Shown one piece after another: positions 1 to 64,000 of a DNA stretch of 64,000 nt. Numbering within the stretch: position 1 is the first letter of the stretch; each line of letters begins with the position of its first letter. The stretch covers positions 65,177 through 129,176 of the forward strand of contig JAUIMI010000002.1 of assembly GCA_030433255.1 (NCBI GenBank), given 5' to 3'. The position numbers were made by a program, and so were the translations under genes. Under the pieces are notes generated by a model that was not told the DNA's origin, did no database searches, and was given only the letters and a program-made list of their open reading frames with translations. Source of the DNA: a bacterium (GTDB lineage Bacteria > Patescibacteriota > Minisyncoccia > Phycocordibacterales > UBA1006).

Positions 1-475
1 TATGAGGTTTTGGTTCACCGAAATGTTTTTCTAAATCAATATAATAATTATCACCATTATTACTATCAATATATACATCAAAGAGATGTTCTTCTAGCCA
101 TTTAATTGAGTATTCACTAAAAACCGGTTTTGTCTGAAATACTCGTTCCCCTTGTTCTTCCTTAAGAAAGAAAATAACACCATCATGTCCATCAATAGTA
201 TGATTCATATTTTCACTACGCATAAAACGTGCATGTATTTTTTTACCATACCGTTTTAATTCAACGTCTTGATGGTATTGTGGTCGATGTTTTGTAAACC
301 ACAACACACCAAATACAAGAAATACAAGACCGAAAACTAAACCTAAAATAATACCAAGATTATCTTTGAGATTATTTGTAATATTTCCTGTGTACGCATA
401 ATACAAGGAAAGAGCTGTTAGCGTACACCCGAAAAATATCATAAATAAGGCTGTTTTTTTAATACGTTTTTTCAT
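1..475 (-). CDS. hypothetical membrane-anchored protein, partial; the ORF runs off the window start
   Basis: Minus-strand ORF with ATG at 473-475 and no stop before position 1 (MKKRIKKTALFMIFFGCTLTALSLYYAYTGN...). It has an N-terminal TM segment and resembles the next gene (513..920) in architecture, including a shared GEP motif. It is absent from the ORF track, probably because it is incomplete. Confidence 0.4.
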   Translation of the reverse strand, partial: MKKRIKKTALFMIFFGCTLTALSLYYAYTGNITNNLKDNLGIILGLVFGLVFLVFGVLWFTKHRPQYHQDVELKRYGKKIHARFMRSENMNHTIDGHDGVIFFLKEEQGERVFQTKPVFSEYSIKWLEEHLFDVYIDSNNGDNYYIDLEKHFGEPKPH

Positions 476-512
476 ATTTTTATTATACATCATATTTTTT
501 ATTCTTATTAAA

Positions 513-920
513 TTATCTAACTCTATAAAATAGATATACTAAAAATAAAAAGATAAGGATAGTAGTAATAAAAGAAGGTAGAGTGTGTTTCTTAAATTGA
601 TAATCATAAAAATAAATATCATCATTGAAAACATAACCTCTAAGTTCTTCATTTATTGTTCTAAGGGAATAGGTTCCCTGTTTTGGAGTATATTCATAAA
701 AAACATTATTAAGATTGTATGTATAAGTCGGAAAATAAACATCACGTTCATGTGAATCCTTAATAGAGCGAACATTAATTACTTCAACAGAAACTGGTTC
801 ACCAAAATAATATGCATAACCAGACGAGAAACCTTCAAGAAACAAATCAAAAGTTATAAATAAGAAAAAAAGCCCAAATATTAAGATAGATTTTTTTCCT
901 GTTGCAATAGGTAGGTTCAT
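513..920 (-). CDS. hypothetical small membrane protein, N-terminal TM and C-terminal TM
   Basis: 135-aa ORF with hydrophobic N- and C-termini. It looks like a paralog of the partial upstream ORF. Confidence 0.4.
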   Translation of the reverse strand: MNLPIATGKKSILIFGLFFLFITFDLFLEGFSSGYAYYFGEPVSVEVINVRSIKDSHERDVYFPTYTYNLNNVFYEYTPKQGTYSLRTINEELRGYVFNDDIYFYDYQFKKHTLPSFITTILIFLFLVYLFYRVR

Positions 921-929
921 AGACTTATT

Positions 930-1709
930 TTATATACTAGATTCGAATAAAGATAAAGATGTAATCGCGGTATGTATATCATCAGGAATATTAACGAAAA
1001 TATCTATATGTTCATTATTAACATCAACAAAACTAATTCTCTGTGCATGTAATGCAGTTCGGTGAAGGCCGAGCACTTCTTTTCTCTTTCCACGATATAA
1101 AGAGTCAGCAACGATTGGATAATTCAACCATTTTAAATGAACGCGAATTTGATGAGTTCGTCCTGTTTTTGGTGAGCACTCAACCAGAGTATATTTTTGA
1201 AATTGACCTTGAACATCTTTCTTGGAATGTTCATCAACATACCGTTCAATAACACGATATGTTGTTTCTGCTTCACGTAATGTTCCCCTAGCATGATTTC
1301 CAGCAACCTTCATACGAAAATCTTTGCTATGCCGCCCAATTGGTTGATTTATAATTCCAGAGTCATGTTTAATGTGTCCATACACCAATGCATGGTATGT
1401 TTTTTCAACTTCCCTATTTTTAAATTTTTGCTTCAAATCTTCAAAGGATTCTTGTGTTTTAGCAATCACCAAAATTCCTGAAGTATCTCTATCAATACGA
1501 TGAACAATCCCTGGTCGATGTAACTCTATTTCGGTACCCTTGTGATGAATAAACATATTTTCCCCAACTCCACGTATATCGGGGTAGTTTTCAAGTATCC
1601 AATCAACAACCGTTCGCTCCTTTGTTTTCCCGTCGCTATGAACGACAAGACCACTTGGTTTATTAATAACCAAAACGTGTTTATTTTCGAAAAGAATTTC
1701 GATATTCAT
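930..1709 (-). CDS. rluD: RluA-family 23S rRNA/tRNA pseudouridine synthase (RluD-like)
   Basis: HRIDRDTSGILVIAKT motif (RluA family catalytic Asp); length 259 aa. Confidence 0.8.
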   Translation of the reverse strand: MNIEILFENKHVLVINKPSGLVVHSDGKTKERTVVDWILENYPDIRGVGENMFIHHKGTEIELHRPGIVHRIDRDTSGILVIAKTQESFEDLKQKFKNREVEKTYHALVYGHIKHDSGIINQPIGRHSKDFRMKVAGNHARGTLREAETTYRVIERYVDEHSKKDVQGQFQKYTLVECSPKTGRTHQIRVHLKWLNYPIVADSLYRGKRKEVLGLHRTALHAQRISFVDVNNEHIDIFVNIPDDIHTAITSLSLFESSI

Positions 1710-1757
1710 ATAAAAATTCTAACATGCAGATAAATAAAAAACACTCATAAGTGTTTT

Positions 1758-3065
1758 TTATTTATCTGAAAGTTTAATACTGTGAACCTTAGAACCATGA
1801 ACAACAACACTATGAACATGTTCTGCGTTTTCAATAAACCTATTAGGATTAATTCCCATTAATTGTTCATATTTTTTATAGGTTACGCGCATTTCATGAT
1901 TGTTCATGTTTTCATTTCTATCAACCGACCATACATCTAACGCTCTCATCATGTCCATATAACGCTCTAATTCAAATTCCTCATCTGAATCAAGAACACC
2001 TGTTTCAATAATTTTATCAAAGAATTTTCGATTATAGAGAATTGAGGTAATCCCATCATTTCTAATTTTGAGAAGATCTTTTTTGGGAAGTTTTTCTCTG
2101 GCATTATTAATTTTATTAAACAATTCTTGATATTTACCTTTACCCATCATAAAAATATTATGCAAAATATCTCCTTTTTGGAAAACAAGAGACATATCAG
2201 CATATCCAAAATTAAATTGATCAATATCATCATGTAACTCTGCACATTCATCAAGAAATGCATCGGTTATCTCTGTTTTTCCTTGTTCGTATTTTTCATC
2301 ATAATATACCTTTACCCACTTAAGAAAATCATGAATTGATTCCATGTGATTATAGAGTGCGGGATTTTCATTTGTTTTTTTATGAATATTTTTAGTATAT
2401 GTATCAACAAGATTATGCATATAATCCAATGAATGTTTATGAGCTTGGTTAAAATACTCTCTGTGTCTTTCATGGATTGTATTAATATTTTCAATATCCA
2501 TAGAGCTCGTTTTTACTTGAGTGAGATTAATTTTCTTATCGTAAAACTCGAGCAAATCTATCTCATACGCTGCATCTAGAAAATCATCAGTTCCAATTAA
2601 AACATTATTGTTGTTTTTATGTGCTTCCTTATATACAGTACTTACACGTTCATACACAGCATTAATTCCTTTTACGATACCTTCTGCATAGTAGTGTGAT
2701 TCTTTAGGATTAACAGAGTCAAATGCTGTTCGAGTTGCTGAGTATAAGTTACCCTGTTGATCTTCGGAGATACTAGTTTTGTAAAAAAATCTATCCCTTC
2801 CAACTAAAATTCTTAGTGCCTTATTTTGAAATCGTGATTCTAATTCCCTAAGCGTACGTTTTTCAAATTGTTCATCTTTATTCATCTTTTCAACTCTTGT
2901 TAAATTTAACTTAACATCACGATCAATAATATCTGATTTAATTTTAGTAGCTTCGTCCATTAAACGATCTCGAGTTGTTTTTTCTAAACTAGACTCAAAT
3001 GAGACTTCTTTAATCGAAACTGATTCTGCTTTATTCTTTTTATTAATAAACATTTCAAATGACAT
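1758..3065 (-). CDS. hypothetical cytoplasmic protein
   Basis: 435-aa ORF with no TM segment and no motif I recognise. Confidence 0.45.
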   Translation of the reverse strand: MSFEMFINKKNKAESVSIKEVSFESSLEKTTRDRLMDEATKIKSDIIDRDVKLNLTRVEKMNKDEQFEKRTLRELESRFQNKALRILVGRDRFFYKTSISEDQQGNLYSATRTAFDSVNPKESHYYAEGIVKGINAVYERVSTVYKEAHKNNNNVLIGTDDFLDAAYEIDLLEFYDKKINLTQVKTSSMDIENINTIHERHREYFNQAHKHSLDYMHNLVDTYTKNIHKKTNENPALYNHMESIHDFLKWVKVYYDEKYEQGKTEITDAFLDECAELHDDIDQFNFGYADMSLVFQKGDILHNIFMMGKGKYQELFNKINNAREKLPKKDLLKIRNDGITSILYNRKFFDKIIETGVLDSDEEFELERYMDMMRALDVWSVDRNENMNNHEMRVTYKKYEQLMGINPNRFIENAEHVHSVVVHGSKVHSIKLSDK

Positions 3066-3133
3066 GTATTAATAATACAATTAAAATAATTTATAACAAA
3101 TCGTACCTATTAAATAAATGATATACTAACACT

Positions 3134-3703
3134 ATGATTTCATATCTTACTGGAAAACCACTATTTGAAGTAGATGCCACTCTTGTTTTAGATGTGCGTG
3201 ATGTTGGCTATACAATATATGTTACTGAGGCGACACTTTCATGGGCACTGATGCAAACAACAATTTCTCTGTGGATTCATACCCTTGTCCGTGAAAATAA
3301 TTTTGATCTGTACGGATTTGAAACAAAAAACGAACTATATTTTTTTAAAAAACTTATTGATGTTTCGGGTATTGGACCAAAATCAGCACTTGGTATCATT
3401 GCACTTGCCTCAACTGATACCCTGTATCAAGCTATTGTGAATAATAATATTAGCTTCCTTACCTCTGTTCCTGGAATAGGAAAAAAAACAGCAGAACGTA
3501 TGTGTGTTGAGTTACGGGATAAATTAAAAGATTATGCAGGAGAAACAAAACAATCAGTTCACGAAGGAGATAATGATGTTGTTGATGCTCTGGTTTCGCT
3601 AGGGTATTCCCCATCGCAAGCCTACAAAGCATTAGAGAACATAGATACTGCAATTACTGAAACGAGTGAAAGAATTAAAGCTGCTCTGGGTCAGATAACA
3701 TAA
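3134..3703 (+). CDS. ruvA: Holliday junction branch-migration protein RuvA
   Basis: N-terminal MISYLTGK...DVGYTIYV OB domain, a GIGPKSALGIIA helix-hairpin-helix and a C-terminal domain; 189 aa. Confidence 0.85.
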   Translation: MISYLTGKPLFEVDATLVLDVRDVGYTIYVTEATLSWALMQTTISLWIHTLVRENNFDLYGFETKNELYFFKKLIDVSGIGPKSALGIIALASTDTLYQAIVNNNISFLTSVPGIGKKTAERMCVELRDKLKDYAGETKQSVHEGDNDVVDALVSLGYSPSQAYKALENIDTAITETSERIKAALGQIT

Positions 3704-3731
3704 AAAACGAAGATAATATTCTTCGTTTTTT
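3704..3731 (+). terminator. intrinsic terminator after ruvA
   Basis: AAAACGAAG-ataatatt-CTTCGTTTT hairpin followed by a T-run. Confidence 0.6.
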
Positions 3732-3840
3732 ATGTGTGAGGTAATTTTTAGTAAAATAATTTATCGAAACATAATTATTGACTTTATGTCAATTTTTTGT
3801 TAAATTAATAACAAAATTATATTAACAAAAAAATAACACA

Positions 3841-5670
3841 ATGAAGACAATTAAACACTTACTACTGTTACTTATAACTATTCTCACTTTTTCATGCGAA
3901 AAAGATGATGAGATTGTTGTTGATAATGAAGCATTTCAATATCAATTACATCTTACGGATACACTTAGTTATATAACAGAACCCTATGAAACAGTTCTCA
4001 TACCACTAGATGCAACAGCACCTGAATATGACCTTGTTCAGGTTCGGTTTAAAAAAAATGGGCAACCGTTTAAAACAAGTGATTTAGAATATATTGGAGA
4101 AAATACATGGAGACGTGGTGGAATTGCTGGAGATAGTAACTTCGATATTACCCCGAATGATAATATTAGTGGTGCAATTACTGCCTTACTGGTTATCAAT
4201 ACCATTGAGAAACCTAATACTGAATTAAGTATTAATATTAATTGGCCTCAAGATACCACTCCTGTTGAATATGAAACTATAGAAATATCATCAATTCAAC
4301 AATCAACGTTGTCAGGAAACACTCTTGTCACTGAAAACTTGTTTCATCAAAATAGTTACAATACAGGGCAACTTGTTACTCGACTATTTTATAATGGTAC
4401 AGAGCTTGGAGATGATATCAACACCTTTGTTGGTGTAAATGGTTCTACACATAGCACCTACACCCACTCTCAAATACAAGGAAATCGTACATATCAAATG
4501 TTGGTAGAAAATACTAATCCAGATGAGCCGACCTACGCTTTTGTTGATAGTGCTGGAGATATCATTGTTGACACTAATAGTGAGCCGGTTTCTTCTATTG
4601 TGTTGGAGTTTACAACCCTCGAGGTAACAGCACAAGTTGAAAGTCAAACACCTAATGTGGGACCAAATAGTATTATGATTAATGCTGAGGTTTCTACCAA
4701 CAGCACATTATCAGAAGATATTACGGTTAAATTATTTCCTCAAGGAAGTACCACCGAAATATATAGTTCATCGGTATTTTCAACACCATCTGGTGGAGGT
4801 AATTTATTTATTAATGATTTGCTAATTGATGGATTAACAAGTGGTTCCCACTATGATTTAAAATACTTTCTCAATACTAACACTACGCCGTTTGCCACAT
4901 ATACGCTAACGACACTTTCATCAGGAAGTTTTAGTGCAATTTTTGGTACCATTAATGAAAATGTTAATGGTGGTGAGGTGCAAATTATTTGGGGTAATCA
5001 ATCTGGTGATGATATTAATGGATTTTGGGAATTTTCAGGAACTGATGTTCAGGGAAATAATTATATATATACCGAACCAATAAATTTCAACAATGGATTA
5101 ATTAATCAATCGACACTACAAACAATTAGTGGTTTCCAACAAAATTCATTCATTACTGTACGTATATTAATTAATGATGTTCCATATATAGAAACTTCTT
5201 TTGGGACAAACCCAATAACGTATTCAAATTATCAAAACATAGGATTAGATGACACATCAAACCCTATTGAACTGAATCCAGGTGAAGGAAATATAAATAG
5301 GTCAAAAATAACATTTAGCTCAAATGGAATAGGTACAATTACTACTGTTATTTTCCGATTGATAAATAATAATGGACTGAATCCAAATGGATATATTGAT
5401 AATGTAAGTTTCGCTGGAGGCCCTCATTTTGATGTAACCTTTACTGAAACAAGTACTGGTTCAGGTGTTTGGGAGGCAAATCTCAATATAGATAATACTA
5501 TTTTATCTGGATCAAATATGTATACGGTAGGTATTGGTACAGAAAATTACACTGTTTCAACAACAGGAACAAGTGATGATTTTGATTTGCAGGTTCTTAT
5601 TATTGATGAAAACAATATTCTCACTGATGAGTTCGCAAACAGTATTCTCTTACAATTTAATGAAATCTAA
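3841..5670 (+). CDS. secreted lipoprotein, hypothetical (609 aa)
   Basis: Signal peptide with lipobox LTFSC; Asn/Thr/Ser-rich extracellular protein. Confidence 0.55.
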   Translation: MKTIKHLLLLLITILTFSCEKDDEIVVDNEAFQYQLHLTDTLSYITEPYETVLIPLDATAPEYDLVQVRFKKNGQPFKTSDLEYIGENTWRRGGIAGDSNFDITPNDNISGAITALLVINTIEKPNTELSININWPQDTTPVEYETIEISSIQQSTLSGNTLVTENLFHQNSYNTGQLVTRLFYNGTELGDDINTFVGVNGSTHSTYTHSQIQGNRTYQMLVENTNPDEPTYAFVDSAGDIIVDTNSEPVSSIVLEFTTLEVTAQVESQTPNVGPNSIMINAEVSTNSTLSEDITVKLFPQGSTTEIYSSSVFSTPSGGGNLFINDLLIDGLTSGSHYDLKYFLNTNTTPFATYTLTTLSSGSFSAIFGTINENVNGGEVQIIWGNQSGDDINGFWEFSGTDVQGNNYIYTEPINFNNGLINQSTLQTISGFQQNSFITVRILINDVPYIETSFGTNPITYSNYQNIGLDDTSNPIELNPGEGNINRSKITFSSNGIGTITTVIFRLINNNGLNPNGYIDNVSFAGGPHFDVTFTETSTGSGVWEANLNIDNTILSGSNMYTVGIGTENYTVSTTGTSDDFDLQVLIIDENNILTDEFANSILLQFNEI

Positions 5671-5673
5671 AAC

Positions 5674-5705
5674 AAAAAACCTTACAGATATCTGTAAGGT
5701 TTTTA
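5674..5705 (+). terminator. intrinsic terminator
   Basis: CCTTACAG-atat-CTGTAAGG hairpin plus T-run. It is nearly identical to the terminator at 7115-7148. Confidence 0.6.
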
Positions 5706-5792
5706 TTGACAAAAAATTAATATAATTGTATTATATTAATCAAATGTTTCTAAAATGGGAACGTATAGTTTAACAATTTAAAACCAAAATCA

Positions 5793-7103
5793 ATGAAAAA
5801 ATTATTTTTCTTATTATCTGTCTTAATTATTTTTTTATCAACTTCTTGTACAACAGAAGATGATTGTGAAGTTATGGTGCAAGAAATATACGCATCAATG
5901 AACTACATGAGTGTATACAATGTCACTGAATACAGTGCGGATGTATCAGCTAATATTTATATTAGTAGTAATGAACCACAAATAATAAAAATGTATCTTT
6001 ATGGTGGAGGTGGAATAGAACCTATTCAAGCCTTTGAATATGTAACAACTGGTAGTGAATTTCAAATTACTGAAACACTACAAGGGTTATCTCCATTTCA
6101 TGCATATGAATTAAGATTCTTTTTAAACGATTATTTAGATGTAGGAGATTCATTTTATTTTAAAGAATTTGCTACCTTAAATAATCCAAGTGTTGATTTT
6201 ACTAATTTACCTATAAACGATATGGTTTTTGTCCAATCAACTGGTTTTGTGTATGCCACTATCCCAAGTTCATACGGTCAAAACGGTAATAGTGTTGCAA
6301 TTATTAACCCAGAAACTCAAGAAATTACTTTCTTGCCTGTTGGCCCAGAACCTACTGTAATTCGTACAAATAACACAGAAGACTATTTATATGTTTCTTG
6401 TGGAACGCAGGTATATCAAATTAACGTAAATTCAAATAGTGTTAATGTATTATTCAATGTTGCCTTAGATTCAGATTGGCCTTTAGTAATAGAAGATATG
6501 GCCATATATCCAAACCAAAACATTGTGGCTGTAAGTCTTATGACAACTGGGGGTGCATCAAATTTTGAAGCTGTTGTTATTTATGATAATGGTATTCAGA
6601 GACCAGATATTATTGGTGATGATTTTTCTGAAAATGACGCCCACACTATTACCTTTATTGGTACTAATTTATGGGGATATAATAATAAAAGCACTGCTTT
6701 TGAATTAAGCCTCTATGATTTATACAGTCAGGGTATAGAAGAAATGGATGAATATCAAAATGTAATTAGCGGGTTTTATTTAACACTTACCTCTTATGGA
6801 GATTATCTATTTACCGAAAAAGGACATATCGTTGAAGTGGCTGGTGAAGAAATAGAACAAGCTATTACGATTAACGGAGAATTTAGTGGAAAAGATATGA
6901 CCATAGACCAAGAGAATGAGCTTATTATTTATCTTAAAAATGACGATAATAGTATATTGAGATATGACTTAAATAATTATACCCTTTTTGATGAGTTTGA
7001 AATTCAAGATAAAGAAGGGGATTTAGAACAAGTTGTATGCACCGGTGAATCATCGTATGTGCTTAGTACTGATGAAAATGAATTAATTTTTCTTAATTTA
7101 TAA
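5793..7103 (+). CDS. secreted lipoprotein, hypothetical (436 aa)
   Basis: Signal peptide with lipobox LSTSC, then a hydrophilic extracellular protein. Confidence 0.55.
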   Translation: MKKLFFLLSVLIIFLSTSCTTEDDCEVMVQEIYASMNYMSVYNVTEYSADVSANIYISSNEPQIIKMYLYGGGGIEPIQAFEYVTTGSEFQITETLQGLSPFHAYELRFFLNDYLDVGDSFYFKEFATLNNPSVDFTNLPINDMVFVQSTGFVYATIPSSYGQNGNSVAIINPETQEITFLPVGPEPTVIRTNNTEDYLYVSCGTQVYQINVNSNSVNVLFNVALDSDWPLVIEDMAIYPNQNIVAVSLMTTGGASNFEAVVIYDNGIQRPDIIGDDFSENDAHTITFIGTNLWGYNNKSTAFELSLYDLYSQGIEEMDEYQNVISGFYLTLTSYGDYLFTEKGHIVEVAGEEIEQAITINGEFSGKDMTIDQENELIIYLKNDDNSILRYDLNNYTLFDEFEIQDKEGDLEQVVCTGESSYVLSTDENELIFLNL

Positions 7104-7114
7104 AAATAGAATAC

Positions 7115-7148
7115 AAAAAACCTTACATCTACCTGTAAGGTTTTTTTA
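7115..7148. terminator. bidirectional intrinsic terminator between the lipoprotein gene and the convergent SpoU gene
   Basis: A-run, then CCTTACA-tctacc-TGTAAGG, then T-run. Confidence 0.55.
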
Positions 7149-7619
7149 TTTAAAAACTGAATATGCAGCAATACCAAACGCAACTGAAACATTTAATGAT
7201 TCCTTTTCCCCACGCATTGGTATTTCAATAATATCGTGAGCAAGAAGTAATATTTCTGGATCAAAACCAGTTGTTTCTTCACCCATAGCAAGAATTAATT
7301 CTAGTGTATTACTATCATGCACAAAACGATCATACACAACAGAATTGTTATGTTGTTCAACACATACTAATCGTGCACCTTCGTTTTTTAAAGCAACAAT
7401 GTCTTCAGGAATATTTGATAACTGAGACCATGAAACTGATTGTTCAGCACCGAGTGCAATCTTATGCATATCATTTCGGTTTCTTCCGAAACGATCAACA
7501 GGCAGTGGTGTGTATCCAGATAAATAAATATGATCAATACCAACAGCATCTACTGTTCGAAATATAGAACCAACATTATATACAGAACGAATATTATGTA
7601 ACCAAACTGATTTTTTCAT
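7146..7619 (-). CDS. SpoU/TrmH-family RNA 2'-O-methyltransferase (TrmL-like)
   Basis: 157 aa; N-terminal NIRSVYNVGSIFRTVDAVG and C-terminal SpoU motifs (LLAHDIIEIPMRG, ESLNVSVAFGIAAY). Confidence 0.75.
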   Translation of the reverse strand: MKKSVWLHNIRSVYNVGSIFRTVDAVGIDHIYLSGYTPLPVDRFGRNRNDMHKIALGAEQSVSWSQLSNIPEDIVALKNEGARLVCVEQHNNSVVYDRFVHDSNTLELILAMGEETTGFDPEILLLAHDIIEIPMRGEKESLNVSVAFGIAAYSVFK

Positions 7620-7651
7620 AGAAATTAATACTAGTTAACGTAGAAGAAAAA

Positions 7652-8194
7652 TTAGGAAGGGGTAATACAATAAGCGTAATCATATCTTCCTGATGAACCC
7701 ATAAAGGGGTCGAGGTTGGGAAAATATGTATTAGTTGAAAAAACTAAAGCATAAGTATCATCACGAGCATCCGGACAATATGAATAAACTTCAGAATAAT
7801 AATCCCCTTCTGCATAAAACATACATTCAACACTATTTAAATCTAAAGTACCTGAATATGTACTAATATAAATCTCTAAATCTTCAAGAAATTTTTGCCA
7901 ATTTGCATAATAAGTTGAACCAAAACCAAGACCACTACTACTCGGGCAATTTGCGGCAAAATAACGAACTTCACCTCCGCTTGTAAATGTTGACCAATCA
8001 TTATCTCCAGGATAATGTCCGTGATCAATATGATACATTTCCAAAACCTGAGATAAAGCTCGTATACGAGCAAGACTACGTGTATCACCTGCTTTAGTAC
8101 GAGCATTATTTAGAGAAGCAAGAACAACTGTTGCTAGAACTCCAATAATAGCTATAACTACCAGTAATTCAATAAGTGTAAATCCTTTTTTCAT
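7652..8194 (-). CDS. type IV pilin / pseudopilin with a prepilin class III signal
   Basis: [29 protein letters not shown]-terminus with the G-F-T-L-I-E cleavage/methylation motif. The likely start is the internal Met; the ORF track extends to 8212. Two Cys pairs lie in the C-terminal half. Confidence 0.75.
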
Positions 8195-8231
8195 ATAAAG
8201 ATATGATAACATAAAAACATTTACAATTTAA

Positions 8232-9230
8232 TTAAAAATCAAGAAAGTATCCATTATCTAAGGTTAATGGAATCTCTGGACAACCAAGAATCTTATTCGC
8301 TTGATATCGTGTTGATTGATACCAATATCCTGTAGGCTCTTTAAGGTTCCATGGGTCAAGTATTTCTTCTCGATACTTTTCTTGAAAATCTTTAATCGCC
8401 TGGGTAGTATTTCCACCGTTAATACCATCAAGGATTAGTGATCTTTCCAAGTGCTGATTCAAAAAATTTTGAATTCTTTTAATTTCTGGACTATAGGTTC
8501 CCTTTTTATGGTAGGTATTGAAAGGAACATTACATTTCTCATCATCAATAACCACCTCTTGATTATCTGAAATTGCAACCTCATTTAACTGTTCAATAAT
8601 TTCTTGTGTCGCCTCGTCATATTCACATAGTGAGGAATCATGTCTCCCAAAAGAAGAACTGTAGTTTATAGCGTCTGGATCTTTACAGATATATCTCACT
8701 GATCCTCCCCCTGAACCACTACTTGAGCTATTACTTGTACATGTGAAATCGAATTGCACGTAACCTGGATTTCCAGCACCAACAGATGAATCAAATACTA
8801 ACCATCCAGCATTTTGAATCCAAGCCTCCCCATTCAAAACTCCATTACTATCAACAGTTACACCACCATTAGTTGGGGCAAAGTTAATCCATCCAGCACT
8901 GCTTCCCCAAGCGAAACCAGATAGAGTTCCTGTTTGAGTATTTGCATCACAACTAATACCAACATTATAATTAGTTCCTGAAAACTGAATCCAACCTAAA
9001 CCTGCGGACCACGCCTGTCCGGTCAAGCCGGTATTTGCATCCAAATTAGCAGCTAAAGATGCATTAGTAGGAGCAAAATTAACATTTTCAGCCCCCACAG
9101 CAACAAAACCTGGGTTATCAATATAGGCTGTTTGGTTTCCCGAAATTACTCCTCCAGCATACGCAACAGAATTACCAACAGCAAACAAAGAGAAAATTAT
9201 AAAAAATTTTTTAAGCGTAGTATAACTCAT
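8232..9230 (-). CDS. secreted protein with G-x-AW...GW-x-F repeats, a Cys motif and a C-terminal peptidoglycan-binding-like domain
   Basis: Signal peptide; three GQAWSAGLGWIQFS-type repeats; RYICKDPDAINY...RHDSSLC motif; C-terminal ...TTQAIKDFQEKY...PTGYWYQSTRYQANKILGC resembles a PG_binding_1 domain and is homologous to the C-terminus of the 56437..57867 protein. Confidence 0.5.
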   Translation of the reverse strand: MSYTTLKKFFIIFSLFAVGNSVAYAGGVISGNQTAYIDNPGFVAVGAENVNFAPTNASLAANLDANTGLTGQAWSAGLGWIQFSGTNYNVGISCDANTQTGTLSGFAWGSSAGWINFAPTNGGVTVDSNGVLNGEAWIQNAGWLVFDSSVGAGNPGYVQFDFTCTSNSSSSGSGGGSVRYICKDPDAINYSSSFGRHDSSLCEYDEATQEIIEQLNEVAISDNQEVVIDDEKCNVPFNTYHKKGTYSPEIKRIQNFLNQHLERSLILDGINGGNTTQAIKDFQEKYREEILDPWNLKEPTGYWYQSTRYQANKILGCPEIPLTLDNGYFLDF

Positions 9231-9234
9231 AAAT

Positions 9235-10428
9235 TTAGAAGGTACTTAAGGCGCTACGTTTCCACCCAGCACTTGTTTTTACATAGAAGAAATCATCATC
9301 ATATGCATAATCTCCTTCTTCGCCGCTAGCATCTGCAGTACTTGTCGGTGTGAAGTTTTGTCTTAAGGTGTTATTTACCCATTCTTTGTTGACTAAAACC
9401 TTTTCAGTAGCACTATCAATATTAGAGACATCACCATTGTAATTAATGATTCCACTAAAATCACTTTCTGCTTCTCCTTGATTCCAAATGAATCGAAGTT
9501 TATGGCCTTCATTATCCAAATGCTGTTTGAGAGATGTTATATCTCCACCTCCACCACCTTGTAGATAAGCAACGTCACCCGTGAAATTTAAAGTTGTACC
9601 TAAATTTGCAGTACTAACATCAAAATCCAAAAAAATAGCTTGTGCTCCAGTGAGCGTTCCTTGTCGTAAATCAACTGTTGGGTGCATCCCTTGTGCAAAA
9701 GCAACTGTTGCATTTGGATTATTAACAAGAACATTAGGAGAAACACCTCTCATAACCTGACTTACACTTGCGGGTTGGTTACCCTCAAGTTTCACCCGTA
9801 CAACCTGACCATTGAGAAATCCAACATCTCCGCCTCCAAGGTGGTAAGATTTCACGTCAGATCCATATACCAAAAGATTATCAGAATTACCAGTCTTTCT
9901 AACTCCAATATCAAAACCTGTTGTTCCTTCTGAATTATCATTACTTGAATCTATTATATTTCTCAAATCACCCCAATATCTTCCAACACCTGATGGATTT
10001 GCCGTTCTTTCAAGTTGAATAAGTCTATTAGCAATGGAACCACCAATTGATGGATCTTCTGTTTGATTCTGCCAAATAGTAGGATTGAAAAAAGTAGTGT
10101 CAGTTTCAGGTGTTGCAAGGAAAATTTCCTTACTCTCTAAAACTGTTTTGCCAGTAGCATCGTCAAGTAGAATTTTTGTCCCATTATTTGAATCATCATG
10201 ATCTCCAATAACAGTAACAAGATCGCCTCCAGTACGAGTTCCGCTATCTGTATACCCTTGATGATTTAAGTTAACAAAACAGTTTGGGTCGCCAAGTGAA
10301 CAATCTGGGTCAATCTCTTGAAGATCAGGAGTATAGCCACCAATAGGAGGAACCCCTCCAATAGCAAAACTAGCGGTTGCTGTCGCTAAAAAAATGAATA
10401 AAATTCCGTAAAATATTTTTGTTTTCAT
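9235..10428 (-). CDS. secreted hypothetical protein (397 aa)
   Basis: Signal peptide; Gly/Asn/Thr-rich. It is 4 bp from the downstream gene and is probably co-transcribed with the pilin gene. Confidence 0.45.
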   Translation of the reverse strand: MKTKIFYGILFIFLATATASFAIGGVPPIGGYTPDLQEIDPDCSLGDPNCFVNLNHQGYTDSGTRTGGDLVTVIGDHDDSNNGTKILLDDATGKTVLESKEIFLATPETDTTFFNPTIWQNQTEDPSIGGSIANRLIQLERTANPSGVGRYWGDLRNIIDSSNDNSEGTTGFDIGVRKTGNSDNLLVYGSDVKSYHLGGGDVGFLNGQVVRVKLEGNQPASVSQVMRGVSPNVLVNNPNATVAFAQGMHPTVDLRQGTLTGAQAIFLDFDVSTANLGTTLNFTGDVAYLQGGGGGDITSLKQHLDNEGHKLRFIWNQGEAESDFSGIINYNGDVSNIDSATEKVLVNKEWVNNTLRQNFTPTSTADASGEEGDYAYDDDFFYVKTSAGWKRSALSTF

Positions 10429-10455
10429 AAATAATTTTTTTAAAAAAGTGAATAA

Positions 10456-10782
10456 TTAATTTCTTATAATAAATACATCATTTTCTTCTGGTAATGTTAC
10501 TTCTGGAGAAATGTTACTTCTCATTGTCTTTTTTGATACCTCTTTTTTTTCAAACAACATATCTGTTTTTTGAACTTTTATATTCTTTGGCACAAATACA
10601 TCATTTTCTTCTGGTAATGTTACTTCTGGAGAAAACTCTTTTTGAGCAACAACATCATGAGTAATCGCAATAAACACGAAAGTAAAACTTAAAAGAAAAA
10701 AAGAAGGTAACACAATATTTTTTATATTTCCCATGTATTTCATTATAACAAAATAATAAAAAATATATAACCCAGGATTCAT
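10456..10782 (-). CDS. small secreted protein with an internal SPEVTLPEENDVF repeat
   Basis: 108-aa ORF with a hydrophobic N-terminus and a 42-bp direct DNA repeat (10476-10514 and 10586-10627). The real start may be an internal Met. Confidence 0.35.
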   Translation of the reverse strand: MNPGLYIFYYFVIMKYMGNIKNIVLPSFFLLSFTFVFIAITHDVVAQKEFSPEVTLPEENDVFVPKNIKVQKTDMLFEKKEVSKKTMRSNISPEVTLPEENDVFIIRN

Positions 10783-10807
10783 GCCATTAGGTATTTTTAT
10801 GTATGAA

Positions 10808-10836
10808 TTGACATTTATCTACAATTTTTCTATAGT
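10808..10836 (+). promoter_or_regulatory. sigma70-like promoter for tRNA-Lys
   Basis: TTGACA, a 17-nt spacer, then TATAGT, about 40 nt upstream of the tRNA. Confidence 0.5.
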
Positions 10837-10878
10837 ACATCGTGTCCCATCGGGCAATTTTTATTTGAAAAACAATAT

Positions 10879-10951
10879 CCCCCTGTAGCTCAGTTGGTAG
10901 AGCAGCAGCCTTTTAAGCTGACGGTCGAAGGTTCGAGCCCTTCCGGGGGGA
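10879..10951 (+). tRNA. tRNA-Lys (anticodon UUU)
   Basis: Manual cloverleaf: acceptor CCCCCTG/CGGGGGG, D-arm GCTCAGTTGGTAGAGC, anticodon loop CTTTTAA, T-arm GAAGGTTCGAGCCCTTC. Confidence 0.85.
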
Positions 10952-11011
10952 CATATAAAATAAAAACTGTTTTGTACGGTTTTTATTTTTCTATGCTACT
11001 ATTTCAAGTAT

Positions 11012-11971
11012 ATGGTTTTAGTATGGATTATTATTTTGATTGTGAGTCTATTTGGACTCATTAAATCAGCAGATTACTTCACTGAGTATAGTGAAAAAAT
11101 TGGATTATTATTAGGAATGAGTTCATTTATTGTAGGAGCAACCATTGTTGCTATTGGGACTTCATTACCAGAATTAGTATCATCACTCTTTGCTCTTGGA
11201 GCTGGAACAACAGAATTTGTTGCTGATAATATTATTGGTTCAAATATTGCTAACGCATTACTTATTTTAGGAATAGCTGGGGTTGTTGCAAAAAAAGGAT
11301 TACAAATGACGACATCACTTATCGACGTTGATTTGCCGTTCTTTTTTATGTCGATGGCTGCTTTTGGTTATTTTGCACTTGATATGAAAATATCAACCAT
11401 TGAAGGAATATCACTGCTTATCTTTTTTATTATCTTTGTGGTTTACAACATTAAATCTGAACCAGAAGGAGAAGATCAGGATGAAATGAAAGAACTTAAA
11501 AAAACATATAAAGGAGAACGTAAGAAAATATGGAAATATAGCATGTATATTGTGATAAGTATTGGAGTATTAGCAATTTCAGCAAAATATCTGATTGATA
11601 GTATCCTCACTCTCTCTGAGTTATTAAAAATATCATCATCTACTCTTACCATTACCGTTGTTGCTTTTGGAACATCATTGCCAGAGATTTTAACCTCTGT
11701 AGCAGCAGTGCGTCGTGGAAATCATGCAATGGCAGTTGGGAATGTACTCGGATCAAACACCTTTAATTTACTGCTTATTGCAGGAATTCCAGCGCTCATC
11801 ACTCCTCTTGCTATTGCACCAACAACCTTTGAGGTAGGGTTACCATTCCTGGTAATTGCTACCTTTATTGCAATATTTGTTATGTTCGATAATAAAATTC
11901 GACCATGGGAAGGAATCGCAATGCTATTTTTCTATCTTGTCTTTATTGGAAAAATTATCGGAGTTATGTAA
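11012..11971 (+). CDS. Ca2+/Na+ antiporter (CaCA family, YrbG-like)
   Basis: Two alpha-repeat motifs, GTSLPELVSS and GTSLPEILTS; polytopic membrane protein, 319 aa. Confidence 0.75.
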   Translation: MVLVWIIILIVSLFGLIKSADYFTEYSEKIGLLLGMSSFIVGATIVAIGTSLPELVSSLFALGAGTTEFVADNIIGSNIANALLILGIAGVVAKKGLQMTTSLIDVDLPFFFMSMAAFGYFALDMKISTIEGISLLIFFIIFVVYNIKSEPEGEDQDEMKELKKTYKGERKKIWKYSMYIVISIGVLAISAKYLIDSILTLSELLKISSSTLTITVVAFGTSLPEILTSVAAVRRGNHAMAVGNVLGSNTFNLLLIAGIPALITPLAIAPTTFEVGLPFLVIATFIAIFVMFDNKIRPWEGIAMLFFYLVFIGKIIGVM

Positions 11972-11999
11972 CAAAAAACCAACATCAGTTGGTTTTTAT

Positions 12000-12677
12000 T
12001 TATATCTGTAATATAAATTTCTCTAATTCAATATCTAATGATGAATAGATATCACGATTATGGAATACATGTGTTAATTTTTGACTCATATCTTTTATTT
12101 CATCTAACGAAAACATATCAGCATATCCGGATGTTTTTTTATACACAAACGGATTCATCCCTGGGTTTGTTTGTGATGTTTTTACGAGAGCTAAATTTTT
12201 TACCTGCCAAAATAGTATTCCATGAATTTCTTCAGGACTACCTTTTTTGATAGCTTCTTGAAACAATAACCACAATTGTTTTTTATCACGTTTACCTAAT
12301 GCATCAGTCAACGAAAACATATTAAACTCCTGTTTCTTTATTTTTTCTTCTTTTCCAAAATCTTGGATATGAGCATTATTTTTTTCAAATTCTTTGGTAA
12401 TAGGTTTGGTAACAGTGTCTTCTGAAAAAATGAAAATATTATCTGATTCTGTGTATTCAGGAAGAATATCTTTTAAAGAGAGGCTTCGGGCTAAACTATG
12501 TAACACATACAATTCTTTATCCCCAAACAATCCTGTTTGAGTTGAAACGAGTTGAGATAATTCTTGTGATTGAATATCATTATCATGAACATGCTGAGGT
12601 ATTATAGAATATTTTTGGGCAATATCTTTTATATATTCTTTACGTGTATCTGATTTTCCATGTAGTAGGTATAACAT
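12000..12677 (-). CDS. holA: possible short DNA polymerase III delta subunit (HolA-like)
   Basis: N-terminal MLYLLHGKSD...YI and C-terminal ...LWLLFQEAIKKGSPEEIHGILFWQVKNL resemble delta-subunit patterns, and the gene is adjacent to polA. Weak, from memory of the family. Confidence 0.35.
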   Translation of the reverse strand: MLYLLHGKSDTRKEYIKDIAQKYSIIPQHVHDNDIQSQELSQLVSTQTGLFGDKELYVLHSLARSLSLKDILPEYTESDNIFIFSEDTVTKPITKEFEKNNAHIQDFGKEEKIKKQEFNMFSLTDALGKRDKKQLWLLFQEAIKKGSPEEIHGILFWQVKNLALVKTSQTNPGMNPFVYKKTSGYADMFSLDEIKDMSQKLTHVFHNRDIYSSLDIELEKFILQI

Positions 12678-12697
12678 ACGTACTTATTATACCAAAA

Positions 12698-12727
12698 TAA
12701 AAACAGAGTCATTACTCTGTTTTTATT
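12698..12727. terminator. bidirectional intrinsic terminator
   Basis: A-run, CAGAGT-catt-ACTCTG, T-run. Confidence 0.5.
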
Positions 12728-12732
12728 AAAAA

Positions 12733-13188
12733 TTAACTTTTTTTCAATTTTGAAACAAACAACCTTGGAAGCAGAACACCTAATAGGGTTCCTATAATAA
12801 CAACAATCAAATATAAATTAAATTTTCCTGCTCCTAAAAAAAATATTAATGCTGGAAATATTGATAGTCGAATATATGAACCTACTAATTTATTCAAGTT
12901 GTCAGCACCAAGTAGTGTAACAACAACAATCAAAAAAAGTGGTATTGCAGGTAAAAGACATAACGCAATATAATCTTGAAAATTAGTATTTTCTGCCCCA
13001 TAAACTCTTAAATACCAAGCAATTATTAAGGGGATACTGAGACCTATAAGAGCTAATGTATTATAGGCTTTTGCATTCTTTTTCTTTTTATTAAAAAACA
13101 TAAAAATAAATCCAAATGAAAAATAAAAAAGAAAAAGATAGAAATGTTTCCATTCAAATGGATAATTAAGAGAAAATAATGTTTCCAT
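12733..13188 (-). CDS. hypothetical polytopic membrane protein (151 aa)
   Basis: Four or five hydrophobic segments. Confidence 0.4.
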   Translation of the reverse strand: METLFSLNYPFEWKHFYLFLFYFSFGFIFMFFNKKKKNAKAYNTLALIGLSIPLIIAWYLRVYGAENTNFQDYIALCLLPAIPLFLIVVVTLLGADNLNKLVGSYIRLSIFPALIFFLGAGKFNLYLIVVIIGTLLGVLLPRLFVSKLKKS

Positions 13189-13248
13189 ATTATTAATTTT
13201 TTAAATTACTCATTATTAAATATAGTAATTAATTTTAATAAAGTCAAT

Positions 13249-15621
13249 TTATTTTAACTCTCCCCAATGTTTTCCGTGAGATGAATGAACTATCAGTGGA
13301 ATAGGAGAATCGTAATGTAAGTATGATTCCTTAAGGGTGTTTTCCATAATGGAAATAGCATTATTTGAAAAAATATCTACAAAATTATCATCAACTTCAT
13401 AAATAATTTCATCATGAATTTGTAGGATTAATTTTGCTTTTATTTTCTTGTGCTCTTCTGTGAGCCATGTATCAATTTGAATCATTGCTAATTTAATCAT
13501 GTCAGCAGATGTTCCTTGGATTGGAGCATTGAGTGCCATCCGCTGTGCCATTGCACGAATAAACGGTAGCTTTGAATTGATATTTTTAAATTGTCTTTTA
13601 CGCCCAAATAATGTTTCTGTATACCCATGAACTCGTGCATGTTCTTTTGTTGCTTCGAGGTATGCGGTAGCTTTTGGGAATTGTAAGAAAAATCCATCAT
13701 AAAATTTCTGAGCTTCCGCACGATCAGTATCCATCTCTTTTTTTAAAGAGTTAATTCCCATTCCATACAAAATTCCAAAGTTTACAATCTTTGCCTTACG
13801 CCGCATTTCTCTATCAACCTCGGCAACAGGAACACCACCAATAAGAGACGCAACCGCTGCATGAATGTCTTGTCCTTCATTAAAAATTTTAATCAATGCT
13901 TCATCACCTGAAAGAATAGCTAGACAACGTAATTCAATCTGAGAATAATCCAACGAAACTAGTTGTGTATTTTTTTCTGCAACAAACCCTTCGCGAATTT
14001 TTCGCCCTAATTCAGTCCGCGTTGGAATATTTTGCATATTTGGATTTCGTGAAGAAAAACGTCCTGTTACGGTTCCATTTTGAATAAATTCTGCATGGAG
14101 TCGTTTGTCATCCCCAACCATGTCAGGAATATTATCAATGTATGTTGAAAGTAATTTATCTAATTCTCGATATTCACTAATATAATGTATTACTTCGTGC
14201 TCACCTTCAAGCTTTTCGAGTGTTTTTGCATTTGTTGAATATGAACCTGTTTTAGATTTCTTAATACCTTTGGTTGGTAAACCTAAGTCTTCAAATAAGG
14301 CCTTTGAAAGTTGTTTAGGGGATTTTATATTAAATTCAGAACCAACGATGGTATGAATCTTTTTTGCAAGAATATCAAGTTCAGTATGATATTGTTTTGA
14401 AAGTTGTATGAAAAAATTCTGATCAACCAAAATTCCATTTTTTTGCATTTCATCAATTACAGGTATTAATGGTTTTTCTATGTGTGTATATACAAGTGAA
14501 ACCTTTCTATCTTTTTGAAGGGTTTCATTCAGTTTTTGAAAAGCTGTTGCTCCTTTTTTTTCTTTTGTGAACCCCTTAATCTCATCAAGAGTTGCATTCG
14601 TTACATCAGAATCGATAAGCCATAATTTAACAGCTGATTCATGGATAGTTGATTCGTCTAACATCTCTTCTTCTGCCGTTTCAGGTTTAATAAGGTGTGA
14701 TAACCCAAGTGAATCATGTAATCGATTTGGAAGAGTCCTGAGTTCATATTGCTCAAAAATTTCTAAAGCTTTGCTTATATTAACAGCATCTTTCCATGAT
14801 TTTTTAGGAAGTTCAAATGTAATAGGTGCGTCATGACGAATGGTAGCAATAACCTTTGAAAATTCTGCTTCTTCTTTTCCACTCTGGATGAGTGAAACCA
14901 TACGCTTTGTCAGACCTGCACTCAATAGTTCTTCATCTCCTTTTTCAAGTGATGCGTACAGTCGTTCAATTGTCTCAAATTTTTCTATAGCTAATGTAGC
15001 CGCCTTGTCTCCAATACCTTTTATACCAGGAATATTATCAGAAGTATCACCACGAAGAGCTTTGTAATCAATAATTGAAAGTGGTCTAAATCCAAACCGA
15101 TCAATAACCGCTTGTTCATCATAAACGATAGTATCATTGAGTCCGCGTTTTAATGTATATACTTGAACCCGTTTCTTATCAACCAATTGTAAGGTATCCA
15201 TGTCTCCAGAAGCAATAATAATATCAACATCATTATTACTTTTTAGTTGGGTAGTAATAGTCCCTAATATATCGTCTGCCTCAAAGCCAGCGGCATCATA
15301 TACAGGAATAGCAAATGCGTCACAAATATCACGTGTTGGGTTAAATTGCATCTTTAGTGCATCATCAGTTTTTGAGCGACCTCCCTTGTAATCAGCAAAT
15401 GATTCATGGCGGAAGGTTGGTCCGGGTAAATCATAACAAGCAACAATATGGTCAGGCTGAAACTCATCAATTATTTTTAATACCATCATGGCAAAACCAT
15501 AAATTGCTCCTGTTGGTCGTCCATCACGCGTCATGAAATCGGGCATCGCATGGTAGGCACGGTGAATAATCGCATGTGCATCAAGGAGTACAAGGAGTTG
15601 TTTACGAGAGTTTTTTTTCAT
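13249..15621 (-). CDS. polA: DNA polymerase I (5'-3' exonuclease plus polymerase; no obvious 3'-5' exo)
   Basis: N-terminal 5' nuclease (LLDAHAIIHRAYHA, GIKGIGDKAA HhH), family A motifs DYSQIELR and QIHDE; 790 aa. Confidence 0.9.
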   Translation of the reverse strand: MKKNSRKQLLVLLDAHAIIHRAYHAMPDFMTRDGRPTGAIYGFAMMVLKIIDEFQPDHIVACYDLPGPTFRHESFADYKGGRSKTDDALKMQFNPTRDICDAFAIPVYDAAGFEADDILGTITTQLKSNNDVDIIIASGDMDTLQLVDKKRVQVYTLKRGLNDTIVYDEQAVIDRFGFRPLSIIDYKALRGDTSDNIPGIKGIGDKAATLAIEKFETIERLYASLEKGDEELLSAGLTKRMVSLIQSGKEEAEFSKVIATIRHDAPITFELPKKSWKDAVNISKALEIFEQYELRTLPNRLHDSLGLSHLIKPETAEEEMLDESTIHESAVKLWLIDSDVTNATLDEIKGFTKEKKGATAFQKLNETLQKDRKVSLVYTHIEKPLIPVIDEMQKNGILVDQNFFIQLSKQYHTELDILAKKIHTIVGSEFNIKSPKQLSKALFEDLGLPTKGIKKSKTGSYSTNAKTLEKLEGEHEVIHYISEYRELDKLLSTYIDNIPDMVGDDKRLHAEFIQNGTVTGRFSSRNPNMQNIPTRTELGRKIREGFVAEKNTQLVSLDYSQIELRCLAILSGDEALIKIFNEGQDIHAAVASLIGGVPVAEVDREMRRKAKIVNFGILYGMGINSLKKEMDTDRAEAQKFYDGFFLQFPKATAYLEATKEHARVHGYTETLFGRKRQFKNINSKLPFIRAMAQRMALNAPIQGTSADMIKLAMIQIDTWLTEEHKKIKAKLILQIHDEIIYEVDDNFVDIFSNNAISIMENTLKESYLHYDSPIPLIVHSSHGKHWGELK

Positions 15622-15642
15622 ATTTCAAGTATACCACGCAAC

Positions 15643-15672
15643 AAAAAACAACCATCTTTATGGTTGTTTTTT
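15643..15672. terminator. intrinsic terminator between tsaE and polA
   Basis: CAACCA-tcttta-TGGTTG plus T6. Confidence 0.5.
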
Positions 15673-16101
15673 AATATGAAGTGTTCGTGAGTAATCATCA
15701 TTAATGGTAAGGGAAATGAATGTCGTATTATCAGGAAATGAAATCCCTGAAACCATCTCTGGCCACTCCACGATAATACAGGTATGTGGGTTGTGAATAA
15801 TTTTATTCCATCCTAAATATTCTAATTCTTCTTTGTTGTTAAGTCGATAAGCATCAATATGAATGAGTTTTTGTATCCAAGTATGGTTATTAATATCATA
15901 CTCTTTTTGAATTACAAATGTTGGACTCGTAATTGGTTCACCAACACCTAAACAACGTGCAATTGATTGTGTAAAAGTAGTTTTACCTGCACCAACTTCT
16001 CCAGACAAACAAATAACAGTTGCTGTTGTTTGTTGTTCTTTATTTGAAAAAAAATTACACACCCATGAATCTAAATTATGTATATCAAGACGTACTTCCA
16101 T
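15658..16101 (-). CDS. tsaE: tRNA threonylcarbamoyladenosine biosynthesis protein TsaE (YjeE)
   Basis: P-loop LSGEVGAGKTTFTQSIARCLGV and the characteristic length of 147 aa. Confidence 0.8.
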   Translation of the reverse strand: MEVRLDIHNLDSWVCNFFSNKEQQTTATVICLSGEVGAGKTTFTQSIARCLGVGEPITSPTFVIQKEYDINNHTWIQKLIHIDAYRLNNKEELEYLGWNKIIHNPHTCIIVEWPEMVSGISFPDNTTFISLTINDDYSRTLHIKKQP

Positions 16102-16124
16102 AGAAAAAATATACCAAATTACAA

Positions 16125-16152
16125 ATAAAAAACACCATATGGTGTTTTTTAT
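16125..16152. terminator. intrinsic terminator
   Basis: AACACCAT-at-GGTGTT plus T-run. Confidence 0.5.
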
Positions 16153-16165
16153 TTGTAATTAATTA

Positions 16166-19100
16166 TTAACCTCGATTTGGTCGATATGGTTGATAATAAT
16201 CATCTTGTGGTGCTGGTGCAACAGGTGCATCAAAACGTGGTGCAGGCTCTCGGTATACTGGAGCTTGCGCTGCGTACCCGTTATCATACCGTGGTGCTCC
16301 TCCATAAGGATTATTATACCCACCAATATATGCTTGAGCACGCAAGTCTTCACGTTCAAGATATAACCACCGTGCTACCAAGAAGATGATAAATAACCCT
16401 AGAAGAATTACTAACCATCCAAGGAAGGTAATATTTGTTAACCCAAATACAGAAGCAGTTACTCCAGCAACCTGAACTCCGTACTCATCGAGATCAAAAT
16501 CTCGAGCATTTTCTTGAGCTTCATTTACTGGATTGTCATATACAATTTCTGCATCAGCAGTAAGCAAGTTTCCAACCGTACCTCGTCCAACAATACCAGA
16601 AACGGTCATTCGTCCACTTTCACCAGGTCGATTATCTTCGTAATCAGCCCCGTAGAGTTCATCAATAGATAAGTAAATTTTGTTACTATCATTATCAAGA
16701 CGTCCTCGAGAAATATCAGTTATTTGAATCTCTTGTGGGATAGTTACTTCTAGTTCTAAATCTTCAAGATCAAGTTCAGAAATATTTTCCCATTCAATTT
16801 CATATTCAACTGATTCTCCACGTGTTACTACTTCTTCGTCGTTATCAATGTCAAGACGAATAAGAGAAAGTCCTAATCCTAGTCCTAGTAAGTCAATTTC
16901 AGTTTCGTCTTCTTCTACAACAGTAATTGTCACAGGAGGTTGTGGGTTTCCAACTGAAACTACATTTGGTGTATTAAAACACTTAATCGCCCCCGTATCA
17001 GTTCCGTATTGTGTTCGAATTACAGACTGTACACAGTATTGAGTTCCAGAAGCAAGGTTCGTAAAGTTATGTGAACATGTCCCATACCCAGAACCAACGT
17101 TGTATGTTCGCGTTTGTTTTCCAAGAGCAGCTGTACGTCCGTAATTAAACCAACATGTTCCAGAAGGGGCATTCGTTATGTACAATCCGCTTAGGTATGC
17201 AGAATTTGAAGTAATATTTGTTGGGTTTTCTGTTGAAATAATAGGTGCTTGTCCTATTGGAATGTTTTGACCTAATGTTCGTAGTGTCCGTGTTGGGGCA
17301 CACCCATGTGGTGTACATGCTCGGTATAGATAGGTTGTATTAGGTGTTAACCCAGATACACGTGTACACCAATCTCCCTCACTTCGTTGACTTGTAGGTG
17401 TTGAGGTATATGAATTTTGATTTGTTGTTCTAAATTCAATCCATGTTTGTTGTGATGACCCTCCATCTTCTCGCAAGTCACCACACATTTCTGCAGTTGT
17501 TTGTGTTACAGAACCAGGAGTTAATGTTACTACTTGTACATTGTTGTTTTGATAATCTTCTGTTTCAAAATCTTCAACAATACCACATTTAATATCATCA
17601 TTTCCATTATGTTCGTATTCTACACATAGTCTAAAATAAATTCGTTCATTAGTATTAAGTCCATTTACATTCAAACTAAAGGTAGAGTCTCCATCAAAAT
17701 TATTTTCTATTTTTTGTTTTTGTAAATTATCTCCATCACTATCAATATCAGAGTATCGATTTTCATCAGAAACATCTTGGATTTGACTTAAATCTTCACC
17801 CCAAACAAAGAACACATCTCCATCTTGGTAAGAACTCATGTCGACATACCCTCTAAGTTTTGCAGAAGATTCTGTAACAGATTGCTCTGTTCTGGTTTCA
17901 ACCACAAAACTACCAGATGGTCCCGAAGAGTCTTCAACTTCAAAATCTTCTATATTTCCAGAAATAATATTCCCATTATCTTCATTAATAGCACATGCTT
18001 TATAATAATAATCACCGTTTGGAAGAGTATCTAATGCATCTTGCAATTCATATTCAAAATCTTGGTCAGAACCAATATTATCATCAACAATTAAATGAAT
18101 ACTTGTTATTCCATTAGTACATGAAACAGAGGAAGAATCAGATAGTGCAAAATAAACAGTGTAGTCATCATTATCAACATCTTGAATTTCTCCATTCAAA
18201 ACTACATCATCTCCAGATAAAGTTGGATTATGTGTTTCCACTGTAGTAGAAGTAGTATTTCCATTATCATCAGTTGAAAAGTGTTCTACTGGACCTTGTT
18301 TGATAGTACTTGATCCAATTTCTTGTGCACATGCACGGTAGTAGTAATCAGTATCAGAAGTAAGACCTGATCGATCAGCAGAGAAGGTATCTCCTGCTTC
18401 TAGTGGGTAATTTCCAGAGAAATTAACACCATATACCGCTGTAAAATATCCTGATGTACAGCTAAATGAATCATCGTAACTCAACACAAAGAATACTTGG
18501 TTTGTTTCTCCTGATTCAATTTCACCATTTAGTGTTACGGTTGTTGTACCGAGGTTTGTTTCATTATTAGTATCAACTTCAAGATCATCACCTCCAGAAC
18601 CTGAACATCCAGAAGTACTTGATGATGCAGGTTGTGCACCTGAGTTTGAACAGTTTGAATTAGAAACTTCATTTCCTGTTTGATCTTCTTCACAATATAC
18701 ATCACGGTATTTCACTCCATTAATACATTGTCCCCAAGAACCTGTTTGCCATGAGTAGGTGTAATTAGGTGTGTTGTCAGTAGTATTCGTTACTTCAAAT
18801 GTTACGATAAGGTACCCTTGATCACACCACCCACTTTCATGAGTGTCTAAATCTCCAATTGGAGCACCTGAACCAAGAACTTGGTTTCCTGAAACCGTAA
18901 CGTAGTGGTTGTACCCAGCACAGTAGCTAGGGTCTGTTGTTCCGTGGGTATTTTCAACATACCCTGAAACAAATTCAAAATCATATGAATTAGGTAATCC
19001 ATATACGTATACACTATCAGAAATAGATGATGCACCTGAACCAGAAAGTGTTCCGGTGATTCGTCCAGAACTATTAGGTTCTGTTAGTTTTCCACGCACA

Positions 19101-19369
19101 TTATAAATAGTAGCGTTTCCTTGGTTTCGGTAATCCATGTACACAGTAAATCGTTCAGAATCATTATAATCTGGGATGTTTACTGTAATTGAATTATCTT
19201 CATTTGCACAGTTAGAACAGCTATTTCCTTCTGCAATAGAAAGAAAACCTGTCCCTTGATCTGCTGGGTCATTATCAAATTGACCAGCAGCATCAGCGAA
19301 AATAGCTCCTCCAATAAAGAGTGCTGATACCATAAAGGTTTTTAAGATTGTTGTAATAAAAGTTTTCAT
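16166..19369 (-). CDS. giant cell-surface protein with a C-terminal TM anchor and a Pro/Tyr-rich cytoplasmic tail
   Basis: The signal peptide MKTFITTILKTFMVSALFIGGAIFADA starts at an internal Met. The ORF track starts at 19447, but a TTGACA-N17-TAATAT promoter lies inside that extension. Many Cys-pair-containing repeats, a C-terminal TM (FLGWLVILLGLFIIFLV) and a YNNPYGGAPRYDNGY...PAPRFDAP tail. Confidence 0.55.
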   Translation of the reverse strand: MKTFITTILKTFMVSALFIGGAIFADAAGQFDNDPADQGTGFLSIAEGNSCSNCANEDNSITVNIPDYNDSERFTVYMDYRNQGNATIYNVRGKLTEPNSSGRITGTLSGSGASSISDSVYVYGLPNSYDFEFVSGYVENTHGTTDPSYCAGYNHYVTVSGNQVLGSGAPIGDLDTHESGWCDQGYLIVTFEVTNTTDNTPNYTYSWQTGSWGQCINGVKYRDVYCEEDQTGNEVSNSNCSNSGAQPASSSTSGCSGSGGDDLEVDTNNETNLGTTTVTLNGEIESGETNQVFFVLSYDDSFSCTSGYFTAVYGVNFSGNYPLEAGDTFSADRSGLTSDTDYYYRACAQEIGSSTIKQGPVEHFSTDDNGNTTSTTVETHNPTLSGDDVVLNGEIQDVDNDDYTVYFALSDSSSVSCTNGITSIHLIVDDNIGSDQDFEYELQDALDTLPNGDYYYKACAINEDNGNIISGNIEDFEVEDSSGPSGSFVVETRTEQSVTESSAKLRGYVDMSSYQDGDVFFVWGEDLSQIQDVSDENRYSDIDSDGDNLQKQKIENNFDGDSTFSLNVNGLNTNERIYFRLCVEYEHNGNDDIKCGIVEDFETEDYQNNNVQVVTLTPGSVTQTTAEMCGDLREDGGSSQQTWIEFRTTNQNSYTSTPTSQRSEGDWCTRVSGLTPNTTYLYRACTPHGCAPTRTLRTLGQNIPIGQAPIISTENPTNITSNSAYLSGLYITNAPSGTCWFNYGRTAALGKQTRTYNVGSGYGTCSHNFTNLASGTQYCVQSVIRTQYGTDTGAIKCFNTPNVVSVGNPQPPVTITVVEEDETEIDLLGLGLGLSLIRLDIDNDEEVVTRGESVEYEIEWENISELDLEDLELEVTIPQEIQITDISRGRLDNDSNKIYLSIDELYGADYEDNRPGESGRMTVSGIVGRGTVGNLLTADAEIVYDNPVNEAQENARDFDLDEYGVQVAGVTASVFGLTNITFLGWLVILLGLFIIFLVARWLYLEREDLRAQAYIGGYNNPYGGAPRYDNGYAAQAPVYREPAPRFDAPVAPAPQDDYYQPYRPNRG

Positions 19370-19418
19370 AATTCGTAAAATAATAAAGTTGAAATAATAC
19401 TTAATGAGTAATAAATAT

Positions 19419-19449
19419 ATATTATCATATATATTTATTATTGTCAAGT
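19419..19449 (-). promoter_or_regulatory. sigma70-like promoter of the giant surface-protein gene
   Basis: Read on the minus strand: ACTTGACAA, a 17-nt spacer, then TAATAT. Confidence 0.45.
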
Positions 19450-19566
19450 TATATACATTCCATGGTATGAGTTTTTAACCGTATGTTAAACACTCATGCA
19501 TAGAAGAAACCTTCCCTTCTTATTATATAACAAATAATAAAGAAAGGTTTCAAATATAATGTAGTT

Positions 19567-20289
19567 TTAAAAACGAAGCAAAACTATTGCATTTGGGTTA
19601 TGGTCAACACCTCCACCAGAATTTCCAACACCTCCACCTCCTTCTTTTGCAAAAGGTTTATTGTGCCAATCAAACCACTCTCCGTCTGACAACCCCTCAA
19701 CGAGAGTTGTGGCGGTAAGAATAGTTAGAGGATAAAACCACCAACCATTTTTTTGACCCCATGTTCGTGTATCTACCTGAAGAGTTTTATTTAAATCTTC
19801 AAGAGACCATGTTTGCGTCAAATTTGGATAAGAATTCGTTAGTAATCCTGGTTGCTGGTTAACACCACCATCAATAAATACAACATCCTGATTTGTTGTT
19901 GGTGTAACAAACGTATCATTAGGACAATTGCAAGGCTGTGTAACGGTAATATTAGATATAGCGTACATTGTTGAGTTACGAATAGGGTTGCCACAATCAT
20001 AAGCTCGCAAGGGTTCTGATGTATACTTATTGGCTACATACTTTTGACCAGCCACCAAACGACAACCACCATTTTCACCTTGGTTTCGTTGGTGTGCAAT
20101 AGGTCGCATATCTATCCACAACTCTTGCCCAACAGGGACTGTCATAAGAATTTCACCTTCGTATACTTTTTTTGCATCTTTGGTGTAATTTTCTACTAAA
20201 TTGCAATAACATTTTTGTTCTTGGGCTTGTGTTTCATAACAAACCATAGAGATCAATACTATAACAAAAAGGTATAGATTTTTTTTCAT
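19567..20289 (-). CDS. secreted Cys-rich protein with a Gly-rich C-terminal VDHNPN tail
   Basis: Signal peptide; C-terminus GGGGVGNSGGGVDHNPNAIVLLRF, shared with the next gene. Confidence 0.45.
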   Translation of the reverse strand: MKKNLYLFVIVLISMVCYETQAQEQKCYCNLVENYTKDAKKVYEGEILMTVPVGQELWIDMRPIAHQRNQGENGGCRLVAGQKYVANKYTSEPLRAYDCGNPIRNSTMYAISNITVTQPCNCPNDTFVTPTTNQDVVFIDGGVNQQPGLLTNSYPNLTQTWSLEDLNKTLQVDTRTWGQKNGWWFYPLTILTATTLVEGLSDGEWFDWHNKPFAKEGGGGVGNSGGGVDHNPNAIVLLRF

Positions 20290-20379
20290 TTTTTTTAAAT
20301 TTTAAGATTTATATAAAAAATAACATTTTTGTTGTGTTTGTCAATATTTCTGAGCACTTATCCACAAAATTCACACATA

Positions 20380-20408
20380 AAAAAGCCTAATAAAATTAGG
20401 CTTTTTAT
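20380..20408. terminator. intrinsic terminator
   Basis: AAAGCCTAA-taaaa-TTAGGCTTT plus T-run. Confidence 0.5.
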
Positions 20409-20415
20409 TCAATTG

Positions 20416-21348
20416 TTAGTTGTTTCGCATAGCTAACCTTTGTTGGTAGGTGTATCCTATTGGAGCACCACCACGATTAGTTACTAAAGCTGTTCTGTTT
20501 CCATTATTATTGTGTCCACCAACATTACCACCGTTTGGATTGTGATCAACATTCCCACCAGTATTAGTTGGTGCTGTTTGACCATTGTTATCAATAACTC
20601 GATTATTTACATAACGTACTTGAGGTTTTTGACTTACCTTTATTGCAGTATACGTATTCAAACCTAAGTTAAGAATATCAAGTCCATCGCGTAATAATTT
20701 ATTAGCTCTATGGATTGTCATATCAGCAGGAATACATGGGTATTTTTGCTTCAATTGCTCTAACTCTCTATTAGCTCGATTATTACCGTAGAATTCTAAA
20801 ACCCCAGCAGTATTATAACGAGTAATAAGTTGTTGAAGCTCCATATTTGCTTGTGTCATACATGCTAAATCAATATTATCTTGCATTAAGATTTTTTGAT
20901 TTTGCTCAATACGATCAAGTTTTTCACATGAATTACATGAGTCTGGTTTTTCAACAACAACCTTTTTTTCAACAACAACAGTTTTTGGAGATTTTATCTC
21001 TTCAATTTTATTCCCACATTGAGCAAGATATTGTTGAGATTTTCCAATATAATTCCAAACTTTTCCGTTTGGTATCTTTATGTAGTTTCTATTATGGTTT
21101 GCATAATATCCTTCTTCAAAAAGAACAAACTGTTGTTCATTTAAAACCTCAACTTCAAAAGTATATACTTTTGAATCAATTGTTGCTTTATATGAACCAG
21201 AGTTATTGATATTGTTATGAATGTATTTCGAGATAGTTCCCTCAACACCATCATTCCAATGAGCTCCAGTTACTGGACGACCAATTCCATTTTGAGCTTT
21301 TACGCTTAATGAAATAAACAAAAACGTTAACATAATTAAATTTTTCAT
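20416..21348 (-). CDS. secreted protein with a Gly/Asn-rich C-terminal VDHNPN tail
   Basis: Signal peptide; C-terminus TNTGGNVDHNPNGGNVGGHNNNGNRTALVTNRGG... Confidence 0.45.
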   Translation of the reverse strand: MKNLIMLTFLFISLSVKAQNGIGRPVTGAHWNDGVEGTISKYIHNNINNSGSYKATIDSKVYTFEVEVLNEQQFVLFEEGYYANHNRNYIKIPNGKVWNYIGKSQQYLAQCGNKIEEIKSPKTVVVEKKVVVEKPDSCNSCEKLDRIEQNQKILMQDNIDLACMTQANMELQQLITRYNTAGVLEFYGNNRANRELEQLKQKYPCIPADMTIHRANKLLRDGLDILNLGLNTYTAIKVSQKPQVRYVNNRVIDNNGQTAPTNTGGNVDHNPNGGNVGGHNNNGNRTALVTNRGGAPIGYTYQQRLAMRNN

Positions 21349-21508
21349 AATTTATAGTTTTAATGGTTATATTTAATTTTTATTAGAGACTTGCTCTTGT
21401 GTACAGATAAATTATTACCTTCACACAAGAGCAAGTTCCAACGTTTTTAACCATTAAAACAAAAAATTTAATTAATTTATTAAATTTCAAAGGAACTTGC
21501 TTATTATT

Positions 21509-21540
21509 AATTTATCATAAATAATATATTTTGTCAAGTA
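21509..21540 (-). promoter_or_regulatory. sigma70-like promoter with about a 150-nt structured leader
   Basis: Minus strand: ACTTGACAA, a 17-nt spacer, TAAATT. The leader contains a 13-bp-stem hairpin at 21395-21445. Confidence 0.4.
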
Positions 21541-21588
21541 TAAATACCCCTACGTATATTACGTAGGGGTATTGATAGTAATGTAATT

Positions 21589-22434
21589 TTACTGTTCTCC
21601 GATTTTTTTAGAGTTTGGTACGATGACTTTTTTGTCACGTGCATCAACAAACTTCATTAAATGGAATCGTTCTAAATATACCTTGGATTGTTTCTCAGAA
21701 ATAAACCAAAAATTCCCTGAGTAATCTTCGAGCACAAAATAGTTTGTACCATTATGTACAAAACATATTTTATATGACTCTTCTTTATTTTTTGGCCTAA
21801 ACACAACAAAACCTTTTGGGACAATGTCCCCTTGTTGGTATGTTTTAACATCGAAAAAATATCGATTCTCAGTGGAGGAAAAAGAATTTCTTTTACCAGA
21901 AGAACGTGTTCGTAATCCATAAGAAGGTGTTGTTCTATTTTGAGAGTATGAGGAAATCTTTTTCTTTCTCACCATAGGAAATATAGCTGGAAGACTATCT
22001 GTTCCAAAATTCACCCAGTATCGTTCTGCATATCCAGAGACGCTATCTATTTCTTCAACAGCAACAACAGGAGCAAGAAACTCTCGGGTGAGAGCTGTTC
22101 TGTTTTTTAAAACAACAATCTCTCCCTTTTTTGAACCAGAGGTATATCGTACTGGCTCTGTTTTCGGTATATGTAATTCTATACCGGAGAGCTTATCTAC
22201 CATGAGTACAGAACCATTGTCGGTTTGTTGAATATTTTCTGCGTTGGGATCCTGAAAAGCAGTAAATCCTTGTGAAACACTTGTGTATGCTGATTGCATA
22301 GTTTCTGGATTAATACCTTGTGCTTTAATATTTTCTGCTGTGAAATCTTGATTTGTTTGCGTAGGCATATTAAATGTAGATTTACACGAAGAAAGCATTA
22401 TCATTCCTAAAAGGAAAATACCTATTTTTTTCAT
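21589..22434 (-). CDS. lipoprotein, hypothetical (281 aa)
   Basis: Signal peptide with lipobox LSSC. Confidence 0.45.
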   Translation of the reverse strand: MKKIGIFLLGMIMLSSCKSTFNMPTQTNQDFTAENIKAQGINPETMQSAYTSVSQGFTAFQDPNAENIQQTDNGSVLMVDKLSGIELHIPKTEPVRYTSGSKKGEIVVLKNRTALTREFLAPVVAVEEIDSVSGYAERYWVNFGTDSLPAIFPMVRKKKISSYSQNRTTPSYGLRTRSSGKRNSFSSTENRYFFDVKTYQQGDIVPKGFVVFRPKNKEESYKICFVHNGTNYFVLEDYSGNFWFISEKQSKVYLERFHLMKFVDARDKKVIVPNSKKIGEQ

Positions 22435-22560
22435 TTTTTAAAGTTTTATTGTATCGGTACCTGTCGGTACAACAGATACAGAATTATACAATATATTATT
22501 TTGTATTGAATATAACAGAAAATTAGATATTGTCAATAATATCTATGTACAAAAAAACAC

Positions 22561-24690
22561 CTACATTTGAGCTGGTGTATGATGATTTTCTATTTCCTCA
22601 CGAACACGTCGTAGTTTTTGAGACATATCAATATGAGGGTTTTGTTTTTGATGTTCATATAATTCTGACAAATCGTCACTAAAACGTTTAAAGGTTTTAT
22701 GGGTTTCAGCAAAATCTTCTGAAGCATCAAACATATCTTCGGCTTGTGTATGTTTTAACAAATCAAGAATGGTTGTTTGAACCAGTTTAATATTATGACG
22801 AATATCTTTCTCTGGGTTTAGTGTTTGTTCATCTTCAAGTTTACGTAAGTAATCAATTAAGAGTGAAATTTCAACACTTTTTGTATTAAATAAGGCTTGA
22901 GGATTCATTGACTGAGTATTAATGATTGGTGTTGTATCAAACGTTTCATTGTTATGAGAGGTATCATCCGCGTCTGTTTTTGTAATATTTTTAATATACA
23001 AATCAACCACTTTTTTAACTTCTTCTAAGCTTGTTGATCCGTTTAAGATTTTAATAACCCCATCTTCTCGCATATTTAATAAGCCTTGTTTTTCTGCAAC
23101 ACGGCGAACTTCTTGCTCTGATGGTTCCTTACCAAGAAGCTCTTCAATAAGCTCATCAGTAATGATTGCTTCAAATAACCCAATTCGACCCTTGTACCCT
23201 GTTCCATTACATACATCACAACCACGACCTCTGGTAAGCATAATTTCTTGGTCTACTGCAATATTGTATTCATGAATTGGTTTTCCGTTTTTAACTGCCT
23301 CTTTTAAAATATCACGTAACAGTTCTTCTTCCTCTGGTGTTGGTGATTCTTGATATTTACAATTTTGACAAACCTTTCTCACTAAACGTTGTGCCAATGA
23401 TACCGATAGTGCGGCGGCAAGAATTTGTGGAGAAACTCCTAAATCAATTAGACGTGGAATAACCCCAGCAGCACTGTTCGTATGTAATGTTGAAAGTACC
23501 AAGTGCCCCGTCAGTGAGGCATTAACAGCAATTGAAGCTGTTTCCCCATCACGAATCTCTCCAACCATAACAATATCTGGATCCTGACGTAGTGCTGCAC
23601 GAAGACCAGAGAGAAAATCATATCCCTTACTACGATTTACCTGCGTCTGACTAATACCTTCTAGGTGGTATTCAATAGGGTCTTCAATGGTAAGGATTTT
23701 AACTTCTGGGTTATAGACCTTATTCATAAATGAATACAGTGTTGTTGTCTTACCAGAACCTGTTGGTCCTGTGGTTAAAATCATCCCGTTTGGTTTATCA
23801 ATTTCTTTTAGTAAAATTTCAAATAACCGTGGTTCAATACCAAGATTTTCTAATCCAACCTTAATACCATCAGGATTCAAAATACGCATTACGAACGATT
23901 CTCCATAGGCACTTGGGATAACAGAAACACGCACTTCAATTTCTTTACCATCATAATCAATAGTAAAACGACCATCTTGAGCGTTTTTCGTTTGGGTAAT
24001 TTTCATCTCTGAAAGAAGCTTAATCCGAGAAAGAAGCTTTCGGTACGATTCGTGATCAAAAACGCTAATATCTTGTAGTACACCATCTTGTCTAAAACGC
24101 AAACGAACCTGTTCATCTTGGGCTTCAATATGAATATCTGAAGATTTTGTTGCAATAGCTCCACCAAAAATAATCTCCATGATGCGAGTTGTTTGTTTTG
24201 CACCACCTGCGGTAAACACTTTTTCTAGTTCTCCTGAAATATCTTTATTTGTTTTAATGTTTTGGGCGATTTTTTCCAACTCTTCTGCGGAAATATCTAA
24301 CATTCCACCTTGAGTCATAATTGCATGTGAAATGTCTGCATATCTATCCCAAGCTTTTTCAAGACTTCTTTGGGAAACCATATGAACACCAAGAGTGTAT
24401 TTTTCTGAAAGAGTTTCTAGAACCTTCTTTGTTTCAGGGAGATTGGGTGATTTTACTCCAAGATATAAATCCTTTCCTACAATTTTAAAAGGAGCAATAC
24501 GTGAATTACGTGCTTGATCTTCAGGAAGAGTTGCTAGCGCATCAGTTTCAATATTGGTACCAGATAAATCTATATACGGAAGATTAAATTTCTGAGCAAT
24601 ACGCTCTACAAAAGACTCTTCTTCTTTGTTTTTGATTTCTGTAATTTTTTTAGCTTGATTCGTATTATCAAAATTAACCATAGTACCCAT
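22561..24690 (-). CDS. pilB: type IV pilus assembly ATPase PilB (GspE/PilB family) with about a 150-aa C-terminal extension
   Basis: GspII_E N-domain; Walker A LTTGPTGSGKTTTLYS; Asp box ILTIEDPIEY; VGEIRD; tetracysteine CQNC...CDVC. Confidence 0.85.
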   Translation of the reverse strand: MGTMVNFDNTNQAKKITEIKNKEEESFVERIAQKFNLPYIDLSGTNIETDALATLPEDQARNSRIAPFKIVGKDLYLGVKSPNLPETKKVLETLSEKYTLGVHMVSQRSLEKAWDRYADISHAIMTQGGMLDISAEELEKIAQNIKTNKDISGELEKVFTAGGAKQTTRIMEIIFGGAIATKSSDIHIEAQDEQVRLRFRQDGVLQDISVFDHESYRKLLSRIKLLSEMKITQTKNAQDGRFTIDYDGKEIEVRVSVIPSAYGESFVMRILNPDGIKVGLENLGIEPRLFEILLKEIDKPNGMILTTGPTGSGKTTTLYSFMNKVYNPEVKILTIEDPIEYHLEGISQTQVNRSKGYDFLSGLRAALRQDPDIVMVGEIRDGETASIAVNASLTGHLVLSTLHTNSAAGVIPRLIDLGVSPQILAAALSVSLAQRLVRKVCQNCKYQESPTPEEEELLRDILKEAVKNGKPIHEYNIAVDQEIMLTRGRGCDVCNGTGYKGRIGLFEAIITDELIEELLGKEPSEQEVRRVAEKQGLLNMREDGVIKILNGSTSLEEVKKVVDLYIKNITKTDADDTSHNNETFDTTPIINTQSMNPQALFNTKSVEISLLIDYLRKLEDEQTLNPEKDIRHNIKLVQTTILDLLKHTQAEDMFDASEDFAETHKTFKRFSDDLSELYEHQKQNPHIDMSQKLRRVREEIENHHTPAQM

Positions 24691-24954
24691 AGTATACTAT
24701 ATATAGGTAGGAAATTATATGCATAAAAAATCACTCGTTATATAATAACGAGTGATTTTTTATTAAGTCCATAAAACTCTAAATACCCAGAAAAAAACTT
24801 TAAAATAAAGGATGACTAGACTTCAACGAGATAATCAGTGTGGTCACTACCAGGGTGAGCACCAATCATTCCTATCCGCAGAGCCAAATTCGCGAGATCT
24901 GATTATTTAGAGATTTATAAACTCAATAATGTTAATGTACGACTTAACTGTTTA

Positions 24955-24986
24955 TAATATTATCATAATGAAAATATTTGTCAAGT
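24955..24986 (-). promoter_or_regulatory. sigma70-like promoter for pilB, with about a 260-nt leader
   Basis: Minus strand: ACTTGACAA, a 16-nt spacer, TAATAT. Confidence 0.4.
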
Positions 24987-25171
24987 TATTTACTTACCTG
25001 CAAAACAAGTTAGTGCTATAAATATAACACAGTCAGATAAACTGACCAGCAGCGGCTGTGTATAATATGTGAATAAGTGTTTTTTGTCAACACAGCCTAT
25101 ACAAAATAACATAAATACAATTATTCTGTCAATAAACCAAATATATTTTTTAAAATGATATAATAGGAATC

Positions 25172-26155
25172 ATGTCAGATATACCAACAACACAACTCCT
25201 TGATCCACAATTGCGGCCCAATTCTTGGGATGAATACATTGGACAACAAGCAATAAAAGACAACCTCCATATTCTATTAACAGCTGCCGCTGGCCGAAAA
25301 CAACAACCTGAACATATTTTATTCTATGGACCACCTGGGTTAGGAAAAACAACCCTCTCCCACCTTATTGCAAAAGAAATGAATACCGAAATTAAAATAA
25401 CCTCAGGACCAGCTATAGAAAAAGTAGGTGATCTTGCGAGTATTCTTACTAACCTTAGTTCTGGTGATATCTTATTTATTGATGAAATTCATCGATTAAA
25501 TACAAATATTGAAGAGGTTCTCTACCCTGCTATGGAATCCGGAGTATTAGATATTATTATTGGTAAGGGTCCATCAGCACGAACTATTCAATTAGACCTA
25601 CCACCATTTACATTAATTGCGGCGACAACTAAAATTGCGAGTTTATCAGCACCATTACGTTCTCGTTTTTCTGGTGGAGTGTTTAAACTAGAATTTTATA
25701 GTAACATAGAGATGGAAAAAATTATTTACCAATCTGCTGGTAAATTAGGTATTGAAATAACCGACGGTGGAGTACATGCGATTGCATCTCGTAGTCGTTC
25801 AACACCACGAACCGCAAACTATTTTCTAAAACGTGTTCGCGATTACGCAGAGGTTCACAACCAAAAAATAAATGAAGAAACAGTATTAGCTGCACTACAT
25901 ATGATTGGTGTTGATGAACTTGGTCTTCGTCAAACCGATCGTGATGTACTATTAACTATTATTGATAAATTTAACGGTGGGCCTGTTGGGGTAAAAACAA
26001 TAGCAACCGCAACACACGAAGAAACTGATTCCATCGAAAATGTTATAGAACCATACCTTATTCAAAAAGGATTATTGGAGCTAACACCACGCGGACGAAT
26101 CGCAACAAAAGAAGCCTACAACCATTTTGGAAAGGAGTTTGTTGAGAAAAAATAA
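25172..26155 (+). CDS. ruvB: Holliday junction ATP-dependent DNA helicase RuvB
   Basis: Walker A GPPGLGKTTLSHLIA, Walker B ILFIDEIHRL, RuvB C-terminal winged-helix domain; 327 aa. Confidence 0.9.
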   Translation: MSDIPTTQLLDPQLRPNSWDEYIGQQAIKDNLHILLTAAAGRKQQPEHILFYGPPGLGKTTLSHLIAKEMNTEIKITSGPAIEKVGDLASILTNLSSGDILFIDEIHRLNTNIEEVLYPAMESGVLDIIIGKGPSARTIQLDLPPFTLIAATTKIASLSAPLRSRFSGGVFKLEFYSNIEMEKIIYQSAGKLGIEITDGGVHAIASRSRSTPRTANYFLKRVRDYAEVHNQKINEETVLAALHMIGVDELGLRQTDRDVLLTIIDKFNGGPVGVKTIATATHEETDSIENVIEPYLIQKGLLELTPRGRIATKEAYNHFGKEFVEKK

Positions 26156-26185
26156 ACCACTATTATAAATAGTGGTTTTGTGTTT

Positions 26186-27064
26186 TTAAATTGCTTCTAA
26201 ACATCTTTGTTTATCTAAATCAGTGATAGAGATTTCCATTGAATTACTTACAAGATAAACTTCTAATTGATGAAGAGCACTTCTTTGTCCTTTTAAACTA
26301 AGAAATGTAATAGCCTCTGAAATAACTTTTTTTGAGGCTCCTAAGTAAATAGAATGTAGTATTTTTTTTACTTCTTTACTGGTAATAAAATACATAACCA
26401 TAGAATCAATTCTTTCTTTACTTGGTTTAATATTAAATTTCTCTAATTTATTTTTTTTATCAAAATAATGCTTATAAAAATAAAAAAATAATTTATCAAT
26501 ACTTTTTTGAGATAAATAATTAGATTTTTCTTTTAATATAGGTAGTAAATTATCTAATAAATAGTTAGGTTCATTTTTTAATAGGGATGTAATAACTACA
26601 TCCATGGTTTCATGGTTTTCTATTAGAAACGAGAGTTTTTTTAAATCATATTTTGATTTATTTTTAAGAAAATCTATACTATTTATTTTTATATTTTTTG
26701 CACCATTTTTATAAAGAAAACCCGCGGCTTCATAAGCTGAATTTTTTAAAGTTTTTTCTAGTTGTAAATTCAAAACATTCTTGCTTATATTAAATACAGG
26801 AAAAACTTTTTTTAAACCAGTGGTGAAACAAGAGTAATCAATATTGTTAAACACAAAGTTTTCAAATAAATCACCTTTTTCCTTTTGAGAAAGTTTATAA
26901 TTATATTTTTTTAAACACTCTTCAAGTTTATAATAATCACCTTTTTCAACAGATGATTTAATTAAAAGTTCATAAATCATTTTTTTTCGTTCTTTGGAAA
27001 AAGTAAAAAATAAAGTTATTTCTAGTCCAAAAATAGTACGTAAAAATTTATTCCATTTTTTCAT
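26186..27064 (-). CDS. hypothetical Lys-rich protein, extremely AT-rich ORF
   Basis: 292-aa ORF. Its composition is markedly more AT- and Lys-rich than its neighbours. Confidence 0.35.
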   Translation of the reverse strand: MKKWNKFLRTIFGLEITLFFTFSKERKKMIYELLIKSSVEKGDYYKLEECLKKYNYKLSQKEKGDLFENFVFNNIDYSCFTTGLKKVFPVFNISKNVLNLQLEKTLKNSAYEAAGFLYKNGAKNIKINSIDFLKNKSKYDLKKLSFLIENHETMDVVITSLLKNEPNYLLDNLLPILKEKSNYLSQKSIDKLFFYFYKHYFDKKNKLEKFNIKPSKERIDSMVMYFITSKEVKKILHSIYLGASKKVISEAITFLSLKGQRSALHQLEVYLVSNSMEISITDLDKQRCLEAI

Positions 27065-27162
27065 TATTATTTTTTTTAAGTTAATTTAAATTAATTAAAT
27101 CATAAATAATTATTTTTACAATATCTTGCACTTAGAAACATTCCCTATTACACTATTTTCAT

Positions 27163-27690
27163 ATGGCAGGACATAACAAATGGTCAAAAATTAAACATAA
27201 AAAAGCAGCAACCGACGCAAAGAAATCAAAAATATTTGGAAAACTCGTTCGTCTTATCCAAGTTGAAGCAAAAAAATCTAACGGAGATGTGAATGCTCCA
27301 GGGTTAGCAGCAGCAATAGCAAAGGCAAACAAGGAAAACATGCCAAAAGATAATATTGAACGAGCTATTAAAAAAGCATCTGAAGCTGGAGACACTACAC
27401 CGGTACTCTATGAAGCTTATGGTCCAGGTGGTGTTGGAATTATTATTACTGGATTAACTGATAACAATAACAGAATGAGTGCGGAAATTAAACACACCCT
27501 ATCTAAACTAAATGGTTCACTTGGAACATCTGGTTCGGTATCATGGAATTTTACCCAAGATGAAAATCGAGATTGGGTTCCAAATACTACCTTAGAAATT
27601 GATGAAGATACTGGAACTAAATTAGAAAATCTTATCGAAGCATTAGAGGAAAATGATGATGTCCAAGATGTTTATCATAACGCAGAATAA
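27163..27690 (+). CDS. yebC: YebC/PmpR-family protein, unusually short (175 aa)
   Basis: N-terminal MAGHNKWSKIKHKKAATDAKKSKIFGKL and C-terminal ENDDVQDVYHNAE match YebC ends. It is about 70 aa shorter than typical. Confidence 0.7.
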   Translation: MAGHNKWSKIKHKKAATDAKKSKIFGKLVRLIQVEAKKSNGDVNAPGLAAAIAKANKENMPKDNIERAIKKASEAGDTTPVLYEAYGPGGVGIIITGLTDNNNRMSAEIKHTLSKLNGSLGTSGSVSWNFTQDENRDWVPNTTLEIDEDTGTKLENLIEALEENDDVQDVYHNAE

Positions 27691-27716
27691 AAAACACCTA
27701 TGTAGGTGTTTTTTAT
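27688..27716. terminator. intrinsic terminator
   Basis: A-run, ACACCTA..TAGGTGT, T-run. Confidence 0.45.
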
Positions 27717-27719
27717 TCT

Positions 27720-30635
27720 TTAAATATCAAGAGTAAATGATATTTCTTTTGGTATTTTTAATCCGTCTTCAGTTGTTGCGATAACTCGGACAATATTATT
27801 CTCTTCAAAATATGGTAATGAGTTTGGAACAAATTCAAAACCAAATGGATCAGATTCATCTGAAGCAATAAATGCATTATTGATAAATAATTGAACTAAA
27901 GAAATATCATCTTCATTTTCAATATTTCGCAAGCGAATTTCAATAACATCATCAATGTTATATACATCAGTTTCATCAATACCTCTAATCTCAAAATCTA
28001 CTGTATCAATATTTCCCTCTGCTATTTGACCATCAGCTAGATGGACATCATCATATTCTGTTGGGATATCTAATTCAATACCTAAAATACTCGATAAGTG
28101 TTCCTGCACAAAGAGCTGTACTCCATACTCCCAATTTTCATACTGGGAATCATTACGCGCATCATTACGTATTGTTGGATTATCTTTATTAATCCAATGA
28201 AGAATCGTATGTGGATCTGGTTGTGGAACCTCTATTTTGGTTTCTTCTGGTGTATATTCCGTTGCAAGTTTACCAGAAACAGAATCAATATAAATTGTTG
28301 TTCCTCCATACCAATCACCCTGAATCATGTTAGGTAATGAAGAGAAGTTTTCAGGTAGATCATAATCTTTGAATGATGAATTATCGTAATTTTTAATAAC
28401 TTCATCCATAAATTGACGCCATGGTTTACCAGAAATAGATGAACCTTTTTTCATAGGACTATTATCATTGTTTCCTGTCCAAACTCCAACAGCTACATCT
28501 GGTGTATATCCAATTAACCATGCATCTCGATTATCATTAGTAGTACCTGTTTTTCCAGCAACATCACGTTCTCCGAAGTAAAGGAATGATTGCGAACCAA
28601 AAAGTGGTGTTCGTGCAACATTGTCAGATAAAATACTATTAACCATACGTGCTGCATTTTTTTCAATAACCTGTTCTTCTTGTGAAAGGTATTTTTCTAA
28701 TACTTTTCCGTTTACATCAGTAACCTCAAGAATTCCTGTTGGCTTGTTGTATTCACCATCATTTGCAAAAACACTATACGCACTCGTCATTTCAAGAAGT
28801 GAAACCTCTCCACCACCAAGAACAAGACCAAGACCATAAAAATCAGGTGATTGAGTTAGTGACGTAATACCCATATCTCGTGCTTTTTGAATAACCCGAG
28901 TTAAACCAGCAAGGTAGTTAACCTTAATAGCAGGAATATTTCTTGATTGAGCTAATGCATTTCTAAATGTCATAGGTCCATTAAATTTGAAATCATAATT
29001 ATTCGGAGAATAACAACCATTTTCACTCGTTGTATCGGTTGCTTCACAACGACTATTGAATTGGGTTTCAGTATCAAAAATAGTACTCTCAGGAAGATAC
29101 CCACGCTCAAAGGCGGTTGCATACGCTATTGGTTTAAATGATGACCCTGGTTGCCTTAGGGCGGTTACCACATTAAAGTTCCCATCGAACTCTTCAGTAT
29201 CAAAATAATCACGAGAACCCACCATGGTAATAATATGACCAGTTTCTGATTCAATAGCTACCAAACCAGCGTTTGAAGCATCGTATGTTTCCTCTACTTC
29301 TTCTATGTGATTTTTAATAATTTCCTCTGCTTGCTGTTGAAGTTCATAATCAAGAGTTGTAATTACATGCAAACCTCCATTTTGAACCATATCAACACCA
29401 TATGTTTCCTCTAATTGTGCTCGTACATATTGCACAAAATGAAGTGACTTAGCATACCCTTCTTCTTCTGGAATAAACTCAACAACCTCATCAAGAGCGG
29501 TCCTATATTCCTCATCGCTAATGAAACCATATTTTTTCATCTCTCCTAATACAACACGCTGACGCTGATCAAGTTTATCTTTATTATTACCGTATGGAGA
29601 ATAGTAGGTTGGTAGATTTGGAATAGCTGCAAGGTACGCTGATTGGGCAATAGAAACTTCTGAAGCTGGAACACCAAAGAAACGTTTTGAGGCTTCTTGT
29701 ATACCGTAAATAGTACCACCATAAGGAGCTTCGTTAAGATAAATCTCAAGAATTTCATCTTTTGTTAATTTATCTTCAATTTTATACGCTAATACCCACT
29801 CTTTAACCTTTCGGGCTATGCGTTGGTCACGATTAAGGAGTGTATTTTTTACTACCTGCTGTGTTAGTGTTGAACCACCAGCAGTTCCTGCATCAGATAA
29901 TCCTGCTTTTGATAAAAGTGTTTGAGTAACAGCACGAATAGTTGATTTCCAAACCACACCATTATGTTCATAAAAAGAATGATCTTCGATGGCAATAATA
30001 GCATCTTTTACATGTTGATTAATATCATCAAAATCAACAACAGTACGTCTAATATTTTCATGAATATCATACAAAAGAATCTCTCCTGTTTTATCATAAA
30101 TCTTTGTTGAGTTTGAAATTTTTCTGTTTTCAAAATTAGCAACACTTGGAATTTCCAAGGTTGAAAACCATACAAAAAAGAAACCAGCAGCAGCAATAAG
30201 AGAGATAACAGCAAAAATAATTAATCCCTTTAAAATATTCCAGAAGTTTTTCTTTTTGTGTTTTTTTGTTTTTAATCTTTGAGTGGTAGATTTTTGTTTT
30301 TTTGTTTTTAGATTTTTAATTTGAGGCATAGTAATAAGAGATTTTTTTTCTTGAAAAAATAAACGTATATCTAAAAATAATATTGAAATTCTTGTTTTTA
30401 TTCGTAAGAAAAATTCTTTAATAAAAAACCAAACACTTGAACATAAAATACCTATGGTTTTAAATATATTTGAAAATTTCAATATCGGGGGTGTTTTTTT
30501 AGATTTTTTTAATGAAACCTCTCTTAATTTCATATACCGCCTATGTTTTTGAGCGAGTAACCGTTGTCGTTTTAAGTACTCACGGGTATGAATATCTTGT
30601 AATTTTTTACGAGGAATCATACACCTATTATACAT
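27720..30635 (-). CDS. class A penicillin-binding protein (PBP1A; glycosyltransferase plus transpeptidase) with a C-terminal extension
   Basis: GT51 motif EDHSFYEHNGV; transpeptidase SxxK (PGSSFKP), SxN and KTG (AGKTGTT). The real start may be the internal Met at 30329 (MPQIKNLKTKK.. followed by the TM). Confidence 0.8.
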   Translation of the reverse strand: MYNRCMIPRKKLQDIHTREYLKRQRLLAQKHRRYMKLREVSLKKSKKTPPILKFSNIFKTIGILCSSVWFFIKEFFLRIKTRISILFLDIRLFFQEKKSLITMPQIKNLKTKKQKSTTQRLKTKKHKKKNFWNILKGLIIFAVISLIAAAGFFFVWFSTLEIPSVANFENRKISNSTKIYDKTGEILLYDIHENIRRTVVDFDDINQHVKDAIIAIEDHSFYEHNGVVWKSTIRAVTQTLLSKAGLSDAGTAGGSTLTQQVVKNTLLNRDQRIARKVKEWVLAYKIEDKLTKDEILEIYLNEAPYGGTIYGIQEASKRFFGVPASEVSIAQSAYLAAIPNLPTYYSPYGNNKDKLDQRQRVVLGEMKKYGFISDEEYRTALDEVVEFIPEEEGYAKSLHFVQYVRAQLEETYGVDMVQNGGLHVITTLDYELQQQAEEIIKNHIEEVEETYDASNAGLVAIESETGHIITMVGSRDYFDTEEFDGNFNVVTALRQPGSSFKPIAYATAFERGYLPESTIFDTETQFNSRCEATDTTSENGCYSPNNYDFKFNGPMTFRNALAQSRNIPAIKVNYLAGLTRVIQKARDMGITSLTQSPDFYGLGLVLGGGEVSLLEMTSAYSVFANDGEYNKPTGILEVTDVNGKVLEKYLSQEEQVIEKNAARMVNSILSDNVARTPLFGSQSFLYFGERDVAGKTGTTNDNRDAWLIGYTPDVAVGVWTGNNDNSPMKKGSSISGKPWRQFMDEVIKNYDNSSFKDYDLPENFSSLPNMIQGDWYGGTTIYIDSVSGKLATEYTPEETKIEVPQPDPHTILHWINKDNPTIRNDARNDSQYENWEYGVQLFVQEHLSSILGIELDIPTEYDDVHLADGQIAEGNIDTVDFEIRGIDETDVYNIDDVIEIRLRNIENEDDISLVQLFINNAFIASDESDPFGFEFVPNSLPYFEENNIVRVIATTEDGLKIPKEISFTLDI

Positions 30636-30670
30636 AGAACTTTTTTAATACAAATAAAAAAACACTTAAA

Positions 30671-31150
30671 TTAATTAAATGTTTTTTGTATAGCAAAGAA
30701 GGTAATTCCAATAGCTATAGCATCAATCTCATCATCTTTTCTTTTTTTATCTTTTAAAGAAATGAGTTTATATACCATATTTTGCATATCTTTTTTTGAA
30801 GCTTTTCCATATCCAGTAACAGCAACCTTTATTTGATTTGGAGTGTATTCAAATATAGGGATATTACTATCGCTTGCTTGAAAAATAATAACTCCACGAG
30901 CTTCACTTACTTGTAATGCTGTTTTAGTATTTTTACTAAAAAATAAACCTTCTATAGCCAGTGCATCAATAGAATATTTTTTAATTACATCTCTTATATG
31001 TGTACCTATTTCAAATAAACGGTTATTAAAAGATGTTTCTTGTAAGGTTGTAAAACATTCTGAATGTATACATATTTCTTTCTGGTGTTGTTTTTCTAAA
31101 ACAGCAATACCAACACGCTCGTACCCAGGATCAATAGCGAGAACTCTCAT
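30671..31150 (-). CDS. ruvC: Holliday junction resolvase RuvC
   Basis: MRVLAIDPGYERVGIAVLE N-terminus with the catalytic Asp; 159 aa. Confidence 0.85.
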   Translation of the reverse strand: MRVLAIDPGYERVGIAVLEKQHQKEICIHSECFTTLQETSFNNRLFEIGTHIRDVIKKYSIDALAIEGLFFSKNTKTALQVSEARGVIIFQASDSNIPIFEYTPNQIKVAVTGYGKASKKDMQNMVYKLISLKDKKRKDDEIDAIAIGITFFAIQKTFN

Positions 31151-31152
31151 GG

Positions 31153-31404
31153 TTATATAATATCACGAATAAAAACCTCTTTATCTTTTGCTTTTTCTAA
31201 AATCTCTCGTTTGTACCTTTTAATATGACTTCGCTGTAGAGGGGATATATGTTTAAAAGAAAGTATTCCTTTTTGAATCTTAATATCTTTCAAGTGAAGT
31301 GAGGGAATATATTCTTGTAAAAGTGTTAATATTTTTTGTGAATCTTGAAATTCTTTATTATTAATCTGTATATTTTTAATAAACTTTTGAATATTAAAAT
31401 CCAT
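31153..31404 (-). CDS. small protein downstream of dnaN, possibly DUF721/DciA-like
   Basis: 83 aa. Its position immediately after dnaN and the KGILSFKHISPLQRSHIK pattern resemble DUF721. Weak. Confidence 0.3.
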   Translation of the reverse strand: MDFNIQKFIKNIQINNKEFQDSQKILTLLQEYIPSLHLKDIKIQKGILSFKHISPLQRSHIKRYKREILEKAKDKEVFIRDII

Positions 31405-31406
31405 AT

Positions 31407-32507
31407 TTATCTATTCATTGGCATTATTAAATAAAGAAATGAAGAATCCCCTACACTACGAATAACACATGGTTTATTTTTTTCAGTAAATGAAAAATTA
31501 ATACTATCGCCATGTAATGCTGGAAATGCATCTGATAAATATTTATGATTTAAATACATTTCAATATCTCCACCGGTAATAGCAGCATCAACAGAGGTAT
31601 CATTTTCTCCAACATCAGTATTACGGGAATGAATATGTAGTTGACCTTTTTGTGAATCTGTTTTAATCAGAATCTGATTAAAATTATCAGAAAAAACATT
31701 TACCAACCGAAGTGATTGTATAAGTTCATCTTTTAAAACAATACTATTTACCAATGATTCTTGTGGAATGATTTGTTTATAATCAGGGTAATTACCATCA
31801 ACAATACGTGAGGTAAAGTAAATATTTTCTGATTGAATAGATAATTGATTTTTCCCTATAGATAACTGAACAGAATCTGTAATACCATTAAATATTTTTA
31901 TACACTCTTGAATATTTTTAATAGGAATAATAACCCCTGAAATATCTAAGTTACCTTTTGTTACTATTCTTTTTTCAGCAAGTCTAAATGAATCCGTTGA
32001 AACAAAAACAAGTTCATTATTTTCACTGTAAATATATACACTTGATATTTCAGGTTTAATATCTGAAATAGAGGCACTATATACAACACTCTTAACACCA
32101 TCAAGAATCGTTTCAATAGGAAAATTAATTTCAGTAGCATCTTCTACTCGAGGTAGTGTTGGAAAATCAGCATGAGGGAATAATTTAATATTCATTTCTG
32201 ATTTCTCTGTTGAAATATGTAAGGTGTTTTCAATAACCTCAAAGGTAACATTATAATCACCCTGAAGAGAATTTATAATTTGACTAAAGACATCAAGTTT
32301 AACTGATAACTCACCTTCTTCTTTAATTTTTACTGGAATAGTTATTTCAACACCAACATGTAGATTGGTTGATCGAAGAGTGAGAATATTATCCCTTGCA
32401 ATAAGGAGAATATTTTCAAGTATTGGTAGACTTAAATTTTTTGCTGAAACTTTTTGTATACGAGATACAGCATCTTTAATTTTTTCAACGGTTGTTTCTA
32501 TTTTCAT
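31407..32507 (-). CDS. dnaN: DNA polymerase III beta sliding clamp
   Basis: Three-domain beta-clamp length (366 aa), N-terminus MKIETTVEKIKDAVSRIQKV, located downstream of dnaA. Confidence 0.85.
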   Translation of the reverse strand: MKIETTVEKIKDAVSRIQKVSAKNLSLPILENILLIARDNILTLRSTNLHVGVEITIPVKIKEEGELSVKLDVFSQIINSLQGDYNVTFEVIENTLHISTEKSEMNIKLFPHADFPTLPRVEDATEINFPIETILDGVKSVVYSASISDIKPEISSVYIYSENNELVFVSTDSFRLAEKRIVTKGNLDISGVIIPIKNIQECIKIFNGITDSVQLSIGKNQLSIQSENIYFTSRIVDGNYPDYKQIIPQESLVNSIVLKDELIQSLRLVNVFSDNFNQILIKTDSQKGQLHIHSRNTDVGENDTSVDAAITGGDIEMYLNHKYLSDAFPALHGDSINFSFTEKNKPCVIRSVGDSSFLYLIMPMNR

Positions 32508-32731
32508 AATATTAGTTAATTATATATAAAATATATTTATTATTACTATTAGGGTTGTTTATACTGTGGATTAGTTAAATACGTGTTTATATATAAGGAT
32601 TATTTAGGTTTTTTATATGTGGATAGGTAAGATGATATTTTGTTTATAATATAGATTTATACACAGGATAACTTACACCCTTGTGTATAAGAATAGTGTA
32701 TACACATTTTTTATATAAATTATTAACAGGT
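32508..32731. promoter_or_regulatory. candidate oriC (dnaA-dnaN intergenic): DnaA-box cluster plus AT-rich unwinding element
   Basis: 9-mers with at most one mismatch to TTATCCACA at 32566-32574, 32629-32637, 32658-32666 and 32682-32690; a TATATATAAAATATATTTATTATT tract. Confidence 0.5.
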
Positions 32732-34090
32732 TTATACATCAAGAATAGCTCTTATTTGTTCTATTTCTTGGGTAACATTAGGGTCATCTTTTATCATTTC
32801 TGTAACTTTTTCATAAGAATGAATTACTGTTGTATGGTCGCGACCTCCAATTTCCTTACCTATTGCTGGATACGAAATATTGAAATATTCTCGTAATATA
32901 TACATTGTTATTTGGCGTACATACACTATCTCTTTTTTTCTTGTTTTATCGTATATTTTCTGTGGGTCTAGTGTGTAAAAACCAGCTATTATTTTAATAA
33001 TTTCATCTAATGCAAGATGTTTTTTAGGTTTTATATTGTTTTTAATTAATGTTTTTACCTCATTAATAGATAGTTTTCGAGATCGTAATTCTGTTTGAAT
33101 ACTAATTGCATTTAATATACCCTCTAACTCTCTAATATTTCCTTCAAGGTTATTTGCTAAGAAATCAACCACTTCATCACTAATAGGTGTTTTCTTTTGC
33201 GTTGCTTTTGTTTTAAGGAGTGCAGCACGTGATTCGTAATCAGGTTTCGTTACATCAACAATCATTCCTGCAGAAAAACGTGATCGTAATCTATCTTCTA
33301 AACCAATAATATAATTAGGATGTTTATCTGAAGAAAAGATTATTTGTTTACCTTTGTCATAGAGAATATTGAATAAATGGAATAATTCTTCTTGTAGTTT
33401 TTCTTTTCCTGAGAAGAATTGAATATCATCCATAATAAGTACATCGTAAGCCCTGTATTTATTTTTAAAAGAATTAATACTATTGTTTTTTAAGGCATTT
33501 ACATAATCTTGAGAAAATTTTTCTGAACTTGTATAGAAAATATTAGTGTTTTCGTTGTCTTTATATATTTTATTCCCTGTTGCTTGTATTAAGTGAGTTT
33601 TTCCTAGTCCAGTTGATCCATAGATGAATAATGGGTTATATACACCAGGTTTTTTAATAATTGCTTGGGCTGCAGAATACGCAAGTTCATTAAAAGGCCC
33701 AACAACAAACGATTGAAATGAGTATTTCTCATTTAAGTTATTTGTTTTATTAATAGATATATTCTCTAAAGGAAGTGAATTACCTTGCTGTAGTATTGAT
33801 TGTGGTTGTTTGGTGGTATTAGTATCTTCTTTCTCAGTATTCTTCTTTTTTACAATATATTCAATGTTTTTAATAGAATTATCGAAATTTCGTAGTTTTT
33901 CTAAAATCATTTTATGAAATTTAGTATACAACCATTCTTTATTGAATTCATTTGGTACACCAATATAAAAAATAGAATCCTCTTGTTTTAGTGGGAATGT
34001 TTTTTTAAACCATGTGTTGAAGTTTGGTCGAGATATCTCAAGTTCAATTTCTGTTAATGTGTCTTTCCAGATTTTTTCAATAGTATTCAT
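32732..34090 (-). CDS. dnaA: chromosomal replication initiator DnaA
   Basis: AAA+ Walker A GSTGLGKTHL, Walker B VLIMDDIQF, sensor and C-terminal HTH (RDHTTVIHSYEKV). Confidence 0.9.
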   Translation of the reverse strand: MNTIEKIWKDTLTEIELEISRPNFNTWFKKTFPLKQEDSIFYIGVPNEFNKEWLYTKFHKMILEKLRNFDNSIKNIEYIVKKKNTEKEDTNTTKQPQSILQQGNSLPLENISINKTNNLNEKYSFQSFVVGPFNELAYSAAQAIIKKPGVYNPLFIYGSTGLGKTHLIQATGNKIYKDNENTNIFYTSSEKFSQDYVNALKNNSINSFKNKYRAYDVLIMDDIQFFSGKEKLQEELFHLFNILYDKGKQIIFSSDKHPNYIIGLEDRLRSRFSAGMIVDVTKPDYESRAALLKTKATQKKTPISDEVVDFLANNLEGNIRELEGILNAISIQTELRSRKLSINEVKTLIKNNIKPKKHLALDEIIKIIAGFYTLDPQKIYDKTRKKEIVYVRQITMYILREYFNISYPAIGKEIGGRDHTTVIHSYEKVTEMIKDDPNVTQEIEQIRAILDV

Positions 34091-34123
34091 AGTAGCAGTA
34101 TGTATGTGTATTATAATATGAAT

Positions 34124-34171
34124 GTGGAAAAAAGGGAAAACTTGTGAAAATAGGAATAAAGCTGTGGATAA
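34124..34171. promoter_or_regulatory. DnaA boxes upstream of dnaA (and of rpmH)
   Basis: A perfect TGTGGATAA (reverse complement of TTATCCACA) at 34163-34171 and TGTGGAAAA at 34124-34132. Confidence 0.5.
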
Positions 34172-34282
34172 GTTTTTTATATAAATGTATATGTTTACCT
34201 AGGTTTGTGTACAGTATCTTGATTATTTTTGTTATTGTATTAGTATAATTACATTAATTAAGTACTAATTTATTTATTAATT

Positions 34283-34429
34283 ATGAAAGCAAAATCACAA
34301 ACTCTTCGAAAGCGTAAAAATCGTTCAATGAAGAAAAAACATGGGTTCCTATCTCGAATGAAAACTGCTGGAGGGCGAAAAACTCTTTTAAATCGTTTAC
34401 GAAAAGGTCGTAAAAAATTAAGCGTTTAG
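34283..34429 (+). CDS. rpmH: 50S ribosomal protein L34
   Basis: MKAKSQTLRKRKNRSMKKKHGFLSRMKTAGGRKTLLNRLRKGRKKLSV (48 aa). It is too short for the ORF track, and the rpmH-rnpA synteny is classic. Confidence 0.85.
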   Translation: MKAKSQTLRKRKNRSMKKKHGFLSRMKTAGGRKTLLNRLRKGRKKLSV

Positions 34430-34477
34430 TTATAAAAAACCTTTATATAAAAGGTTTTTTATAATATATACATAGAT

Positions 34478-34792
34478 ATGTTTAAAAAATCCAAAAGAAT
34501 AAATTCTCGTGAATTTACTACTGTTTTTAAAAAAGGAAAAAAATCATTTTCTTCTTTTTTCCAAATAATTACTTTTGGAGGAGAGTGTAAGGTGGCTGTT
34601 GTTATATCAAAAAAGAAAATCAAAAAAAGAATTCAAAGAAATAGAGAAAAAAGAAGAATTCTTCATGTGATAAAAAAAATAACAGAACAATACCCTTTAT
34701 CTACAAATATGATTATTTTTCTTCAAAAAGATACTCAAAATCTTACCTTTAATGAATTAGAGGAAGAATTACTATATAGTATAAAAAAATAG
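34478..34792 (+). CDS. rnpA: RNase P protein component
   Basis: 104 aa, basic; the AVVISKKKIKKRIQRNREKRR motif matches RnpA, and the gene follows rpmH. Confidence 0.75.
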   Translation: MFKKSKRINSREFTTVFKKGKKSFSSFFQIITFGGECKVAVVISKKKIKKRIQRNREKRRILHVIKKITEQYPLSTNMIIFLQKDTQNLTFNELEEELLYSIKK

Positions 34793-34852
34793 AGGTGTAT
34801 CTCTATTTTTTTATACTATGTTCATAGATTGTAATTATGTTAGTATTTAATC

Positions 34853-35578
34853 ATGATTACTTTATGGAATACTTTTTTTTATAAACCACTTTACAACGCA
34901 CTTGTTTTTCTTGTTGATGTGGTACCAAATGAATCGCTATTTATTGCGGTAGTTATATTAACTATTATTGTTCGTTTTATTATTTCACCATTATCATATA
35001 AGGCACTTAAAACACAAATAAAAACAAAAGCCCTGCAACCAGAAATTAATAAAATCAAAGACACTATTTCTGATAAACAAGAACAAGCTCGAGCAACGTT
35101 TGCACTTTATAAGGAAAATGGAGTTAATCCTTTCTCAAGTTTCTTATTGATTCTTGTTCAATTTCCTATTATTATTGCTTTATATTGGGTGTTTCGAGAT
35201 GGAGGAGTTGAGATAGACCCAACGCTACTCTATTCATTTATTCCTGCACCTGAAAATATATCTTTAACTAGTTTTGGTATTAATTTAGCAGAAAAAAGCT
35301 ACCTCCTTGCTCTTCTTGCTGGTGTAACTCAATATATTCATATTTCTCGATCATCAAGTTTTAAACAAGTTGATACTGGGACTAAAAAAACCCAACAAGA
35401 AGAAATGATGGTAATGGTTGGTACCTCAATGAAATATACTATGCCTATTATGATTACTATTTTTGCTTATATTATTGGTGGTGCTGTTGCTTTGTATTGG
35501 GTAACATCAAATATTTTCATGATAGTACAAGAAACATTTATACAAAAGAAACTTGAAAATAAAAAACAAACCACATAG
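34853..35578 (+). CDS. yidC: membrane protein insertase YidC (short form)
   Basis: LQPEINKIKDTISDKQEQARATFALYKENGVNPFSS...QFPIIIALYWVF are conserved YidC/Oxa1 motifs; 241 aa. Confidence 0.75.
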   Translation: MITLWNTFFYKPLYNALVFLVDVVPNESLFIAVVILTIIVRFIISPLSYKALKTQIKTKALQPEINKIKDTISDKQEQARATFALYKENGVNPFSSFLLILVQFPIIIALYWVFRDGGVEIDPTLLYSFIPAPENISLTSFGINLAEKSYLLALLAGVTQYIHISRSSSFKQVDTGTKKTQQEEMMVMVGTSMKYTMPIMITIFAYIIGGAVALYWVTSNIFMIVQETFIQKKLENKKQTT

Positions 35579-35621
35579 TTTGTTTTTTATTTTGAATACA
35601 CAGCTATGTTATACTACAACT

Positions 35622-36086
35622 ATGAGCCCTGATATATTAAAAAAAGAAACCGAAACAATTCTTGGGATGATAAATATTTCATTTAAAGAAGTTGTAATTG
35701 TTATTGATAATGACATACGACTTACTATTATTTCAATTCGTGTACCAGGAAACGAAGAAGAATTGTTTACTGAAAACTATAATATATTAACGCGAGATTT
35801 AGGAACTATTATAAAACAACTCTTAGAAAAGAAGTATCATTTTTATAAAGATATTACCATAGATGTTAATGGTAATAATAGAAAATTTATAGAACAAGCA
35901 AAACAAAAAGCTCAAATAGCGGTAGAACGTGTTCAATTTTTTGATAAACCATATGAATTTGGGTACCTAAATTCATACGAACGAATGCTTATTCATTCAT
36001 ATTTAAAAAATGTTCCAAATATTATTACACAATCGGAGGGTGAAGGAAAAGACAGGCGTTTAATTATTAAAAAACAAACCATATAG
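35622..36086 (+). CDS. jag: Jag/KhpB-like RNA-binding protein (KH plus R3H)
   Basis: C-terminal R3H-like YERMLIHSYLKN...SEGEGKDRRLIIKK, and its position after yidC. The start is taken at the internal Met; the ORF track begins at 35553, overlapping yidC. Confidence 0.6.
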   Translation: MSPDILKKETETILGMINISFKEVVIVIDNDIRLTIISIRVPGNEEELFTENYNILTRDLGTIIKQLLEKKYHFYKDITIDVNGNNRKFIEQAKQKAQIAVERVQFFDKPYEFGYLNSYERMLIHSYLKNVPNIITQSEGEGKDRRLIIKKQTI

Positions 36087-36095
36087 GTTTGTTTT

Positions 36096-37946
36096 TTAAT
36101 TTACAAATTCAGTGTCTTCTGTGCTTGCTTTAAATTCTTCTTTTGCTTTTTTAATAGAAAGAACTTGCGCTGGGTCAGAGGTAATAATTTGATCTTCAGT
36201 GTATGAAGCAATAATTTTTACCGCAACATGTTTTAATCCAGCAAAGAATATTCCTTCCCCAACACTTGATTCAATAAGAAGATATTTTTCTTCATCAGTA
36301 AGTCGGAAAATTTCTTGAAGATTATCAACAGAACTTGGAGATTGTTTCAAGAGAAGTTGCATAGAAGAGTTTGTAATAATTGGCACACCATATTTTGATT
36401 TAATAAAATCACCAACGTCTTGAGTAATCGTAGATAGACCGAGGAAGTATTTACGTCCACGTTTTGCAATCATAAACAAGAATGATGCTGTATCATCAGA
36501 TTTCATCATCCACCATGCCTCATCAACAACAAGGAGTCGTTTTTTAAGATTTTTACGAACCGCATTCCAGATAAATGCTGTAATAATATACATTGCGGCT
36601 GGTTTAAGGTCGTCTTCCATATCTCGGATTGAAAATACAACAAGTTTTTTATTGATATCAACATTTGATGGTTTGTTAATAAAACCTGACCATGTACCAC
36701 GGGTGTATTTAGTAAGACGAGTTAGTAATGATTCACTTCCATCCATTGACGAAAGAATCATCTCAAAATCAGACATTAGTGGTGGTTCAATTTGTGAGTA
36801 GTCCGAATTCGGGGTTATATCCTTGAGTGCATATGTTTCAGTAATAGCTCTGTCGATAACAGAATCTTCTTCTGGTGTTAATCCACCTAACATAATTCTA
36901 AACAAACCAACGAGGTGAATAATATGTGTCCGCAAAACATCAGCAGGATCTTCATCAGAGAGAGGTGTTGGTACATCAAAAGGGTTAATATGATGCTCTG
37001 ATGATAGTGAGATATTAAAATACCGTCCTCCTACAGCTTCTGCAAGATATTCGTACTCACGTTCAGGATCAATAACAATCACTTCAGTATCAAACATCAT
37101 AGTCCGTAAAATCTCTAGTTTAGTAGCATATGATTTTCCTGCACCAGAGGTAGCAAAAGTCACTGAATTGTAGTTAGGGAGTGAATACCTATCAAAAATA
37201 ACTAAACCTGAATTATGTCTATTAATACCATAGAGGATACCTTTATTATCAGTAAGTTCTGATGAGATAAAAGGAAAGAATGACGAGACAGGACCTGTGT
37301 TGAGTTTTGTGTGTACTTGGAGCTTATCATCCCCTATTGGAGCAACTGACATAAATCCTTCCATTTGTTGGAAAAGAGCCGGTTTTAAATAAATAAGTTT
37401 AGATTCCAGAAGAGAACGAATTTCATTTTCTGTTTTAAATAACTCATCCTCATCTTCTGCATAGATAGTAATATACAACCCAACAGAAAATATTTTTTCT
37501 TGAGCTTGTTGCAATGAATCACGTAATTGTTCTAAATCTCTATACGCAGTATCTAAAATAGGATCTCGTACTAACCCTTTTGATTCACGAAGGTTTATTT
37601 GAGATTGTACTTCAGCTACTTTTTTCTTAAACTCAGAGAGGATTTTTTCTGTTGGGATAGGGTGTACATGAATCCCAATATCAAATACCTTGTCCAAGTT
37701 TACAATAGGAGCTAGCCATCCATCTGTTAAGAATCGAGGGTACGACATTACAAAAAAAGTTCGTGAAGTTTTCCCTGCAATTTTAATTGATTTAGAACTA
37801 ATCTCTAATGCTGCCGGTGCTAAAATATCACGTAATTGTAATTTTGCAGTACGATATATTTCTCCTGGAAGAACAGGAACAGCTGTTTTTTTAATTTTTT
37901 CGTTTTCAGGTTTTGTTGTCCCTAATAAATCTGTAAATAATGACAT
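36096..37946 (-). CDS. VirB4-family type IV secretion ATPase, C-terminal ATPase body (Tn916 Orf16 / TcpF / PrgJ-like)
   Basis: Walker A ATSGAGKSYATK; Walker B VVDEAWWMM (the DEAW that is typical of VirB4); RGRKYF...TQ motifs. The N-terminal region SRTFFVMSYPRFLTDGWLAPIVNL...IHVHPI matches the pre-ATPase domain of Gram-positive VirB4s. Confidence 0.65.
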   Translation of the reverse strand: MSLFTDLLGTTKPENEKIKKTAVPVLPGEIYRTAKLQLRDILAPAALEISSKSIKIAGKTSRTFFVMSYPRFLTDGWLAPIVNLDKVFDIGIHVHPIPTEKILSEFKKKVAEVQSQINLRESKGLVRDPILDTAYRDLEQLRDSLQQAQEKIFSVGLYITIYAEDEDELFKTENEIRSLLESKLIYLKPALFQQMEGFMSVAPIGDDKLQVHTKLNTGPVSSFFPFISSELTDNKGILYGINRHNSGLVIFDRYSLPNYNSVTFATSGAGKSYATKLEILRTMMFDTEVIVIDPEREYEYLAEAVGGRYFNISLSSEHHINPFDVPTPLSDEDPADVLRTHIIHLVGLFRIMLGGLTPEEDSVIDRAITETYALKDITPNSDYSQIEPPLMSDFEMILSSMDGSESLLTRLTKYTRGTWSGFINKPSNVDINKKLVVFSIRDMEDDLKPAAMYIITAFIWNAVRKNLKKRLLVVDEAWWMMKSDDTASFLFMIAKRGRKYFLGLSTITQDVGDFIKSKYGVPIITNSSMQLLLKQSPSSVDNLQEIFRLTDEEKYLLIESSVGEGIFFAGLKHVAVKIIASYTEDQIITSDPAQVLSIKKAKEEFKASTEDTEFVN

Positions 37947-38023
37947 AACTACTTATAGTATACTACATTCAGTATAATTGATTAATTTTTTTTATGAAAA
38001 AACCTTGAGTAATCTCAAGGTTT

Positions 38024-39673
38024 TTAAAAATCAACAAGTCGGTAAGACCACAAAAATTCAGTTGTTTTATCGATAAAGTAAAGGTATTCATTTTTTTCAT
38101 CAATATCTATAAACTCTACATCAATTGATTCATTATAATCAGTGTTAATATCTGTAATGACTGTTTCTTCTAGTGTTTCTACGTCAATTTTCCATAATGA
38201 ATCTGTATATGTTTCAAGTCCTTGATACCAAATATCAGGATATTCTTCTCCATATGCCATTGAATTTGGAACAGCGCAATATAAATACTTACTATCACTT
38301 GTCCACACACATTTTTCAACAAAGGTTTGGATAGTTAATGGTCGTGTTCTATTAGAGTCTCTGTTGTGGATTGATAAACGTGTTGAGCTATCAATTGATT
38401 CCATAACAAGAACATTTTCATTGTCTGGGCTTCCTAGTGATGTTAACCCTTTTCGTTCCTTTAATGATTTAAAATAACGGCCAGTATCAGCATTGAGTTG
38501 GTAGCTAAACCCATCTGCAGCATAACTTGGTTTTGTGGTAATTTCTATTGAATCAATATTATTCCATGAAGCTAACCATTCAGAGAATGGAGATTCAAAA
38601 ATCGTTTCTTTGGTTTCATTTACAAGGCTTCTAATAATACCAACAACACCAGCAGCATCTTTTTGCAAATAGAACACCTCTTCACCATTTGGGTTTATTG
38701 TAATTTGGGTAATATTTTGTGGTAAGAAAAATCCAGAGATTTTATATTTATGTTCAAGTTGTTCAAATGCTTCTTTTGCAATTCTTTCTTGTTGTATGTT
38801 ACACACCTCAAGCATTTTTGCGCGAGTTCCTGGTCCTATGGTCCCATCGATATCAATTTGATATAAACTTTGGAAATTTTTAATTCCGGTTATAGTTGCT
38901 TCAGTTGCAAGAGATGATTCGTTTCCAGGAGAGTTGATTCCAGAACGTGCAATACGTGTTTGGGGAATCCTATTTAAAAATTGATGTAGTTCAATCACAT
39001 CTTTGCTATCATCACCCACTTCCACATTAACAAACTCAAATGGGCAAGGTTCAATAGAGAGAGCTAATTTTTCAATATTTGCTAGATATGTTTCAGGTAC
39101 ACGCTCTTCTTTGTTCCAGTATTGAAAGAGCGCTCTATTACCATTTTTATTGAAATAAGCGTATTCTGCATTTGGTATAAAGTTTTCAACCAATAATTCA
39201 CTCTCAATTTCTGAAGGTGTTACTTTTGATTCATGGATATTAGCATTTGCAATCTCACTATAACGAACGTATTGATTTTCAACATCAATCACCTTGATTG
39301 TTTGCAATGTATTACCTTCTTCATCAATCTCAATATCAGTTACCTCCTTTTCTTCAGTTCGAATTATTGGTGTAAATCCTCCAGTTGGGAAATTACTGAT
39401 TTGTCGTAGTCGTGGACCTTCTACTTCTGGTTCGGTTATATCAACAGTTTCCTGTCCTCCATTTTCAGGATCTTCTCCTCCGAGTGTTCCTTGGTTGTTT
39501 CCACTTGGATTTTGTCCGGTATTGATTATTTCACCAAAAGGAAAAAGGTTTTGTGCCGTTTCAGTTACCTCAGTTCGTTCTTCTTGATTAAGAAAAACAA
39601 AAAACCAAATCCCAGCAATTACAAGAATAAGAATGATTATTGCAATAATTATTTTCCGAGTATTAAGCTTCAT
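38024..39673 (-). CDS. membrane-anchored protein with a peptidoglycan-binding-like domain
   Basis: N-terminal TM; LHQFLNRIPQT...ITGIKNFQSLYQIDIDGTIGPGTRAKM resembles PG_binding_1; 549 aa. Confidence 0.4.
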   Translation of the reverse strand: MKLNTRKIIIAIIILILVIAGIWFFVFLNQEERTEVTETAQNLFPFGEIINTGQNPSGNNQGTLGGEDPENGGQETVDITEPEVEGPRLRQISNFPTGGFTPIIRTEEKEVTDIEIDEEGNTLQTIKVIDVENQYVRYSEIANANIHESKVTPSEIESELLVENFIPNAEYAYFNKNGNRALFQYWNKEERVPETYLANIEKLALSIEPCPFEFVNVEVGDDSKDVIELHQFLNRIPQTRIARSGINSPGNESSLATEATITGIKNFQSLYQIDIDGTIGPGTRAKMLEVCNIQQERIAKEAFEQLEHKYKISGFFLPQNITQITINPNGEEVFYLQKDAAGVVGIIRSLVNETKETIFESPFSEWLASWNNIDSIEITTKPSYAADGFSYQLNADTGRYFKSLKERKGLTSLGSPDNENVLVMESIDSSTRLSIHNRDSNRTRPLTIQTFVEKCVWTSDSKYLYCAVPNSMAYGEEYPDIWYQGLETYTDSLWKIDVETLEETVITDINTDYNESIDVEFIDIDEKNEYLYFIDKTTEFLWSYRLVDF

Positions 39674-39907
39674 AAATGTACCTCTAGTATATCACTTTTT
39701 CTTTTTTCAAACGAAAAAAGAAACAAAAAAGTTTCCAAATTCATGGTTACTTTCTTAAAAATATAGCTCATGTACTATAATTTTAAAACTCGCTTCGCTC
39801 AAACATTAAAATTATTACGTACATATCACGTCATTTTTATAGAAAATAACCATAGATTTGAAATAAAAATAAAGTGCTCGCTTTCGCTCGTACTCTACAA
39901 TCTAAAA

Positions 39908-39936
39908 TAAAAAACAACTACCTAGTTGTTTTTTAT
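39908..39936. terminator. intrinsic terminator
   Basis: ACAACTA-cc-TAGTTGT plus T-run. Confidence 0.45.
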
Positions 39937-42047
39937 AATGTTAATGATTCTGTTACCTTATCATAAACTGAGAAATGCCAGTTTGTAGCATGGGTTACAT
40001 ATTTAATCATACATTTATCAATACCCCTGTTGAATAATTCATTTTGCATGCTTTCATAAGCAGATTGAGATTGTTGATTTGAAAATTCGAACTGAGCAGT
40101 TAAACCATTTTCATCAGCAGTTTTTATTATTTTTTCTACAGTATCAACATTATATTGAGCATTTTGCGTTGCAAGGTCTATACAAGAACCTAAATAATGA
40201 CATGGTGACCCATGACCCAGGAATGATGGACCAAAAGCTTCTGTAACACGCGTACTTATGTTTTGTGATTCTAGTGCATTATTAAAATTAATAATTTTTT
40301 GAGCAAAAGAAGACTCAACGTTATTTTGTATACTTGTTCCTTGAGGTGTTCCAGTATCTAAGTTTATTCCATTACCTTCAAGAGAACTTAAATTACCTCC
40401 TTGAGCCACTTGTTGTATTGTTGCAAGTTTATGTGTTGTTTGTCCTTTCCAATACCCTCTATGTTTTCTATTGTTACATATTTGTGTAGCAGGTGCGTTT
40501 GATACTGATAAGTTGGTACCATCACCATCAACTTGTGCTGGGTCTTCTACAATATTAATACTTACTTCTTCAATACCTTGTCCGAAATTAATTTCAAGCA
40601 ATTTCGGATTAATAGTTTTAAGGATAAGGAATATTCCTAATGCCAAAATAAGACCGGTTACTGCACTCATGATTCGTTTCTTTGCGGCACCTTTTGAGTA
40701 TATAGCTTCTGTTGTCATATATTCTACCCCAGCAACTACAATCATAATAACTGAAAGAACCATCAATACACCAAGAGCAATATTAAATAGTGATTGAATA
40801 TATTCACCTAATTGGAAATCTTTTAAATTTCTAATTGCAACTCTTTGTACGTTTCCATTTCCATCCACGACAGTTTCAACGTCACCAGACTGAGAGGTGA
40901 ATCCAGGAATAGGTGCTAGAAATTCGTAACAATTATCGCTATAACCTTCTGATTGGCTAATAAAACAAGGGCTATTTACATCATATGTTGGTTGTTGTGT
41001 TTGAGTGTATTGTGCCGAAGAACTTCCGTTTGAGTTTGTTGAACCCACTAGATTACTATTAATTCTTTGCCACTCAATATTATCACATCCATTTGGCCCA
41101 CAACGAAAATTTATAGCATTTTCATTATTTGGTGTATCTATTACATCATTATCATATTTTTTTATTTTTATACCTGGTAAATTTTCAGAACTTACTCGTA
41201 CAATTGCACCATAGGTACATGAATCAACTCCATCTGTTGAGCCAGTACAATCAGTATCTCCAGGTATATAGGTATTTTTTATTTCAGTTTCTCCTTGTGG
41301 AAGTTTTCCTTCATAACGAGCTTCTTCTGCTTCTTCATCTGCCCCATCATAATCCCATATTTCAACCGTAAATATAATTTCAGAAGCACAGTTGTTTGTT
41401 TGTATGTTTAATTTAACGTCAGATTGTTGCTCTGGGTTTAAAAAAGGTGTTGATGATTCATTTTGTGTACCATGTGGGACAAACGTAACATCTGTAATTT
41501 GACAGTTGTTAAGTAATGTTTGTGTTTGGTTTGCATTATAATTTCCGGTTACGCTAATTACTTCAAATTCTTGTTCCTCATCACAGTCCCCACATGTAGT
41601 CTCAAGTCGAGCTGCGTTTATTTCTGCATCGGTATTAAAAAAAGAAGATGTACCTTCTGGATCTGATGAAAGATTTTGTAGGTAAGCGGATTCAAAGGTT
41701 ACATAATACAAACAATTCTCATCGTCACAATATTCATTTCCAGGTTTAAAAGTAACAACAAGTGGTTCATTCGTTGAATTAAATTGATATCCATATTGTT
41801 CAAAAACATTATCGTCAACACCTCCACTTTCATCTTCCTCAATTATCAGAGTAAATGGTACTCCATCACATTGCCCGTTTTGATTAACATGTAGTTGTAT
41901 TGTTGAGTCTGGAGTAAGTTGACCTGATGGTTTTTCAAAGTAAATACTCTCAATTTGACAATTTTCTTGAGCAAAAATAGTTTGACTTCCAAATCCTCCA
42001 AAAACAAAAAGAGTAATAAATAAAATAGATTTAAGTAGTTGTTTCAT
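39933..42047 (-). CDS. secreted 704-aa protein with an internal VirB2/TrbC-like two-TM hairpin and a C-terminal Cys/His domain
   Basis: Signal peptide; FNIALGVLMVLSVIMIVVAGVEYM - basic loop SKGAAKKR - IMSAVTGLILALGIFLILK is a pilin-like hairpin; the C-terminus is GHGSPCHYLGSC... Confidence 0.4.
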   Translation of the reverse strand: MKQLLKSILFITLFVFGGFGSQTIFAQENCQIESIYFEKPSGQLTPDSTIQLHVNQNGQCDGVPFTLIIEEDESGGVDDNVFEQYGYQFNSTNEPLVVTFKPGNEYCDDENCLYYVTFESAYLQNLSSDPEGTSSFFNTDAEINAARLETTCGDCDEEQEFEVISVTGNYNANQTQTLLNNCQITDVTFVPHGTQNESSTPFLNPEQQSDVKLNIQTNNCASEIIFTVEIWDYDGADEEAEEARYEGKLPQGETEIKNTYIPGDTDCTGSTDGVDSCTYGAIVRVSSENLPGIKIKKYDNDVIDTPNNENAINFRCGPNGCDNIEWQRINSNLVGSTNSNGSSSAQYTQTQQPTYDVNSPCFISQSEGYSDNCYEFLAPIPGFTSQSGDVETVVDGNGNVQRVAIRNLKDFQLGEYIQSLFNIALGVLMVLSVIMIVVAGVEYMTTEAIYSKGAAKKRIMSAVTGLILALGIFLILKTINPKLLEINFGQGIEEVSINIVEDPAQVDGDGTNLSVSNAPATQICNNRKHRGYWKGQTTHKLATIQQVAQGGNLSSLEGNGINLDTGTPQGTSIQNNVESSFAQKIINFNNALESQNISTRVTEAFGPSFLGHGSPCHYLGSCIDLATQNAQYNVDTVEKIIKTADENGLTAQFEFSNQQSQSAYESMQNELFNRGIDKCMIKYVTHATNWHFSVYDKVTESLTL

Positions 42048-42109
42048 GTTGTTATTATAATATGTTTACTCTTTGATATAAAGTCGTAAAAATAAAAACA
42101 CCCTTTTGT

Positions 42110-43132
42110 TTAGAGTGTTTTTGGGTTAAATACCAGTTCTAAGTTTGCTTGAGATTTTTGTAATAACTTCTCAATCCCTTCTAGTGCAATATTTATATCA
42201 ACCGCACCAGCTTCTCCTCCTGATGTTATATATAACTCATTTTGTTTTTCAAAATCTTGTGGTGGCTGAGGGTTGTTATTAATACTCCAGTTTACAAACA
42301 GATCTATAAAATTAGGCTGAACCGATGACATGTATAATGGATGGAACGATAGTTTAACGGTATCACCATTAATAACATTATTAGTATTAAGCGCTTTATT
42401 TGTCATAAGCCTATCACCATTGAACTCATAAAAGAGAATTTTAGGTTTATATACATCTGTTGGAATATCAATAGTATTTGTAGCAAATGAGTTTTCACGT
42501 CTATCATTTGAAGTAACAGTAATTTTTTCATTTACTCCTAATGGGTCAGCGGTAAACTCAAATGATTGCTTCCCAAAACCTGATCCTGATTGTTGTCTCG
42601 TATAATTTCTGTCCCAATAATAAATAAGATTTGGTGCATCAGATGGTTCAATAAGTAGTGTTTCTGGTATAGCGGTGATTTTAATTTGGGATTGTTGCAT
42701 AGGAAGTGCCTTTCCTTTGTAAAAAGGTGGAACATAAGCATCAGTTACCTCCCACAGCAGGTTTACCTGTGATGGAGCAAAACGTAACTCTTTTCTAAAA
42801 ACTTGATTCTCGTATTCGACAACAGCTGTAATGTTCGTCACTTCTCCAGAATTACCTGTCGTAAAAATATAATCACGGTTACCATAATCAGCTGACTTTC
42901 TTTCTCCGTTTTCAAACCACGCAATGTAATAGTTATTAAGATTGAAACTATAACTATTAAGTTTTAGTTTTACCTCTTCGTTTGGTCCTGGTATTTTTGG
43001 TGTTGTTTCAACAAAAATATCATCAGCAGAATAGAGTTGAAAATTTTGCGCAACAGTTGTATTTGGAATTACAAAAAAGCTGAGAACCAGAACAGCAAAA
43101 ATAACTATATGATTTTTCCATACATGCAACAT
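42110..43132 (-). CDS. membrane-anchored secreted protein, possible VirB8/TcpC-like component
   Basis: N-terminal TM followed by a 300-aa extracytoplasmic domain. Assigned by position within the cluster only. Confidence 0.3.
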   Translation of the reverse strand: MLHVWKNHIVIFAVLVLSFFVIPNTTVAQNFQLYSADDIFVETTPKIPGPNEEVKLKLNSYSFNLNNYYIAWFENGERKSADYGNRDYIFTTGNSGEVTNITAVVEYENQVFRKELRFAPSQVNLLWEVTDAYVPPFYKGKALPMQQSQIKITAIPETLLIEPSDAPNLIYYWDRNYTRQQSGSGFGKQSFEFTADPLGVNEKITVTSNDRRENSFATNTIDIPTDVYKPKILFYEFNGDRLMTNKALNTNNVINGDTVKLSFHPLYMSSVQPNFIDLFVNWSINNNPQPPQDFEKQNELYITSGGEAGAVDINIALEGIEKLLQKSQANLELVFNPKTL

Positions 43133-43195
43133 ATTCTTTCTGTATTATACGGTATTCACAAAAAATCTACCAATAAAAAAACGCATACATGCGAA

Positions 43196-43867
43196 TTATT
43201 GTTCAAGTGTTGGAATATTTCTATGTGTTTCTCCTGGATTAAACATATTATAGAATACTTCAATGGCTTGTTCTGTGTTCAGTTGTTCGGAACGTACACC
43301 AAACCGTGATAAGCCACCTTTTACAATCGCAACACGTTGTTCTAGTTGACTTCGTTGCTCCTCAAATTTACGAGAATCTTCTTTAAATGAAGATTTTTTA
43401 GAACTCCCACCAATGAGTTCTTTTAGAATATTACCACCCTTTTTTTCTTGAGTACCAGTAAACGCACCTCCTGAGTATGGAATTACTACATAGAATTTTT
43501 TAGACATGATATTTACTGAATCAGTAAACCATTTAATAAATTCAATATACTCTTTGGTTTGTAGTCGAAGAAGTTCTTCTTGTTGTTGTTCGATTCGTCT
43601 TTCGAGTGTTAGGAGATATGGTTTTATATCATATCGACGTGATTGTACCGATATCTCAATAGGAAACTCTATTGAATTTAAAAAACCTTGGAATTGCATA
43701 ACAATTGCCTGTTGTTCATCTGGTGATTTTAGTGCGATATTGATTGCCGAAGCAAGTAGTATAGCTCGCAAACTTCCGTCTTCTAGTACGACAATACCGT
43801 CACGAATTTCTTTTACTGGAATAAAATCTTGAGTTCTTGGTCCTGTATATTTTTTAATATCTGCCAT
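43196..43867 (-). CDS. protein resembling the N-terminal domain of Gram-positive VirB4 ATPases (a split VirB4?)
   Basis: IRDGIVVLEDGSLRAILLASAINIALKSPDEQQAI...FPIEISVQSRRYDI resembles the TKDGRYVKILEV-PINF-LRS--EQ signature at the start of Tn916 Orf16/TcpF-type VirB4. Recalled from memory, no search run. Confidence 0.4.
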   Translation of the reverse strand: MADIKKYTGPRTQDFIPVKEIRDGIVVLEDGSLRAILLASAINIALKSPDEQQAIVMQFQGFLNSIEFPIEISVQSRRYDIKPYLLTLERRIEQQQEELLRLQTKEYIEFIKWFTDSVNIMSKKFYVVIPYSGGAFTGTQEKKGGNILKELIGGSSKKSSFKEDSRKFEEQRSQLEQRVAIVKGGLSRFGVRSEQLNTEQAIEVFYNMFNPGETHRNIPTLEQ

Positions 43868-43905
43868 ATATGTTTCTAGTATACCTTAATTATTATTTCA
43901 AATAA

Positions 43906-43934
43906 ATAAAAAACTACATCATGTAGTTTTTTAG
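43906..43934. terminator. intrinsic terminator
   Basis: AACTACAT-c-ATGTAGTT plus T-run. Confidence 0.45.
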
Positions 43935-44347
43935 TTATCATCAAAATCCAAAATATCCAAACTCCAAGCTAAATCTGAAATTTTTTGATGACCATCTTCT
44001 TTTGGGAGAGCTCCTTCTTGTGGGAAGGCAGCGTGTACTTGGGTTACGTCTTGTGCACCTGGTTCTGGTTCATGCTGTCTCCATAAATAAAATTTATTTG
44101 TAAAGGTGTATACAATAAATGACTCAACCATATGAATAAAAGGTCTTCCGTTAGGTTTGTAAAATACCAAGGCAAGAGAAAAAGCCGCAATAGGTAACCC
44201 TAATAGAATAGATGCAAAACTTGGTAATAATTTATGTAGTACAAAAATCATTCCTCCTCCACCAACAAGATATAACGCCTGTTTAAAAGTAAAAGGTCCA
44301 AATAATTTGTCAGGAATATTAATAAATTGAGGTACCTCAAATCTCAT
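43931..44347 (-). CDS. PrgI/VirB3-like small two-TM protein
   Basis: N-terminal VPQFINIPDKLFGPFTFKQALYLVGGGGMIFVL matches the fGLT-RQ pattern of the PrgI family; 138 aa; immediately upstream of the VirB4-N-like ORF, as in Tn916 (orf17-orf16). Confidence 0.4.
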   Translation of the reverse strand: MRFEVPQFINIPDKLFGPFTFKQALYLVGGGGMIFVLHKLLPSFASILLGLPIAAFSLALVFYKPNGRPFIHMVESFIVYTFTNKFYLWRQHEPEPGAQDVTQVHAAFPQEGALPKEDGHQKISDLAWSLDILDFDDN

Positions 44348-44394
44348 ATCGTTATTATATCATGTTCAAAATATTTAGATAAAAAAGAAGACCT

Positions 44395-45279
44395 CTAATC
44401 TTCTTTTGTTAAATGTTCTAAGAATGTACCTTCTTCTCGTATTTGCTCGTTTTCAGATAATGAAGCTTCTATGGTTTCTGTTTTTGCAGAGAAAGGGTTT
44501 TCCAAAATATGTTTATCAATGGTAGAAAATTCATAATCACCTTGACCTAAATCAGGAAATTGTTTTCTGGGTTTGTCTGTAAATATATCGTCAGGTGTAT
44601 TATGATGTTGTGTTTTAATAATTGAGGTGTTAGTGCGGTGTCCGGTTATTCCTCTTAAATCTTTGGTATCGATTGGTTCTTGGTATGGGTTTTGTGTGTG
44701 TTCAGGTTTTTGATTTGGCTCAGGTATATCATCTGTAATAGTTTCGGTGTGGGTGGTTTCGTGATCTTTGATATTTACCTCGTTTAAAATTGCTGATACT
44801 TCATCATGTAAATCATTGTCAAAAATACGTGGCTCAGGTTCATCTACGAGATGTACTCCTTCTGAACTTAGGATGTTTTTTAGTTCATGATGTTCAATTG
44901 GTTCTTGGTATGGATCATCTGATATTATTTCATCGTGGTTCTCGGTAGTTGTTTCATTATCAAAATTATTTTTACTAAATGCACGTTTTTGTAATTGAAG
45001 AAATATTCGAGAATTTGCTTCGTCTACTAATGAAGCTGCAAGTTGTTTTGAAAAACCGAGTTCACTTACAAGGTTATGTTCATACTGTTCTGCAGGTATT
45101 TTCCCAAGAATTACTAAGAGTGTTTGGTGCCGAAATTCGTCTGCATCGTCTATTTGCATATTGTGTTCATGAGCAATATCAAGTATTTCTTTTGCCCAAT
45201 CAAAAGTAATTACAGCATTTTTAATATTATCAGGAAGTGCTGCAATTGATTGTTGAATTTCTGCATTCGAAAGTTTCAT
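44395..45279 (-). CDS. highly acidic cytoplasmic protein with PYQEPI repeats
   Basis: 294 aa, rich in Asp and Glu; DDPYQEPIEHHELK and QNPYQEPIDTKDLR repeats. Confidence 0.35.
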   Translation of the reverse strand: MKLSNAEIQQSIAALPDNIKNAVITFDWAKEILDIAHEHNMQIDDADEFRHQTLLVILGKIPAEQYEHNLVSELGFSKQLAASLVDEANSRIFLQLQKRAFSKNNFDNETTTENHDEIISDDPYQEPIEHHELKNILSSEGVHLVDEPEPRIFDNDLHDEVSAILNEVNIKDHETTHTETITDDIPEPNQKPEHTQNPYQEPIDTKDLRGITGHRTNTSIIKTQHHNTPDDIFTDKPRKQFPDLGQGDYEFSTIDKHILENPFSAKTETIEASLSENEQIREEGTFLEHLTKED

Positions 45280-45330
45280 ATCAGTAGTATACCAAATATT
45301 ATAAGAAAAAATAAAAACCTATTTAGGTTT

Positions 45331-47637
45331 TTATTTTTTATCAGCCTCTTGAGGTTTTGCACCAACTTTACCTTCCCGTATTCTTTGAGCTGTTTTTTCA
45401 TCTTTTGTTTCGTAATCTTTAGCAACTTTTTCTCTGGCTATATTATGATTATCTTTTTCAATATTCTTAAGTCTCTCAACTTGTTTCTTGGCTGTTTGTT
45501 TTTCGAAGTCTTTTTTATCTTTTTCAAGATCAGAAAGACCATCTTCCAAAGCGGTTATATTTGCCTGAGCATAGGATGCCAGTGCTGTGTTACCTTCCGC
45601 ATTTGCTTTTGCAAAAATACGTTCTTCTTGCTTAATTTCTTTTTGTTTATCTTTAATATCCTTATCGTAGGCTTTTATAGCTTTGTCTTCAAATTGAGCT
45701 CTACTACTTCCTGCAGGAATATTTGCTACATTTCCACCGCCCATACTTGGAGGTAGTGGAGCGCCATCAATTTGCATATTTACTGTTGGCTCTGCACTAA
45801 CATTAACCACCACAGATTGTGACATTTCTTTTCGTATGTCTTTTGCAAACTGTTCAAGTGTTCGTTCTTTATCATCAATATCTGAATCAAGTTTTTGTTT
45901 CGCTAGTTTTGATTCTTCGGTTTTGATTTCTGAATTAGCATTTGTATCTTTTACTTTTTGTTTAGATTCTTCAACCTCTCTTTGCCAATCAGCAGCTGTT
46001 TTATTTTCTTTGATTTCAGTCTGCGCTTCTTCCTGAACTCGTTTTACTTTTGCAGCCTGTAGGTCAGCATATTCATTTCCTCCGCCCATAGAACCAAGTA
46101 ATGATTTACCATCACCTTCAATATGGCCAAGTAATGATTTACCTGTAACTTTTCCTGCATATTTCGCAGCGTCATCACCCATAATTGATTTTAGAACTTT
46201 ATTTCGTGTTGGGTCTATTCTTGTTGCTTGTAGGTATTTCCCATGTTCTTTAACTGCTGAACCAATAGTGCTCAACCCTTTACCATATTTACCTTTTGAT
46301 AGGTACTTTGCTCCTTGCCCTACACCTTGTGCTGCTGCTCCACCAACACGTAACCCTGTACCAACAGCTGCTGCTCCACCGGTTGCAGCGATAGCTGCTC
46401 CAGCAACAAGTGCTCCTGTAACACCCTGAATACTTCTTGTTGCCATGCTTCCTAACTCACCAGCCATTGAGGTACTTATTTTTTTTGTGAGAAATAACAA
46501 ACCACCAACAATAATAAATGGTATATAAGCCTTGAGGATGCTTTCTAATATACCTTCTCCTGGGCCTGGTTGAATAGATGCAAGGAAACCTTCATTTCCA
46601 AGAAAACTAATAACAAGGTATAGGAAAAACATATATACAGGAGCAAGAAACGCTAAGCTTATTAATTCAGGAAGCCATTTGTTAAATCCTATGTATGATT
46701 TGTTTTGTAGGCTTGGTACCACAATACTTGCAAAAGCAACAGGGGCTAATATTGCAGAAACCATTAAACCAATTGCTCTACCAACAAAAACAAGAATCAT
46801 ACTAATAAATAACCAAATGAGTAATATGTTTAATATTCCTGCTCCTGTGATGATAATAAAGGCTTGCAGTGCCCCAGAACCACTTGCGTTAACTATTTGT
46901 TGAGGATTTATTTTCCCAGCAATAGCAATCGAGAGATTTTTTGAATCTTGAGGAATAATAGATTGCGCTAGGCTAGAGAGACTACTTTCTCCTGAACCTA
47001 ACCCTTCGGTATCATTAGCTATTTGAGTAGTATCCGCATTCGTATTTGTTGCTGCTGTGTTGTATGTATTCGCTGTTGCGTCTATTTTGTTGTATAAGGT
47101 GTGCGCTAGAATATTTGACCCATCAATAATTGCATAGGTCATAAATAAACTAAAATTAATAATCAACGCTATAAGGATTGTTTTTACGAGAGTTTTTTTT
47201 GTTCCTCCATCATCGGAACCAAGAACCATTTTGAATGCTACAACTAGTAATGCAAAAATAAACACAATATTAGTAAAGTCACGTAATATTTCCCAACCAG
47301 CTTCGATAAGACCTGATCGATAGAATTGTGAATCAATTGATAGGAATATAAATATATCCAACATGACACCAATTAATACAACAACTATTTGGGTAAAATA
47401 GAAAATTATAAGTTCATAGAATGACAATAATCCTTCTGATAATTGACACCCTATTCCACTTGCACCAAAAAAACCAGTGTCACAATTAAGGTTTATAGCA
47501 TAAGCCGTATTTTCTGTTATCGAAACTATCTGTTCTCCTGATTGAATAGATTCGATATCGTTGATTCCAATACTTATAGGTAAAAGAAAAACGAGTATTC
47601 CTAATAATACTGTAATTGCTTTTTTAGATAAAAACAT
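45331..47637 (-). CDS. VirB6/TrbL-like polytopic membrane protein with a Gly/Ala-rich linker and a long charged coiled-coil C-terminus
   Basis: Signal peptide, at least six TM helices (aa 70-400), GALVAGAAIAATGGAAAVG segment, then about 300 aa of Lys/Glu-rich repeat. This architecture is like Tn916 Orf15 and TrbL. Confidence 0.45.
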   Translation of the reverse strand: MFLSKKAITVLLGILVFLLPISIGINDIESIQSGEQIVSITENTAYAINLNCDTGFFGASGIGCQLSEGLLSFYELIIFYFTQIVVVLIGVMLDIFIFLSIDSQFYRSGLIEAGWEILRDFTNIVFIFALLVVAFKMVLGSDDGGTKKTLVKTILIALIINFSLFMTYAIIDGSNILAHTLYNKIDATANTYNTAATNTNADTTQIANDTEGLGSGESSLSSLAQSIIPQDSKNLSIAIAGKINPQQIVNASGSGALQAFIIITGAGILNILLIWLFISMILVFVGRAIGLMVSAILAPVAFASIVVPSLQNKSYIGFNKWLPELISLAFLAPVYMFFLYLVISFLGNEGFLASIQPGPGEGILESILKAYIPFIIVGGLLFLTKKISTSMAGELGSMATRSIQGVTGALVAGAAIAATGGAAAVGTGLRVGGAAAQGVGQGAKYLSKGKYGKGLSTIGSAVKEHGKYLQATRIDPTRNKVLKSIMGDDAAKYAGKVTGKSLLGHIEGDGKSLLGSMGGGNEYADLQAAKVKRVQEEAQTEIKENKTAADWQREVEESKQKVKDTNANSEIKTEESKLAKQKLDSDIDDKERTLEQFAKDIRKEMSQSVVVNVSAEPTVNMQIDGAPLPPSMGGGNVANIPAGSSRAQFEDKAIKAYDKDIKDKQKEIKQEERIFAKANAEGNTALASYAQANITALEDGLSDLEKDKKDFEKQTAKKQVERLKNIEKDNHNIAREKVAKDYETKDEKTAQRIREGKVGAKPQEADKK

Positions 47638-47731
47638 GACTATATTATAGTATAGAATGATTCTTTTTCATAAAATAAAACTACCAATCTCAAAGACTGG
47701 TAGCTATGTACATAAATTATAATTCTTGAAT

Positions 47732-48115
47732 TTAATTTGAAGCGATAGTATTGTTTTGTTTTTCTATAATGTAAGATTTGATGTAATTAAGTAATAAATT
47801 AACTTTTTTATACTGAACCACTTCAACATTCTCAACATTTTTTTTATGAAAATCATTTAAAGAACTAACTAGTAAAAAATTTTCTTTTTCTTTTGTTTGA
47901 ATTCTTACATATAGTTTGTTTTCCAAAACCTTCATTTCAACTGCTGCTGCTGTTGGTTTCTCTGCAAAAACTTCACTAGTAAATTGTTGAATGTCTAATT
48001 TTGTTATTTTTTCTTGTGCGTTTACTGTATTTGTACCTAGTACAAAAGCAAACATAAATACGAAAATTAAAAATAATTTTTTCATGGTATTAAGTTTTGT
48101 GTTGCTCTTGTGCAA
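47732..48115 (-). CDS. small secreted protein (127 aa)
   Basis: Signal peptide MKKLFLIFVFMFAFVLGTNTVNA. Confidence 0.4.
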   Translation of the reverse strand: MHKSNTKLNTMKKLFLIFVFMFAFVLGTNTVNAQEKITKLDIQQFTSEVFAEKPTAAAVEMKVLENKLYVRIQTKEKENFLLVSSLNDFHKKNVENVEVVQYKKVNLLLNYIKSYIIEKQNNTIASN

Positions 48116-48236
48116 CGGTTGTGGGCATTATTGCCTATGTTTGTATAAATTATGACACACTTTTTCCAATTTTGTAAATTAAGTTATCCACAGAAATAGA
48201 ACAACTTAAAATAAAAAAACAACCATATGGTTGTTT

Positions 48237-51200
48237 TTAAATTCCAGTATTTATAACCCCCGAGAAAATTAATTGATAATCAAGATTCGATGCAGCATAC
48301 CAATTATGTCGTATACATTCTGGTTGGAAATCACTATCATCATCTCCGCCTAATCCGGTTGATCTTTGTAAATCAGAAATTCTTGGATTTCGACAGAACA
48401 AGACCCCTCTTTCACCACGAGCACGATTAAACGATGAAAAGAATCTGTCTTTTAAGAACATATCTTTAATTTCATAAGCGTTTTGTTGAATAGGCTTGAA
48501 ACCATAATCAGGATAATATCGTTGGAAATAGGCTTCTGTTTGTGGAAATTCTTGATCTTCATATTCAGGTAGCGTTGTTTCTGTACCAGGAGTTACCTGA
48601 ACGCTTACTGTTTCAATTATTGAATCATCAAAACGAAGAACACTGTTTTCAATTGCTGTTGGGCTCGCAATAACATTAGAAGTGAACACACTTTCTGTGT
48701 TTGGGTCACCATCATTTATTTTTGCATATTCATCTTCTAAAAATATTCTAATATCTTCATTGGTTCGATATGGTGTTGGGACGCCAATAAAGGTAAATCC
48801 TCCACCACCTCCACCAAACAATCCAAAGATATTACCAATAGCCAAGTATGGGTTTAAATTAAAGAGAGCTGTATTTACAATTGTTTGTTCGGTGGCAGTT
48901 GTATTAGTGTCACTACCACTAACAATAGATTGCAATTCAGAAAGATTTGCTCCAAGTGCATATGATTTCAAAACTAAACAATCACTGAGAATCTTTTCAC
49001 TCTCAACAGCACCACTATCAATACGGTTCCGATTAGCTTTTGCTCGAGCAATAAATTCATTATTAGATAAGTTACTTTGTTCAATATAGAAACCATAACG
49101 ATATTCTTCTTTTGTATCTCGTGGAGTACGATCTCGCCAAATATCCCATGCCATAGTAATAACAGCGTCACGAACACGGTTTGGGTTATTAGTTAATACA
49201 CTTGAAGTTGTTTCACCTTCTTCTATTCTAAGATTTAGATAGGTGATTGAGCTAGATCCATCAAATTTTTCAAATCCGTTTGCAGCATGTTCGGCTGCTT
49301 GTAATTTTTGAGTTGATGACAATTCATCCCATTGTGATTCATTAAGTACTAATTCACTTACATTTAATTCATTTTTATATGCATCAAATTCATCTTGAAT
49401 ATTTTGACGAATAAATTTCAAATTCAATAAGAGATTATTTAATGTTGTTATTCGTTGATCAATTTGAATACGTTCAGTTCGTGTTCCTCCAAGTAATTGA
49501 CTAAACAAGCTACGTATTCTCTCTGAGCCAGGAATATTTACAAGTGGGTCTTCAACCATTTCTTTTGTTTCAGTAAGTCCAATTTGATCAGATTCATTTC
49601 CATTAACATCAAATACGTCTTTATATCGTTGTTCCCAGTTATAATCTGGTCCAGGTAAACAACGATCTAATTCAATAGCGGTATTTTGTGACCCATCAAG
49701 AATATCTGATGCTTCGTTGTAATATCCTAATTCTTCTTCTGCAAGATGGATATTTCGTGTTAATTCTTGTCGTAAATTAATAATTACTTGTGGGCTGTTG
49801 CTCCATGCGGTGTTCCCAATATCTTCTGGTCCACCGATGAAACTGGTATCAACTGTATTACCAAAAATAGTTGATGTTGAGCTTGATGAAGATCCTGTGG
49901 CGTTCGCAATAGTGGTTGTGCTTGGGTTACTGGTAATTCCTAATACATCATATTGTGATTGATAATCAGTTACCCCAGTTGTTGCAAAGGTGTTTTGTGA
50001 TTCTTGAGGGGTAAAAAAGGTATTTACAGCAGCTCCTGTTAATTGTGATAAACCACTTTCTAATAAGCCATCAGTAAGTCGCCCTAGTGAGCTAATTAAA
50101 GGTGTCACCAATGAATCAGAAAAGAATTTCCCCTTATCTTCTTCTGATATAAGTGCGTTGTTTAATTTAGCTTCTACTTGTCCTCCTGGAGTTGCGGTTA
50201 TGATTTGTGTTCCTTCTGGGCAACTACCATCGTTAATTGAACTACCGTCAGAACATATTTTTTTGTCTAATACTTTTACTGGGGTTTGTAGGTCTTGTAC
50301 AACACTAGAAACTTTTGAAGTTGTTTTTTGACCCAGTGCTCCTTTCACGAGTGTTTGTAGTCCTGCATCATAGTTGTGTGGATCTGCTAACGCAAGATAT
50401 CCTTCCCATCCTCCAACGGTTATATCGGTTTTGAAGGCATCTTTTGCACCTTGAGAACCTAATAATTCTGTAAGTGTTTCACCTTGACCTTGGATTAACG
50501 AATCTAATGGATCAATATTTAAACGCTCTGACCCTGCTGTTGCAATAGTGGTTGCTACTGCACGTTTTGTGTTTAATTCCCCTGATTGATAGAGTTGATA
50601 GTTTTGTTCTGCAATAGCAGCAACATTACTAGCCAATTGAGATGTGTTGTCTTGGCATGCCTGTAGTGCCGAATTGTAGAGTGGTATTTGGTCTATACAT
50701 GTATCCCATGCAATTTCTTGTGCATCTCTTTCGTTTTCACACGCTTCTATTAATTCTTCATCTTCTAGGGGATCTAGTTGATATATACACCCCTCAAATT
50801 CATTTAGATATTGATCATATCTATTGGCACATGCAGCTTCTGAATTCTCAGCCAAGGGATATTGCGCATATACTTCATTTATACAAGTAAGGTTATCTAT
50901 ATCAGAATTTAGTTGTATATTATTTGCAACATTAGATGCTGTATTAAATGCATTTGAAATTACCTCATGCTCAGTTCCCTTGAGAAAATATTCCCAATTA
51001 TTTACAAATCCTGGATCTCCATCAAAGCCATTATTTGCCCAATTAATAGTATCCGAGGTGAGTTTTGTTAGTACTCGATCAGCCAATGATTTAACAACCG
51101 GCTTAAGCACATCATCTTTGGTAAATTGCCAAATTTGGTTTGCAATATTTGACGGATCATCAAGGTCTAATGCATATGCTTGTTTTGGTTGTGATAACTG

Positions 51201-51290
51201 AATAGTAAACACCATAGCAATGGCAAGTAATAAAGTAGTAATCTTTTTTATCATAGAAAAATTATACCATTCTTCTATATGAATAGACAA
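48237..51290 (-). CDS. large secreted protein (1017 aa), first gene of the T4SS-like cluster
   Basis: N-terminal signal/TM; Asn/Ser/Thr-rich; several Cys pairs. Confidence 0.45.
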   Translation of the reverse strand: MSIHIEEWYNFSMIKKITTLLLAIAMVFTIQLSQPKQAYALDLDDPSNIANQIWQFTKDDVLKPVVKSLADRVLTKLTSDTINWANNGFDGDPGFVNNWEYFLKGTEHEVISNAFNTASNVANNIQLNSDIDNLTCINEVYAQYPLAENSEAACANRYDQYLNEFEGCIYQLDPLEDEELIEACENERDAQEIAWDTCIDQIPLYNSALQACQDNTSQLASNVAAIAEQNYQLYQSGELNTKRAVATTIATAGSERLNIDPLDSLIQGQGETLTELLGSQGAKDAFKTDITVGGWEGYLALADPHNYDAGLQTLVKGALGQKTTSKVSSVVQDLQTPVKVLDKKICSDGSSINDGSCPEGTQIITATPGGQVEAKLNNALISEEDKGKFFSDSLVTPLISSLGRLTDGLLESGLSQLTGAAVNTFFTPQESQNTFATTGVTDYQSQYDVLGITSNPSTTTIANATGSSSSSTSTIFGNTVDTSFIGGPEDIGNTAWSNSPQVIINLRQELTRNIHLAEEELGYYNEASDILDGSQNTAIELDRCLPGPDYNWEQRYKDVFDVNGNESDQIGLTETKEMVEDPLVNIPGSERIRSLFSQLLGGTRTERIQIDQRITTLNNLLLNLKFIRQNIQDEFDAYKNELNVSELVLNESQWDELSSTQKLQAAEHAANGFEKFDGSSSITYLNLRIEEGETTSSVLTNNPNRVRDAVITMAWDIWRDRTPRDTKEEYRYGFYIEQSNLSNNEFIARAKANRNRIDSGAVESEKILSDCLVLKSYALGANLSELQSIVSGSDTNTTATEQTIVNTALFNLNPYLAIGNIFGLFGGGGGGFTFIGVPTPYRTNEDIRIFLEDEYAKINDGDPNTESVFTSNVIASPTAIENSVLRFDDSIIETVSVQVTPGTETTLPEYEDQEFPQTEAYFQRYYPDYGFKPIQQNAYEIKDMFLKDRFFSSFNRARGERGVLFCRNPRISDLQRSTGLGGDDDSDFQPECIRHNWYAASNLDYQLIFSGVINTGI

Positions 51291-51338
51291 TTTATATATT
51301 GCCTGTCACATTTTTTATTTTTTGTTATAGTGAACGAC

Positions 51339-52400
51339 ATGAAAACAGAAGTAAAAAAAGGAGAAAATGCACAAGTAGAAATTACTGTTGTGTTGCCAAG
51401 TGAGAAATTAGAGGAACAACGTGAACCAGTCGTTACTGATTTTTTAAAAAACGTTGAAGTTGATGGGTTCCGCAAGGGAAATGTTCCACAAGATATTGCC
51501 ATGAAACAAATTAATCCAATGGCTGTATTAGAAGAAATGGCACAACGAGCAATTAGTGCTGCTTATGTGGATATTTTGACCAAAGAAGACATCAAGGCAA
51601 TTGGACATCCGCAGATAATGATTACTAAAATTGCAGAAGGGGCTGACCTTGAGTTTAAAATTACCACTGCAGTATTACCTGAGATTAAACTTGGTGATTA
51701 TAAAAAAATTGCGAAAGAAGAAAATAAAAAAGAAGTATCAAATGACGTAGAGGAAAAAGAAATTGAGGAAGCTATTAATAATCTACGTCGCATGCGTGCA
51801 CAACAAGAAATGACACAAAATGCACAAGAAGGTGATGAGCCAGTTTCATGGAGTGATATAAAAGAAGAAGATTTACCAGAGGTAACTGAAGAATGGGTAA
51901 AAACATTAGGTGCATTTGAGAATATTGAAGATTTTAAAGCAAAAATTACCGAAAATCTTAAAAATGAAAAAGAAGCAAAAAATATAGAGAAAAAACGTAT
52001 TGCAATTATTGATGGAATTATTGAACAATCAGAAATTGAAGTCCCAGATATGATGGTTGACTATGAAATTGAAAAAATGATGCATGAATTTGAAGGAAAT
52101 ATTGCAATGACTGGAACTTCATTTGATGACTATTTACAATCAATCGGTAAAACTCGTGATGATTACAAAAAAGAGTGGCGAGACCAAGGATTCAAGCGAG
52201 CGCAAACCCAGTTAATGCTGAACGATATTGCGACAACTGAAAAAATTGATCCTTCTGATGAAACAATTAACGAAGAAGTTGCTAAAATAATGGAACAATA
52301 TAAGGATCAAAAAGGTATTGATGAAAATAATGTACGAGCCTATGTGGCAACAGTACTTACCCATCAAGAGGTATTTAAATTCTTAGAAGGATTAAAATAA
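51339..52400 (+). CDS. tig: trigger factor (short, about 354 aa)
   Basis: Ribosome-binding signature GFRKGNVP in the N-domain; tig-clpP synteny. The start is taken at the internal Met MKTEVKK; the ORF track begins at 51279. Confidence 0.8.
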   Translation: MKTEVKKGENAQVEITVVLPSEKLEEQREPVVTDFLKNVEVDGFRKGNVPQDIAMKQINPMAVLEEMAQRAISAAYVDILTKEDIKAIGHPQIMITKIAEGADLEFKITTAVLPEIKLGDYKKIAKEENKKEVSNDVEEKEIEEAINNLRRMRAQQEMTQNAQEGDEPVSWSDIKEEDLPEVTEEWVKTLGAFENIEDFKAKITENLKNEKEAKNIEKKRIAIIDGIIEQSEIEVPDMMVDYEIEKMMHEFEGNIAMTGTSFDDYLQSIGKTRDDYKKEWRDQGFKRAQTQLMLNDIATTEKIDPSDETINEEVAKIMEQYKDQKGIDENNVRAYVATVLTHQEVFKFLEGLK

Positions 52401-52437
52401 CACCAATTTTAGGTGTTTTTTTGATATACTAGTAGTC

Positions 52438-52704
52438 ATGAAAAAGAAACGAGGACAACGATTTAATGTTCATATTAATAATGAACTCAAAGAAGTATTT
52501 GTAGGTCATCATACTTTGTTTTCAGTAATTGGATTTACTGTCGGTGGTATTTTAGTTGGTGAAACATTGAAAGAATGGGCTCATATTCATTTAGGGTTAC
52601 CACTGACACTTATTATAGGTTTTGTACTTATTTTTCTTACGGGTGTTATTTTGCATAAATTTAGTGACCCTTCTGAGGCTAAAAATGATGATGGTTTGGT
52701 TTAA
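52438..52704 (+). CDS. small membrane protein (88 aa)
   Basis: Two hydrophobic segments; unknown function. Confidence 0.3.
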   Translation: MKKKRGQRFNVHINNELKEVFVGHHTLFSVIGFTVGGILVGETLKEWAHIHLGLPLTLIIGFVLIFLTGVILHKFSDPSEAKNDDGLV

Positions 52705-52750
52705 TATACAAGGTTGATACCTTGTTTTTTTTATTTATACTACAAGTATT

Positions 52751-53335
52751 ATGTTAATTCCAACAGTTATTCAAAAGACGCATGCTGGAGAGCGTGCTTA
52801 TGATATTTATTCACGACTCTTAAAAGAACGGATTATTTTTATCGGTGGTCCAATCCATGACGATATTGCCAATAGTGTTGTTGCCCAGCTACTACATTTG
52901 GAACAAGAGGACGCAGAAAAAGATATTACCATTTATGTAAACTCTCCAGGAGGTTCTGTTTCTGCTGGTATGGCAATGATTGATACTATGCATTTCATTA
53001 AACCTGACGTATCAACGGTGTGTATTGGGATGGCAGCTTCAATGGGAGCAATGATTCTTTCTCAAGGGGCAAAAGGAAAACGATATGTACTTCCTAACAG
53101 TCGGGTTATGATTCATCAACCATTAACAGGTGTTGAGGGGCAAGCCTCTGATATCGCTATTACTGCCGAGCAGATTTTAAAAACAAAAAAGAAACTCGCA
53201 ACTATGATTGCTGATTCATCTGGTCAAAAGATTAGCCAGGTTGAAAAAGACATGGATCGTGACTATTGGATGGACGCAACTGAAGCAAAAAAATATGGAA
53301 TTGTTGATGGTATCATCACAAAACGAAAAAAATAA
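52751..53335 (+). CDS. clpP: ATP-dependent Clp protease proteolytic subunit
   Basis: [30 protein letters not shown]; catalytic Ser region GMAASMGA; His in MIHQP; 194 aa. Confidence 0.9.
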
Positions 53336-53493
53336 GGACTATCCTTATTTTTTATTTTATTGTTTTAGTATTTTTAAATTATATGTCAATGTTTTTTGTT
53401 TGCGAATTCCTGAAAAAGCATTGTATAATAACACTGTGAAAGCTTTTTAGGTTTCAACAAAACTTATTTACTCATTTAATATATTTAGACACG

Positions 53494-53769
53494 ATGAAAA
53501 AACAAGATTTAGCTAATATGGTTAACGAAATGATTGGGGGAACAAAAACTCAATCAGAAGCAGTAGTACAGGCAATCTTTGATGCTATTACAGATGAAAT
53601 GGCAAAAGGAGGAGTTGCTGATATTGCTGGATTCGGTAAATTCGAAGGAGTAATGCGAGACGCGCGTACGGCTCGAAACCCTCGAACAGGAGAAATGGTG
53701 GAAGTTGCTGCAAAACGAGTTCCAAAACTTAAATTTGGTAAAAAGACCAAAGACGCAGTTGCTAAATAA
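53494..53769 (+). CDS. hup: DNA-binding protein HU
   Basis: 91 aa; the RNPRTGE arm motif and GFGKF. Confidence 0.85.
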   Translation: MKKQDLANMVNEMIGGTKTQSEAVVQAIFDAITDEMAKGGVADIAGFGKFEGVMRDARTARNPRTGEMVEVAAKRVPKLKFGKKTKDAVAK

Positions 53770-53882
53770 CTATCATTTTTAAAATAAAAAGCTGGAAGGC
53801 TTTTTATTTTTACAAAATCTTGCATATTTTACCGTCTTTGCTAATATTATCTGTGTTCCTTATTGGAATTAATTATATATCT

Positions 53883-53953
53883 GCGGGCGTAGTTTAGTGG
53901 TAGAATATCTGGCTTCCAACCAGAGGACGAGAGTTCGATTCTCTCCGCCCGCA
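53883..53953 (+). tRNA. tRNA-Gly (anticodon UCC)
   Basis: GCGGGCG acceptor, D-arm AGTGGTAGAAT, anticodon loop CTTCCAA, T-arm GAGAGTTCGATTCTCTC, and a promoter-like TTGCAT-N17-TAATAT upstream. Confidence 0.85.
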
Positions 53954-53960
53954 CACCAGA

Positions 53961-53990
53961 AAAAACCCTTTATTTACAAGGGTTTTTTCT
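53961..53990 (+). terminator. intrinsic terminator after tRNA-Gly
   Basis: AACCCTT-tatttac-AAGGGTT plus T6. Confidence 0.55.
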
Positions 53991-54014
53991 TATACACGTG
54001 AAGGGAAATTTGTA

Positions 54015-54803
54015 CTAAATCGAACTTCCCCTGTTTTTTAGGATTGCTCTTTTTATTTCATTCAATTTATCAATACCAGAATTTGTGTTAATTCCAGTCG
54101 TATCAAAATTTTCTGGTAACCCTAATGCGTTGTTTATTTCCACTCTTGGAGTTTTGGTGTCAATTTCTTGATAATCGAAGTATTCTTCAAGATTATCAAT
54201 CCATTGTTTTGGACTTAACGGTAATGAGATATTTTCTGAAAGAAACCGGGCTGTTTCTTTGATTTTTTCTTGCATCTTACTATCTGCCTCTCGGTTATAT
54301 TCCCATTCGTTGTCTTCATTAAAACCATCTTTCATAACCCAACCTTCTTCTGAAAAACCATAAAATGGATACCATTCACCCTTATTTTTTCCAGAAGTAC
54401 CATTACTTGATGAGTAGAATGGCATTTCAATTCCATCTACCTCTGCAAGAACAAACTTACGACCATCATATTCTTGAATAGTTGAGGTAACACCATTTAA
54501 GGTGAAAGGTTTAAGTATCGTACTAACCTCTTTATTTACCTTAATCTCTATACCTAAAGGGTACATATTTTTTGTATACCATTTTTTAAATTCAGAAGGT
54601 TCAATTTTTAGCTGTAAATCTTGCTTAATCAAAGATAGAGCTTCTTCAGCAGAAGATACTTCATCTTCTTTTTTATCCCATTTATCAAAAATTTCTTGTT
54701 TTTGAGTTTCCAGGTTTGTATTCTGTACTCTCGGTTCTTCCCACTTGTTTGAGATGTTGTTTATTTGGTTGTTCCATTTTTCCATGTTTACACTATACAC
54801 CAC
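54015..54803 (-). CDS. hypothetical protein (262 aa)
   Basis: ORF with a Trp-rich acidic C-terminal half; no motif I recognise. Confidence 0.4.
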   Translation of the reverse strand: MVYSVNMEKWNNQINNISNKWEEPRVQNTNLETQKQEIFDKWDKKEDEVSSAEEALSLIKQDLQLKIEPSEFKKWYTKNMYPLGIEIKVNKEVSTILKPFTLNGVTSTIQEYDGRKFVLAEVDGIEMPFYSSSNGTSGKNKGEWYPFYGFSEEGWVMKDGFNEDNEWEYNREADSKMQEKIKETARFLSENISLPLSPKQWIDNLEEYFDYQEIDTKTPRVEINNALGLPENFDTTGINTNSGIDKLNEIKRAILKNRGSSI

Positions 54804-54968
54804 CTTCCAATATATTTATTCGAACACGGTCCCACATCGTGCACACTTTTTGAGAAAAAACACGAAAGTGTTTTTTCTTTTTCGTATGTCACCTTAGGTG
54901 TTAAATTTAAAAAACGAAATACTATCGTGACAAGTGGCATTTGTTTATGTCTCTATTATATTTATATT

Positions 54969-56230
54969 ATGAATTTGAAAAGAATATTTTTACTTTTAAC
55001 ACTCCTACTAATCCCACAATTAACAAACGCCGCATTAACCATAAACACTATTGATTACAGTAGTGAAGACGCAATTGATATTGTTTTTATTGCTGATGGT
55101 TTTACCACTGCAGAACAATCAACATATGAATCATATGTAGCTCAGGCTGTTGGGTATCTTTTTGATAATCCTCCTTTTGATGCTGAATCAAATAAGTTCA
55201 ATATATATTCCATTCCTACTGTTTCAAATGAATCAGGTATTTCTGTTCAGGGAGGTATTAGTGTTGATACTTTTCTTAAAACACATTTAAATGAAAATAA
55301 CTTACCTCGACTTACTGGATTACCAGATGAATTCCGTTCTTTTTTAAGAAATGAATTAAAAAAAGTCTTTAAAAAGAAAATCTATCCCATTATTATTATG
55401 AACACTGGGGTGTATGGAGGTTCTGGTGAACTCAATAGGGAACCACGGTTTATGAGTGTTACTCAGGTTACACTAGATACAGAATACCATGCCTTTAGAG
55501 AATTTCTTGTTCATGAATTTGGACACTCTTTTATAGATCTTGCTGACGAATATGGAGGTGATTGTTCTTCAAGTGAAGTGGATGATTGGGATATTGATCA
55601 TTATGATAAAAAAATGTTACACAAGATGCAACTAATAATAGAAAATGGGATGAGCTTGTTACTTCACCACAATATATTTTAGGAGCAAATTACTGTGATA
55701 CTGATTGGTATAGAAGTAGCGCAAGCGATATTATGCGTAGTGTTGGGTCTGGTAATATTCATAATGAGTTAGGACAAATTCTTGCTGAAGAAAGAATTGA
55801 GGAAGATATTGATTATAATACTGATGTTGTTTCTTTTCAGAATAATGGATTATTTAATTTGTCATCATATCGTAATCAAAATATACGTATTCATGCTGAT
55901 GAAATAAGTGTAAGAAAGGATGTTAAGTGTAAAAATCTTTACGTGGCGGAAGATAGTCATCTTATTTTAGAACAAGGGTCAAGAATTATCTGTGATACTG
56001 TTGATATTTTAGGGAGTGTAAGTTATGTAAAGAAAAATAATTCTTCTGGTGTTTCCCTTCGGTTTGGGTGTAAAGATCCAAATGCAAAAAACTACACTCG
56101 TTTTGCGCGACATAGGCAATCAATGTGTGTGTATGGCTATCAAGATGCTCGTCCTCCACACTTTATTCTAAGTTCAGATAAGCTATTATCGGTAAATGAC
56201 CATGGCCATGACCATGAACACCTAAGATAG
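54969..56230 (+). pseudogene. secreted HExxH zinc metallopeptidase (M64/IgA-peptidase-like) disrupted by a frameshift at an A7 tract
   Basis: Signal peptide MNLKRIFLLLTLLLIPQLTNA; HEFGHSFIDLADEY motif. The frame breaks at A7 (55608-55614) and the protein continues in another frame (…NRKWDELVTSPQYILGANYCDTDWYRSSASDIMR…), ending with the shared CKDPNAKNY...RHRQSMC motif. Confidence 0.45.
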
Positions 56231-56436
56231 TTAGGTGTTTTTTGCTATAATAAAAAAGTATGAACGGGATATTTTATAATGTTTTTGTTGGTTTTTTATT
56301 ATTTTTTAGTAGTGTTGTAACGGTTTTTGCTTCTGATTTTACAGAATTAAATATTATTGGTGATACCGGTTGGACGTGAGGTGTTGATGCGGGTGATATT
56401 GATGGTGATGGTGACATCGATGTTACAGCAGGTAAT

Positions 56437-57867
56437 TTGTCCGGAACAAGTCGCGTTTGGTTAAATGATGGATCAGGGGCTTTTACTGAATTTCCTCTTA
56501 CAGGTATAACTTCTGTTTCTCATTTAAATATTGTTGATATTGATGGTGACGGAAATCAGGATATTTTGTTAAGTCGTGTTGGTGGTTCTTCATTAGTTGG
56601 ATTTTTTAATGATGGTGCCATGAATTTCACACAACGAACTCTCTATGCTTCCTCGGGAGCATTATATGAATCACAGGTTGGTGATATTGATGGTGATGGT
56701 TTTAATGATATTTATGTTACTGAGCAACAGTCCGGCGGTAGATCGAATCTTCTACTTATTAACGATGGAAGCGATAATTTTATTGTAAATAATATTGCAT
56801 CTGATACCGCTGCAAGTATTACTGTTAGAGTAATAGATATTGATAATGACGGTGATTTGGATATTTATCGCCCTAGTTATAACGCAAGTCAAAACACCCT
56901 TTGGATAAACGACGGTCTCGGGAATGGAGGAGCCTCATTTAGTGCATCTAATATTACCGGTGATACTGGTAGTGTCTATCAAACTCAGGTAATAGATATT
57001 GATAATGACGGTGATTTGGATATTTATAATGTGGTTGCCCCTGGTCAAAACACCCTTTGGATAAACGACGGTCTCGGGAATGGAGGAGCCTCATTTAGTG
57101 CATCTAATATTACCGGTGATACTGATTCCGGAGCATCTGCAATAATAGATGTAAATGCTGATGGCTATCTGGATATCTATAGTTCGCTTTATGGCGCACA
57201 AAGTTATCTTTGGATAAATGATGGATTAGGCAATGGTGGTGCTTCGTTTGCTAATGATGCTATACCAGGTAATTCACCAAGCACTGTTTTTGCAACATCG
57301 GGTGATTTCGATGGTGATGGTATTACTGATCTGTATGTCGGAGTTTATGCAGGTGGGCAAAATCTCCTTCTTATTAATGATTTTGAACCACCTGAACCAC
57401 CTTCAAGTTCAAGCAGGTCATCTTCTGGTGGTATTGGTTCTATTAGATATGTATGTAAAGATAAAACAGCATCCAACTATAATGGAACACGTTTTGCTCG
57501 TCATAAACAATCAAAATGTAAGTTTGATACAGATATTCAAGACATAAACACGTCGATTGGTAATGTATGCACCATACCTTTTGATGATTATTATCAAAAG
57601 GGTGACTCTCACGATAATGTTGCTGTTATCCAATCATTTCTTAATTCACATTTAAATATTGATTTATTTATTGACGGTATTTTCGGGAATCAGACTCATG
57701 ATGCCGTTTCTCAGTTTCAGGATATGTACAAAACAGATATTCTTGTTCCTTGGGGACTTTCATCTCCTACAGGGCGTTGGTATCAATCAACACGTAAAAA
57801 AGCAAACGATATTCTCGGGTGTTCAGAAGGTATGGTTACCTTAGATAATGGAGTTATTCTTAAATAA
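56437..57867 (+). CDS. FG-GAP/VCBS-repeat beta-propeller-like surface protein with a C-terminal Cys motif plus PG-binding domain
   Basis: Repeated DIDGDGxxDI / DIDNDGDLDIY motifs; a 156-bp tandem in-frame duplication; C-terminus homologous to the 8232..9230 protein. An upstream in-frame signal peptide (56260-56376) is cut off by TGA at 56377. Confidence 0.5.
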   Translation: MSGTSRVWLNDGSGAFTEFPLTGITSVSHLNIVDIDGDGNQDILLSRVGGSSLVGFFNDGAMNFTQRTLYASSGALYESQVGDIDGDGFNDIYVTEQQSGGRSNLLLINDGSDNFIVNNIASDTAASITVRVIDIDNDGDLDIYRPSYNASQNTLWINDGLGNGGASFSASNITGDTGSVYQTQVIDIDNDGDLDIYNVVAPGQNTLWINDGLGNGGASFSASNITGDTDSGASAIIDVNADGYLDIYSSLYGAQSYLWINDGLGNGGASFANDAIPGNSPSTVFATSGDFDGDGITDLYVGVYAGGQNLLLINDFEPPEPPSSSSRSSSGGIGSIRYVCKDKTASNYNGTRFARHKQSKCKFDTDIQDINTSIGNVCTIPFDDYYQKGDSHDNVAVIQSFLNSHLNIDLFIDGIFGNQTHDAVSQFQDMYKTDILVPWGLSSPTGRWYQSTRKKANDILGCSEGMVTLDNGVILK

Positions 57868-57896
57868 AAAGAACTACTTATAAGTAGTTCTTTTTA
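57866..57896 (+). terminator. intrinsic terminator
   Basis: A perfect 20-bp palindrome GAACTACTTATAAGTAGTTC plus T5. Confidence 0.55.
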
Positions 57897-58078
57897 TTTA
57901 TATTTATATAAACAAAAAGAGCCCTTAAGATAAGGTCTCTTTTTGCAGGATGTTAATGACTCAAAAAATTATCGTTGGATAACTCGCGTCACTCACAATA
58001 TATATAATACACGAACTAATTTTTTTGTCAAGTTTTATTTTATTCTATATTTCTTACCATAGAAATAAAGAAAAAAAT

Positions 58079-58537
58079 ATGAAACATGCAATACATTCAA
58101 AGCATATTACTCTTGTTGAGCTAAGAGATTTGTGTAGCGAATTAGGTATTACTTCTGTGTTTGAGTATAAACTTAAGTATGCTGCTCGTGCTCACGAAGA
58201 CCTTGTGTATATGCCTAATGTTACATACAAGAAAGAATGGGTCGAACAAGGTGGATGGGATTTTCTTTTCTCCTCAATTAAAAACCAAGGAAAACCAAGA
58301 AGAACCAAGAAAATTAGTGTTGGTAGTGTTAAGAGTAAAAAGAACGTTAAAACACAAGCAACAATGCCGCCAGTAACTACTTCAGTTGTGGAATATGTTG
58401 AACATAAGAATTACAATGCAAAAGGTAGGGGTGAGGATGGCTATTGGAATATTAAAGCACTAGCAAAAAAAGTCCGCAAATATAACATTCAAACACCTGA
58501 TGTTTATTATAAATACGCATCGTTGTTCACTGATTGA
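58079..58537 (+). CDS. hypothetical basic protein (152 aa)
   Basis: Start taken at the internal Met MKHAIHSK; Lys-rich C-terminus. Confidence 0.35.
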   Translation: MKHAIHSKHITLVELRDLCSELGITSVFEYKLKYAARAHEDLVYMPNVTYKKEWVEQGGWDFLFSSIKNQGKPRRTKKISVGSVKSKKNVKTQATMPPVTTSVVEYVEHKNYNAKGRGEDGYWNIKALAKKVRKYNIQTPDVYYKYASLFTD

Positions 58538-58692
58538 CCTCGTAATCCAGATATTCATTATGAAAATTGGACTTCATGGGACTCTTTTTTGTTAGATCCT
58601 ATAAGTATTTTTTCAAAACAATTAGAATTCAACGAAGATTAAAAATAAAACCATTGTTATTTAGCAATGGTTTTTATGGTATAACACTATAT

Positions 58693-59142
58693 ATGAAAAA
58701 AATTCTCTATATTGATATGGATGGAGTTATTGTTGATTTTGATTCTGGTATTTCTGCACTAAATGAAGAAGAGAGAGAATTGTATAAAAATAATTATGCG
58801 CAATGCCCTTCTATTTTTTCTAGAATGAAACCAATCCCACAAGCAATTGATTGTGTTCATGAGTTATCTGAAATATTTGATGTTTACATACTTTCTAGTC
58901 CAAGTTGGGGTAATGCAAGCGCTTGGTCTGATAAATATGAATGGATAGAAGAATATATTCCTTCTATGGAACGAAAACTTATACTTTCAAGTCAGAAACA
59001 TCTTAATCGTGGTGATTATATCATTGATGATCGTTTACATAATGGTGTTTCACAGTTTCAAGGTGAGCACATACATTTTGGAACAAGTGATTACCCTGAT
59101 TGGGATAGTGTTATGAGGTATTTAAAAAATAAAGCAGAGTAA
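58693..59142 (+). CDS. 5'(3')-deoxyribonucleotidase-like HAD phosphatase (NT5C family)
   Basis: HAD motif I YIDMDGVIVDF at the N-terminus; about 150 aa. Confidence 0.55.
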   Translation: MKKILYIDMDGVIVDFDSGISALNEEERELYKNNYAQCPSIFSRMKPIPQAIDCVHELSEIFDVYILSSPSWGNASAWSDKYEWIEEYIPSMERKLILSSQKHLNRGDYIIDDRLHNGVSQFQGEHIHFGTSDYPDWDSVMRYLKNKAE

Positions 59143-59160
59143 TCTGCTTTATTTTTTTTG

Positions 59161-59233
59161 TCGGGGAGCCGGGATTCGAACCCGGAGTCACTCGTACCCA
59201 AAACGAGCATGTTAGCCGTTACACCACACCCCG
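59161..59233 (-). tRNA. tRNA-Pro (anticodon UGG)
   Basis: Minus strand: CGGGGTG acceptor, anticodon stem CTCGT, loop TTTGGGT, stem ACGAG, T-arm CCGGGTTCGAATCCCGG. Confidence 0.8.
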
Positions 59234-59264
59234 ATAACAAGATTATAGTAACATATAATCGTTT

Positions 59265-59771
59265 TTGAGCAATGGGAGTGCTATACTCTTATATATGAGA
59301 ATTTCTAATCCTTACAAGTACTCTAATGGTTATATTTTTCTACCATTAAGAAATTTAAACCTTGATAATCTTCACCCTACTATTGTTTTATTTGGTGATA
59401 ATTATTATTTAAAATCAGAGTTCCACGTAAGTTTAATATGTGTAAAAGAGGACCTTCGGGAAAACCCGCTCATTACTGAGGCTAATATTGTTGACATTTT
59501 TAATGGTTTTGTCGGGAAAATACCGCTTCAAAAAGTTGAGTACCTTGATGAGTACCGTATAGCCACCCACCCTGATGGTAGGAAAAGTATTATTCAAAAA
59601 GTAAATATTCGTGGTGTTGAAGGGTTATTTACTGAATTACGGAAAAAATTACATATTACTATTAATACTCAGCCGCTACATGTAACCATATATACCCTAC
59701 AGGGAGGTAGAGGAATTGGCATTAATAATATTGAAGATTATAATAACACCATTGAGATACGTTTTAGGTAG
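59265..59771 (+). CDS. hypothetical protein (168 aa)
   Basis: ORF between tRNA-Pro and the palindrome-rich yraN locus. Confidence 0.35.
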   Translation: MSNGSAILLYMRISNPYKYSNGYIFLPLRNLNLDNLHPTIVLFGDNYYLKSEFHVSLICVKEDLRENPLITEANIVDIFNGFVGKIPLQKVEYLDEYRIATHPDGRKSIIQKVNIRGVEGLFTELRKKLHITINTQPLHVTIYTLQGGRGIGINNIEDYNNTIEIRFR

Positions 59772-59924
59772 TGTTTCACGGTTTCTCAAAATAGTTTTTT
59801 GTTAAAATCTAAATTATTAGTAATTTCTCATAAAAAGGTTGTTTCATATGAAACAACCTTTTTATATGAGATGAAGTTACATACCAATTAACATGTTTCA
59901 TATGAAACATGTTAATGAGGAGGG

Positions 59925-60317
59925 TTAGAATATGTTTTTGATTCGTTCTATTTTGTGTTTAACGTTTCTTTTATCTATATAAACAAGATACACATCAAAT
60001 TGTGTTTCATATGAAACATTATGATCTTCTATGTATTTAAACATGGTTTTTTGGAATCTTTTAATTTTTTCACGTGTAACATTTTCCGCTGGATTATATG
60101 TTGTTTCACGTGAAATATTATTTGTGTTTTCACATGAAACACTTTTTACCTCAATAAAATAAATTATATTTGTTTTCTCTGCTATTATATCTATTTCTCC
60201 TGATCGTGCTGTGTAGTTTCTCTCTATTATTTTATAGTTATTATTTTTTAACCATTTTGCACATATTTCTTCGCCAAGTTCACCGGTTTTTTGTGTTTTT
60301 GAAGTAAAACGTTTCAT
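59925..60317 (-). CDS. yraN: YraN/UPF0102-family PD-(D/E)xK nuclease-like protein
   Basis: GEIDIIAEK...IYFIEVKSVS core and C-terminal FDVYLVY align with YraN (GGEIDLI...VFVEVRYR...FDVVAF); 130 aa. Confidence 0.65.
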   Translation of the reverse strand: MKRFTSKTQKTGELGEEICAKWLKNNNYKIIERNYTARSGEIDIIAEKTNIIYFIEVKSVSCENTNNISRETTYNPAENVTREKIKRFQKTMFKYIEDHNVSYETQFDVYLVYIDKRNVKHKIERIKNIF

Positions 60318-60761
60318 ATGAAACTATTTTATCATGATATATGTTTCAACGGCATGAGTGTTTCATATGAAACACTCATAAGTAGTCCTTAGAAATATAT
60401 AATACCTCTATATTATTTCCTTTGTCTTTTATAAAAGACAAATTATAAATGTATATACCTTGTCTTTTATCCCCTTTATACCCGAAGTTATCCACAGGTT
60501 GCTTAATTCAAGTTTTCTGTTCCTTTCTATCTTATTATGTTTTCAGCTAATTCTACTATATTTTCAATTAGATAGTGTTATTTGATTGGACAAAATATTG
60601 CGTCTTTTTTTATTTTGTTGTTTGTTTTCTTGATTTTTTTGATAATTTGTTTTATTTTTACTTGTTTCCTATATTTTTTATTATTTAAAGTAATTTTATT
60701 ACTGAATACTTGATTTAAATAGAGAAATATCTATACTTGGTTCAGCTTTATTAAAGTTTTT

Positions 60762-60833
60762 CCACCTGTGGTGAAATGGATATCACAACGGTCTTCGGAA
60801 CCGTTATTCCAGGTTCGAGTCCTGGCGGGTGGA
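60762..60833 (+). tRNA. tRNA-Arg (anticodon UCG)
   Basis: Acceptor CCACCTG/CGGGTGG (one G-U pair), D-arm GTGAAATGGATATCAC, anticodon stem-loop ACGGT-CTTCGGA-ACCGT, T-arm CCAGGTTCGAGTCCTGG. Confidence 0.7.
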
Positions 60834-60931
60834 CATAAAAGAAAAAAGAACAAGGTTTCTCTTGTTCTTTTTTCTTGCGCTATTTATATAAATTAGTATT
60901 GTTAAAATTAAATCTTAAAACTAAATATATT

Positions 60932-61606
60932 ATGCCAAGTATTGTTGTTTACGAAAAAAATACCTTTTCTTTTTTAAAGAGCAAATTACACAATCTGGGT
61001 TTTAGAATGTTATCTCAAAAAGAAGTAGATACTATATTTAAAACCCTTGATTTTAAGGAACCAAGAAATCAAGAGACTGATCCGCGAAAAAATATTCCGT
61101 TTCAGTTTGAATCTAATTATCTTAAAATTACTGTATGGACAAGTTTTCATAGGGATACCTATACAACGACACCTGGTCATTGTGCTTGGGTTATTGTTCA
61201 ATTAGGAGATGTAAGAATTTGGTCATCTCCTCAAATTCGTAGGACTAAGAATTTTTTAGCAAGACTTATTCATTGGGTAACTATTATGAAAGTTTTTGCT
61301 GAAAACAGACCTCTCTGTAAGCAATGTTCTAAAAGAATGCAAAAAACCTTAGACAAGAAAGGGAATAGAAAATGGGTTTGTACTCAAATACATCATCATG
61401 GTAATAGTCAAAAGGTATACCAGTCATGGAACTATTTTAAGCAATTTCTTGATTCTACAGAGATGAAGTTTTTTGCTGAGTGGGAGCGACAGCAAAATAG
61501 ATATGTAAAATGGCGTAAGGACTCAGGATTGCGTGTTCATAAAATCGGAAGTACTCGTAATTCTTGGGAAGTACAGAAACGAGAGAATCTTGTTTCTGTG
61601 GTATAA
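60932..61606 (+). CDS. hypothetical protein with a CxxC...C/H-rich Zn-ribbon-like segment
   Basis: CKQCSKRMQ...WVCTQIHHHG. The start is uncertain; the ORF track begins at 60875. Confidence 0.35.
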   Translation: MPSIVVYEKNTFSFLKSKLHNLGFRMLSQKEVDTIFKTLDFKEPRNQETDPRKNIPFQFESNYLKITVWTSFHRDTYTTTPGHCAWVIVQLGDVRIWSSPQIRRTKNFLARLIHWVTIMKVFAENRPLCKQCSKRMQKTLDKKGNRKWVCTQIHHHGNSQKVYQSWNYFKQFLDSTEMKFFAEWERQQNRYVKWRKDSGLRVHKIGSTRNSWEVQKRENLVSVV

Positions 61607-61640
61607 CTTAAAAAAACCACTCAATTGAGTGGTTTTTGTT

Positions 61641-63398
61641 TTACGCTAGGTATTTATGAATATCTTCTTTCGTCATTCCTACTTTTTTACCTGGGTTAAA
61701 AATATTTTTTGGATCCATGATATTTTTAATTTTTGTAAATATACTCATCATTTCGCTCCCAAACATTTGTGGTAGAAATGGTGTCCGGACAATTCCATCA
61801 TTATGTTCCGCAGTAATTGAACCATTATATTCCAAGGCAAGCGCATATACCTTCTCAGAGATTTCAACTATGTGGTCTTTGTTTTGCTGCTTATTCATGT
61901 CAGCAAGAGGTATGATGTGGAAATTTCCATTCCCAAGATGCCCTGCAATAGTGTACATAAACTCATTTTTGTATTCATCAAGAATAGTAATGAGCCGTGG
62001 TAGGTATTCAGGTAGGTATTCAGGGTTTACTGCAATATCATCAATAAATGGAGCTGTTCGAGTTCCTGACCCTTCGGCACGTGATTTAATTGAATGTTCG
62101 GTGAGGAGTTTAAAACTGTCGTGTCTAAAGTCCCAATACTTTTGAGAGGCTCTCCCTTTTACAATGAATGATTTTAGATTTGGTATTTCTGATTGTAAGT
62201 CTTCAAATTCCTTAAGTACTTCTTGATGAACTTTTTCTGGATTATTGTCTGCACTTTCAGCAAGAACAATAAATTTAGGTACACCACCTGTTATCGCCAT
62301 CCAAAATTCAGGTAAGAATCTTATTGAATACCGAATTGCTTGGAAAAATCCCTTATCTTTGATGAAATCTTTAAAGAATTTTACTCCAATTTTAAAAGTG
62401 TTATCGTCATAGAGCTCTATGGTATCAAGGTCGTGTTTTTTTAATACATTAACAATTTTTGGTAACTGATGAATATCATTTACAAATGAAACAATCATTT
62501 CTTCTTTGTTTTCATGTTCTGTTAGTTTATATGTCACCTCAGATATAATTCCTGTGGTACCTTGTGCACCAACAATAAGTTTTGTAAGGTCAAATGTTCC
62601 ACTTCCTTTTTCAAATGCTTCGATTGATGGAGCATCAATAACATCCCATACTAGATATCCTGCCGAGTTTTTTGTTGTTTGAGGTTTTTTTGATTGAATG
62701 AGCTCCCAATTATTTTTTATGAGTTCATATATATCTCGGACAATATCAGAGAGAAAGGTTTTTTTTGTGATGAGTTTGCGCAATTCATCATAGTTTAATG
62801 GCTCAAGAGTGTATTGATTTCCATCCGCAAGAATAACCTTTAGTTTTTCTACAAAGTGTTTATTCTGGCCATACTTTAGTGATTTTTCACCAGCTCCGTT
62901 ATTAGCAACCATTCCGCCAATCGCACAGAGTTTTCGTGAGGCAGGGAAGGTTGGCATGAGCATATTATGTTTCATTGTTTCTTTCTCAAAAGGAATATAT
63001 TTTGTTCCTGGCTCTACCGTTGCCTTACCGGTAATAGGATATGAAAAATTTTCACGCGTCGATTGTGTTCCAAAATCTCCAAGTTCAATGCTCCCAATGC
63101 TATTCATATATTTTGTTACATCAACAATAATAGAATGATTCAGTGACCCTCCAGACATACCGGATCCAGCGGCTCGAGCGGTTAATGACAATTTCTTTGG
63201 AGTATTCTTTGCATTGTATTCATTAACGTACGAAACAAGGTGCTCTAAATCTTGTGCGTGTTTCGGGTACACCACCATATCTGGCATAATTTTAAACAAA
63301 GACCAATCAGTGCTGTGGTTAACTAATTCTTGAGTATCTATAGTTACATCACCTTCTAGTATTTTTGAAAGGTCTATTTTGATTTCATCGTAATTCAT
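61641..63398 (-). CDS. FAD-linked oxidoreductase (FAD_binding_4/PCMH; D-lactate dehydrogenase or GlcD-like)
   Basis: VVYPKHAQDLEHLVSYVNE...TARAAGSGMSGGSL FAD-binding fold near the N-terminus; 585 aa. Confidence 0.55.
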   Translation of the reverse strand: MNYDEIKIDLSKILEGDVTIDTQELVNHSTDWSLFKIMPDMVVYPKHAQDLEHLVSYVNEYNAKNTPKKLSLTARAAGSGMSGGSLNHSIIVDVTKYMNSIGSIELGDFGTQSTRENFSYPITGKATVEPGTKYIPFEKETMKHNMLMPTFPASRKLCAIGGMVANNGAGEKSLKYGQNKHFVEKLKVILADGNQYTLEPLNYDELRKLITKKTFLSDIVRDIYELIKNNWELIQSKKPQTTKNSAGYLVWDVIDAPSIEAFEKGSGTFDLTKLIVGAQGTTGIISEVTYKLTEHENKEEMIVSFVNDIHQLPKIVNVLKKHDLDTIELYDDNTFKIGVKFFKDFIKDKGFFQAIRYSIRFLPEFWMAITGGVPKFIVLAESADNNPEKVHQEVLKEFEDLQSEIPNLKSFIVKGRASQKYWDFRHDSFKLLTEHSIKSRAEGSGTRTAPFIDDIAVNPEYLPEYLPRLITILDEYKNEFMYTIAGHLGNGNFHIIPLADMNKQQNKDHIVEISEKVYALALEYNGSITAEHNDGIVRTPFLPQMFGSEMMSIFTKIKNIMDPKNIFNPGKKVGMTKEDIHKYLA

Positions 63399-63495
63399 AT
63401 TCGTAGTATATCATTTTTAATACGCTTTCTTGTATTGATACATATAATAAAAAAGATTTATAGCGTAATAAAAAGTACATGGGTATACTATAGAC

Positions 63496-64000
63496 ATGAA
63501 TAAACTAAACAGAAAAGAGATAAAAAAAATATTTGATGAACTTGATATTGATCTTTCTATTGGAGTGAAAGATTCAGATTTAGAAAACCGAAAAAAACAA
63601 TTTGGGACGAACAAGATAGAGCCGAAAAAAAGAGAAAATATATTGATACTTTTTCTTAAAGAATTAAAAAACCCCTTGAATGCTATTCTTATTCTGGCAG
63701 GTATTTTAACTCTTTCTCTGGGTGAACATTTAGATATGTTCGTTATTTTTGCAGCTGTTTTGGTTAACGTATGTATTACTCTCTTTCAAGAGTCACGAAC
63801 AAATAAAACATTTCAAAAATTACATACTTCAAAGGTGTTTGATGTTCTTGTTTTAAGAAATGGACAAAAGGAGGTTGTTCAGGCTGGTGAACTTGTTGTT
63901 GGGGATATTGTATACCTTAACGCTGGAGACAAAATCCCAGCAGATGTACGAGTTATTGAGTACTCTGAGTTTATGGTGGACGAATCATCTTTTACCGGTG
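63496..64000 (+). CDS. P-type cation-transporting ATPase (Ca2+/Mg2+ type), N-terminal part; continues beyond the window
   Basis: Cation_ATPase_N-like region (ELKNPLNAILILAGILTLSLG), TM1-2, and an actuator-domain start VVGDIVYLNAGDKIPADVRVIE... Confidence 0.75.
   Translation, partial: MNKLNRKEIKKIFDELDIDLSIGVKDSDLENRKKQFGTNKIEPKKRENILILFLKELKNPLNAILILAGILTLSLGEHLDMFVIFAAVLVNVCITLFQESRTNKTFQKLHTSKVFDVLVLRNGQKEVVQAGELVVGDIVYLNAGDKIPADVRVIEYSEFMVDESSFTG

What the first reader, a model, noticed from the sequence alone, without database searches (positions are those of the whole stretch)
24795..24905. GC-rich (about 50%) structured island in the 260-nt pilB leader: candidate cis-regulatory RNA or small RNA
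In an intergenic region that is otherwise 25-30% GC, about 100 nt (…GTGTGGTCACTACCAGGGTGAGCACCAATCATTCCTATCCGCAGAGCCAAATTCGCGAGATCTG…) stand out. They lie between the predicted pilB promoter (24955-24986) and a hairpin at 24729-24765 just upstream of the pilB start. pilB is the only gene it could regulate in cis. It does not match the SRP, tmRNA, RNase P or c-di-GMP riboswitch consensus as far as I can judge by eye.
Basis: seen in the sequence. Interest (0 to 1): 0.5.

Follow-up and report, generated by a model that had tools for sequence, protein, structure and literature searches.

The report
New rod-shaped small RNA gene
The GC-rich patch upstream of pilB is the core of a separate, conserved, about 200-nt structured small RNA gene of ultra-small (Paceibacteria/CPR) bacteria; it matches no catalogued RNA family, and its shape most resembles 6S RNA, the regulator that blocks RNA polymerase.

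Summary
The island is real, but it is only the GC-richer centre of a larger RNA on the minus (pilB) strand, core 24758-24929. I found 27 homologues in Campbellbacteria/Paceibacteria genomes and metagenomes. Its secondary structure is strongly supported: 96% of cells pair, 33 of 47 pairs show compensatory changes, and the covariation score is 0.49 against at most 0.10 in slid controls.

pilB has a separate -10 element 9 nt before its likely ATG. In two divergent genomes the RNA is convergent with pilB, so it cannot be a pilB leader there.

The architecture is a ~30-bp closing stem, a central bubble with a near-invariant open 5' strand (UCUCGCGAAUU) and a small hairpin in the 3' strand, and an irregular apical arm. 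This is the layout of Firmicutes 6S-1-type RNAs. However, no Rfam model, including 6S, matches any copy tested.

Verdict: a new, well-supported sRNA family. A 6S-like function (RNA polymerase sequestration) is the best guess but is unproven. The cis-regulatory pilB-leader reading is not supported.

The parts
24758..24929 (-). Core of the structured small RNA (172 nt). It runs closing stem, central bubble, apical arm, 3' bubble hairpin, closing stem.
   Evidence: Covariance model R1 scores 182 bits on the minus strand against 30 bits on the plus strand. R2 scores 178.6 bits and finds one copy in the window. Covariation is shown. Near-invariant G.U pairs fix the strand.
24898..24927 (-). 5' strand of the closing stem P1, including the inner extension UCAGA (24902-24898).
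   Evidence: 14 of 21 pairs show compensatory changes. UCAGA/UCUGG changes to UUGGA/UCUAA in L002 and UCGGG/CUUGG in L015, read from the alignment.
24886..24897 (-). 5' strand of the central bubble, UCUCGCGAAUUU. It is unpaired and nearly invariant. It is proposed (inferred) to be the template/initiation region if the RNA works like 6S.
   Evidence: It is unpaired in the RNAalifold consensus. TCTCGCGA is identical in 26 of 27 members, and UCUC in all, including L048.
24813..24886 (-). Apical arm. P2 is UGGCU/AGUCA. The conserved internal loop is GGAUAGGA (24877-24870) opposite CUCGUUGAAG (24830-24821). P3 carries a near-invariant tandem U.G/G.U (UUGG/CUGA). P4 is UCAC/GUGA, with the 7-nt loop CCUGGUA (24854-24848).
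   Evidence: All pairs of P2 and of P4 show compensatory changes, and cells are 96-100% paired.
24791..24812 (-). 3' strand of the central bubble. It holds a mini-hairpin, CUUU (24810-24807) with AAAG (24801-24798), followed by a U-run.
   Evidence: Helix 6 has 3 of 4 pairs with compensatory changes. The hairpin is present in all members except L046.
24762..24791 (-). 3' strand of the closing stem: UCUGG (24791-24787), then UAUUUAGAGUUUUAUGGACUUAAU (24785-24762).
24725..24761 (-). Intrinsic terminator of the RNA: a 17-bp perfect hairpin plus U-run. It is symmetrical, so it could also stop plus-strand transcription.
   Evidence: An equivalent hairpin plus T-run of unrelated sequence follows the RNA in 24 of 25 scorable loci.
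24957..24984 (-). Proximal promoter of the RNA: TTGACA, 16 nt, TG-n-TAATAT. The inferred start is near 24950.
   Evidence: TTGACA with a 16-17-nt spacer and an extended -10 is found in 23 of 26 loci, 6-47 nt upstream of the closing stem.
25021..25090 (-). Conserved upstream module on the same strand. It has TTGACA-17-TATTAT overlapping two tandem DnaA-box-like 9-mers (25076-25068 and 25065-25057), then a hairpin of variable sequence (25048-25030), then TGTTATATT, which looks like an extended -10 (25029-25021). It may be additional promoters for the RNA.
   Evidence: The two boxes lie 11 nt apart in 23 of 26 loci. Its function is inferred only.
24691..24696 (-). TATACT, a -10-like element of pilB's own promoter. 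It lies 9 nt before the second ATG (24681-24679), which is the likely true pilB start. This implies a leaderless or near-leaderless pilB mRNA.
   Evidence: Read from the sequence. TATACT/TACAAT/TATAAT lies 6-12 nt before the pilB ATG in the ten related pilB-upstream regions read by eye, and no Shine-Dalgarno sequence was seen.

Best explanation
The element is an independent gene for a ~175-230-nt structured small RNA on the minus strand. It is transcribed from its own strong sigma-70-type promoter and ends at its own intrinsic terminator. It is not part of the pilB mRNA.

The RNA folds into a rod. A ~30-bp closing stem is formed by its two ends. A central bubble follows: its 5' strand (UCUCGCGAAUU) is open and almost invariant, and its 3' strand is U-rich and carries a small hairpin. 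An irregular apical arm with a conserved purine-rich internal loop completes it.

The most likely mechanism is that of 6S RNA, specifically the Firmicutes 6S-1 layout. The rod with its bubble would mimic an open promoter and occupy the active site of the housekeeping RNA polymerase holoenzyme. The conserved 5' bubble strand and the adjoining closing-stem strand would then serve as template for short product RNAs (predicted to start GAGA(U/C)C...) that release the enzyme.

Shown here: the gene boundaries as sequence signals, the strand, the conserved structure, single copy in the held sequence, and independence from pilB in two genomes. Inferred only: polymerase binding, product-RNA synthesis and any physiological role.
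For: Structure:
- RNAalifold finds 47 pairs, 26 with compensatory changes.
- On 26 sequences 96.1% of cells pair and 33 of 47 pairs have changes on both sides. The covariation score is 0.492 against 0.06-0.10 for slid partners, and 0 of 500 shuffles reach it.
- MFE folds of divergent members (L045, L048, L011, L015, L046) give the same layout, with z = -7.8 and -9.2 for L045 and L048.

Strand:
- The model scores 182 bits on the minus strand and 30 on the plus strand.
- The U.G, G.U and G.U pairs are invariant or nearly so.

Own transcription unit:
- TTGACA plus an extended -10 is present in 23 of 26 loci, and a terminator in 24 of 25.
- pilB has its own -10 element 6-12 nt before its ATG.

Not a leader:
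- In L045 and L048 the RNA is convergent with pilB. L045 keeps a perfect TTGACA-16-TGcTATAAT promoter and L048 a TTGACA / extended -10 promoter further upstream.
- In L046 ruvB is absent but the RNA is kept.

Copy number: one copy in the 64-kb window, searched with filters off.

6S-like layout: 6S RNAs are ~200-nt rods with a central bubble between a closing and an apical arm. Firmicutes 6S-1-type RNAs have an open 5' bubble strand and a 3' bubble hairpin, and there is usually one gene per genome (PMC8876501). All of these hold here.
Against: - No Rfam 6S model (or any other family) matches the window copy or the L045 and L046 copies, even at E <= 10 on ~200-nt inputs. Homology to 6S is therefore not shown.
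- The 5' bubble strand is short (11-12 nt).
- Folding with the presumed template strand blocked did not reveal a conserved rearrangement helix.
- All 27 copies lie next to pilB. This could mean a pilus-related role rather than a global one, although all come from one clade with conserved gene order.
- There is no expression or binding data.
Confidence: 0.45

Rival explanations
1. It is an independent structured small RNA with a function unrelated to RNA polymerase. For example, it could be the RNA partner of an unknown protein that binds the conserved GGAUAGGA/CUCGUUGAAG internal loop and the tandem G.U. Or it could be a trans-acting regulator that uses the invariant single-stranded UCUCGCGAAUU as a seed, possibly tied to type IV pilus expression.
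For: - It has the same gene boundaries, structure and covariation as the best explanation.
- The near-invariant unpaired segments and the conserved internal loop are typical of protein- or RNA-contact sites.
- There is no 6S match in Rfam.
- It lies next to pilB in 27 of 27 loci.
Against: - No complementary target for the bubble sequence is found in the 64-kb window beyond chance: 7 matches with up to 3 mismatches against 4.6 expected, and the only exact one is the element itself.
- A 30-bp closing stem and a ~200-nt rod are not needed for a seed-pairing sRNA.
- No candidate partner gene travels with the RNA other than pilB and ruvB, whose linkage is broken or inverted in L045, L046 and L048.
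Confidence: 0.4
2. It is a cis-acting leader (riboswitch or attenuator) of pilB. The structured domain would sense a signal and control read-through of the hairpin at 24761-24725 into pilB.
For: - In 25 of 27 loci the order is promoter, structured RNA, terminator, pilB on one strand. This is the classic layout of a transcription-attenuating riboswitch.
- Known riboswitch classes (c-di-GMP) occur upstream of pilus genes in other phyla (my own knowledge).
Against: - L045 and L048 have the RNA downstream of pilB and convergent with it.
- The terminator stems are long, perfect and unrelated in sequence between relatives, and I saw no conserved alternative (antiterminator) pairing with the RNA. The ~30-bp closing stem would be constitutively stable.
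- pilB has its own -10 element placed for a leaderless mRNA and no Shine-Dalgarno sequence, so read-through transcripts would be poorly translated (inference).
- There is no Rfam riboswitch match.
Confidence: 0.08
3. It is a chance GC fluctuation or a non-functional remnant with no RNA product.
For: The GC island alone is not extreme relative to the whole window (92nd percentile).
Against: It is conserved in 27 loci down to 54% PilB identity, with 33 compensatory pairs, conserved promoters and conserved terminators.
Confidence: 0.01

Closest known systems
6S RNA, especially Firmicutes 6S-1 type (Rfam RF00013; B. subtilis bsrA)
   Same: - It is a stand-alone RNA of about 200 nt and a rod: a closing stem formed by the 5' and 3' ends, and an irregular apical arm.
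- The central bubble has an open 5' strand and a small pre-formed hairpin in the 3' strand.
- It has a strong sigma-70-type promoter, and one copy is seen (definition from PMC8876501).
   Different: - There is no detectable sequence or covariance-model similarity to any Rfam 6S model.
- The 5' bubble strand is shorter (11-12 nt).
- The apical arm has a highly conserved GGAUAGGA/CUCGUUGAAG loop and a tandem G.U that I do not know from 6S.
- No conserved product-RNA-induced rearrangement helix was predicted.
- Polymerase binding is untested.
Ms1 RNA of Actinobacteria (a 6S-like RNA that binds the RNA polymerase core)
   Same: It is a lineage-specific, 6S-like structured RNA that standard 6S models miss (PMC9130861, abstract seen).
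   Different: This is a different phylum, and no sequence comparison was made here. Which form of polymerase would be bound, if any, is unknown.
Transcription-attenuating riboswitches upstream of pilus genes (e.g. c-di-GMP-I/II)
   Same: In most loci the layout is promoter, structured domain, terminator hairpin, gene.
   Different: - There is no match to any riboswitch model.
- The RNA is convergent with pilB in two genomes.
- The closing stem is very long, and no antiterminator was seen.
- pilB has its own promoter signal.

Membership tests
6S RNA | Non-coding RNA of roughly 160-200 nt, encoded as its own gene | tested here: met
   The core is 172 nt. From the promoter to the T-run is about 225 nt. 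It has its own promoter and terminator in most of the 26 loci scored. No ORF of 40 aa or more overlaps it.
6S RNA | Rod-shaped secondary structure: a closing stem and an apical stem, both interrupted by small loops | tested here: met
   The consensus structure has 47 pairs, 96% of cells paired and 33 compensatory pairs.
6S RNA | Large central bubble. In 6S-1 type RNAs the 5' strand is open and the 3' strand has a hairpin. | tested here: met
   The 5' strand UCUCGCGAAUU is unpaired in the consensus. The 3' strand has a covarying mini-hairpin in 26 of 27 members. The comparison is to PMC8876501. The bubble is at the small end of the range.
6S RNA | Recognised by the curated 6S covariance models (Rfam RF00013 and relatives) | tested here: not met
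   No 6S hit at E <= 10 for the window copy or for the L046 and L045 copies, and none at gathering threshold.
6S RNA | Binds the housekeeping sigma RNA polymerase holoenzyme and templates short product RNAs | not testable with these tools
   This needs biochemistry or small-RNA sequencing. An in-silico block of the presumed template gave no conserved refolding, which is uninformative.
6S RNA | Usually one gene per genome | tested here: inconclusive
   There is one copy in the 64-kb window and one per fetched locus. Whole genomes could not be scanned.
Riboswitch / cis-acting 5' leader of pilB | Lies in the 5' untranslated region of the regulated gene in all members | tested here: not met
   In L045 and L048 the RNA is downstream of pilB and convergent with it.
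Riboswitch / cis-acting 5' leader of pilB | Expression platform whose terminator competes with part of the sensing domain | tested here: inconclusive
   The terminators are self-contained, differ in sequence between relatives and follow a ~30-bp closing stem. I saw no conserved alternative pairing by eye. There was no formal test.
Riboswitch / cis-acting 5' leader of pilB | Match to a known aptamer class (c-di-GMP-I/II and others) | tested here: not met
   Rfam searches.
SRP RNA / RNase P RNA / tmRNA / tRNA | Match to the family covariance model or to ARAGORN | tested here: not met
   By eye there is no GNRA-capped domain IV motif and no RNase P conserved regions.

The most novel reading that the evidence does not exclude
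This is the 6S-equivalent global transcription regulator of Paceibacteria (CPR), so diverged that no existing model finds it. Its expression would be wired to DnaA through two tandem DnaA boxes in an upstream promoter. That would link replication status, RNA polymerase availability and the neighbouring type IV pilus motor in ultra-small symbiotic bacteria.
Probability: 0.15. Interest if true: 0.75.

Novelty: new variant of a known kind. Interest (0 to 1): 0.55.

Why it matters
Almost nothing is known about regulatory RNAs in the Candidate Phyla Radiation. These bacteria have tiny genomes, few transcription factors and an obligate host-attached lifestyle. My two library searches found no paper that mentions both 6S RNA and these bacteria.

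A strongly expressed, single-copy, structurally constrained ~200-nt RNA kept in such reduced genomes is likely to be important. If it is their 6S RNA, it fills a gap in the distribution of a near-universal regulator, and its sequence gives an explicit, testable prediction for product RNAs. If it is not, it is an orphan structured RNA class with an unknown partner.

Practically, the covariance model can be used to annotate these genomes. It would also remove spurious protein calls such as the 71-aa 'gene' that overlaps the RNA in L046.

Tried and rejected
- **Rfam.** Gathering threshold on the whole window gave only 4 tRNAs. Four permissive scans of the element and of two divergent homologues gave only noise: miRNA and terminator look-alikes and MOSES4 at 14 bits.
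- **ARAGORN.** Nothing at the site.
- **Pattern scan of viral contigs.** 0 hits.
- **Metagenome pattern scan.** 29 stretches, 10 of them chance matches that lack the rest of the RNA.
- **Distant Parcubacteria locus L047** (PilB 44% identical, 1006-aa type) and the Pseudomonadota locus L003. No homologue with either model.
- **Trans target of the invariant bubble sequence in the window.** No more matches than chance.
- **Folding with the presumed product-RNA template blocked.** No conserved new helix. The first attempt was anchored on the wrong UCUC and was discarded.
- **By eye:**
  - K-turn and sarcin-ricin/loop E motifs in the GGAUAGGA/CUCGUUGAAG loop: the registers do not fit.
  - Hammerhead core: CUGAUGA...GAA occurs in L001 only and is not conserved.
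  - The alternative GGAU/AUCC pairing that single-sequence MFE prefers is broken in L006, L009 and L030 without compensation.
  - The 17-codon ORF inside the window copy has a start codon that is not conserved.
- **Literature.** No paper in the library links 6S RNA with CPR, Patescibacteria, Saccharibacteria or Parcubacteria.

Full report
**Observation.** The quoted sequence is at the stated place. It sits in a 481-nt spacer (24691-25171). On one side is a minus-strand 709-aa PilB/GspE-type ATPase (22561-24690; Pfam T2SSE and MshEN on its homologues). On the other is a plus-strand RuvB (25172-26155). GC is 0.41 over 24795-24905 and 0.49 over the quoted inner part, against 0.25 for the rest of the spacer and 0.33 for the window. 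The promoter-like site (TTGACA-16-TAATAT preceded by TG, minus strand, 24984-24957) and the 17-bp perfect hairpin with T-run (24761-24725) are both real. On the minus strand, sequences at 24929-24898 pair with 24791-24762 to form a long AT-rich closing stem. The 172-nt core folds with z = -4.8.

**Known families.** Rfam at gathering threshold finds only four tRNAs in the window, and ARAGORN agrees. Permissive scans of the element report only noise. No SRP, RNase P, tmRNA, riboswitch or 6S model appears.

**Relatives.**
- A scan of species-representative genomes with PilB found two loci with the same element between ruvB and pilB: Candidatus Campbellbacteria and Paceibacterota. This places the window in the Paceibacteria (CPR/Patescibacteria).
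- Contigs encoding PilB homologues of 81-57% identity all carry it.
- A DNA pattern taken from the most conserved block found 19 further true copies in metagenomes, of which 13 had distinct sequences, plus 10 chance hits.
- A covariance model built from 24 sequences (R1) then found diverged copies in L046 (121 bits), L045 (72 bits) and L048 (63 bits with R1, 101 with R2).
- It found nothing in a distant Parcubacteria locus or in a Pseudomonadota locus.
- The window holds a single copy.

**Structure.** RNAalifold on 24 sequences predicts 47 pairs, 26 with compensatory changes. On the 26-sequence model-fitted alignment:
- 96.1% of cells form standard pairs.
- 33 of 47 pairs have changes on both sides.
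- The covariation score is 0.492, against 0.06-0.10 when the 3' partners are slid by 1-3 columns.
- No shuffle out of 500 reaches any observed measure (similar).

This alignment was fitted to the structure, which favours it. However, the independent MAFFT/RNAalifold result and single-sequence MFE folds of the most diverged members give the same layout.

The layout, from the outside in:
- **Closing stem** of about 26-30 bp. It includes an inner extension UCAGA/UCUGG that covaries in L002 and L015 and is continuous in L045.
- **Central bubble.** The 5' strand UCUCGCGAAUU is unpaired and almost invariant. The 3' strand is U-rich and carries a covarying mini-hairpin.
- **P2.**
- **Conserved internal loop**, GGAUAGGA opposite CUCGUUGAAG.
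- **P3**, with a near-invariant tandem U.G/G.U.
- **P4**, capped by CCUGGUA.

The near-invariant G.U pairs, and the score of 182 bits on the minus strand against 30 on the plus strand, fix the transcribed strand as that of pilB.

**Transcription unit.** A perfect TTGACA, a 16-17-nt spacer and a TG-extended -10 lie 6-47 nt upstream of the closing stem in 23 of 26 loci. A hairpin plus T-run follows the stem within about 17-43 nt in 24 of 25 scorable loci, and the stem sequences are unrelated. These are the marks of a strongly expressed stand-alone RNA gene.

Between the terminator and pilB, every related locus I read has a -10-like hexamer (TATACT, TACAAT or TATAAT) 6-12 nt before the ATG and no Shine-Dalgarno sequence. 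I infer that pilB has its own promoter and a leaderless or near-leaderless mRNA. I also infer that its true start in the window is the second ATG (24681), which matches the alignments to relatives.

**Context test.**
- In 24 of 27 loci the order is ruvB (divergent), RNA, pilB (same strand). This clade keeps the whole dnaA-dnaN-ruvC-PBP-yebC-ruvB | pilB neighbourhood, so that linkage alone says little.
- In L046, ruvB is replaced by an unrelated gene, but the upstream module, the RNA and pilB stay together.
- In L045 and L048 (PilB 56% and 54% identical) the RNA lies downstream of pilB on the opposite strand, convergent with it. In L045 a perfect TTGACA-16-TGcTATAAT promoter lies directly upstream of the closing stem. 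In L048 a TTGACA plus extended -10 promoter lies about 90 nt upstream, with a terminator-like hairpin between it and the RNA.

In those two genomes the RNA cannot be a 5' leader of pilB. Together with the promoter and terminator signals, this rejects the '260-nt pilB leader' reading. The RNA is nevertheless next to pilB in all 27 loci, and I cannot explain that beyond shared ancestry.

**Mechanism.** By the description in PMC8876501, 6S RNAs have these features:
- They are about 200 nt long and rod-shaped.
- A central bubble sits between a closing arm and an apical arm, both interrupted by small loops.
- They have little sequence conservation between lineages, and usually one gene per genome.
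- In Firmicutes 6S-1-type RNAs the consensus shows an open 5' bubble strand and a 3' bubble hairpin.

All of these hold here. The canonical TTGACA/TATAAT promoters in these genomes also show a conventional housekeeping holoenzyme for such a mimic to target.

On this reading, the extreme conservation of the 5' bubble strand and the adjoining closing-stem strand (...CUCUAAACAAUCAGAUCUC...) reflects its use as a template. The predicted product RNA starts GAGA(U/C)C in every member.

This is inference. No Rfam 6S model recognises any copy, so I do not file the RNA as a member of the 6S family. Blocking the presumed template in silico produced no conserved refolding. A different protein partner or a pilus-related role is almost as likely. 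My estimates:
- About 0.9 that this is an independent structured sRNA gene.
- About 0.45 that it acts like 6S RNA.
- About 0.4 that it has another trans function.
- Under 0.1 that it is a pilB leader.

**Novelty.** The family is absent from Rfam 15. My two library searches found no paper that mentions both 6S RNA and CPR bacteria. I rate it a new variant of a known kind: a lineage-specific, 6S-like structured sRNA. It would be useful for annotating these genomes and gives a concrete, testable lead on transcription control in ultra-small bacteria.

Noticed in passing
window 25021-25090 (minus strand); same block in L001, L002, L004, L006, L007, L009, L011-L013, L016-L018, L024, L029, L030, L033, L039, L044, L046: There is a second conserved module upstream of the RNA promoter. 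It has TTGACA-17-TATTAT overlapping two tandem DnaA-box-like 9-mers 11 nt apart (TTATTCACA at 25076-25068 and TTATACACA at 25065-25057). A hairpin of variable sequence follows, then TGTTATAYT, which looks like an extended -10. The two boxes are present in 23 of 26 loci. In L048, by eye, they are in inverted orientation, and L045 has none. TTATACACA also occurs twice in the presumed dnaN-dnaA spacer (32657-32690), and TTATCCACA occurs upstream of the presumed dnaA (34163). The module could be DnaA-controlled extra promoters for the RNA. Read on the plus strand as TGTGTATAAT, it could be the ruvB promoter.
   Followed up: partly
window 24679-24696 (minus strand): pilB appears to be leaderless. 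A conserved TATACT-type -10 lies 9 nt before the second ATG (24681) and there is no Shine-Dalgarno sequence, whereas ruvB has AGGA 5 nt before its ATG. The ORF start at 24690 is probably 3 codons too long.
   Followed up: partly
L046 1260-1475 (minus strand): A 71-aa 'gene' with no Pfam hit was called on the strand opposite the RNA and overlaps it. It is most likely a spurious protein call caused by the unannotated RNA.
   Followed up: no
L047 14040-14160 (plus strand), upstream of ruvB in a distant Parcubacteria contig: A GC-richer hairpin of about 110 nt (AGUCAUC...UUAUUCCCAC GCGAAUUGC ... GUGGGAAUAAAGGAUGACU) contains CGCGAAUUG and gives only weak model scores (16 and 12 bits, E 0.2-0.6). 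It is not shown to be related and may be a different small RNA.
   Followed up: no
L046 1310-1345 and L048 3033-3062 (strand of the RNA): In these two diverged loci a terminator-like hairpin with a U-run sits between the upstream promoter and the RNA. In the other loci a TTGACA promoter is directly adjacent. How the RNA is transcribed in these two is unclear.
   Followed up: no
window 22561-34478: The window spans the replication-origin neighbourhood. The presumed order is rnpA/rpmH, dnaA (32732-34090), dnaN (31407-32507), ruvC, a penicillin-binding protein (27720-30635), yebC, ruvB, then the RNA and pilB. This matches the Pfam-annotated synteny in L012, L013 and L015. The window ORFs themselves were not individually checked.
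   Followed up: no

Follow-up and report, generated by a model that had tools for sequence, protein, structure and literature searches.

The ten genes at positions 36096–51290 of the window (the whole stretch of DNA analysed, 64,000 nucleotides) most likely encode a type IV secretion system (T4SS) of Paceibacteria that is chromosomal and vertically inherited, is derived from the MPF-FATA conjugation machinery of monoderm bacteria, is non-conjugative and serves the epibiotic lifestyle as a conduit to the host. The source genome is of Paceibacteria (Patescibacteria/CPR) and of the reduced-genome type. The original prediction, an MPF-FATA-type T4SS domesticated for host or cell-cell interaction in a reduced-genome lineage, agrees with published conclusions (PMC12102498, PMC10633639); the T4SS finding is correct but was already published (2023–2025). 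The window contains nothing new in kind and is a well-resolved Paceibacteria example with testable details. The Patescibacteria T4SS is among the few candidate machines for host exploitation by this very large group of ultrasmall bacteria, so that correct annotation of each component matters.

Organisation and conservation of the cluster

The cluster is made up of ten co-directional open reading frames, located as first described between jag (plus strand, ending at 36086) and tig (plus strand, from 51279 or 51339). The features are:

32732–34090, minus strand: dnaA, with DnaA-box clusters on both sides
36096–37946, minus strand: g1, VirB4 ATPase body without the N-terminal domain, 616 aa
38024–39673, minus strand: g2, membrane-anchored protein with N-terminal anchor, acidic linker and PG_binding_1 insert, 549 aa
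39933–42047, minus strand: g3, mosaic VirB2-like protein, 704 aa
42110–43132, minus strand: g4, secreted or anchored beta-rich protein with a hydrophobic N-terminal segment (residues 9–27), 340 aa
43196–43867, minus strand: g5, stand-alone VirB4 N-terminal domain, TrsD-like, 223 aa
43931–44347, minus strand: g6, PrgI/VirB3-like two-TM protein, 138 aa
44395–45279, minus strand: g7, cytoplasmic protein without TM segment, 294 aa
45331–47637, minus strand: g8, polytopic membrane protein, candidate VirB6-type subunit from topology and gene position, 768 aa
47732–48115, minus strand: g9, small secreted ORF, 127 aa from a TTG start
48237–51290, minus strand: g10, large secreted Cys-rich acidic protein, 1017 aa, start codon uncertain

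Four near-consensus DnaA boxes are present in 32565–32690 and two in 34123–34171. The origin of replication, oriC, is probably the region 32565–34171. The T4SS cluster, at a distance of about 2 kb, lies inside the core origin neighbourhood, as had been proposed. The genes dnaA, dnaN, rpmH, rnpA, yidC and jag were named from their translations and from the Pfam annotations of an identical Logan contig. The GC content of the cluster (0.32–0.35) falls inside the range of the whole window (0.27–0.37), in line with the native composition noted earlier.

The same cluster is found beside jag-yidC-dnaA-dnaN in dozens of related species, in most of the loci extending that far, and all close homologues are from Patescibacteria. 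Identity decreases from 70–92% for VirB4 to about 20–40% for the surface proteins; together with the shared synteny, this gradient fits vertical inheritance. The ancestral Paceibacteria order, g8-g7-g6-g5-g1-g4-g3-g2, is collinear with prgH(VirB6)-prgI-prgJ(VirB4)-prgK(hydrolase)-prgL of pCF10. Partly conserved synteny with Tn916 had been claimed, and this holds for the ancestral order; in the present clade, however, virB4 is about 5 kb away from the N-domain gene, with three genes between, while it adjoins g5/g6 in about 60 relatives.

The ATPase, PrgI and polytopic proteins

The g1 protein matches NF045971 (VirB4-like, CD1110 family) at E 5.7e-111 and 372 bits (cutoff 325), over profile positions 183–732, and also PF19044. 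It contains a Walker A motif, SGAGKS (residues 267–272; nt 37131–37154), and a Walker B motif, LLVVDEAW (residues 471–478; nt 36513–36536), the latter including the DEAW read in the original prediction. Judged by sequence, it is assigned as an MPF-FATA-type VirB4 with both Walker motifs intact. It is 25.8% identical to PrgJ of pCF10 over 531 residues (tblastn E 1.8e-37) and 70–92% identical across the Paceibacteria loci; among the 120 best homologues listed (74–100% identity), all the named ones are Paceibacteria, Nomurabacteria or Patescibacteria. The missing N-terminal domain is encoded separately by g5, which matches NF045975 (2.5e-10), NF045971 (2.5e-7, positions 1–118) and NF041427, TrsD (1.3e-5). 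Residues 4–71 of Tn916 Orf16 can be aligned to it, and its identity is 52–86% in 80 loci. The g6 protein, with hydrophobic segments in residues 33–62, matches the PrgI family PF12666 (3.1e-8, above the gathering score), as anticipated from its two-TM pattern, and is encoded directly upstream of g5 in every locus compared. By profile, core T4SS components are recognised in g1, g5, g6 and the pilin-like hairpin of g3.

The g8 protein has a signal or TM segment, about seven TM helices (residues 61–400) and a charged coiled-coil tail of about 370 residues, and is encoded at the position equivalent to PrgH, upstream of PrgI. It has no direct Pfam or NCBIfam profile match. An AF2 model of residues 1–420 (pLDDT 81) gave no match in a Foldseek search against the PDB, and hhalign gave a probability of 29% against Tn916 Orf15, at a conserved SP.AF motif, and of 1% against PrgH. 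Three of 18 orthologues match NF045848 (conjugal transfer protein MMCAP2_0566 of a Mycoplasma ICE) over the whole profile, at sub-threshold E values of 1.4e-5 to 6e-4. Of the proposed VirB6/TrbL-like identity, the polytopic topology, the charged tail and the gene position stand, but a direct profile or PDB fold match is absent; g8 is a tentative candidate for a VirB6-type channel subunit.

Copies of the g8 gene are also present in Flavobacteriaceae chromosomes, with a small signal-peptide ORF of g9-like size upstream. They are a possible clue to the host.

The pilin-like mosaic protein

From its amino-terminus, g3 consists of a signal peptide, two Ig-like domains (residues 31–120 and 183–298), a conserved CYEFLAPIPG motif with a helical hairpin (residues 413–479, nt 40611–40811) and a zinc-peptidase domain of the LAS/VanX fold (residues 537–696 approximately, nt 39960–40439). 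Residues 413–475 match the T4SS_pilin family PF18895 at 2.5e-5 and 24.7 bits, slightly under the cutoff of 26.6. The same family is matched in 29 of 34 syntenic orthologues (best 1.8e-10) and TrbC/VirB2 in two, which bears out the VirB2-like TM hairpin of a secreted protein seen originally; the hairpin is also similar to one solved conjugative pilin. The C-terminal domain has a hedgehog/DD-peptidase fold with the H-x(3-6)-D plus His zinc-ligand pattern and two invariant cysteines, C616 and C622, around the metal-site motif, and Pfam has no model that detects it. A LAS-type domain ends the pilin-like protein in six of ten representatives sampled. Among the orthologues the last domain is exchanged for other cell-wall hydrolases, with known peptidoglycan-hydrolase domains at this position in at least 19 of the 34.

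Pilins of the VirB2/TrbC type are small two-helix subunits, about 70–120 residues when mature, which polymerise into a pilus, and members of the family (TraA, TrbC) normally undergo cleavage at both termini during maturation. The g3 protein is about ten times the size of a normal VirB2 pilin. A filament of uncleaved 704-residue subunits would be sterically doubtful; instead of polymerising as a pilin, g3 may thus be a hydrolase anchored in the membrane. In such a case the hairpin would be only the membrane anchor of a VirB1/PrgK-like wall hydrolase and the system a pilus-less channel of the Gram-positive type, which we consider possible but less likely than not. The length of g3, its globular domains at both extracytoplasmic ends and the hydrolase cassettes at the carboxy-terminus of most orthologues are consistent with this; in Gram-positive T4SSs, hydrolases such as PrgK carry a TM anchor and their genes immediately follow virB4, a placement that g3 comes close to in the ancestral order. 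The window also contains a single pilin-like gene, with no array of pilins. On the other side, the hairpin matches pilin profiles specifically and resembles a solved pilin, pilin-type cleavage of the precursor could yield both a pilin and an enzyme, and some orthologues are only 212–330 residues long. Furthermore, in a cultivated Microgenomatia parasite, which takes up host RNA, tubes towards the host have been reported that may be T4SS pili (bioRxiv 10.64898/2026.06.21.733656).

A more far-reaching reading would make the tube subunit and the wall-breaching enzyme of the Paceibacteria T4SS one modular protein, in which a conserved VirB2-like hairpin bears exchangeable, outward-facing heads, swapped among close relatives to fit the wall chemistry of different hosts; the heads would be Ig-like domains at the amino-terminus and LAS/VanY, NlpC/P60, SLT, YkuD or Amidase_5 cassettes at the carboxy-terminus. 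Jointly, the Flavobacteriaceae g8 copies, with their small upstream ORF, would be footprints of gene flow from epibiont to host and would indicate that marine Flavobacteriaceae are hosts for the present lineage. Taken as a whole, this reading is unlikely; if it were true, host range could be predicted from the genome by the type of cassette.

The remaining cluster proteins

The g2 protein has one TM segment (residues 8–26) and a PG_binding_1 insert (residues 238–287, nt 38813–38962; E 1.3e-3), a domain matched in five of 24 orthologues, at best with 1.7e-8; the TM-anchored protein with a PG-binding domain described at the outset is thus recovered. Its conserved Trp/Tyr-rich extracellular domain is probably a beta-propeller, with a weak match to Peptidase_S9_N, and no sequence match was found in the PDB. 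The location of g2 corresponds to that of PrgL (VirB8-like) in pCF10. No VirB8/TcpC-like protein was found; when the g2 and g4 profiles were compared with PrgL and Orf13 by hhalign, the probability was below 1%. The g4 protein is syntenic at 25–71% identity and is probably formed by tandem Ig/PKD-like domains: its orthologues show weak matches to PKD_3, Ig_3 and Big_13, and a PDB match is absent.

In the alignment, g7 has a conserved N-terminal helical domain of about 100 residues, followed by a variable, acidic, disordered tail with the motifs DPYQEPI and NPYQEPI at positions 122 and 197. It has no Pfam (E <= 0.1) or NCBIfam match. The suggestion that it is an extremely acidic, ArdA-like DNA mimic does not hold: it contains 20.7% Asp plus Glu, with a pI of 4.6, Pfam gives no match to the ArdA domain (PF07275), and tblastn with Tn916 ArdA finds nothing in the cluster.

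For g9, the ATG of MKKLFLIF is the likelier start, preferred over the TTG. No tblastn match to g9 was obtained in 80 loci. One relative (locus L005) has a like-sized signal-peptide ORF in the corresponding gap; between g9 and the ORFs in this gap or upstream of the Flavobacteriaceae g8 copies there is no detectable sequence similarity. The g9 protein is accessory, fast-evolving and poorly conserved. The g10 protein, with a signal-like segment (residues 12–30), 12 cysteines and a pI of 4.3, has no Pfam, NCBIfam or PDB match and no recognisable domain. It is syntenic and only 21–42% identical, often over partial length, and probably belongs to the surface or the distal part of the system.

Function of the system

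In the 64-kb window, tblastn with PcfC, Orf21, PcfG, MobT and Int gave nothing below E 0.1, and when the coupling proteins, relaxases, integrase and ArdA of pCF10 and Tn916 were included as queries, only PrgJ/VirB4 was matched. In the ten unannotated flanking ORFs, a Pfam scan found only DNA polymerase III delta and no T4SS-related domain. These searches agree with the reported absence of a coupling ATPase, relaxase or recombinase from the window. Lacking a relaxase or coupling protein in its vicinity, the machine is taken not to be used for conjugation. A VirD4-like gene is likely to be present elsewhere in the genome, because such genes were found in most Patescibacteria genomes, distant from virB4 (PMC12102498).

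The host-directed role and the essentiality are adopted from the literature, the essentiality data coming from Saccharimonadia, a different class from Paceibacteria. In Southlakia epibionticum, epibiotic growth requires T4SS genes including pilins (SEML1_0006-0019; Wang et al. 2023, PMC10633639; PMC12857230). The following arrangement may be envisaged. The VirB4 ATPase g1 and the separate N-domain protein g5 would act together at the cytoplasmic membrane, docked on the VirB3-like g6 and the polytopic channel g8. We infer that this motor could pull VirB2-like hairpin subunits of g3 from the membrane into a short tube or pilus, while the LAS-type peptidase head would cut peptidoglycan stem peptides to make a path through the wall, be it the bacterium's own, that of the host, or both. 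The wall-spanning and host-contacting parts would be g2, with its PG-binding and putative propeller domains, the Ig-like g4 and the large secreted protein g10, and the whole would connect the bacterium to its host by a contact-dependent conduit, presumably for macromolecules or effectors.

It is very unlikely that the system is a DNA-uptake machine like Helicobacter ComB, as had been offered as an option, or archaeal Ced, which would bring in DNA from the host or the environment to supply nucleotides. Such systems likewise do without relaxase and coupling protein, Patescibacteria lack nucleotide synthesis, and g1 weakly matches DNA_import_CedB (5e-8, far under the cutoff); this match, however, reflects generic VirB4 similarity, and no ComB- or Ced-specific components were found. 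Southlakia cells without comEC lose competence yet remain viable, in contrast to the essential T4SS (PMC12857230), so DNA uptake by transformation is not the essential T4SS role there. Competence in Southlakia also requires type IV pili, and the window encodes PilB and a pilin as well.

An ordinary ICE or integrated plasmid, with relaxase, coupling protein and integrase outside the window, or mobilisation of the chromosome from an origin-proximal oriT, is extremely improbable: the CD1110 conjugal-transfer family of g1, the gene order similar to pCF10 and Tn916, a view confined to 64 kb and the VirD4-like genes elsewhere in Patescibacteria genomes would allow it, but the cluster lies between the core genes jag and tig, has native composition, is accompanied in the 64 kb by no integrase, element-border repeats, relaxase or coupling protein, and, in most of the species-level genomes related to this one, adjoins dnaA with the divergence typical of vertical descent, while relaxases occur in just 103 of 3,035 Patescibacteria genomes, seldom near virB4 (PMC12102498).

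Comparison with known systems

The peptidase domain of g3 belongs with the LAS zinc peptidases (VanX, VanY, LdcB, MepA and the phage Ply500 endolysin; MEROPS M15/M74). Unlike these, it escapes Pfam recognition, contains the invariant C616 and C622 and forms the carboxy-terminus of a pilin-like protein.

The Trs system of pGO1/pSK41 also has a separate small homologue of the VirB4 N-terminus, TrsD, beside the ATPase, and g5 matches its family; Trs, however, is a plasmid conjugation system with relaxase and coupling protein, whereas here three genes part the N-domain and the ATPase.

With pCF10 and Tn916 (orf17-orf13) the cluster shares, in the ancestral order, the succession of channel, VirB3-like protein, VirB4, TM-anchored wall hydrolase and TM-anchored extracellular protein, as well as the VirB4 NCBIfam family. 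In contrast to them, VirB4 is split, the hydrolase has, in place of SLT plus CHAP/NlpC, a LAS/M15-type domain joined to a pilin-like hairpin, and PcfC/Orf21, relaxase, integrase, ArdA, the adhesins PrgA/B/C and an NTF2/VirB8-like protein are absent.

Mycoplasma ICEs are mobile elements that encode a DDE transposase and a TraG/VirD4-like protein but no wall hydrolase. The neighbouring Mollicutes ICE families Mbov_0395 (pilin-like), MMCAP2_0566 (membrane protein) and Mbov_0397 (VirB4) provide the best or only NCBIfam matches of g3, of the g8 orthologues and of g1/g5, respectively, although apart from VirB4 these are sub-threshold. This suggests a pilin-like/channel/VirB4 core common to wall-less or thin-walled monoderms.

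The closest resemblance is to the T4SS of other Patescibacteria. According to the survey of Quinonero-Coronel et al. 2025 (PMC12102498), the VirB4 proteins of this group are monophyletic within MPF-FATA, TrsD, PrgI, VirB6 and VirB2-like genes lie near virB4 and, in Paceibacteria, the locus is near dnaA/dnaN/rnpA. The present cluster agrees in its MPF-FATA VirB4, the separate TrsD-like N-domain protein, PrgI/VirB3, the PF18895 VirB2-like domain, a polytopic membrane protein encoded close to virB4, a neighbourhood free of relaxase and coupling-protein genes, and its chromosomal position beside dnaA, dnaN and rnpA. It differs in the 5 kb between virB4 and trsD in this sub-clade, and in four conserved partners without a named counterpart, the extracytoplasmic or cytoplasmic g2, g4, g7 and g10, which are details added here. 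It differs also in having one large pilin-like mosaic fused to a peptidoglycan peptidase, as opposed to an array of small pilins; this fusion of a pilin-like hairpin to interchangeable peptidoglycan hydrolases takes the place of the VirB1 that the 2025 survey (PMC12102498) noted as "missing".

Organisation and genomic position of the cluster

Ten co-directional open reading frames on the minus strand, separated by short gaps, fill nucleotides 36096–51290 between jag and tig, confirming the cluster that had been recognised from the sequence. Both flanking genes are on the plus strand, with jag ending at 36086, and the cluster is transcribed from g10 towards g1.

Genes of the cluster, in window order
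g1, 36096–37946, minus strand, 616 amino acids: VirB4 ATPase
g2, 38024–39673, minus strand, 549 amino acids: membrane-anchored protein
g3, 39933–42047, minus strand, 704 amino acids: protein with pilin-like hairpin and C-terminal alpha/beta domain
g4, 42110–43132, minus strand, 340 amino acids: secreted or anchored protein
g5, 43196–43867, minus strand, 223 amino acids: TrsD-like protein
g6, 43931–44347, minus strand, 138 amino acids: PrgI-family protein
g7, 44395–45279, minus strand, 294 amino acids: protein with acidic tail
g8, 45331–47637, minus strand, 768 amino acids: polytopic membrane protein, candidate VirB6-type
g9, 47732–48115, minus strand, 127 amino acids: small secreted protein
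g10, 48237–51290, minus strand, 1017 amino acids: large secreted protein

The GC content of the cluster, 0.32–0.35, is similar to that of the rest of the window, as originally noted. Clusters of DnaA boxes are located on both sides of dnaA, at 32565–32690 (four near-consensus boxes) and 34123–34171 (two), which suggests a Firmicutes-type bipartite oriC and puts the start of the cluster some 2 kb away from this probable origin, in the core origin neighbourhood where it had been placed. A promoter and terminator scan gave sites no commoner than in shuffled sequence. Between tig and clpP, a small open reading frame (52438–52704, 88 amino acids, two transmembrane segments) has a counterpart of 78% identity in L005, one of the related loci. 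[quoted passage not shown]

Genes for a coupling protein, relaxase, integrase or ArdA were not found within the 64-kb window: tblastn with pCF10 and Tn916 proteins matched only VirB4, in line with the predicted absence of the first three. Among ten unannotated open reading frames, the sole Pfam match was DNA polymerase III delta, with none related to T4SS.

The motor module

A profile search places g1 among the CD1110-family VirB4 ATPases (E 5.7e-111, exceeding the NCBI cutoff). It aligns to positions 183–732 of the VirB4 profile only, with intact Walker A and Walker B motifs, and g5 covers the first 120 or so positions of the same VirB4 models, also matching the TrsD family. The g6 protein belongs to the PrgI family, scoring above the Pfam gathering score. 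The VirB4, PrgI and VirB2-like hairpin assignments of the original prediction are thus all upheld by profile matches, to g1, g6 and g3, respectively. Homologues of g1 number in the thousands; the best 120 of these are 74–100% identical, and the named ones among these 120 are Candidatus Paceibacteria, Pacebacteria, Nomurabacteria or Patescibacteria.

The pilin-like hairpin and its hydrolase cassette

Residues 413–475 of g3 match the T4SS_pilin hairpin (E 2.5e-5). In the AF2 model (pLDDT 72), a signal peptide is followed by two Ig-like beta-sandwiches, for which the Foldseek matches are Ig/FN3 tandems, by a helical hairpin and by a C-terminal alpha/beta domain. The hairpin, formed by helices 413–445 and 449–479 with a basic loop between them, is the VirB2-like element expected in this protein, now seen in a predicted structure. 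The region from about residue 356 to 500, containing a CYEFLAPIPG motif and the hairpin, is the only part of g3 kept across orthologues, the flanking domains being variable.

The C-terminal domain (nucleotides 39960–40439) shows a LAS/VanX fold when the model is compared with known folds. No VanY relationship emerged from sequence searches with phmmer against the PDB, with Pfam, or with hhalign against the VanY-type cassettes that orthologues carry, so the domain is identified by fold comparison only. Little or no variation is seen at residues H612, C616, H617, C622, D624, E654 and H691, and g3 residues fit the pattern H-x6-D ... H, the metal-ligand pattern of LAS enzymes as established for VanX and VanY. 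A library-wide phmmer search found the domain in 128 representative proteins, at the C-terminus of every one; in six of ten sampled representatives it is located downstream of a T4SS_pilin match, three of these being above the Pfam cutoff. The 128 representative clusters constitute an unannotated family without a Pfam model, which may deserve its own definition.

When 34 syntenic g3 orthologues are compared, a T4SS_pilin match is present in 29 and a TrbC/VirB2 match in two, and at least 19 of the 34 contain a recognised wall hydrolase C-terminal to the hairpin. The cassettes are VanY (seven), NlpC/P60 (six), Amidase_5 (two) and Peptidase_M15_4, YkuD, SLT_2 and Extensin-like_C (one each). One homologue is 51% identical across residues 1–497 and then changes abruptly to a VanY domain; the hydrolase is therefore a swappable cassette. 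A filament of uncleaved 704-residue subunits looks sterically unlikely, and it is a real, if minority, possibility that g3 is a mere hairpin-anchored hydrolase like PrgK and that a pilus is not made; VirB2-family pilins are, however, usually trimmed at both the N- and the C-terminus, and we favour g3 as a putative pilin subunit fused to a wall hydrolase.

The polytopic protein g8 and its copies in Flavobacteriaceae

The g8 protein contains a signal or transmembrane segment, about seven transmembrane helices and a charged tail of 370 residues. The window protein has no match in Pfam or NCBIfam, its 18 orthologues have none in Pfam, and a profile search of PDB sequences returned only coiled-coil noise from the charged tail. 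Residues 1–420 give a confident AF2 model (pLDDT 81, pTM 0.76), for which Foldseek found no match in the PDB. Three of the 18 orthologues match the 'MMCAP2_0566 conjugal transfer protein' model of a Mycoplasma ICE (E 1.4e-5 to 6e-4), over the transmembrane region and the whole model length, far below the cutoff, and hhalign aligns Tn916 Orf15 to g8 with a probability of 29%, at an invariant SP.AF..S..IP motif. The position of g8 upstream of prgI is compatible with a VirB6 role. Topology and position fit the proposed VirB6/TrbL likeness; by analogy a VirB6-type role is likely, and g8 is a candidate member of the VirB6 family. Searches of phage and plasmid collections gave no relatives of g8. 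A collection of 5.8 billion proteins contains g1 and g3 in exact form (P0001, P0173) but not g8, for which the best match is 54% identical; g8 may be uncalled or called differently in the source annotation.

Homologues of g8 on large Flavobacteriaceae chromosomes are 47–49% identical in the transmembrane domain and 37–41% over most of the length.

Copies of g8 in Flavobacteriaceae
L083, 10001–12181: g8 homologue of Muricauda sp. SCSIO 64092, CP095413.1, a single 5.69-Mb record
L084, 10001–12208: g8 homologue of a member of the Flavobacteriaceae, CP046177.1, 4.3 Mb

The CP095413 copy is flanked by typical Flavobacteriia genes and the CP046177 copy lies in a region of integrases, an ISL3 transposase and M23 peptidases. 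Other T4SS genes are not present beside them. Upstream of each is a small secreted open reading frame, like g9, which itself was found only in the closest relatives of the window; sequence similarity between g9 and these frames is absent. A neighbour-joining tree puts the two copies at two different points within the Paceibacteria sequences, which suggests gene transfer between this lineage and Flavobacteriaceae, and the copies may hint at the host of the lineage.

Other partners

The membrane-anchored g2 protein, predicted to have a peptidoglycan-binding domain, matches PG_binding_1 weakly, the match being strong in some orthologues (1.7e-8). The insert occurs in only five of 24 orthologues and is probably why g2 proteins of the window's clade are about 100 residues longer. 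A conserved aromatic-rich domain of g2 gives weak propeller matches, and orthologues of g4, which is secreted or anchored, give weak PKD/Ig matches; profile searches of PDB sequences with both proteins were negative. A VirB8/TcpC resemblance, a comparison proposed for g2 and g4, was not borne out, hhalign against Tn916 Orf13 and pCF10 PrgL being negative. The Cys-rich g10 protein has no match in Pfam, NCBIfam or PDB sequences. The g7 protein, without transmembrane segment, consists of a conserved N-terminal domain of about 100 residues and a variable, disordered acidic tail with repeated DPYQEPI/NPYQEPI motifs, distant orthologues terminating in DPYRE; the motif may be a short linear docking motif or a secretion signal. 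An ArdA-like DNA mimic, as g7 had tentatively been read, is rejected: Pfam and tblastn with Tn916 ArdA were negative, and the g7 alignment shows the two-part layout just described.

Conservation and gene order

Scanning one genome per species with g5 gave 219 relatives, of which 80 loci were kept, nearly all labelled Patescibacteria MAGs and a few with another or no taxonomic label. Several loci with a Paceibacteria-type cluster, L002, L003 and L008 among them, bear the record label 'Crocinitomicaceae bacterium' or 'uncultured Candidatus Saccharibacteria', probably because MAG contigs were mis-binned or mislabelled; the former label may be another sign of Flavobacteriia association. When all window proteins were compared with the 80 loci (tblastn), g1–g8 and g10 were found to co-occur beside jag-yidC-(rnpA)-dnaA-dnaN, the same cluster thus recurring in relatives. 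Identities to the window proteins are 70–92% for VirB4 (two truncated matches, 61–63%), 52–86% for the TrsD-like g5, 38–79% for PrgI, 25–71% for g4, 25–60% for g2, 26–49% for g8 and 21–42% for g10, a fall from VirB4 to surface proteins that would be expected under vertical descent with faster surface evolution.

More distant genomes usually have the order g10-g8-g7-g6-g5-g1-g4-g3-g2. The window's sub-clade (including L002, L003, L005 and L007–L009) has g5-g4-g3-g2-g1, versus g5-g1-g4-g3-g2 in most related genomes (L013–L080). Judging from these orders, virB4 has been relocated behind g2, to the far end, in the sub-clade, so that 5 kb separates the ATPase gene from g5, which codes for the N-terminal domain.

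Proposed mechanism and comparison with known systems

A VirB4/TrsD/PrgI motor module, a hairpin protein with wall peptidase, a polytopic partner and several extracytoplasmic partners are present, all of them conserved by vertical descent at the origin, and genes for DNA processing are absent there. In the proposed mechanism, VirB4 would dock onto PrgI and g8 and pull g3 hairpins out of the membrane into a short tube, the peptidase head of g3 would open the peptidoglycan, and g2, g4 and g10 would bridge the wall and touch the host. The cargo might be exported effectors, or imported host RNA or other material. Published work on other Patescibacteria indicates that such a machine is required for epibiotic growth (PMC10633639) and may extend tubes towards the host (2026 preprint).

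This kind of system is already known. In a survey of 3,035 Patescibacteria genomes, VirB4 was present in 2,417 and relaxases in only 103; most of the VirB4 proteins form one monophyletic clade nested in MPF-FATA, with TrsD, PrgI/VirB3, VirB6 and VirB2-like pilin genes near virB4 and VirD4-like genes mostly far from it, and in Paceibacteria and Microgenomatia the T4SS adjoins dnaA, dnaN and rnpA (Quinonero-Coronel et al. 2025, PMC12102498). In the saccharibacterium Southlakia epibionticum, T4SS genes including pilins are essential for epibiotic growth by Tn-seq (Wang et al. 2023, PMC10633639); a comEC deletion there is tolerated, from which natural transformation is not the essential role (2025 review, PMC12857230). 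A cultivated Microgenomatia parasite is reported to extend tubular structures, maybe T4SS pili, towards its host and to take up host RNA (2026 preprint). Since these accounts match it, the original interpretation, a domesticated non-conjugative T4SS for host or cell-cell interaction, is correct but of low novelty (PMC12102498, PMC10633639). New in detail are the pilin-hydrolase cassette architecture, the virB4 relocation and a group of conserved partners without names; the fusion is not mentioned in PMC12102498, where VirB1 homologues are scarce and virB4-linked mainly in Paceibacteria. The ancestral Paceibacteria order is collinear with prgH (VirB6-like), prgI, prgJ (VirB4), prgK (anchored wall hydrolase) and prgL of pCF10.

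Follow-up and report, generated by a model that had tools for sequence, protein, structure and literature searches.

A VirB4 encoded in two separated pieces at an origin-proximal type IV secretion locus typical of Patescibacteria

The 64,000-nucleotide stretch of DNA from an ultra-small bacterium analysed here (GCA_030433255.1 JAUIMI010000002.1:65177-129176, hereafter the window) carries a type IV secretion system (T4SS) gene set comprising VirB4, a TrsD-like protein, PrgI/VirB3 and a VirB2-like pilin, all within 36096-44347 on one strand. ORFs resembling dnaN, dnaA and yidC were recognised in the same window from their translations and from Pfam-annotated syntenic genes in three related loci (L001-L003). 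The features are as follows.

31407-32507: dnaN-like ORF
32732-34090: dnaA-like ORF
34853-35578: yidC-like ORF
36096..37946, minus strand: VirB4 body, 616 aa, comprising the second half of the N-terminal domain (residues ~38-228) and the RecA-like ATPase C-terminal domain (~229-589)
38024..39673, minus strand: weak peptidoglycan-binding domain protein, 549 aa, third intervening gene
39933..42047, minus strand: VirB2-like T4SS pilin domain protein, 704 aa, second intervening gene
42110..43132, minus strand: conserved cluster protein with an N-terminal hydrophobic segment, 340 aa, first intervening gene
43196..43867, minus strand: TrsD-like protein ('TraC-like', PF26593, by precomputed annotation), 223 aa, counterpart of the first half of the VirB4 N-terminal domain, standing alone
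43931..44347, minus strand: PrgI/VirB3-like membrane protein, 138 aa
44395..45279, minus strand: conserved cluster protein, 294 aa
45331..47637, minus strand: polytopic membrane protein, 768 aa, candidate VirB6-like channel subunit

The nearest homologues all come from Patescibacteria MAGs, and the region is a chromosomal, origin-proximal MPF_FATA-like T4SS cluster typical of that group. No relaxase or VirD4 match was found among the ten cluster proteins scanned. The 138-aa protein, encoded directly upstream of the TrsD-like gene, matches PF12666 (PrgI) above the gathering score (E 3.1e-8). In the 704-aa protein a pilin domain at residues 413-475, flanked by large N- and C-terminal extensions, matches NF045849 (Mbov_0395 pilin-like; E 2.9e-5) and falls slightly below the 26.6-bit cut-off of PF18895 (T4SS_pilin; 24.7 bits, E 2.5e-5); conservation in distant relatives is limited to the pilin-domain region. 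The 549-aa protein, conserved across loci, matches PF01471 (PG_binding_1) below the cut-off (E 1.3e-3), and its 522-aa orthologue in locus L002 carries a precomputed match to the same family. Neither the 340-aa nor the 294-aa protein matches any Pfam or NCBIfam family; orthologues of the former occur in nearly all related loci, and the N-terminal ~100 residues of the latter are kept at the same position in many. The 768-aa protein likewise has no significant Pfam or NCBIfam match, and its candidacy as a VirB6-like subunit derives from its hydrophobic profile and from its location, upstream of PrgI here as in most related loci.

The 223-aa and 616-aa ORFs are both intact and lie 5.2 kb apart on the same strand, with the 340-, 704- and 549-aa ORFs between them, as an earlier note on this DNA had described when it proposed a two-piece VirB4; neither piece has a second copy within the window. 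The motifs quoted in that note are also present, IRDGIVVLEDGSLRAILLASAINIALKSPDEQ in the 223-aa translation and, in the 616-aa translation, TFFVMSYPRFLTDGWLAPIVNL...IHVHPI followed by a Walker A motif (SGAGKSYATK) and a Walker B motif (LLVVDEAWW), in which the SGAGKS and VVDEAW of a P-loop ATPase can be read directly. The 616-aa protein had been called the ATPase body of VirB4, a description that fits from about residue 229 onward and needs amending for residues ~38-228, which make up the second half of the N-terminal domain. Residues 229-589 match the VirB4 C-terminal domain of PDB 4AG5 (E 1.2e-41), residues 66-570 align to PrgJ residues 254-772, and the protein matches PF19044 (P-loop_TraG) in Pfam with E 2.8e-25. 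Against NF045971 (CD1110 VirB4) it passes the cut-off of 325 with 372.1 bits (E 5.7e-111), the match beginning at profile position 183 and ending at 732 of 752, so that positions 1 to ~182 have no counterpart in it; in NF045975 (VirB4_plasma) it covers positions 292-893 of 894.

The 223-aa protein covers the front of the same profiles, matching NF045971 at positions 1-118 of 752 (E 2.5e-7) and NF045975 at positions 102-233 of 894 (E 2.5e-10). Coverage of VirB4 by the two proteins is collinear and non-overlapping. That the pieces represent separate parts of VirB4, as the earlier note held, was borne out with NCBIfam profiles. The specific link to TcpF that the note drew found no such backing: the 223-aa family profile gave no significant match to TcpF or PrgJ as single sequences, and the note's link to Tn916 Orf16 is a suggestion. 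The significant profile match is to the CD1110 family, to which PGAP assigns PrgJ. The protein also matches NF041427 (TrsD/TraD) at positions 20-141 of 201 (E 1.3e-5), with 25.2 bits against a curated cut-off of 200, and is a remote homologue rather than a member by the NCBI threshold; its NCBIfam scores of 25-39 bits fall far short of whole-protein cut-offs of 200-590 throughout. Assignment to PF26593 rests on precomputed annotation, in which PF26593.2 is recorded on an identical database protein (P0001) and on all 120 homologues listed; the family is absent from our local Pfam hmmscan output, presumably because that copy does not hold the model. The 'TraC-like' label comes from the same annotation, which places this domain at the N-terminus of a fused 797-aa VirB4 as well. 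Stand-alone homologues, about 215-230 aa long, numbered more than 2,000 in a database search. Judged by these profile and database matches, the 223-aa protein probably belongs to the TrsD / PF26593 'TraC-like' family, which is already described, and the VirB4 split is not new.

Structural comparison points the same way. The AF2 model of the 223-aa protein is confident and compact (pLDDT 87.5), and its top 14 Foldseek matches in the PDB are all R388 TrwK/VirB4 chains (probability 1.00, TM-score 0.43-0.54); 4AG5 and 4AG6, which hold the C-terminal domain only, are not among its matches. TrwK (PDB 7O41, 8RTD) is the sole PDB fold match and carries both parts on one polypeptide, with a sequence identity to the window proteins of only 12-16%.

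Naturally fused relatives display the two pieces as one chain. P0259, a 797-aa VirB4 from another Patescibacterium at the same origin-proximal locus (PrgI, fused VirB4, Jag, YidC, RnpA, DnaA, DnaN, PBP), matches the 223-aa protein with its residues 7-210 (35% identity, E 4e-45) and residues 38-603 of the 616-aa protein with its residues 230-796 (53% identity); the body of an 898-aa relative (P0207) matches the 616-aa protein likewise. Such forms are common: among the best 120 clusters retrieved with P0259, 118 have lengths of 775-807 aa and carry PF26593 plus P-loop_TraG. The predicted fused model can be aligned with TrwK from one end to the other (E 1.4e-27), although it is only moderate in quality (pLDDT 72, pTM 0.51) and its inter-domain geometry cannot be relied on. 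In the profiles and in the fused relative the 223-aa protein corresponds to the first ~200 residues of a full-length VirB4, so that one refuting condition named in the earlier note, alignment outside the VirB4 N-domain, does not hold; the N-terminal part that the 616-aa VirB4 lacks is, on this homology, encoded by the 223-aa ORF.

How unusual the arrangement is can be judged from 75 related loci that hold both VirB4 pieces. In 67 the pieces are split but adjacent, with a stop codon between them and a median gap of 13 nt; six have them separated by 5-7.5 kb, one is inverted and one is fused, the six separated loci and the inverted one all falling within the window's own clade. The commonest order among relatives is PrgI, TrsD-like, VirB4, 340-aa, pilin, 549-aa, so that the 340-aa orthologue follows VirB4 in loci of the adjacent type and precedes it in the window's clade. 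The 223-aa counterparts at the six separated loci share 70% or more identity with the window's protein. Since every one of these loci comes from a close relative of the window, the separation is a clade-specific rearrangement, one in which the PrgI(VirB3)-TrsD pair was kept; in 74 of 78 related loci the gene immediately upstream of the TrsD-like one, on the same strand, is PrgI. The earlier note had considered a split with intervening genes unusual for this ATPase. The split itself is widespread and has already been reported, to judge from the TrsD passages of a 2025 survey (PMC12102498), while non-adjacency is indeed uncommon, and the distance between the two VirB4 genes is the only unusual feature of the window's arrangement.

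Our preferred explanation, to which we assign a probability of roughly 0.85, is that VirB4 is made here in two pieces through an old and widespread split followed by a rearrangement in the window's clade, the 223-aa protein most likely completing the N-terminal domain in trans. The pieces are adjacent in most relatives and fused in the Colwellbacteria-type lineage. In the window's clade a local rearrangement either inserted the 340-aa/pilin/549-aa block between the pieces or shifted virB4 to the end of the cluster, leaving PrgI beside the TrsD-like gene. The 223-aa protein would bind the 616-aa protein non-covalently and rebuild a complete VirB4 N-terminal domain. In R388 that domain (residues 15-400) is wrapped by VirB3, and the VirB4 dimer contacts come entirely from it (PMC9259494). 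By analogy with the covalent domain of TrwK, the rebuilt domain would dock onto PrgI/VirB3 at the membrane and mediate the contacts of the VirB4 oligomer. What the sequences show directly is homology, collinearity and how the gene orders are distributed; that the two proteins associate and work in trans is inferred.

A more far-reaching proposal, which we regard as doubtful, is that the N-terminal sub-domain is detachable across Patescibacteria, with fused, split-adjacent and split-separated states interconverting repeatedly and, in split lineages, a separately expressed adaptor whose genetic tie is with PrgI/VirB3 and not with the ATPase. If true, a detachable module could let the motor be loaded onto the membrane platform sub-stoichiometrically or under regulation; we know of no VirB4 shown to be controlled via regulated loading by a separate N-terminal adaptor. 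It is also possible, with a rather low probability, that the TrsD-like protein is by now an autonomous subunit of the T4SS, a descendant of the VirB4 N-terminus whose main partner is PrgI/VirB3 and which serves, for instance, as membrane adaptor or assembly factor with a stoichiometry or regulation of its own, and that it does not complete every VirB4 protomer. The persistence of the PrgI-TrsD pair, when adjacency of TrsD to VirB4 was lost in the window's clade, speaks for such a role, as do two loci (L009 and L013) that carry PrgI and TrsD-like genes without virB4 on the contig (10 kb and 2.3 kb visible upstream, about 4 kb downstream). Unequal stoichiometry is conceivable, since only central VirB4 subunits bind VirB3 in R388 (PMC9259494). 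Yet the abundant fused forms at the syntenic locus fix the stoichiometry there at 1:1, the VirB4 body entirely lacks the 223-aa sub-domain, and the autonomous subunit differs from our preferred explanation mainly in degree. Together with L086, an otherwise fused VirB4 whose N-domain has a ~100-residue deletion and a frameshift, L009 and L013 could indicate that the N-piece has more functional independence than a plain half of one enzyme would have, or is easier to do without.

It is very improbable that the 223-aa protein is instead a paralogous extra copy of a domain still held by the 616-aa protein, which would make that VirB4 complete alone. By eye, the conserved cores of both open with a beta-hairpin-like motif (IRDGIVVLEDGSLRAILL versus IKIAGKTSRTFFVMSYP), but profile-profile comparison of the 616-aa N-terminus with the TrsD-like profile detected no similarity (hhalign probability 0.3%), and every VirB4 family profile starts on the 616-aa protein at position 183 or later. 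Fused relatives and PrgJ have about 190-230 extra N-terminal residues, PrgJ being longer by about 190 ahead of the shared YP-R/K-xL block. The earlier note's other refuting condition, a complete N-domain inside the 616-aa protein, does not hold on these comparisons; that protein is the rest of VirB4, lacking the 223-aa domain. A frameshift, assembly error or decaying VirB4 that left a non-functional N-terminal fragment, a state that L086 resembles, is effectively refuted by conservation, since both ORFs stay intact and keep their order in independent assemblies of six relatives whose contigs carry the two genes together (the 223-aa protein being 70-86% and the 616-aa protein 86-92% identical), 5.2 kb with three conserved genes leaves a frameshift no explanatory role, and the stand-alone homologues and compact model described above also argue against it.

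Our preferred two-piece reading has clear parallels in known systems. Staphylococcal pGO1 (TrsD/TrsE) and pIP501-type systems (TraD/TraE) possess a small cytoplasmic homologue of the VirB4 N-terminus, of about 200-220 aa like the 223-aa protein, paired as in the window with a short VirB4 of about 620-670 aa. Those systems are conjugative and plasmid-borne, whereas the window system is chromosomal and its two genes are non-adjacent. The order PrgI, small protein, short VirB4 also occurs on Bacillota plasmids, namely a Pontibacillus megaplasmid and C. perfringens pJFP838A. In PrgJ (pCF10, CD1110 family) a single polypeptide corresponds to what the window's two proteins cover jointly. The closest comparison is the Patescibacteria T4SS of the 2025 survey (Quinonero-Coronel et al., Microb Genom, PMC12102498), which shares with the window the kind of organism, a chromosomal cluster next to dnaA, and the components VirB4, TrsD, PrgI/VirB3 and VirB2-like pilin, with a candidate VirB6-like protein in the window. 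Its TrsD passages rank TrsD first in abundance among the T4SS components of Patescibacteria (2,272 homologues, 1,664 of them near virB4), call it a remote homologue of the N-terminal portion of VirB4 and list it as essential in Ca. Southlakia epibionticum. They treat TrsD as a component without an assigned function and do not describe a VirB4 fission/fusion polymorphism; in the window's clade the TrsD-like gene lies three genes from virB4, and fused forms are documented here at the syntenic locus.

That TrsD / PF26593 is a VirB4 N-terminal homologue, ubiquitous in the T4SS of Patescibacteria, is thus already known from the domain databases and from what the survey says of TrsD (PMC12102498). 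Our modest addition is the series of fused, split-adjacent and split-separated forms at one syntenic origin-proximal locus, with the PrgI-TrsD pair conserved throughout, which amounts to a natural experiment on the importance of the individual contacts that the VirB4 N-terminal domain makes. The analysis also supports annotating "hypothetical" proteins of ~220 aa as a VirB4 N-terminal subunit. Growth of these epibionts on the host reportedly requires their T4SS (PMC12102498, PMC12857230), so correct assignment of its subunits aids structural and genetic work on it.

The T4SS cluster of the window encodes VirB4 as two separate proteins, a TrsD-like protein of 223 aa and a VirB4 body of 616 aa. 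Profile matches, natural fusions and related genomes together bear out in substance the split that the earlier note had proposed. The ORFs and their translations agree with that note in every coordinate, length and cited motif of the two proteins and in the ORFs lying between them. The cluster runs on the minus strand from 51290 down to 36096 and comprises ten proteins, all encoded on the same strand.

Genes of the T4SS cluster, in order from 51290 to 36096
48237-51290, minus strand: 1017-aa protein, first in the cluster, without a family match
47732-48115, minus strand: 127-aa protein, second in the cluster, without a family match
After the 127-aa gene, minus strand: 768-aa polytopic membrane protein
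Between the 768-aa and PrgI-like genes, minus strand: 294-aa protein
Directly before the 223-aa gene, minus strand: 138-aa PrgI/VirB3-like protein (PF12666, E 3e-8)
43196-43867, minus strand: 223-aa protein, after the PrgI-like and before the 340-aa gene
First gene after the 223-aa gene, minus strand: 340-aa protein
39933-42047, minus strand: 704-aa protein whose residues 413-475 match a T4SS pilin domain
Between the 704-aa and 616-aa genes, minus strand: 549-aa protein with a weak match to a peptidoglycan-binding domain
Last gene of the cluster, ending at 36096, minus strand: 616-aa ATPase

The NCBIfam profile coordinates of the two proteins cover VirB4 without overlap, as had been predicted. 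The 223-aa protein aligns to positions 1-118 of 752 in the CD1110 VirB4 profile (E 2.5e-7) and to positions 102-233 of 894 in the mycoplasma-ICE VirB4 profile (E 2.5e-10), and the 616-aa protein aligns to positions 183-732 of the former (E 5.7e-111; 372 bits, above the 325-bit cut-off) and 292-893 of the 894 in the latter. Residues 229-589 of the 616-aa protein match 4AG5, a solved VirB4 C-terminal domain (E 1.2e-41), which places residues ~38-228 within the N-terminal domain, in its second half; the earlier label "ATPase body" is a little too narrow for this protein. PrgJ of pCF10, annotated by PGAP as a CD1110-family VirB4, aligns with the 616-aa protein (E 5e-40; PrgJ residues 254-772 on residues 66-570), leaving ~190 N-terminal PrgJ residues without a counterpart. 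Profile-profile comparison by hhalign found no similarity between the TrsD-like family and the initial 230 residues of VirB4 bodies (probability 0.3%), indicating that the 616-aa protein has no copy of the TrsD-like domain of its own. An internal duplication, in which the larger protein keeps such a paralogous copy, is rejected by this result and by the profile coordinates. Neither of the two outcomes that the earlier note named as refuting the split was observed: the 223-aa protein aligns to the VirB4 N-terminal domain and not elsewhere, and the 616-aa protein does not contain a complete one. Compared by hhalign with single sequences, the TrsD-like profile gave no significant match to either PrgJ or TcpF, the top insignificant PrgJ alignment lying at the expected place (residues 47-95).

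Naturally fused proteins join the same two segments. The 223-aa sequence, used as query against 1.84 billion representative proteins, gave 2,244 matches, the best 150 of which are nearly all small (most ~200-260 aa, some extended to ~440 aa) and include two long proteins, of 797 aa (P0259) and 898 aa. The 223-aa protein aligns to residues 7-210 of P0259 (35% identity, E 4e-45), and the 616-aa protein aligns through its residues 38-603 to residues 230-796 of P0259 with 53% identity; the 898-aa protein gives a comparable alignment over its body. P0259 is encoded at a syntenic locus carrying PrgI, the fused VirB4, Jag/R3H, YidC, RnpA, DnaA, DnaN and a PBP. Among the 120 best clusters matching P0259, 118 are 775-807 aa long with both PF26593 and a P-loop domain, and those with a named source are labelled Ca. 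Colwellbacteria, Parcubacteria or plain Patescibacteria; judged from these sequence clusters, fused VirB4 forms are not rare. Some TrsD-like homologues are 300-445 aa long (e.g. P0156, P0195, P0219 and P0226) and carry the homology at their N-terminus, followed by a C-terminal extension of 100-220 aa that is too short for a VirB4 body. In one genome of the fused-VirB4 clade (L086:1282-3458), frame 1 encodes the counterpart of P0259 residues 1-89 and frame 3 that of residues 193-796. The 600-aa VirB4 of this locus (P0289) was considered as a recent clean split and rejected, as it reflects a ~100-residue N-domain deletion and a frameshift, which may stem either from misassembly or from genuine N-domain decay.

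Structure prediction agrees with this assignment. An AlphaFold2 model of the 223-aa protein from a 70-sequence alignment was confident (pLDDT 87.5, pTM 0.77), and its top 14 Foldseek matches in the PDB were without exception TrwK/VirB4 chains from the R388 T4SS (probability 1.00; query-normalised TM-score 0.43-0.54), with subsequent matches at probability ≤0.23 and E-value ≥0.26. The C-terminal-domain structures 4AG5 and 4AG6 were absent from these matches and were recovered with the fused-protein model, which was of moderate quality (pLDDT 72, pTM 0.51) and matched full-length TrwK end to end (E 1.4e-27; 865 alignment columns for a chain of 799 residues). Searches of PDB sequences with the 223-aa protein (phmmer) and its 70-sequence profile (hmmsearch) found nothing relevant, and in the predicted model the link to TrwK is visible at the fold level only.

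The arrangement of the two genes was surveyed in 80 related loci from one-genome-per-species contigs and 3 from contig look-ups, with cluster genes placed by tblastn; both VirB4 pieces were found in 75.

State of VirB4 in the 75 loci with both pieces
Split, adjacent: 67, with a stop codon between the genes and a median gap of 13 nt; order PrgI, TrsD-like, VirB4, 340-aa, pilin, 549-aa
Split, 5-7.5 kb apart: 6, with the gene order of the window
Inverted: 1 (L011), with the PrgI, TrsD-like and 340-aa block in the opposite orientation to the other cluster genes
Fused: 1 (L003)

This conservation rules out an artefact or pseudogene as the origin of the split. TrsD-like proteins of the adjacent loci are 52-59% identical to that of the window and those of the six separated loci 70-85%, the latter forming the window's own clade; in two more close relatives (L004 and L007) the separated order begins and the contig then ends. 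Because the separated state is confined to this clade, we interpret it as a local, clade-specific rearrangement of an older split. The arrangement, which the earlier note expected to be unusual for a split with intervening genes, is uncommon in its spacing only, a minor difference in gene order peculiar to this clade. In 74 of 78 loci a same-strand PrgI gene immediately precedes the TrsD-like gene, so the rearrangement kept this pair. Further rearrangements within the clade are seen in L011 (L011:2699-13450) and in L009:9500-10639 and L013:1775-2927, where PrgI and the TrsD-like gene are divergently oriented on a contig that carries no virB4 or other cluster gene.

The cluster (36096-51290) adjoins an origin gene set at 31407-36086 comprising dnaN, dnaA, rnpA-like, yidC and jag/R3H genes. 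Genes resembling dnaA, dnaN, yidC and a class A PBP were read from translations directly below the T4SS cluster and are Pfam-annotated in the syntenic loci L001-L003; the synteny extends to L086. GC content in the window is low (~27-37%), and the nearest homologues all come from Patescibacteria (CPR) MAGs named Paceibacteria, Campbellbacteria or Nomurabacteria. Promoter-like sites (61 versus 74 in shuffled sequence) and terminator-like sites (8 versus 7.9) did not exceed expectation and carry no information on operon structure. In L001 a 960-aa gene stands where the window has the 1017-aa and 127-aa proteins, so these two are possibly conserved proteins of the T4SS that are exposed at the surface or secreted. 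In the 704-aa protein the VirB2-like pilin domain lies between a ~400-aa Cys-rich N-terminal region, apparently repeated (NCQIE.../NCQIT...), and a ~220-aa C-terminal domain; its 681-aa L001 orthologue has a weak NLPC_P60 match, and the pilin gene is small in more distant relatives (136 aa in L002).

The substance of this finding is already published. A precomputed Pfam annotation, PF26593 ("TraC-like"), is attached to the database protein identical to the 223-aa protein, to every homologue listed for it and to the N-terminus of fused VirB4 proteins, and the NCBIfam TrsD/TraD family gives a remote match (E 1.3e-5, far below cut-off). A survey of T4SSs in Patescibacteria (Quinonero-Coronel et al. 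2025, PMC12102498) reports 2,272 TrsD homologues, 1,664 of them near virB4, lists one as essential in Ca. Southlakia epibionticum, tabulates component positions relative to virB4 (its Fig. 4) and notes that the clusters often adjoin dnaA, in agreement with the window, L001-L003 and L086. It credits the TrsD-VirB4 homology to Guglielmini et al. 2014, whose main text does not mention TrsD, and we therefore cite PMC12102498 for it. The passages of the survey drawn on here neither frame the split as a fission/fusion polymorphism of a single enzyme nor describe the separated gene order. Similar pairs occur outside Patescibacteria: a Pontibacillus megaplasmid encodes a small TrsD-like protein (274 aa) and then a short VirB4 (621 aa, annotated CD1110 family), and C. 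perfringens pJFP838A encodes PrgI, a TrsD-like protein of 312 aa and a short VirB4 of 641 aa.

A softer alternative is that the small protein may have become a semi-autonomous adaptor tied to PrgI, which would fit the loss of TrsD-VirB4 adjacency in the window's clade, the lack of virB4 on the L009 and L013 contigs, and the fused gene of L086 with its deleted N-domain. Homology to the VirB4 N-terminal domain and the conserved PrgI-TrsD gene pair point to a role as an N-terminal domain acting in trans as the most likely reading. In R388, VirB3 wraps the VirB4 N-terminal domain (residues 15-400), which alone makes the central-outside VirB4 contact and contributes to the hexamer interfaces (PMC9259494). 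By homology, the 223-aa protein would supply the first half of the VirB4 N-terminal domain in trans, contacting the 616-aa protein as well as PrgI, and would in this way tether the motor to the membrane and organise it there.

Follow-up and report, generated by a model that had tools for sequence, protein, structure and literature searches.

Reassignment of UGA from stop to tryptophan (table 4 code) has been described in two groups of Minisyncoccia, the family JAKLIH01 and the genus GCA-2747955 (NAR 2026, PMC13092985; gTranslate preprint 10.64898/2026.05.24.727570). In these organisms, many alignment columns show UGA standing for Trp, a tRNA-Trp(UCA) is usually present, prfB is missing and UGA is not found at gene ends (PMC13092985; 10.64898/2026.05.24.727570). 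Variants of tRNA-Trp with a 4-bp anticodon stem have also been discussed (PMC13092985). UGA has been reassigned to Trp at least twice in Minisyncoccia, and the subclade considered here has nearly purged its TGA stops. The locus described below lies in a stretch of 64,000 nucleotides (hereafter the window, GC content 33%) that carries dnaA-dnaN, rnpA-yidC, polA, ruvABC, a class A PBP, and type IV pilus and type IV secretion-like genes. The closest relatives of its DnaA (71-86% identity) belong to MAGs labelled Paceibacterota, Pacebacteria or 'Patescibacteria group', and the organism can therefore be assigned to Patescibacteria, class Paceibacteria/Minisyncoccia. In this window, a gene encoding an FG-GAP repeat protein is interrupted by an in-frame TGA. 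This raises the question of how UGA is read at this site.

The original prediction, made from the letters alone, proposed an ATG at 56260, a signal peptide, a TGA at 56377 and an FG-GAP body in the same frame, and this layout is confirmed by the sequence and its translation. From ATG 56260, the frame encodes MNGIFYNVFVGFLLFFSSVVTVFA and then SDFTELNIIGDTGWT, before it meets the TGA (56377-56379). Past this codon, the same frame continues as GVDAGDIDGDGDIDV... over an open body of 495 codons, and the next stop is reached only at TAA 57865-57867. If the TGA were read through, 535 sense codons would be translated from ATG 56260. The features of the locus and of its two neighbours are the following:

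54969-56230, plus strand: M64-like zinc metallopeptidase gene, with a signal peptide (MNLKRIF...) and a HEFGH motif (Pfam Peptidase_M64, E=5e-20)
56216-56240, plus strand: terminator-like hairpin and T-run closing the M64 gene (10-pair stem, then TTTT)
56243-56251, plus strand: extended -10 promoter element TGcTATAAT, 8 nt 5' of ATG 56260 (from sequence)
56260-56331, plus strand: putative signal peptide of 24 aa ending VFA↓S (by eye; the orthologue N-termini are equally hydrophobic and end AYA↓V and AFA↓I)
56332-56376, plus strand: mature residues 1-15, preceding the first repeat and conserved as xxFTxxEIAGDTGWT (orthologue alignment)
56377-56379, plus strand: in-frame TGA, one transition from TGG
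56380-57867, plus strand: protein body with FG-GAP/VCBS repeats, P/S-rich linker, Cys motif, PG_binding_1 and TAA (Pfam profiles)
57448-57519, plus strand: Cys motif YVCKDKTASNYNGTRFARHKQSKC
57607-57729, plus strand: PG_binding_1, marginal (24.0 bits for a cut-off of 23), also precomputed for homologues P0005 and P0007
57861-57900, plus strand: terminator-like hairpin overlapping the TAA stop
58079-58642, plus strand: two-repeat protein, the next gene downstream, with a second in-frame TGA (58535-58537) inside the motif F[TS]D[W/F]PxNPxxYYxxWxGW
Peptide that would span TGA 56377-56379 if it were read through: GDTGWTWGVDAGDIDGDGD
Tryptic peptide encoded 3' of 56377: SDFTELNIIGDTGWTWGVDAGDIDGDGDIDVTAGNLSGTSR

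On the read-through product, Pfam profiles detect FG-GAP_3 (PF13517, E=1.8e-34) in seven stretches from residue 46 onwards, as well as FG-GAP (PF01839, E=4.9e-15). Each repeat contains a calcium-binding-type DxDxDG loop (DIDGDGD, DIDNDGD and similar), of which the Asp and Gly columns are invariant in the alignment of the homologues. The n-region of the putative signal peptide has no basic residue, and equivalent regions are present in all homologues (by eye, from the alignment). Taken as a whole, the read-through product is predicted to be a secreted, wall-associated beta-propeller protein.

The sequence upstream of the gene bears on the choice of the start codon. Among the 39 genes that have a hexamer matching TATAAT at five or more of its six positions, 15 have it located 6-8 nt before the ATG, and no Shine-Dalgarno sequence was seen in the genes of this genome that lie in the window. 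The absence of Shine-Dalgarno sequences, together with the closeness of the -10 hexamer to the ATG, suggests that mRNAs are mostly leaderless in this genome. Because the -10 box of the FG-GAP gene is placed according to this normal arrangement, ATG 56260 can be considered as the real start. The 476-aa ORF beginning at TTG 56437 merely uses the first start codon found 3' of the TGA. As the original prediction rightly stated, its product would have no export signal; it would also be devoid of the first DxDxDG loop. The database protein (476 aa from TTG) is thus a mis-start created by the stop.

A collection of 5.8 billion proteins yielded eight full-length, uninterrupted homologues of 520-700 aa. 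All of them begin upstream, and none starts downstream of the TGA site with a signal peptide of its own, a case that the original prediction had envisaged. At the site of the TGA (residue 40), the alignment shows a sense codon, with Trp in six of the eight homologues; the two remotest ones have Tyr and Arg. Where the window has GDTGWT(stop)GVD, P0003 and P0004 have GDTGWTWGVD, P0005 has AWSWGVD, and P0007 and P0008 have SWGV. In the later repeats of the protein itself, the corresponding residue is Tyr, Ile or Tyr. As judged from this alignment, the ancestral residue was Trp, and because the homologues have Trp the ancestral codon was TGG, one G>A transition away from TGA. Glycine, which table 25 would insert and which was initially put forward alongside Trp, is ruled out by the same comparison. 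Moreover, of 78 columns that show no variation among the eight homologues, the window protein keeps 74, and no second lesion was found in the gene. Within the 5.8-billion-protein collection, the truncated form is represented only by P0001 and P0002, which are this population.

The orthologues P0003 (GCA_013558355.1) and P0004 (JGI 3300056827), both from Paceibacteria, are 54-60% identical to the window protein and share its architecture, with a signal peptide, seven DxDxDG repeats, a P/S linker, a CKDxxAxNY...RHxxxxC motif and a PG-binding domain. An M64 gene lies directly upstream of the window gene and of P0003 and P0004; at loci L004 and L006 it is intact (419-425 aa). The wider genomic neighbourhood of the window gene differs from that of L004 and L006. 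Unlike these two orthologues, the window copy has lost its Trp codon at residue 40 to TGA, and the accompanying M64 gene is frameshifted.

The M64 gene is split into two frames by the loss of one nucleotide in a poly-A run, A7 being present at 55608-55614 where the frame needs A8. When the intact 425-aa orthologue from L004 is used in tblastn, it matches two stretches, one in frame +1 and one in frame +3, which meet at ...DHYDKK/KNVTQD, and the split can be located at GATAAAAAAATG. At this place, the orthologues have AAT AAG AAA AAT and AAT AGA AGA AAT, corresponding to N-K-K-N and N-R-R-N. On the other side of the FG-GAP gene, homologues of 173-181 aa of the two-repeat protein align across TGA 58535 and on through ...PRNPDIHYENWTSWDSFLL, with W (three homologues) or F (two homologues) at the site. 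The gene 58079-58537 is the only TGA-terminated gene of the window, and this end is not a natural one. A 91%-identical variant of the two-repeat gene, P0133, is frameshifted. Three consecutive accessory genes are therefore disrupted, versus about 50 other window genes that are intact. The boundary of the disrupted region is also where Logan contigs of this organism break off.

The use of TGA as a stop was then considered at the level of the genome and of the clade. Among the 54 long ORFs of the window, 44 end with TAA, nine with TAG and one with TGA. These figures gave the first impression of a lineage-wide recoding (table 4 or 25). This reading is weakened because TGA stops are rare throughout the clade, because relatives have true TGA stops, and because TGA is found at a conserved stop in the same genome. 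Indeed, the window's subclade has no natural TGA stop among ~168 genes; the share of such stops is 4.6% for the remaining near-clade members and 3.2% for the sister clade, and reaches 8.9% and 17.9% in more distant Paceibacteria. The scarcity of TGA stops is a property of the clade. Within the near clade, as defined by the DnaA tree, relatives nevertheless have TGA at conserved C-termini, in RuvB (L016), in Jag-like and RnpA proteins (L015) and in a PrgI-like protein (L017). The same genome can also be followed on contig L117, which is 100% identical to window positions 59836-64000 and runs about 9.4 kb past the window end. There, a XerC/D-type integrase ends ...TQIYTHITDKQLREVHKKFHNKENQ-TGA (...HNKENQ-TGA), exactly where its orthologue in L097 ends ...HGKQRQ-TAA. 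This is the one clear natural TGA stop of the genome, ~9 kb beyond the end of the window.

As to sense codons, the coding frames of the window (~18,800 codons) contain 171 TGG and two TGA, so that TGA represents ~1% of Trp-type codons, and both TGA belong to the accessory island. The original statement that the code is standard elsewhere in the window holds insofar as no internal TGA is found in the other ~52 window genes; these genes, however, include no natural TGA ending either. A Codetta-like scan, in which TGA was translated as X, the loci were compared with each other by BLAST and conserved off-frame ORFs were cleaned from the results, covered about 270 kb of housekeeping loci from the near clade and detected no in-frame TGA bridged by homology. 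Rfam finds four tRNAs in the window, and the window and L117 together have tRNA-Lys, Gly, Pro and Arg only. No tRNA(UCA) is present in these 74 kb and no tRNA-Trp in any locus searched. RF1/RF2 genes were not found by tblastn in the loci searched, a result that is uninformative. The integrase stop, the stops of the relatives, the ratio of 171 TGG to two TGA and the clean housekeeping scan argue that the code of this genome is still the standard one, in which TGA serves as a stop but is seldom used.

Several explanations of the interrupted frame have to be weighed against a nonsense mutation. A sequencing or assembly artefact, with TGG as the true codon, would be in line with the single base that separates the TGA from the orthologous Trp codon, and with the adjacent M64 lesion, which affects a homopolymer, a typical error site. 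However, an independent Logan assembly (L007, run SRR15635848) is 99.85% identical to window positions 54984-56968, with three mismatches in 1985 bases and no gaps, and carries the same TGA (...GGTTGGACGTGAGGTGTT...) and the same A7 run. L007 comes from a slightly different strain, marked by these three substitutions, by the loss of a single 52-aa repeat unit without a change of frame and by divergence at the 3' end. Most differences between the two strains fall within the final ~20 codons, which probably mark the edge of a recombined segment, and dN/dS has no power here. Because an independent assembly of another strain has the same TGA, the TGA is not an assembly error but a genuine, population-level allele, and the sequencing error initially considered is highly improbable. 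Programmed recoding at this single site, through selenocysteine or a dedicated readthrough signal, could be invoked as UGA is the Sec codon and the frame stays open for 495 codons past it. It is equally hard to credit, because no special fold and no Rfam element are found at the site and because the homologues have Trp, not Cys or Sec. The SECIS-like or other readthrough structure that had been suggested as a possibility is not apparent, since the 84 nt 3' of the UGA fold no better than shuffled sequences (z = -0.86; 41 of 200 shuffles as good). Moreover, the four TGA contexts (TGA-G, TGA-C, TGA-G, and TGA-A at the natural stop) have no feature in common. Expression of the downstream ORF alone, initiated internally at TTG 56437 or beyond and giving a cytoplasmic protein, corresponds to the NCBI gene call P0001, which begins at TTG 56437. 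It is very unlikely: such a start would remove the signal peptide and the first DxDxDG loop from a protein of which the FG-GAP repeats and PG_binding_1 domain work outside the cell, no promoter or SD-like element precedes TTG 56437, the genome mostly uses an ATG directly behind a -10 box, and all homologues begin upstream.

The main rival explanation, which we regard as possible though unlikely, is that the organism decodes UGA as Trp often enough to be useful and that the gene is functional. This may occur through strong near-cognate reading by tRNA-Trp, RF2 being weak or rarely needed. It may also reflect the UGA>Trp reassignment known from other members of Minisyncoccia, the class of JAKLIH01 and GCA-2747955, at an early stage when usage is still low. 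In either case, TGG>TGA changes would be tolerated first in weakly constrained accessory genes. The spectrum of in-frame stops is consistent with this possibility. A SET-domain gene of the relative L006 'ends' with a TGA located where the post-SET motif SKWECxCGSxxCR has a nearly invariant Trp, and the frame is open through the motif. All three in-frame stops found (56377, 58535 and the L006 SET gene) are TGA, two at a strongly conserved Trp and one at a W/F position, while no gene split by TAA or TAG was found in the window, L004 or L006; TGG>TGA would be expected at only 2-9% of nonsense mutations (codon usage of this genome, range of mutation models), but the comparison was made after the fact with n=3. 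Besides, TGG>TGA alleles may persist longer simply since ordinary UGA leakiness restores the wild-type residue. The lack of natural TGA stops in the window's subclade, when 9-18% are observed in distant relatives, and the absence of other decay in the FG-GAP gene point in the same direction as the spectrum. Against translation as Trp stand the integrase of the same genome, with TGA at the homologous stop position, and the relatives L015, L016 and L017, which are interspersed in the clade and use TGA as a true stop. TGA also makes up only a very small part of the Trp-type codons despite the 33% GC content and is not found in frame in the housekeeping genes of the clade, the 74 kb examined have no tRNA(UCA), and recoding offers no explanation of the M64 frameshift next door. 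Readthrough with insertion of Trp, one of the initial proposals, is thus favoured by some circumstantial observations, but TGA apparently serves as a true stop elsewhere in this genome. That reassignment of UGA to Trp is incipient or still ambiguous in this organism, with few ancestral TGA stops surviving and TGG>TGA changes accumulating in weakly constrained genes such as those of the FG-GAP protein, the two-repeat protein and the SET protein of the relative, is a doubtful possibility. If true, it would represent a natural intermediate toward the table 4 code recently found in other Minisyncoccia and, if RF2 was lost or weakened, such genomes would offer a rare view of a stop codon being captured.

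The explanation that we favour, with some reserve, is a recent nonsense allele (TGG>TGA) in a run of accessory genes that is decaying. A recent nonsense mutation was among the initial proposals, and the Trp carried by the full-length homologues supports it. A G>A transition turned the conserved Trp codon of residue 40 into TGA. Translation from the probably leaderless ATG 56260 would then produce the signal peptide and 15 residues, and terminate. The 495-codon body, deprived of an export signal and of any obvious initiation, would either not be made or be made in trace amounts through UGA leakiness, with re-insertion of Trp. We infer both termination at 56377 and loss of gene function. The fact that three adjacent accessory genes are all disrupted suggests that this module is being lost. 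The mutation would be recent because the promoter, the terminator and the reading frame have been preserved, as have the conserved residues. It should, however, be noted that this integrity also speaks against a nonsense allele, the gene being otherwise perfect as regards the 74 of 78 invariant columns, the promoter and the terminator. Nevertheless, a disabling lesion relative to the intact orthologues is present, as a stop replaces Trp40. At face value, this would be an ordinary event, in which one population of an uncultured, host-dependent and ultra-small bacterium loses a surface-protein gene and its protease partner.

Compared with JAKLIH01 and GCA-2747955, the organism of the window belongs to the same class, has a low GC content, shows in-frame UGA at conserved Trp positions and has nearly no TGA stops in its subclade. 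It differs from them with respect to two hallmarks of table 4. In-frame UGA at conserved Trp in many genes is one of them, whereas the window has only two in-frame TGA, both at Trp-type sites, versus 171 TGG. The other is the absence of UGA at natural gene ends, whereas a TGA occupies the conserved stop position of the L117 integrase in the same genome. The locus can also be compared with standard-code bacteria, in which UGA is naturally leaky owing to near-cognate reading by tRNA-Trp, although the usual readthrough levels are low. By analogy, such leakiness would re-insert exactly the ancestral Trp and could explain the persistence of TGG>TGA alleles. As to the frameshifted M64 partner, the tracts for which transcriptional slippage is known to provide a rescue are longer than the short A7 run of the window. 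Finally, reduced AT-rich symbiont genomes contain pseudogenes produced by homopolymer frameshifts and nonsense mutations, for instance the poly-A tract lesions of insect endosymbionts. The locus resembles these pseudogenes in that, within a small AT-rich genome, the loss of one nucleotide in a poly-A run lies beside a G>A nonsense change, in genes that are otherwise intact.

Besides the FG-GAP gene, which adjoins it on the 5' side, the only TGA-terminated ORF in the window is that of the two-repeat gene at 58079-58642. Its TGA codon (58535-58537) lies in frame within the conserved repeat motif F[TS]D[W/F]PxNPxxYYxxWxGW, and the homologues of 173-181 aa have W or F at this position in an uninterrupted frame. 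In the database protein P0133, a variant 91% identical to this gene, a frameshift occurs in an A-rich stretch. A comparable case is found in L006, a related metagenome contig of 636 kb, where a SET-domain methyltransferase gene (18583-19122, minus strand) carries a TGA at 18741. In the post-SET motif, SKWECxCGSxxCR, this codon replaces a Trp that is almost invariant. The homologues of this gene, about 100 proteins of ~169 aa, show no interruption.

True TGA stops are virtually absent from the subclade (0 of ~168 genes), as counted over the window and the related loci L008-L010, L023, L088-L094, L108 and L112; in Paceibacteria that are more distant but similar in GC content, the share is 9-18%. 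A few TGA stops do persist, for instance in an integrase gene on L117, the contig of the same genome that continues beyond the window, and in the Paceibacteria loci L015-L017. In a distant Paceibacteria metagenome contig, L109, ARAGORN calls at 3618-3691 a tRNA with a UUA anticodon ('tRNA-Stop'); the corresponding tRNA of related loci is tRNA-Lys(UUU). Either the anticodon loop was parsed wrongly or the tRNA could be one that reads UAA.

Directly 5' of the FG-GAP gene, the M64-like metallopeptidase gene (54969-56230) is frameshifted by the loss of one nucleotide from the poly-A run at 55608-55614, which is A7 where the frame requires A8. The identical lesion is present in L007, an independent assembly of a near-identical strain. 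The orthologues in the relatives L004 and L006 are unbroken and, in both, the FG-GAP gene is adjacent. The M64 peptidase (56063-56128) and the FG-GAP protein (57448-57519) have in common a short Cys-flanked motif, xCKDxxAxNYxxFARHxQSxC, which precedes their C-terminal parts and is conserved in every homologue of either protein. No Pfam family matches this motif; the two proteins may use it as a shared module for anchoring or interaction.

The accessory region holding the three disrupted genes is flanked by tRNA-Gly (53.9 kb) and by tRNA-Pro and tRNA-Arg (59.2 and 60.8 kb):

53883-53954, tRNA-Gly(UCC)
60762-60834, tRNA-Arg(UCG)

Because independent assemblies end at about 54.9 kb of the window, the data suggest that this region is a variable island. 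Nearby, reverse self-matches in the L117-window alignment revealed a pair of 30-bp inverted repeats (59830-59916). This pair, probably a terminator that acts in both directions, lies between two convergent genes, at 59265-59771 and at 59925-60317. Elsewhere, the dnaA-dnaN / rnpA-yidC origin region (31407-36086) is adjoined by a gene cluster:

36096-47637, type IV secretion-like genes (TraG/VirD4-like P-loop, TraC-like, PrgI-like and large unannotated proteins)

Finally, Shine-Dalgarno sequences were found nowhere in the window, and many of its genes have a TATAAT/TATACT box 6-8 nt 5' of the ATG, frequently with TG upstream, for example at:

12686-12691
25159-25164
56246-56251

Taken together, such short spacing and the lack of Shine-Dalgarno sequences suggest that the majority of the mRNAs are leaderless.
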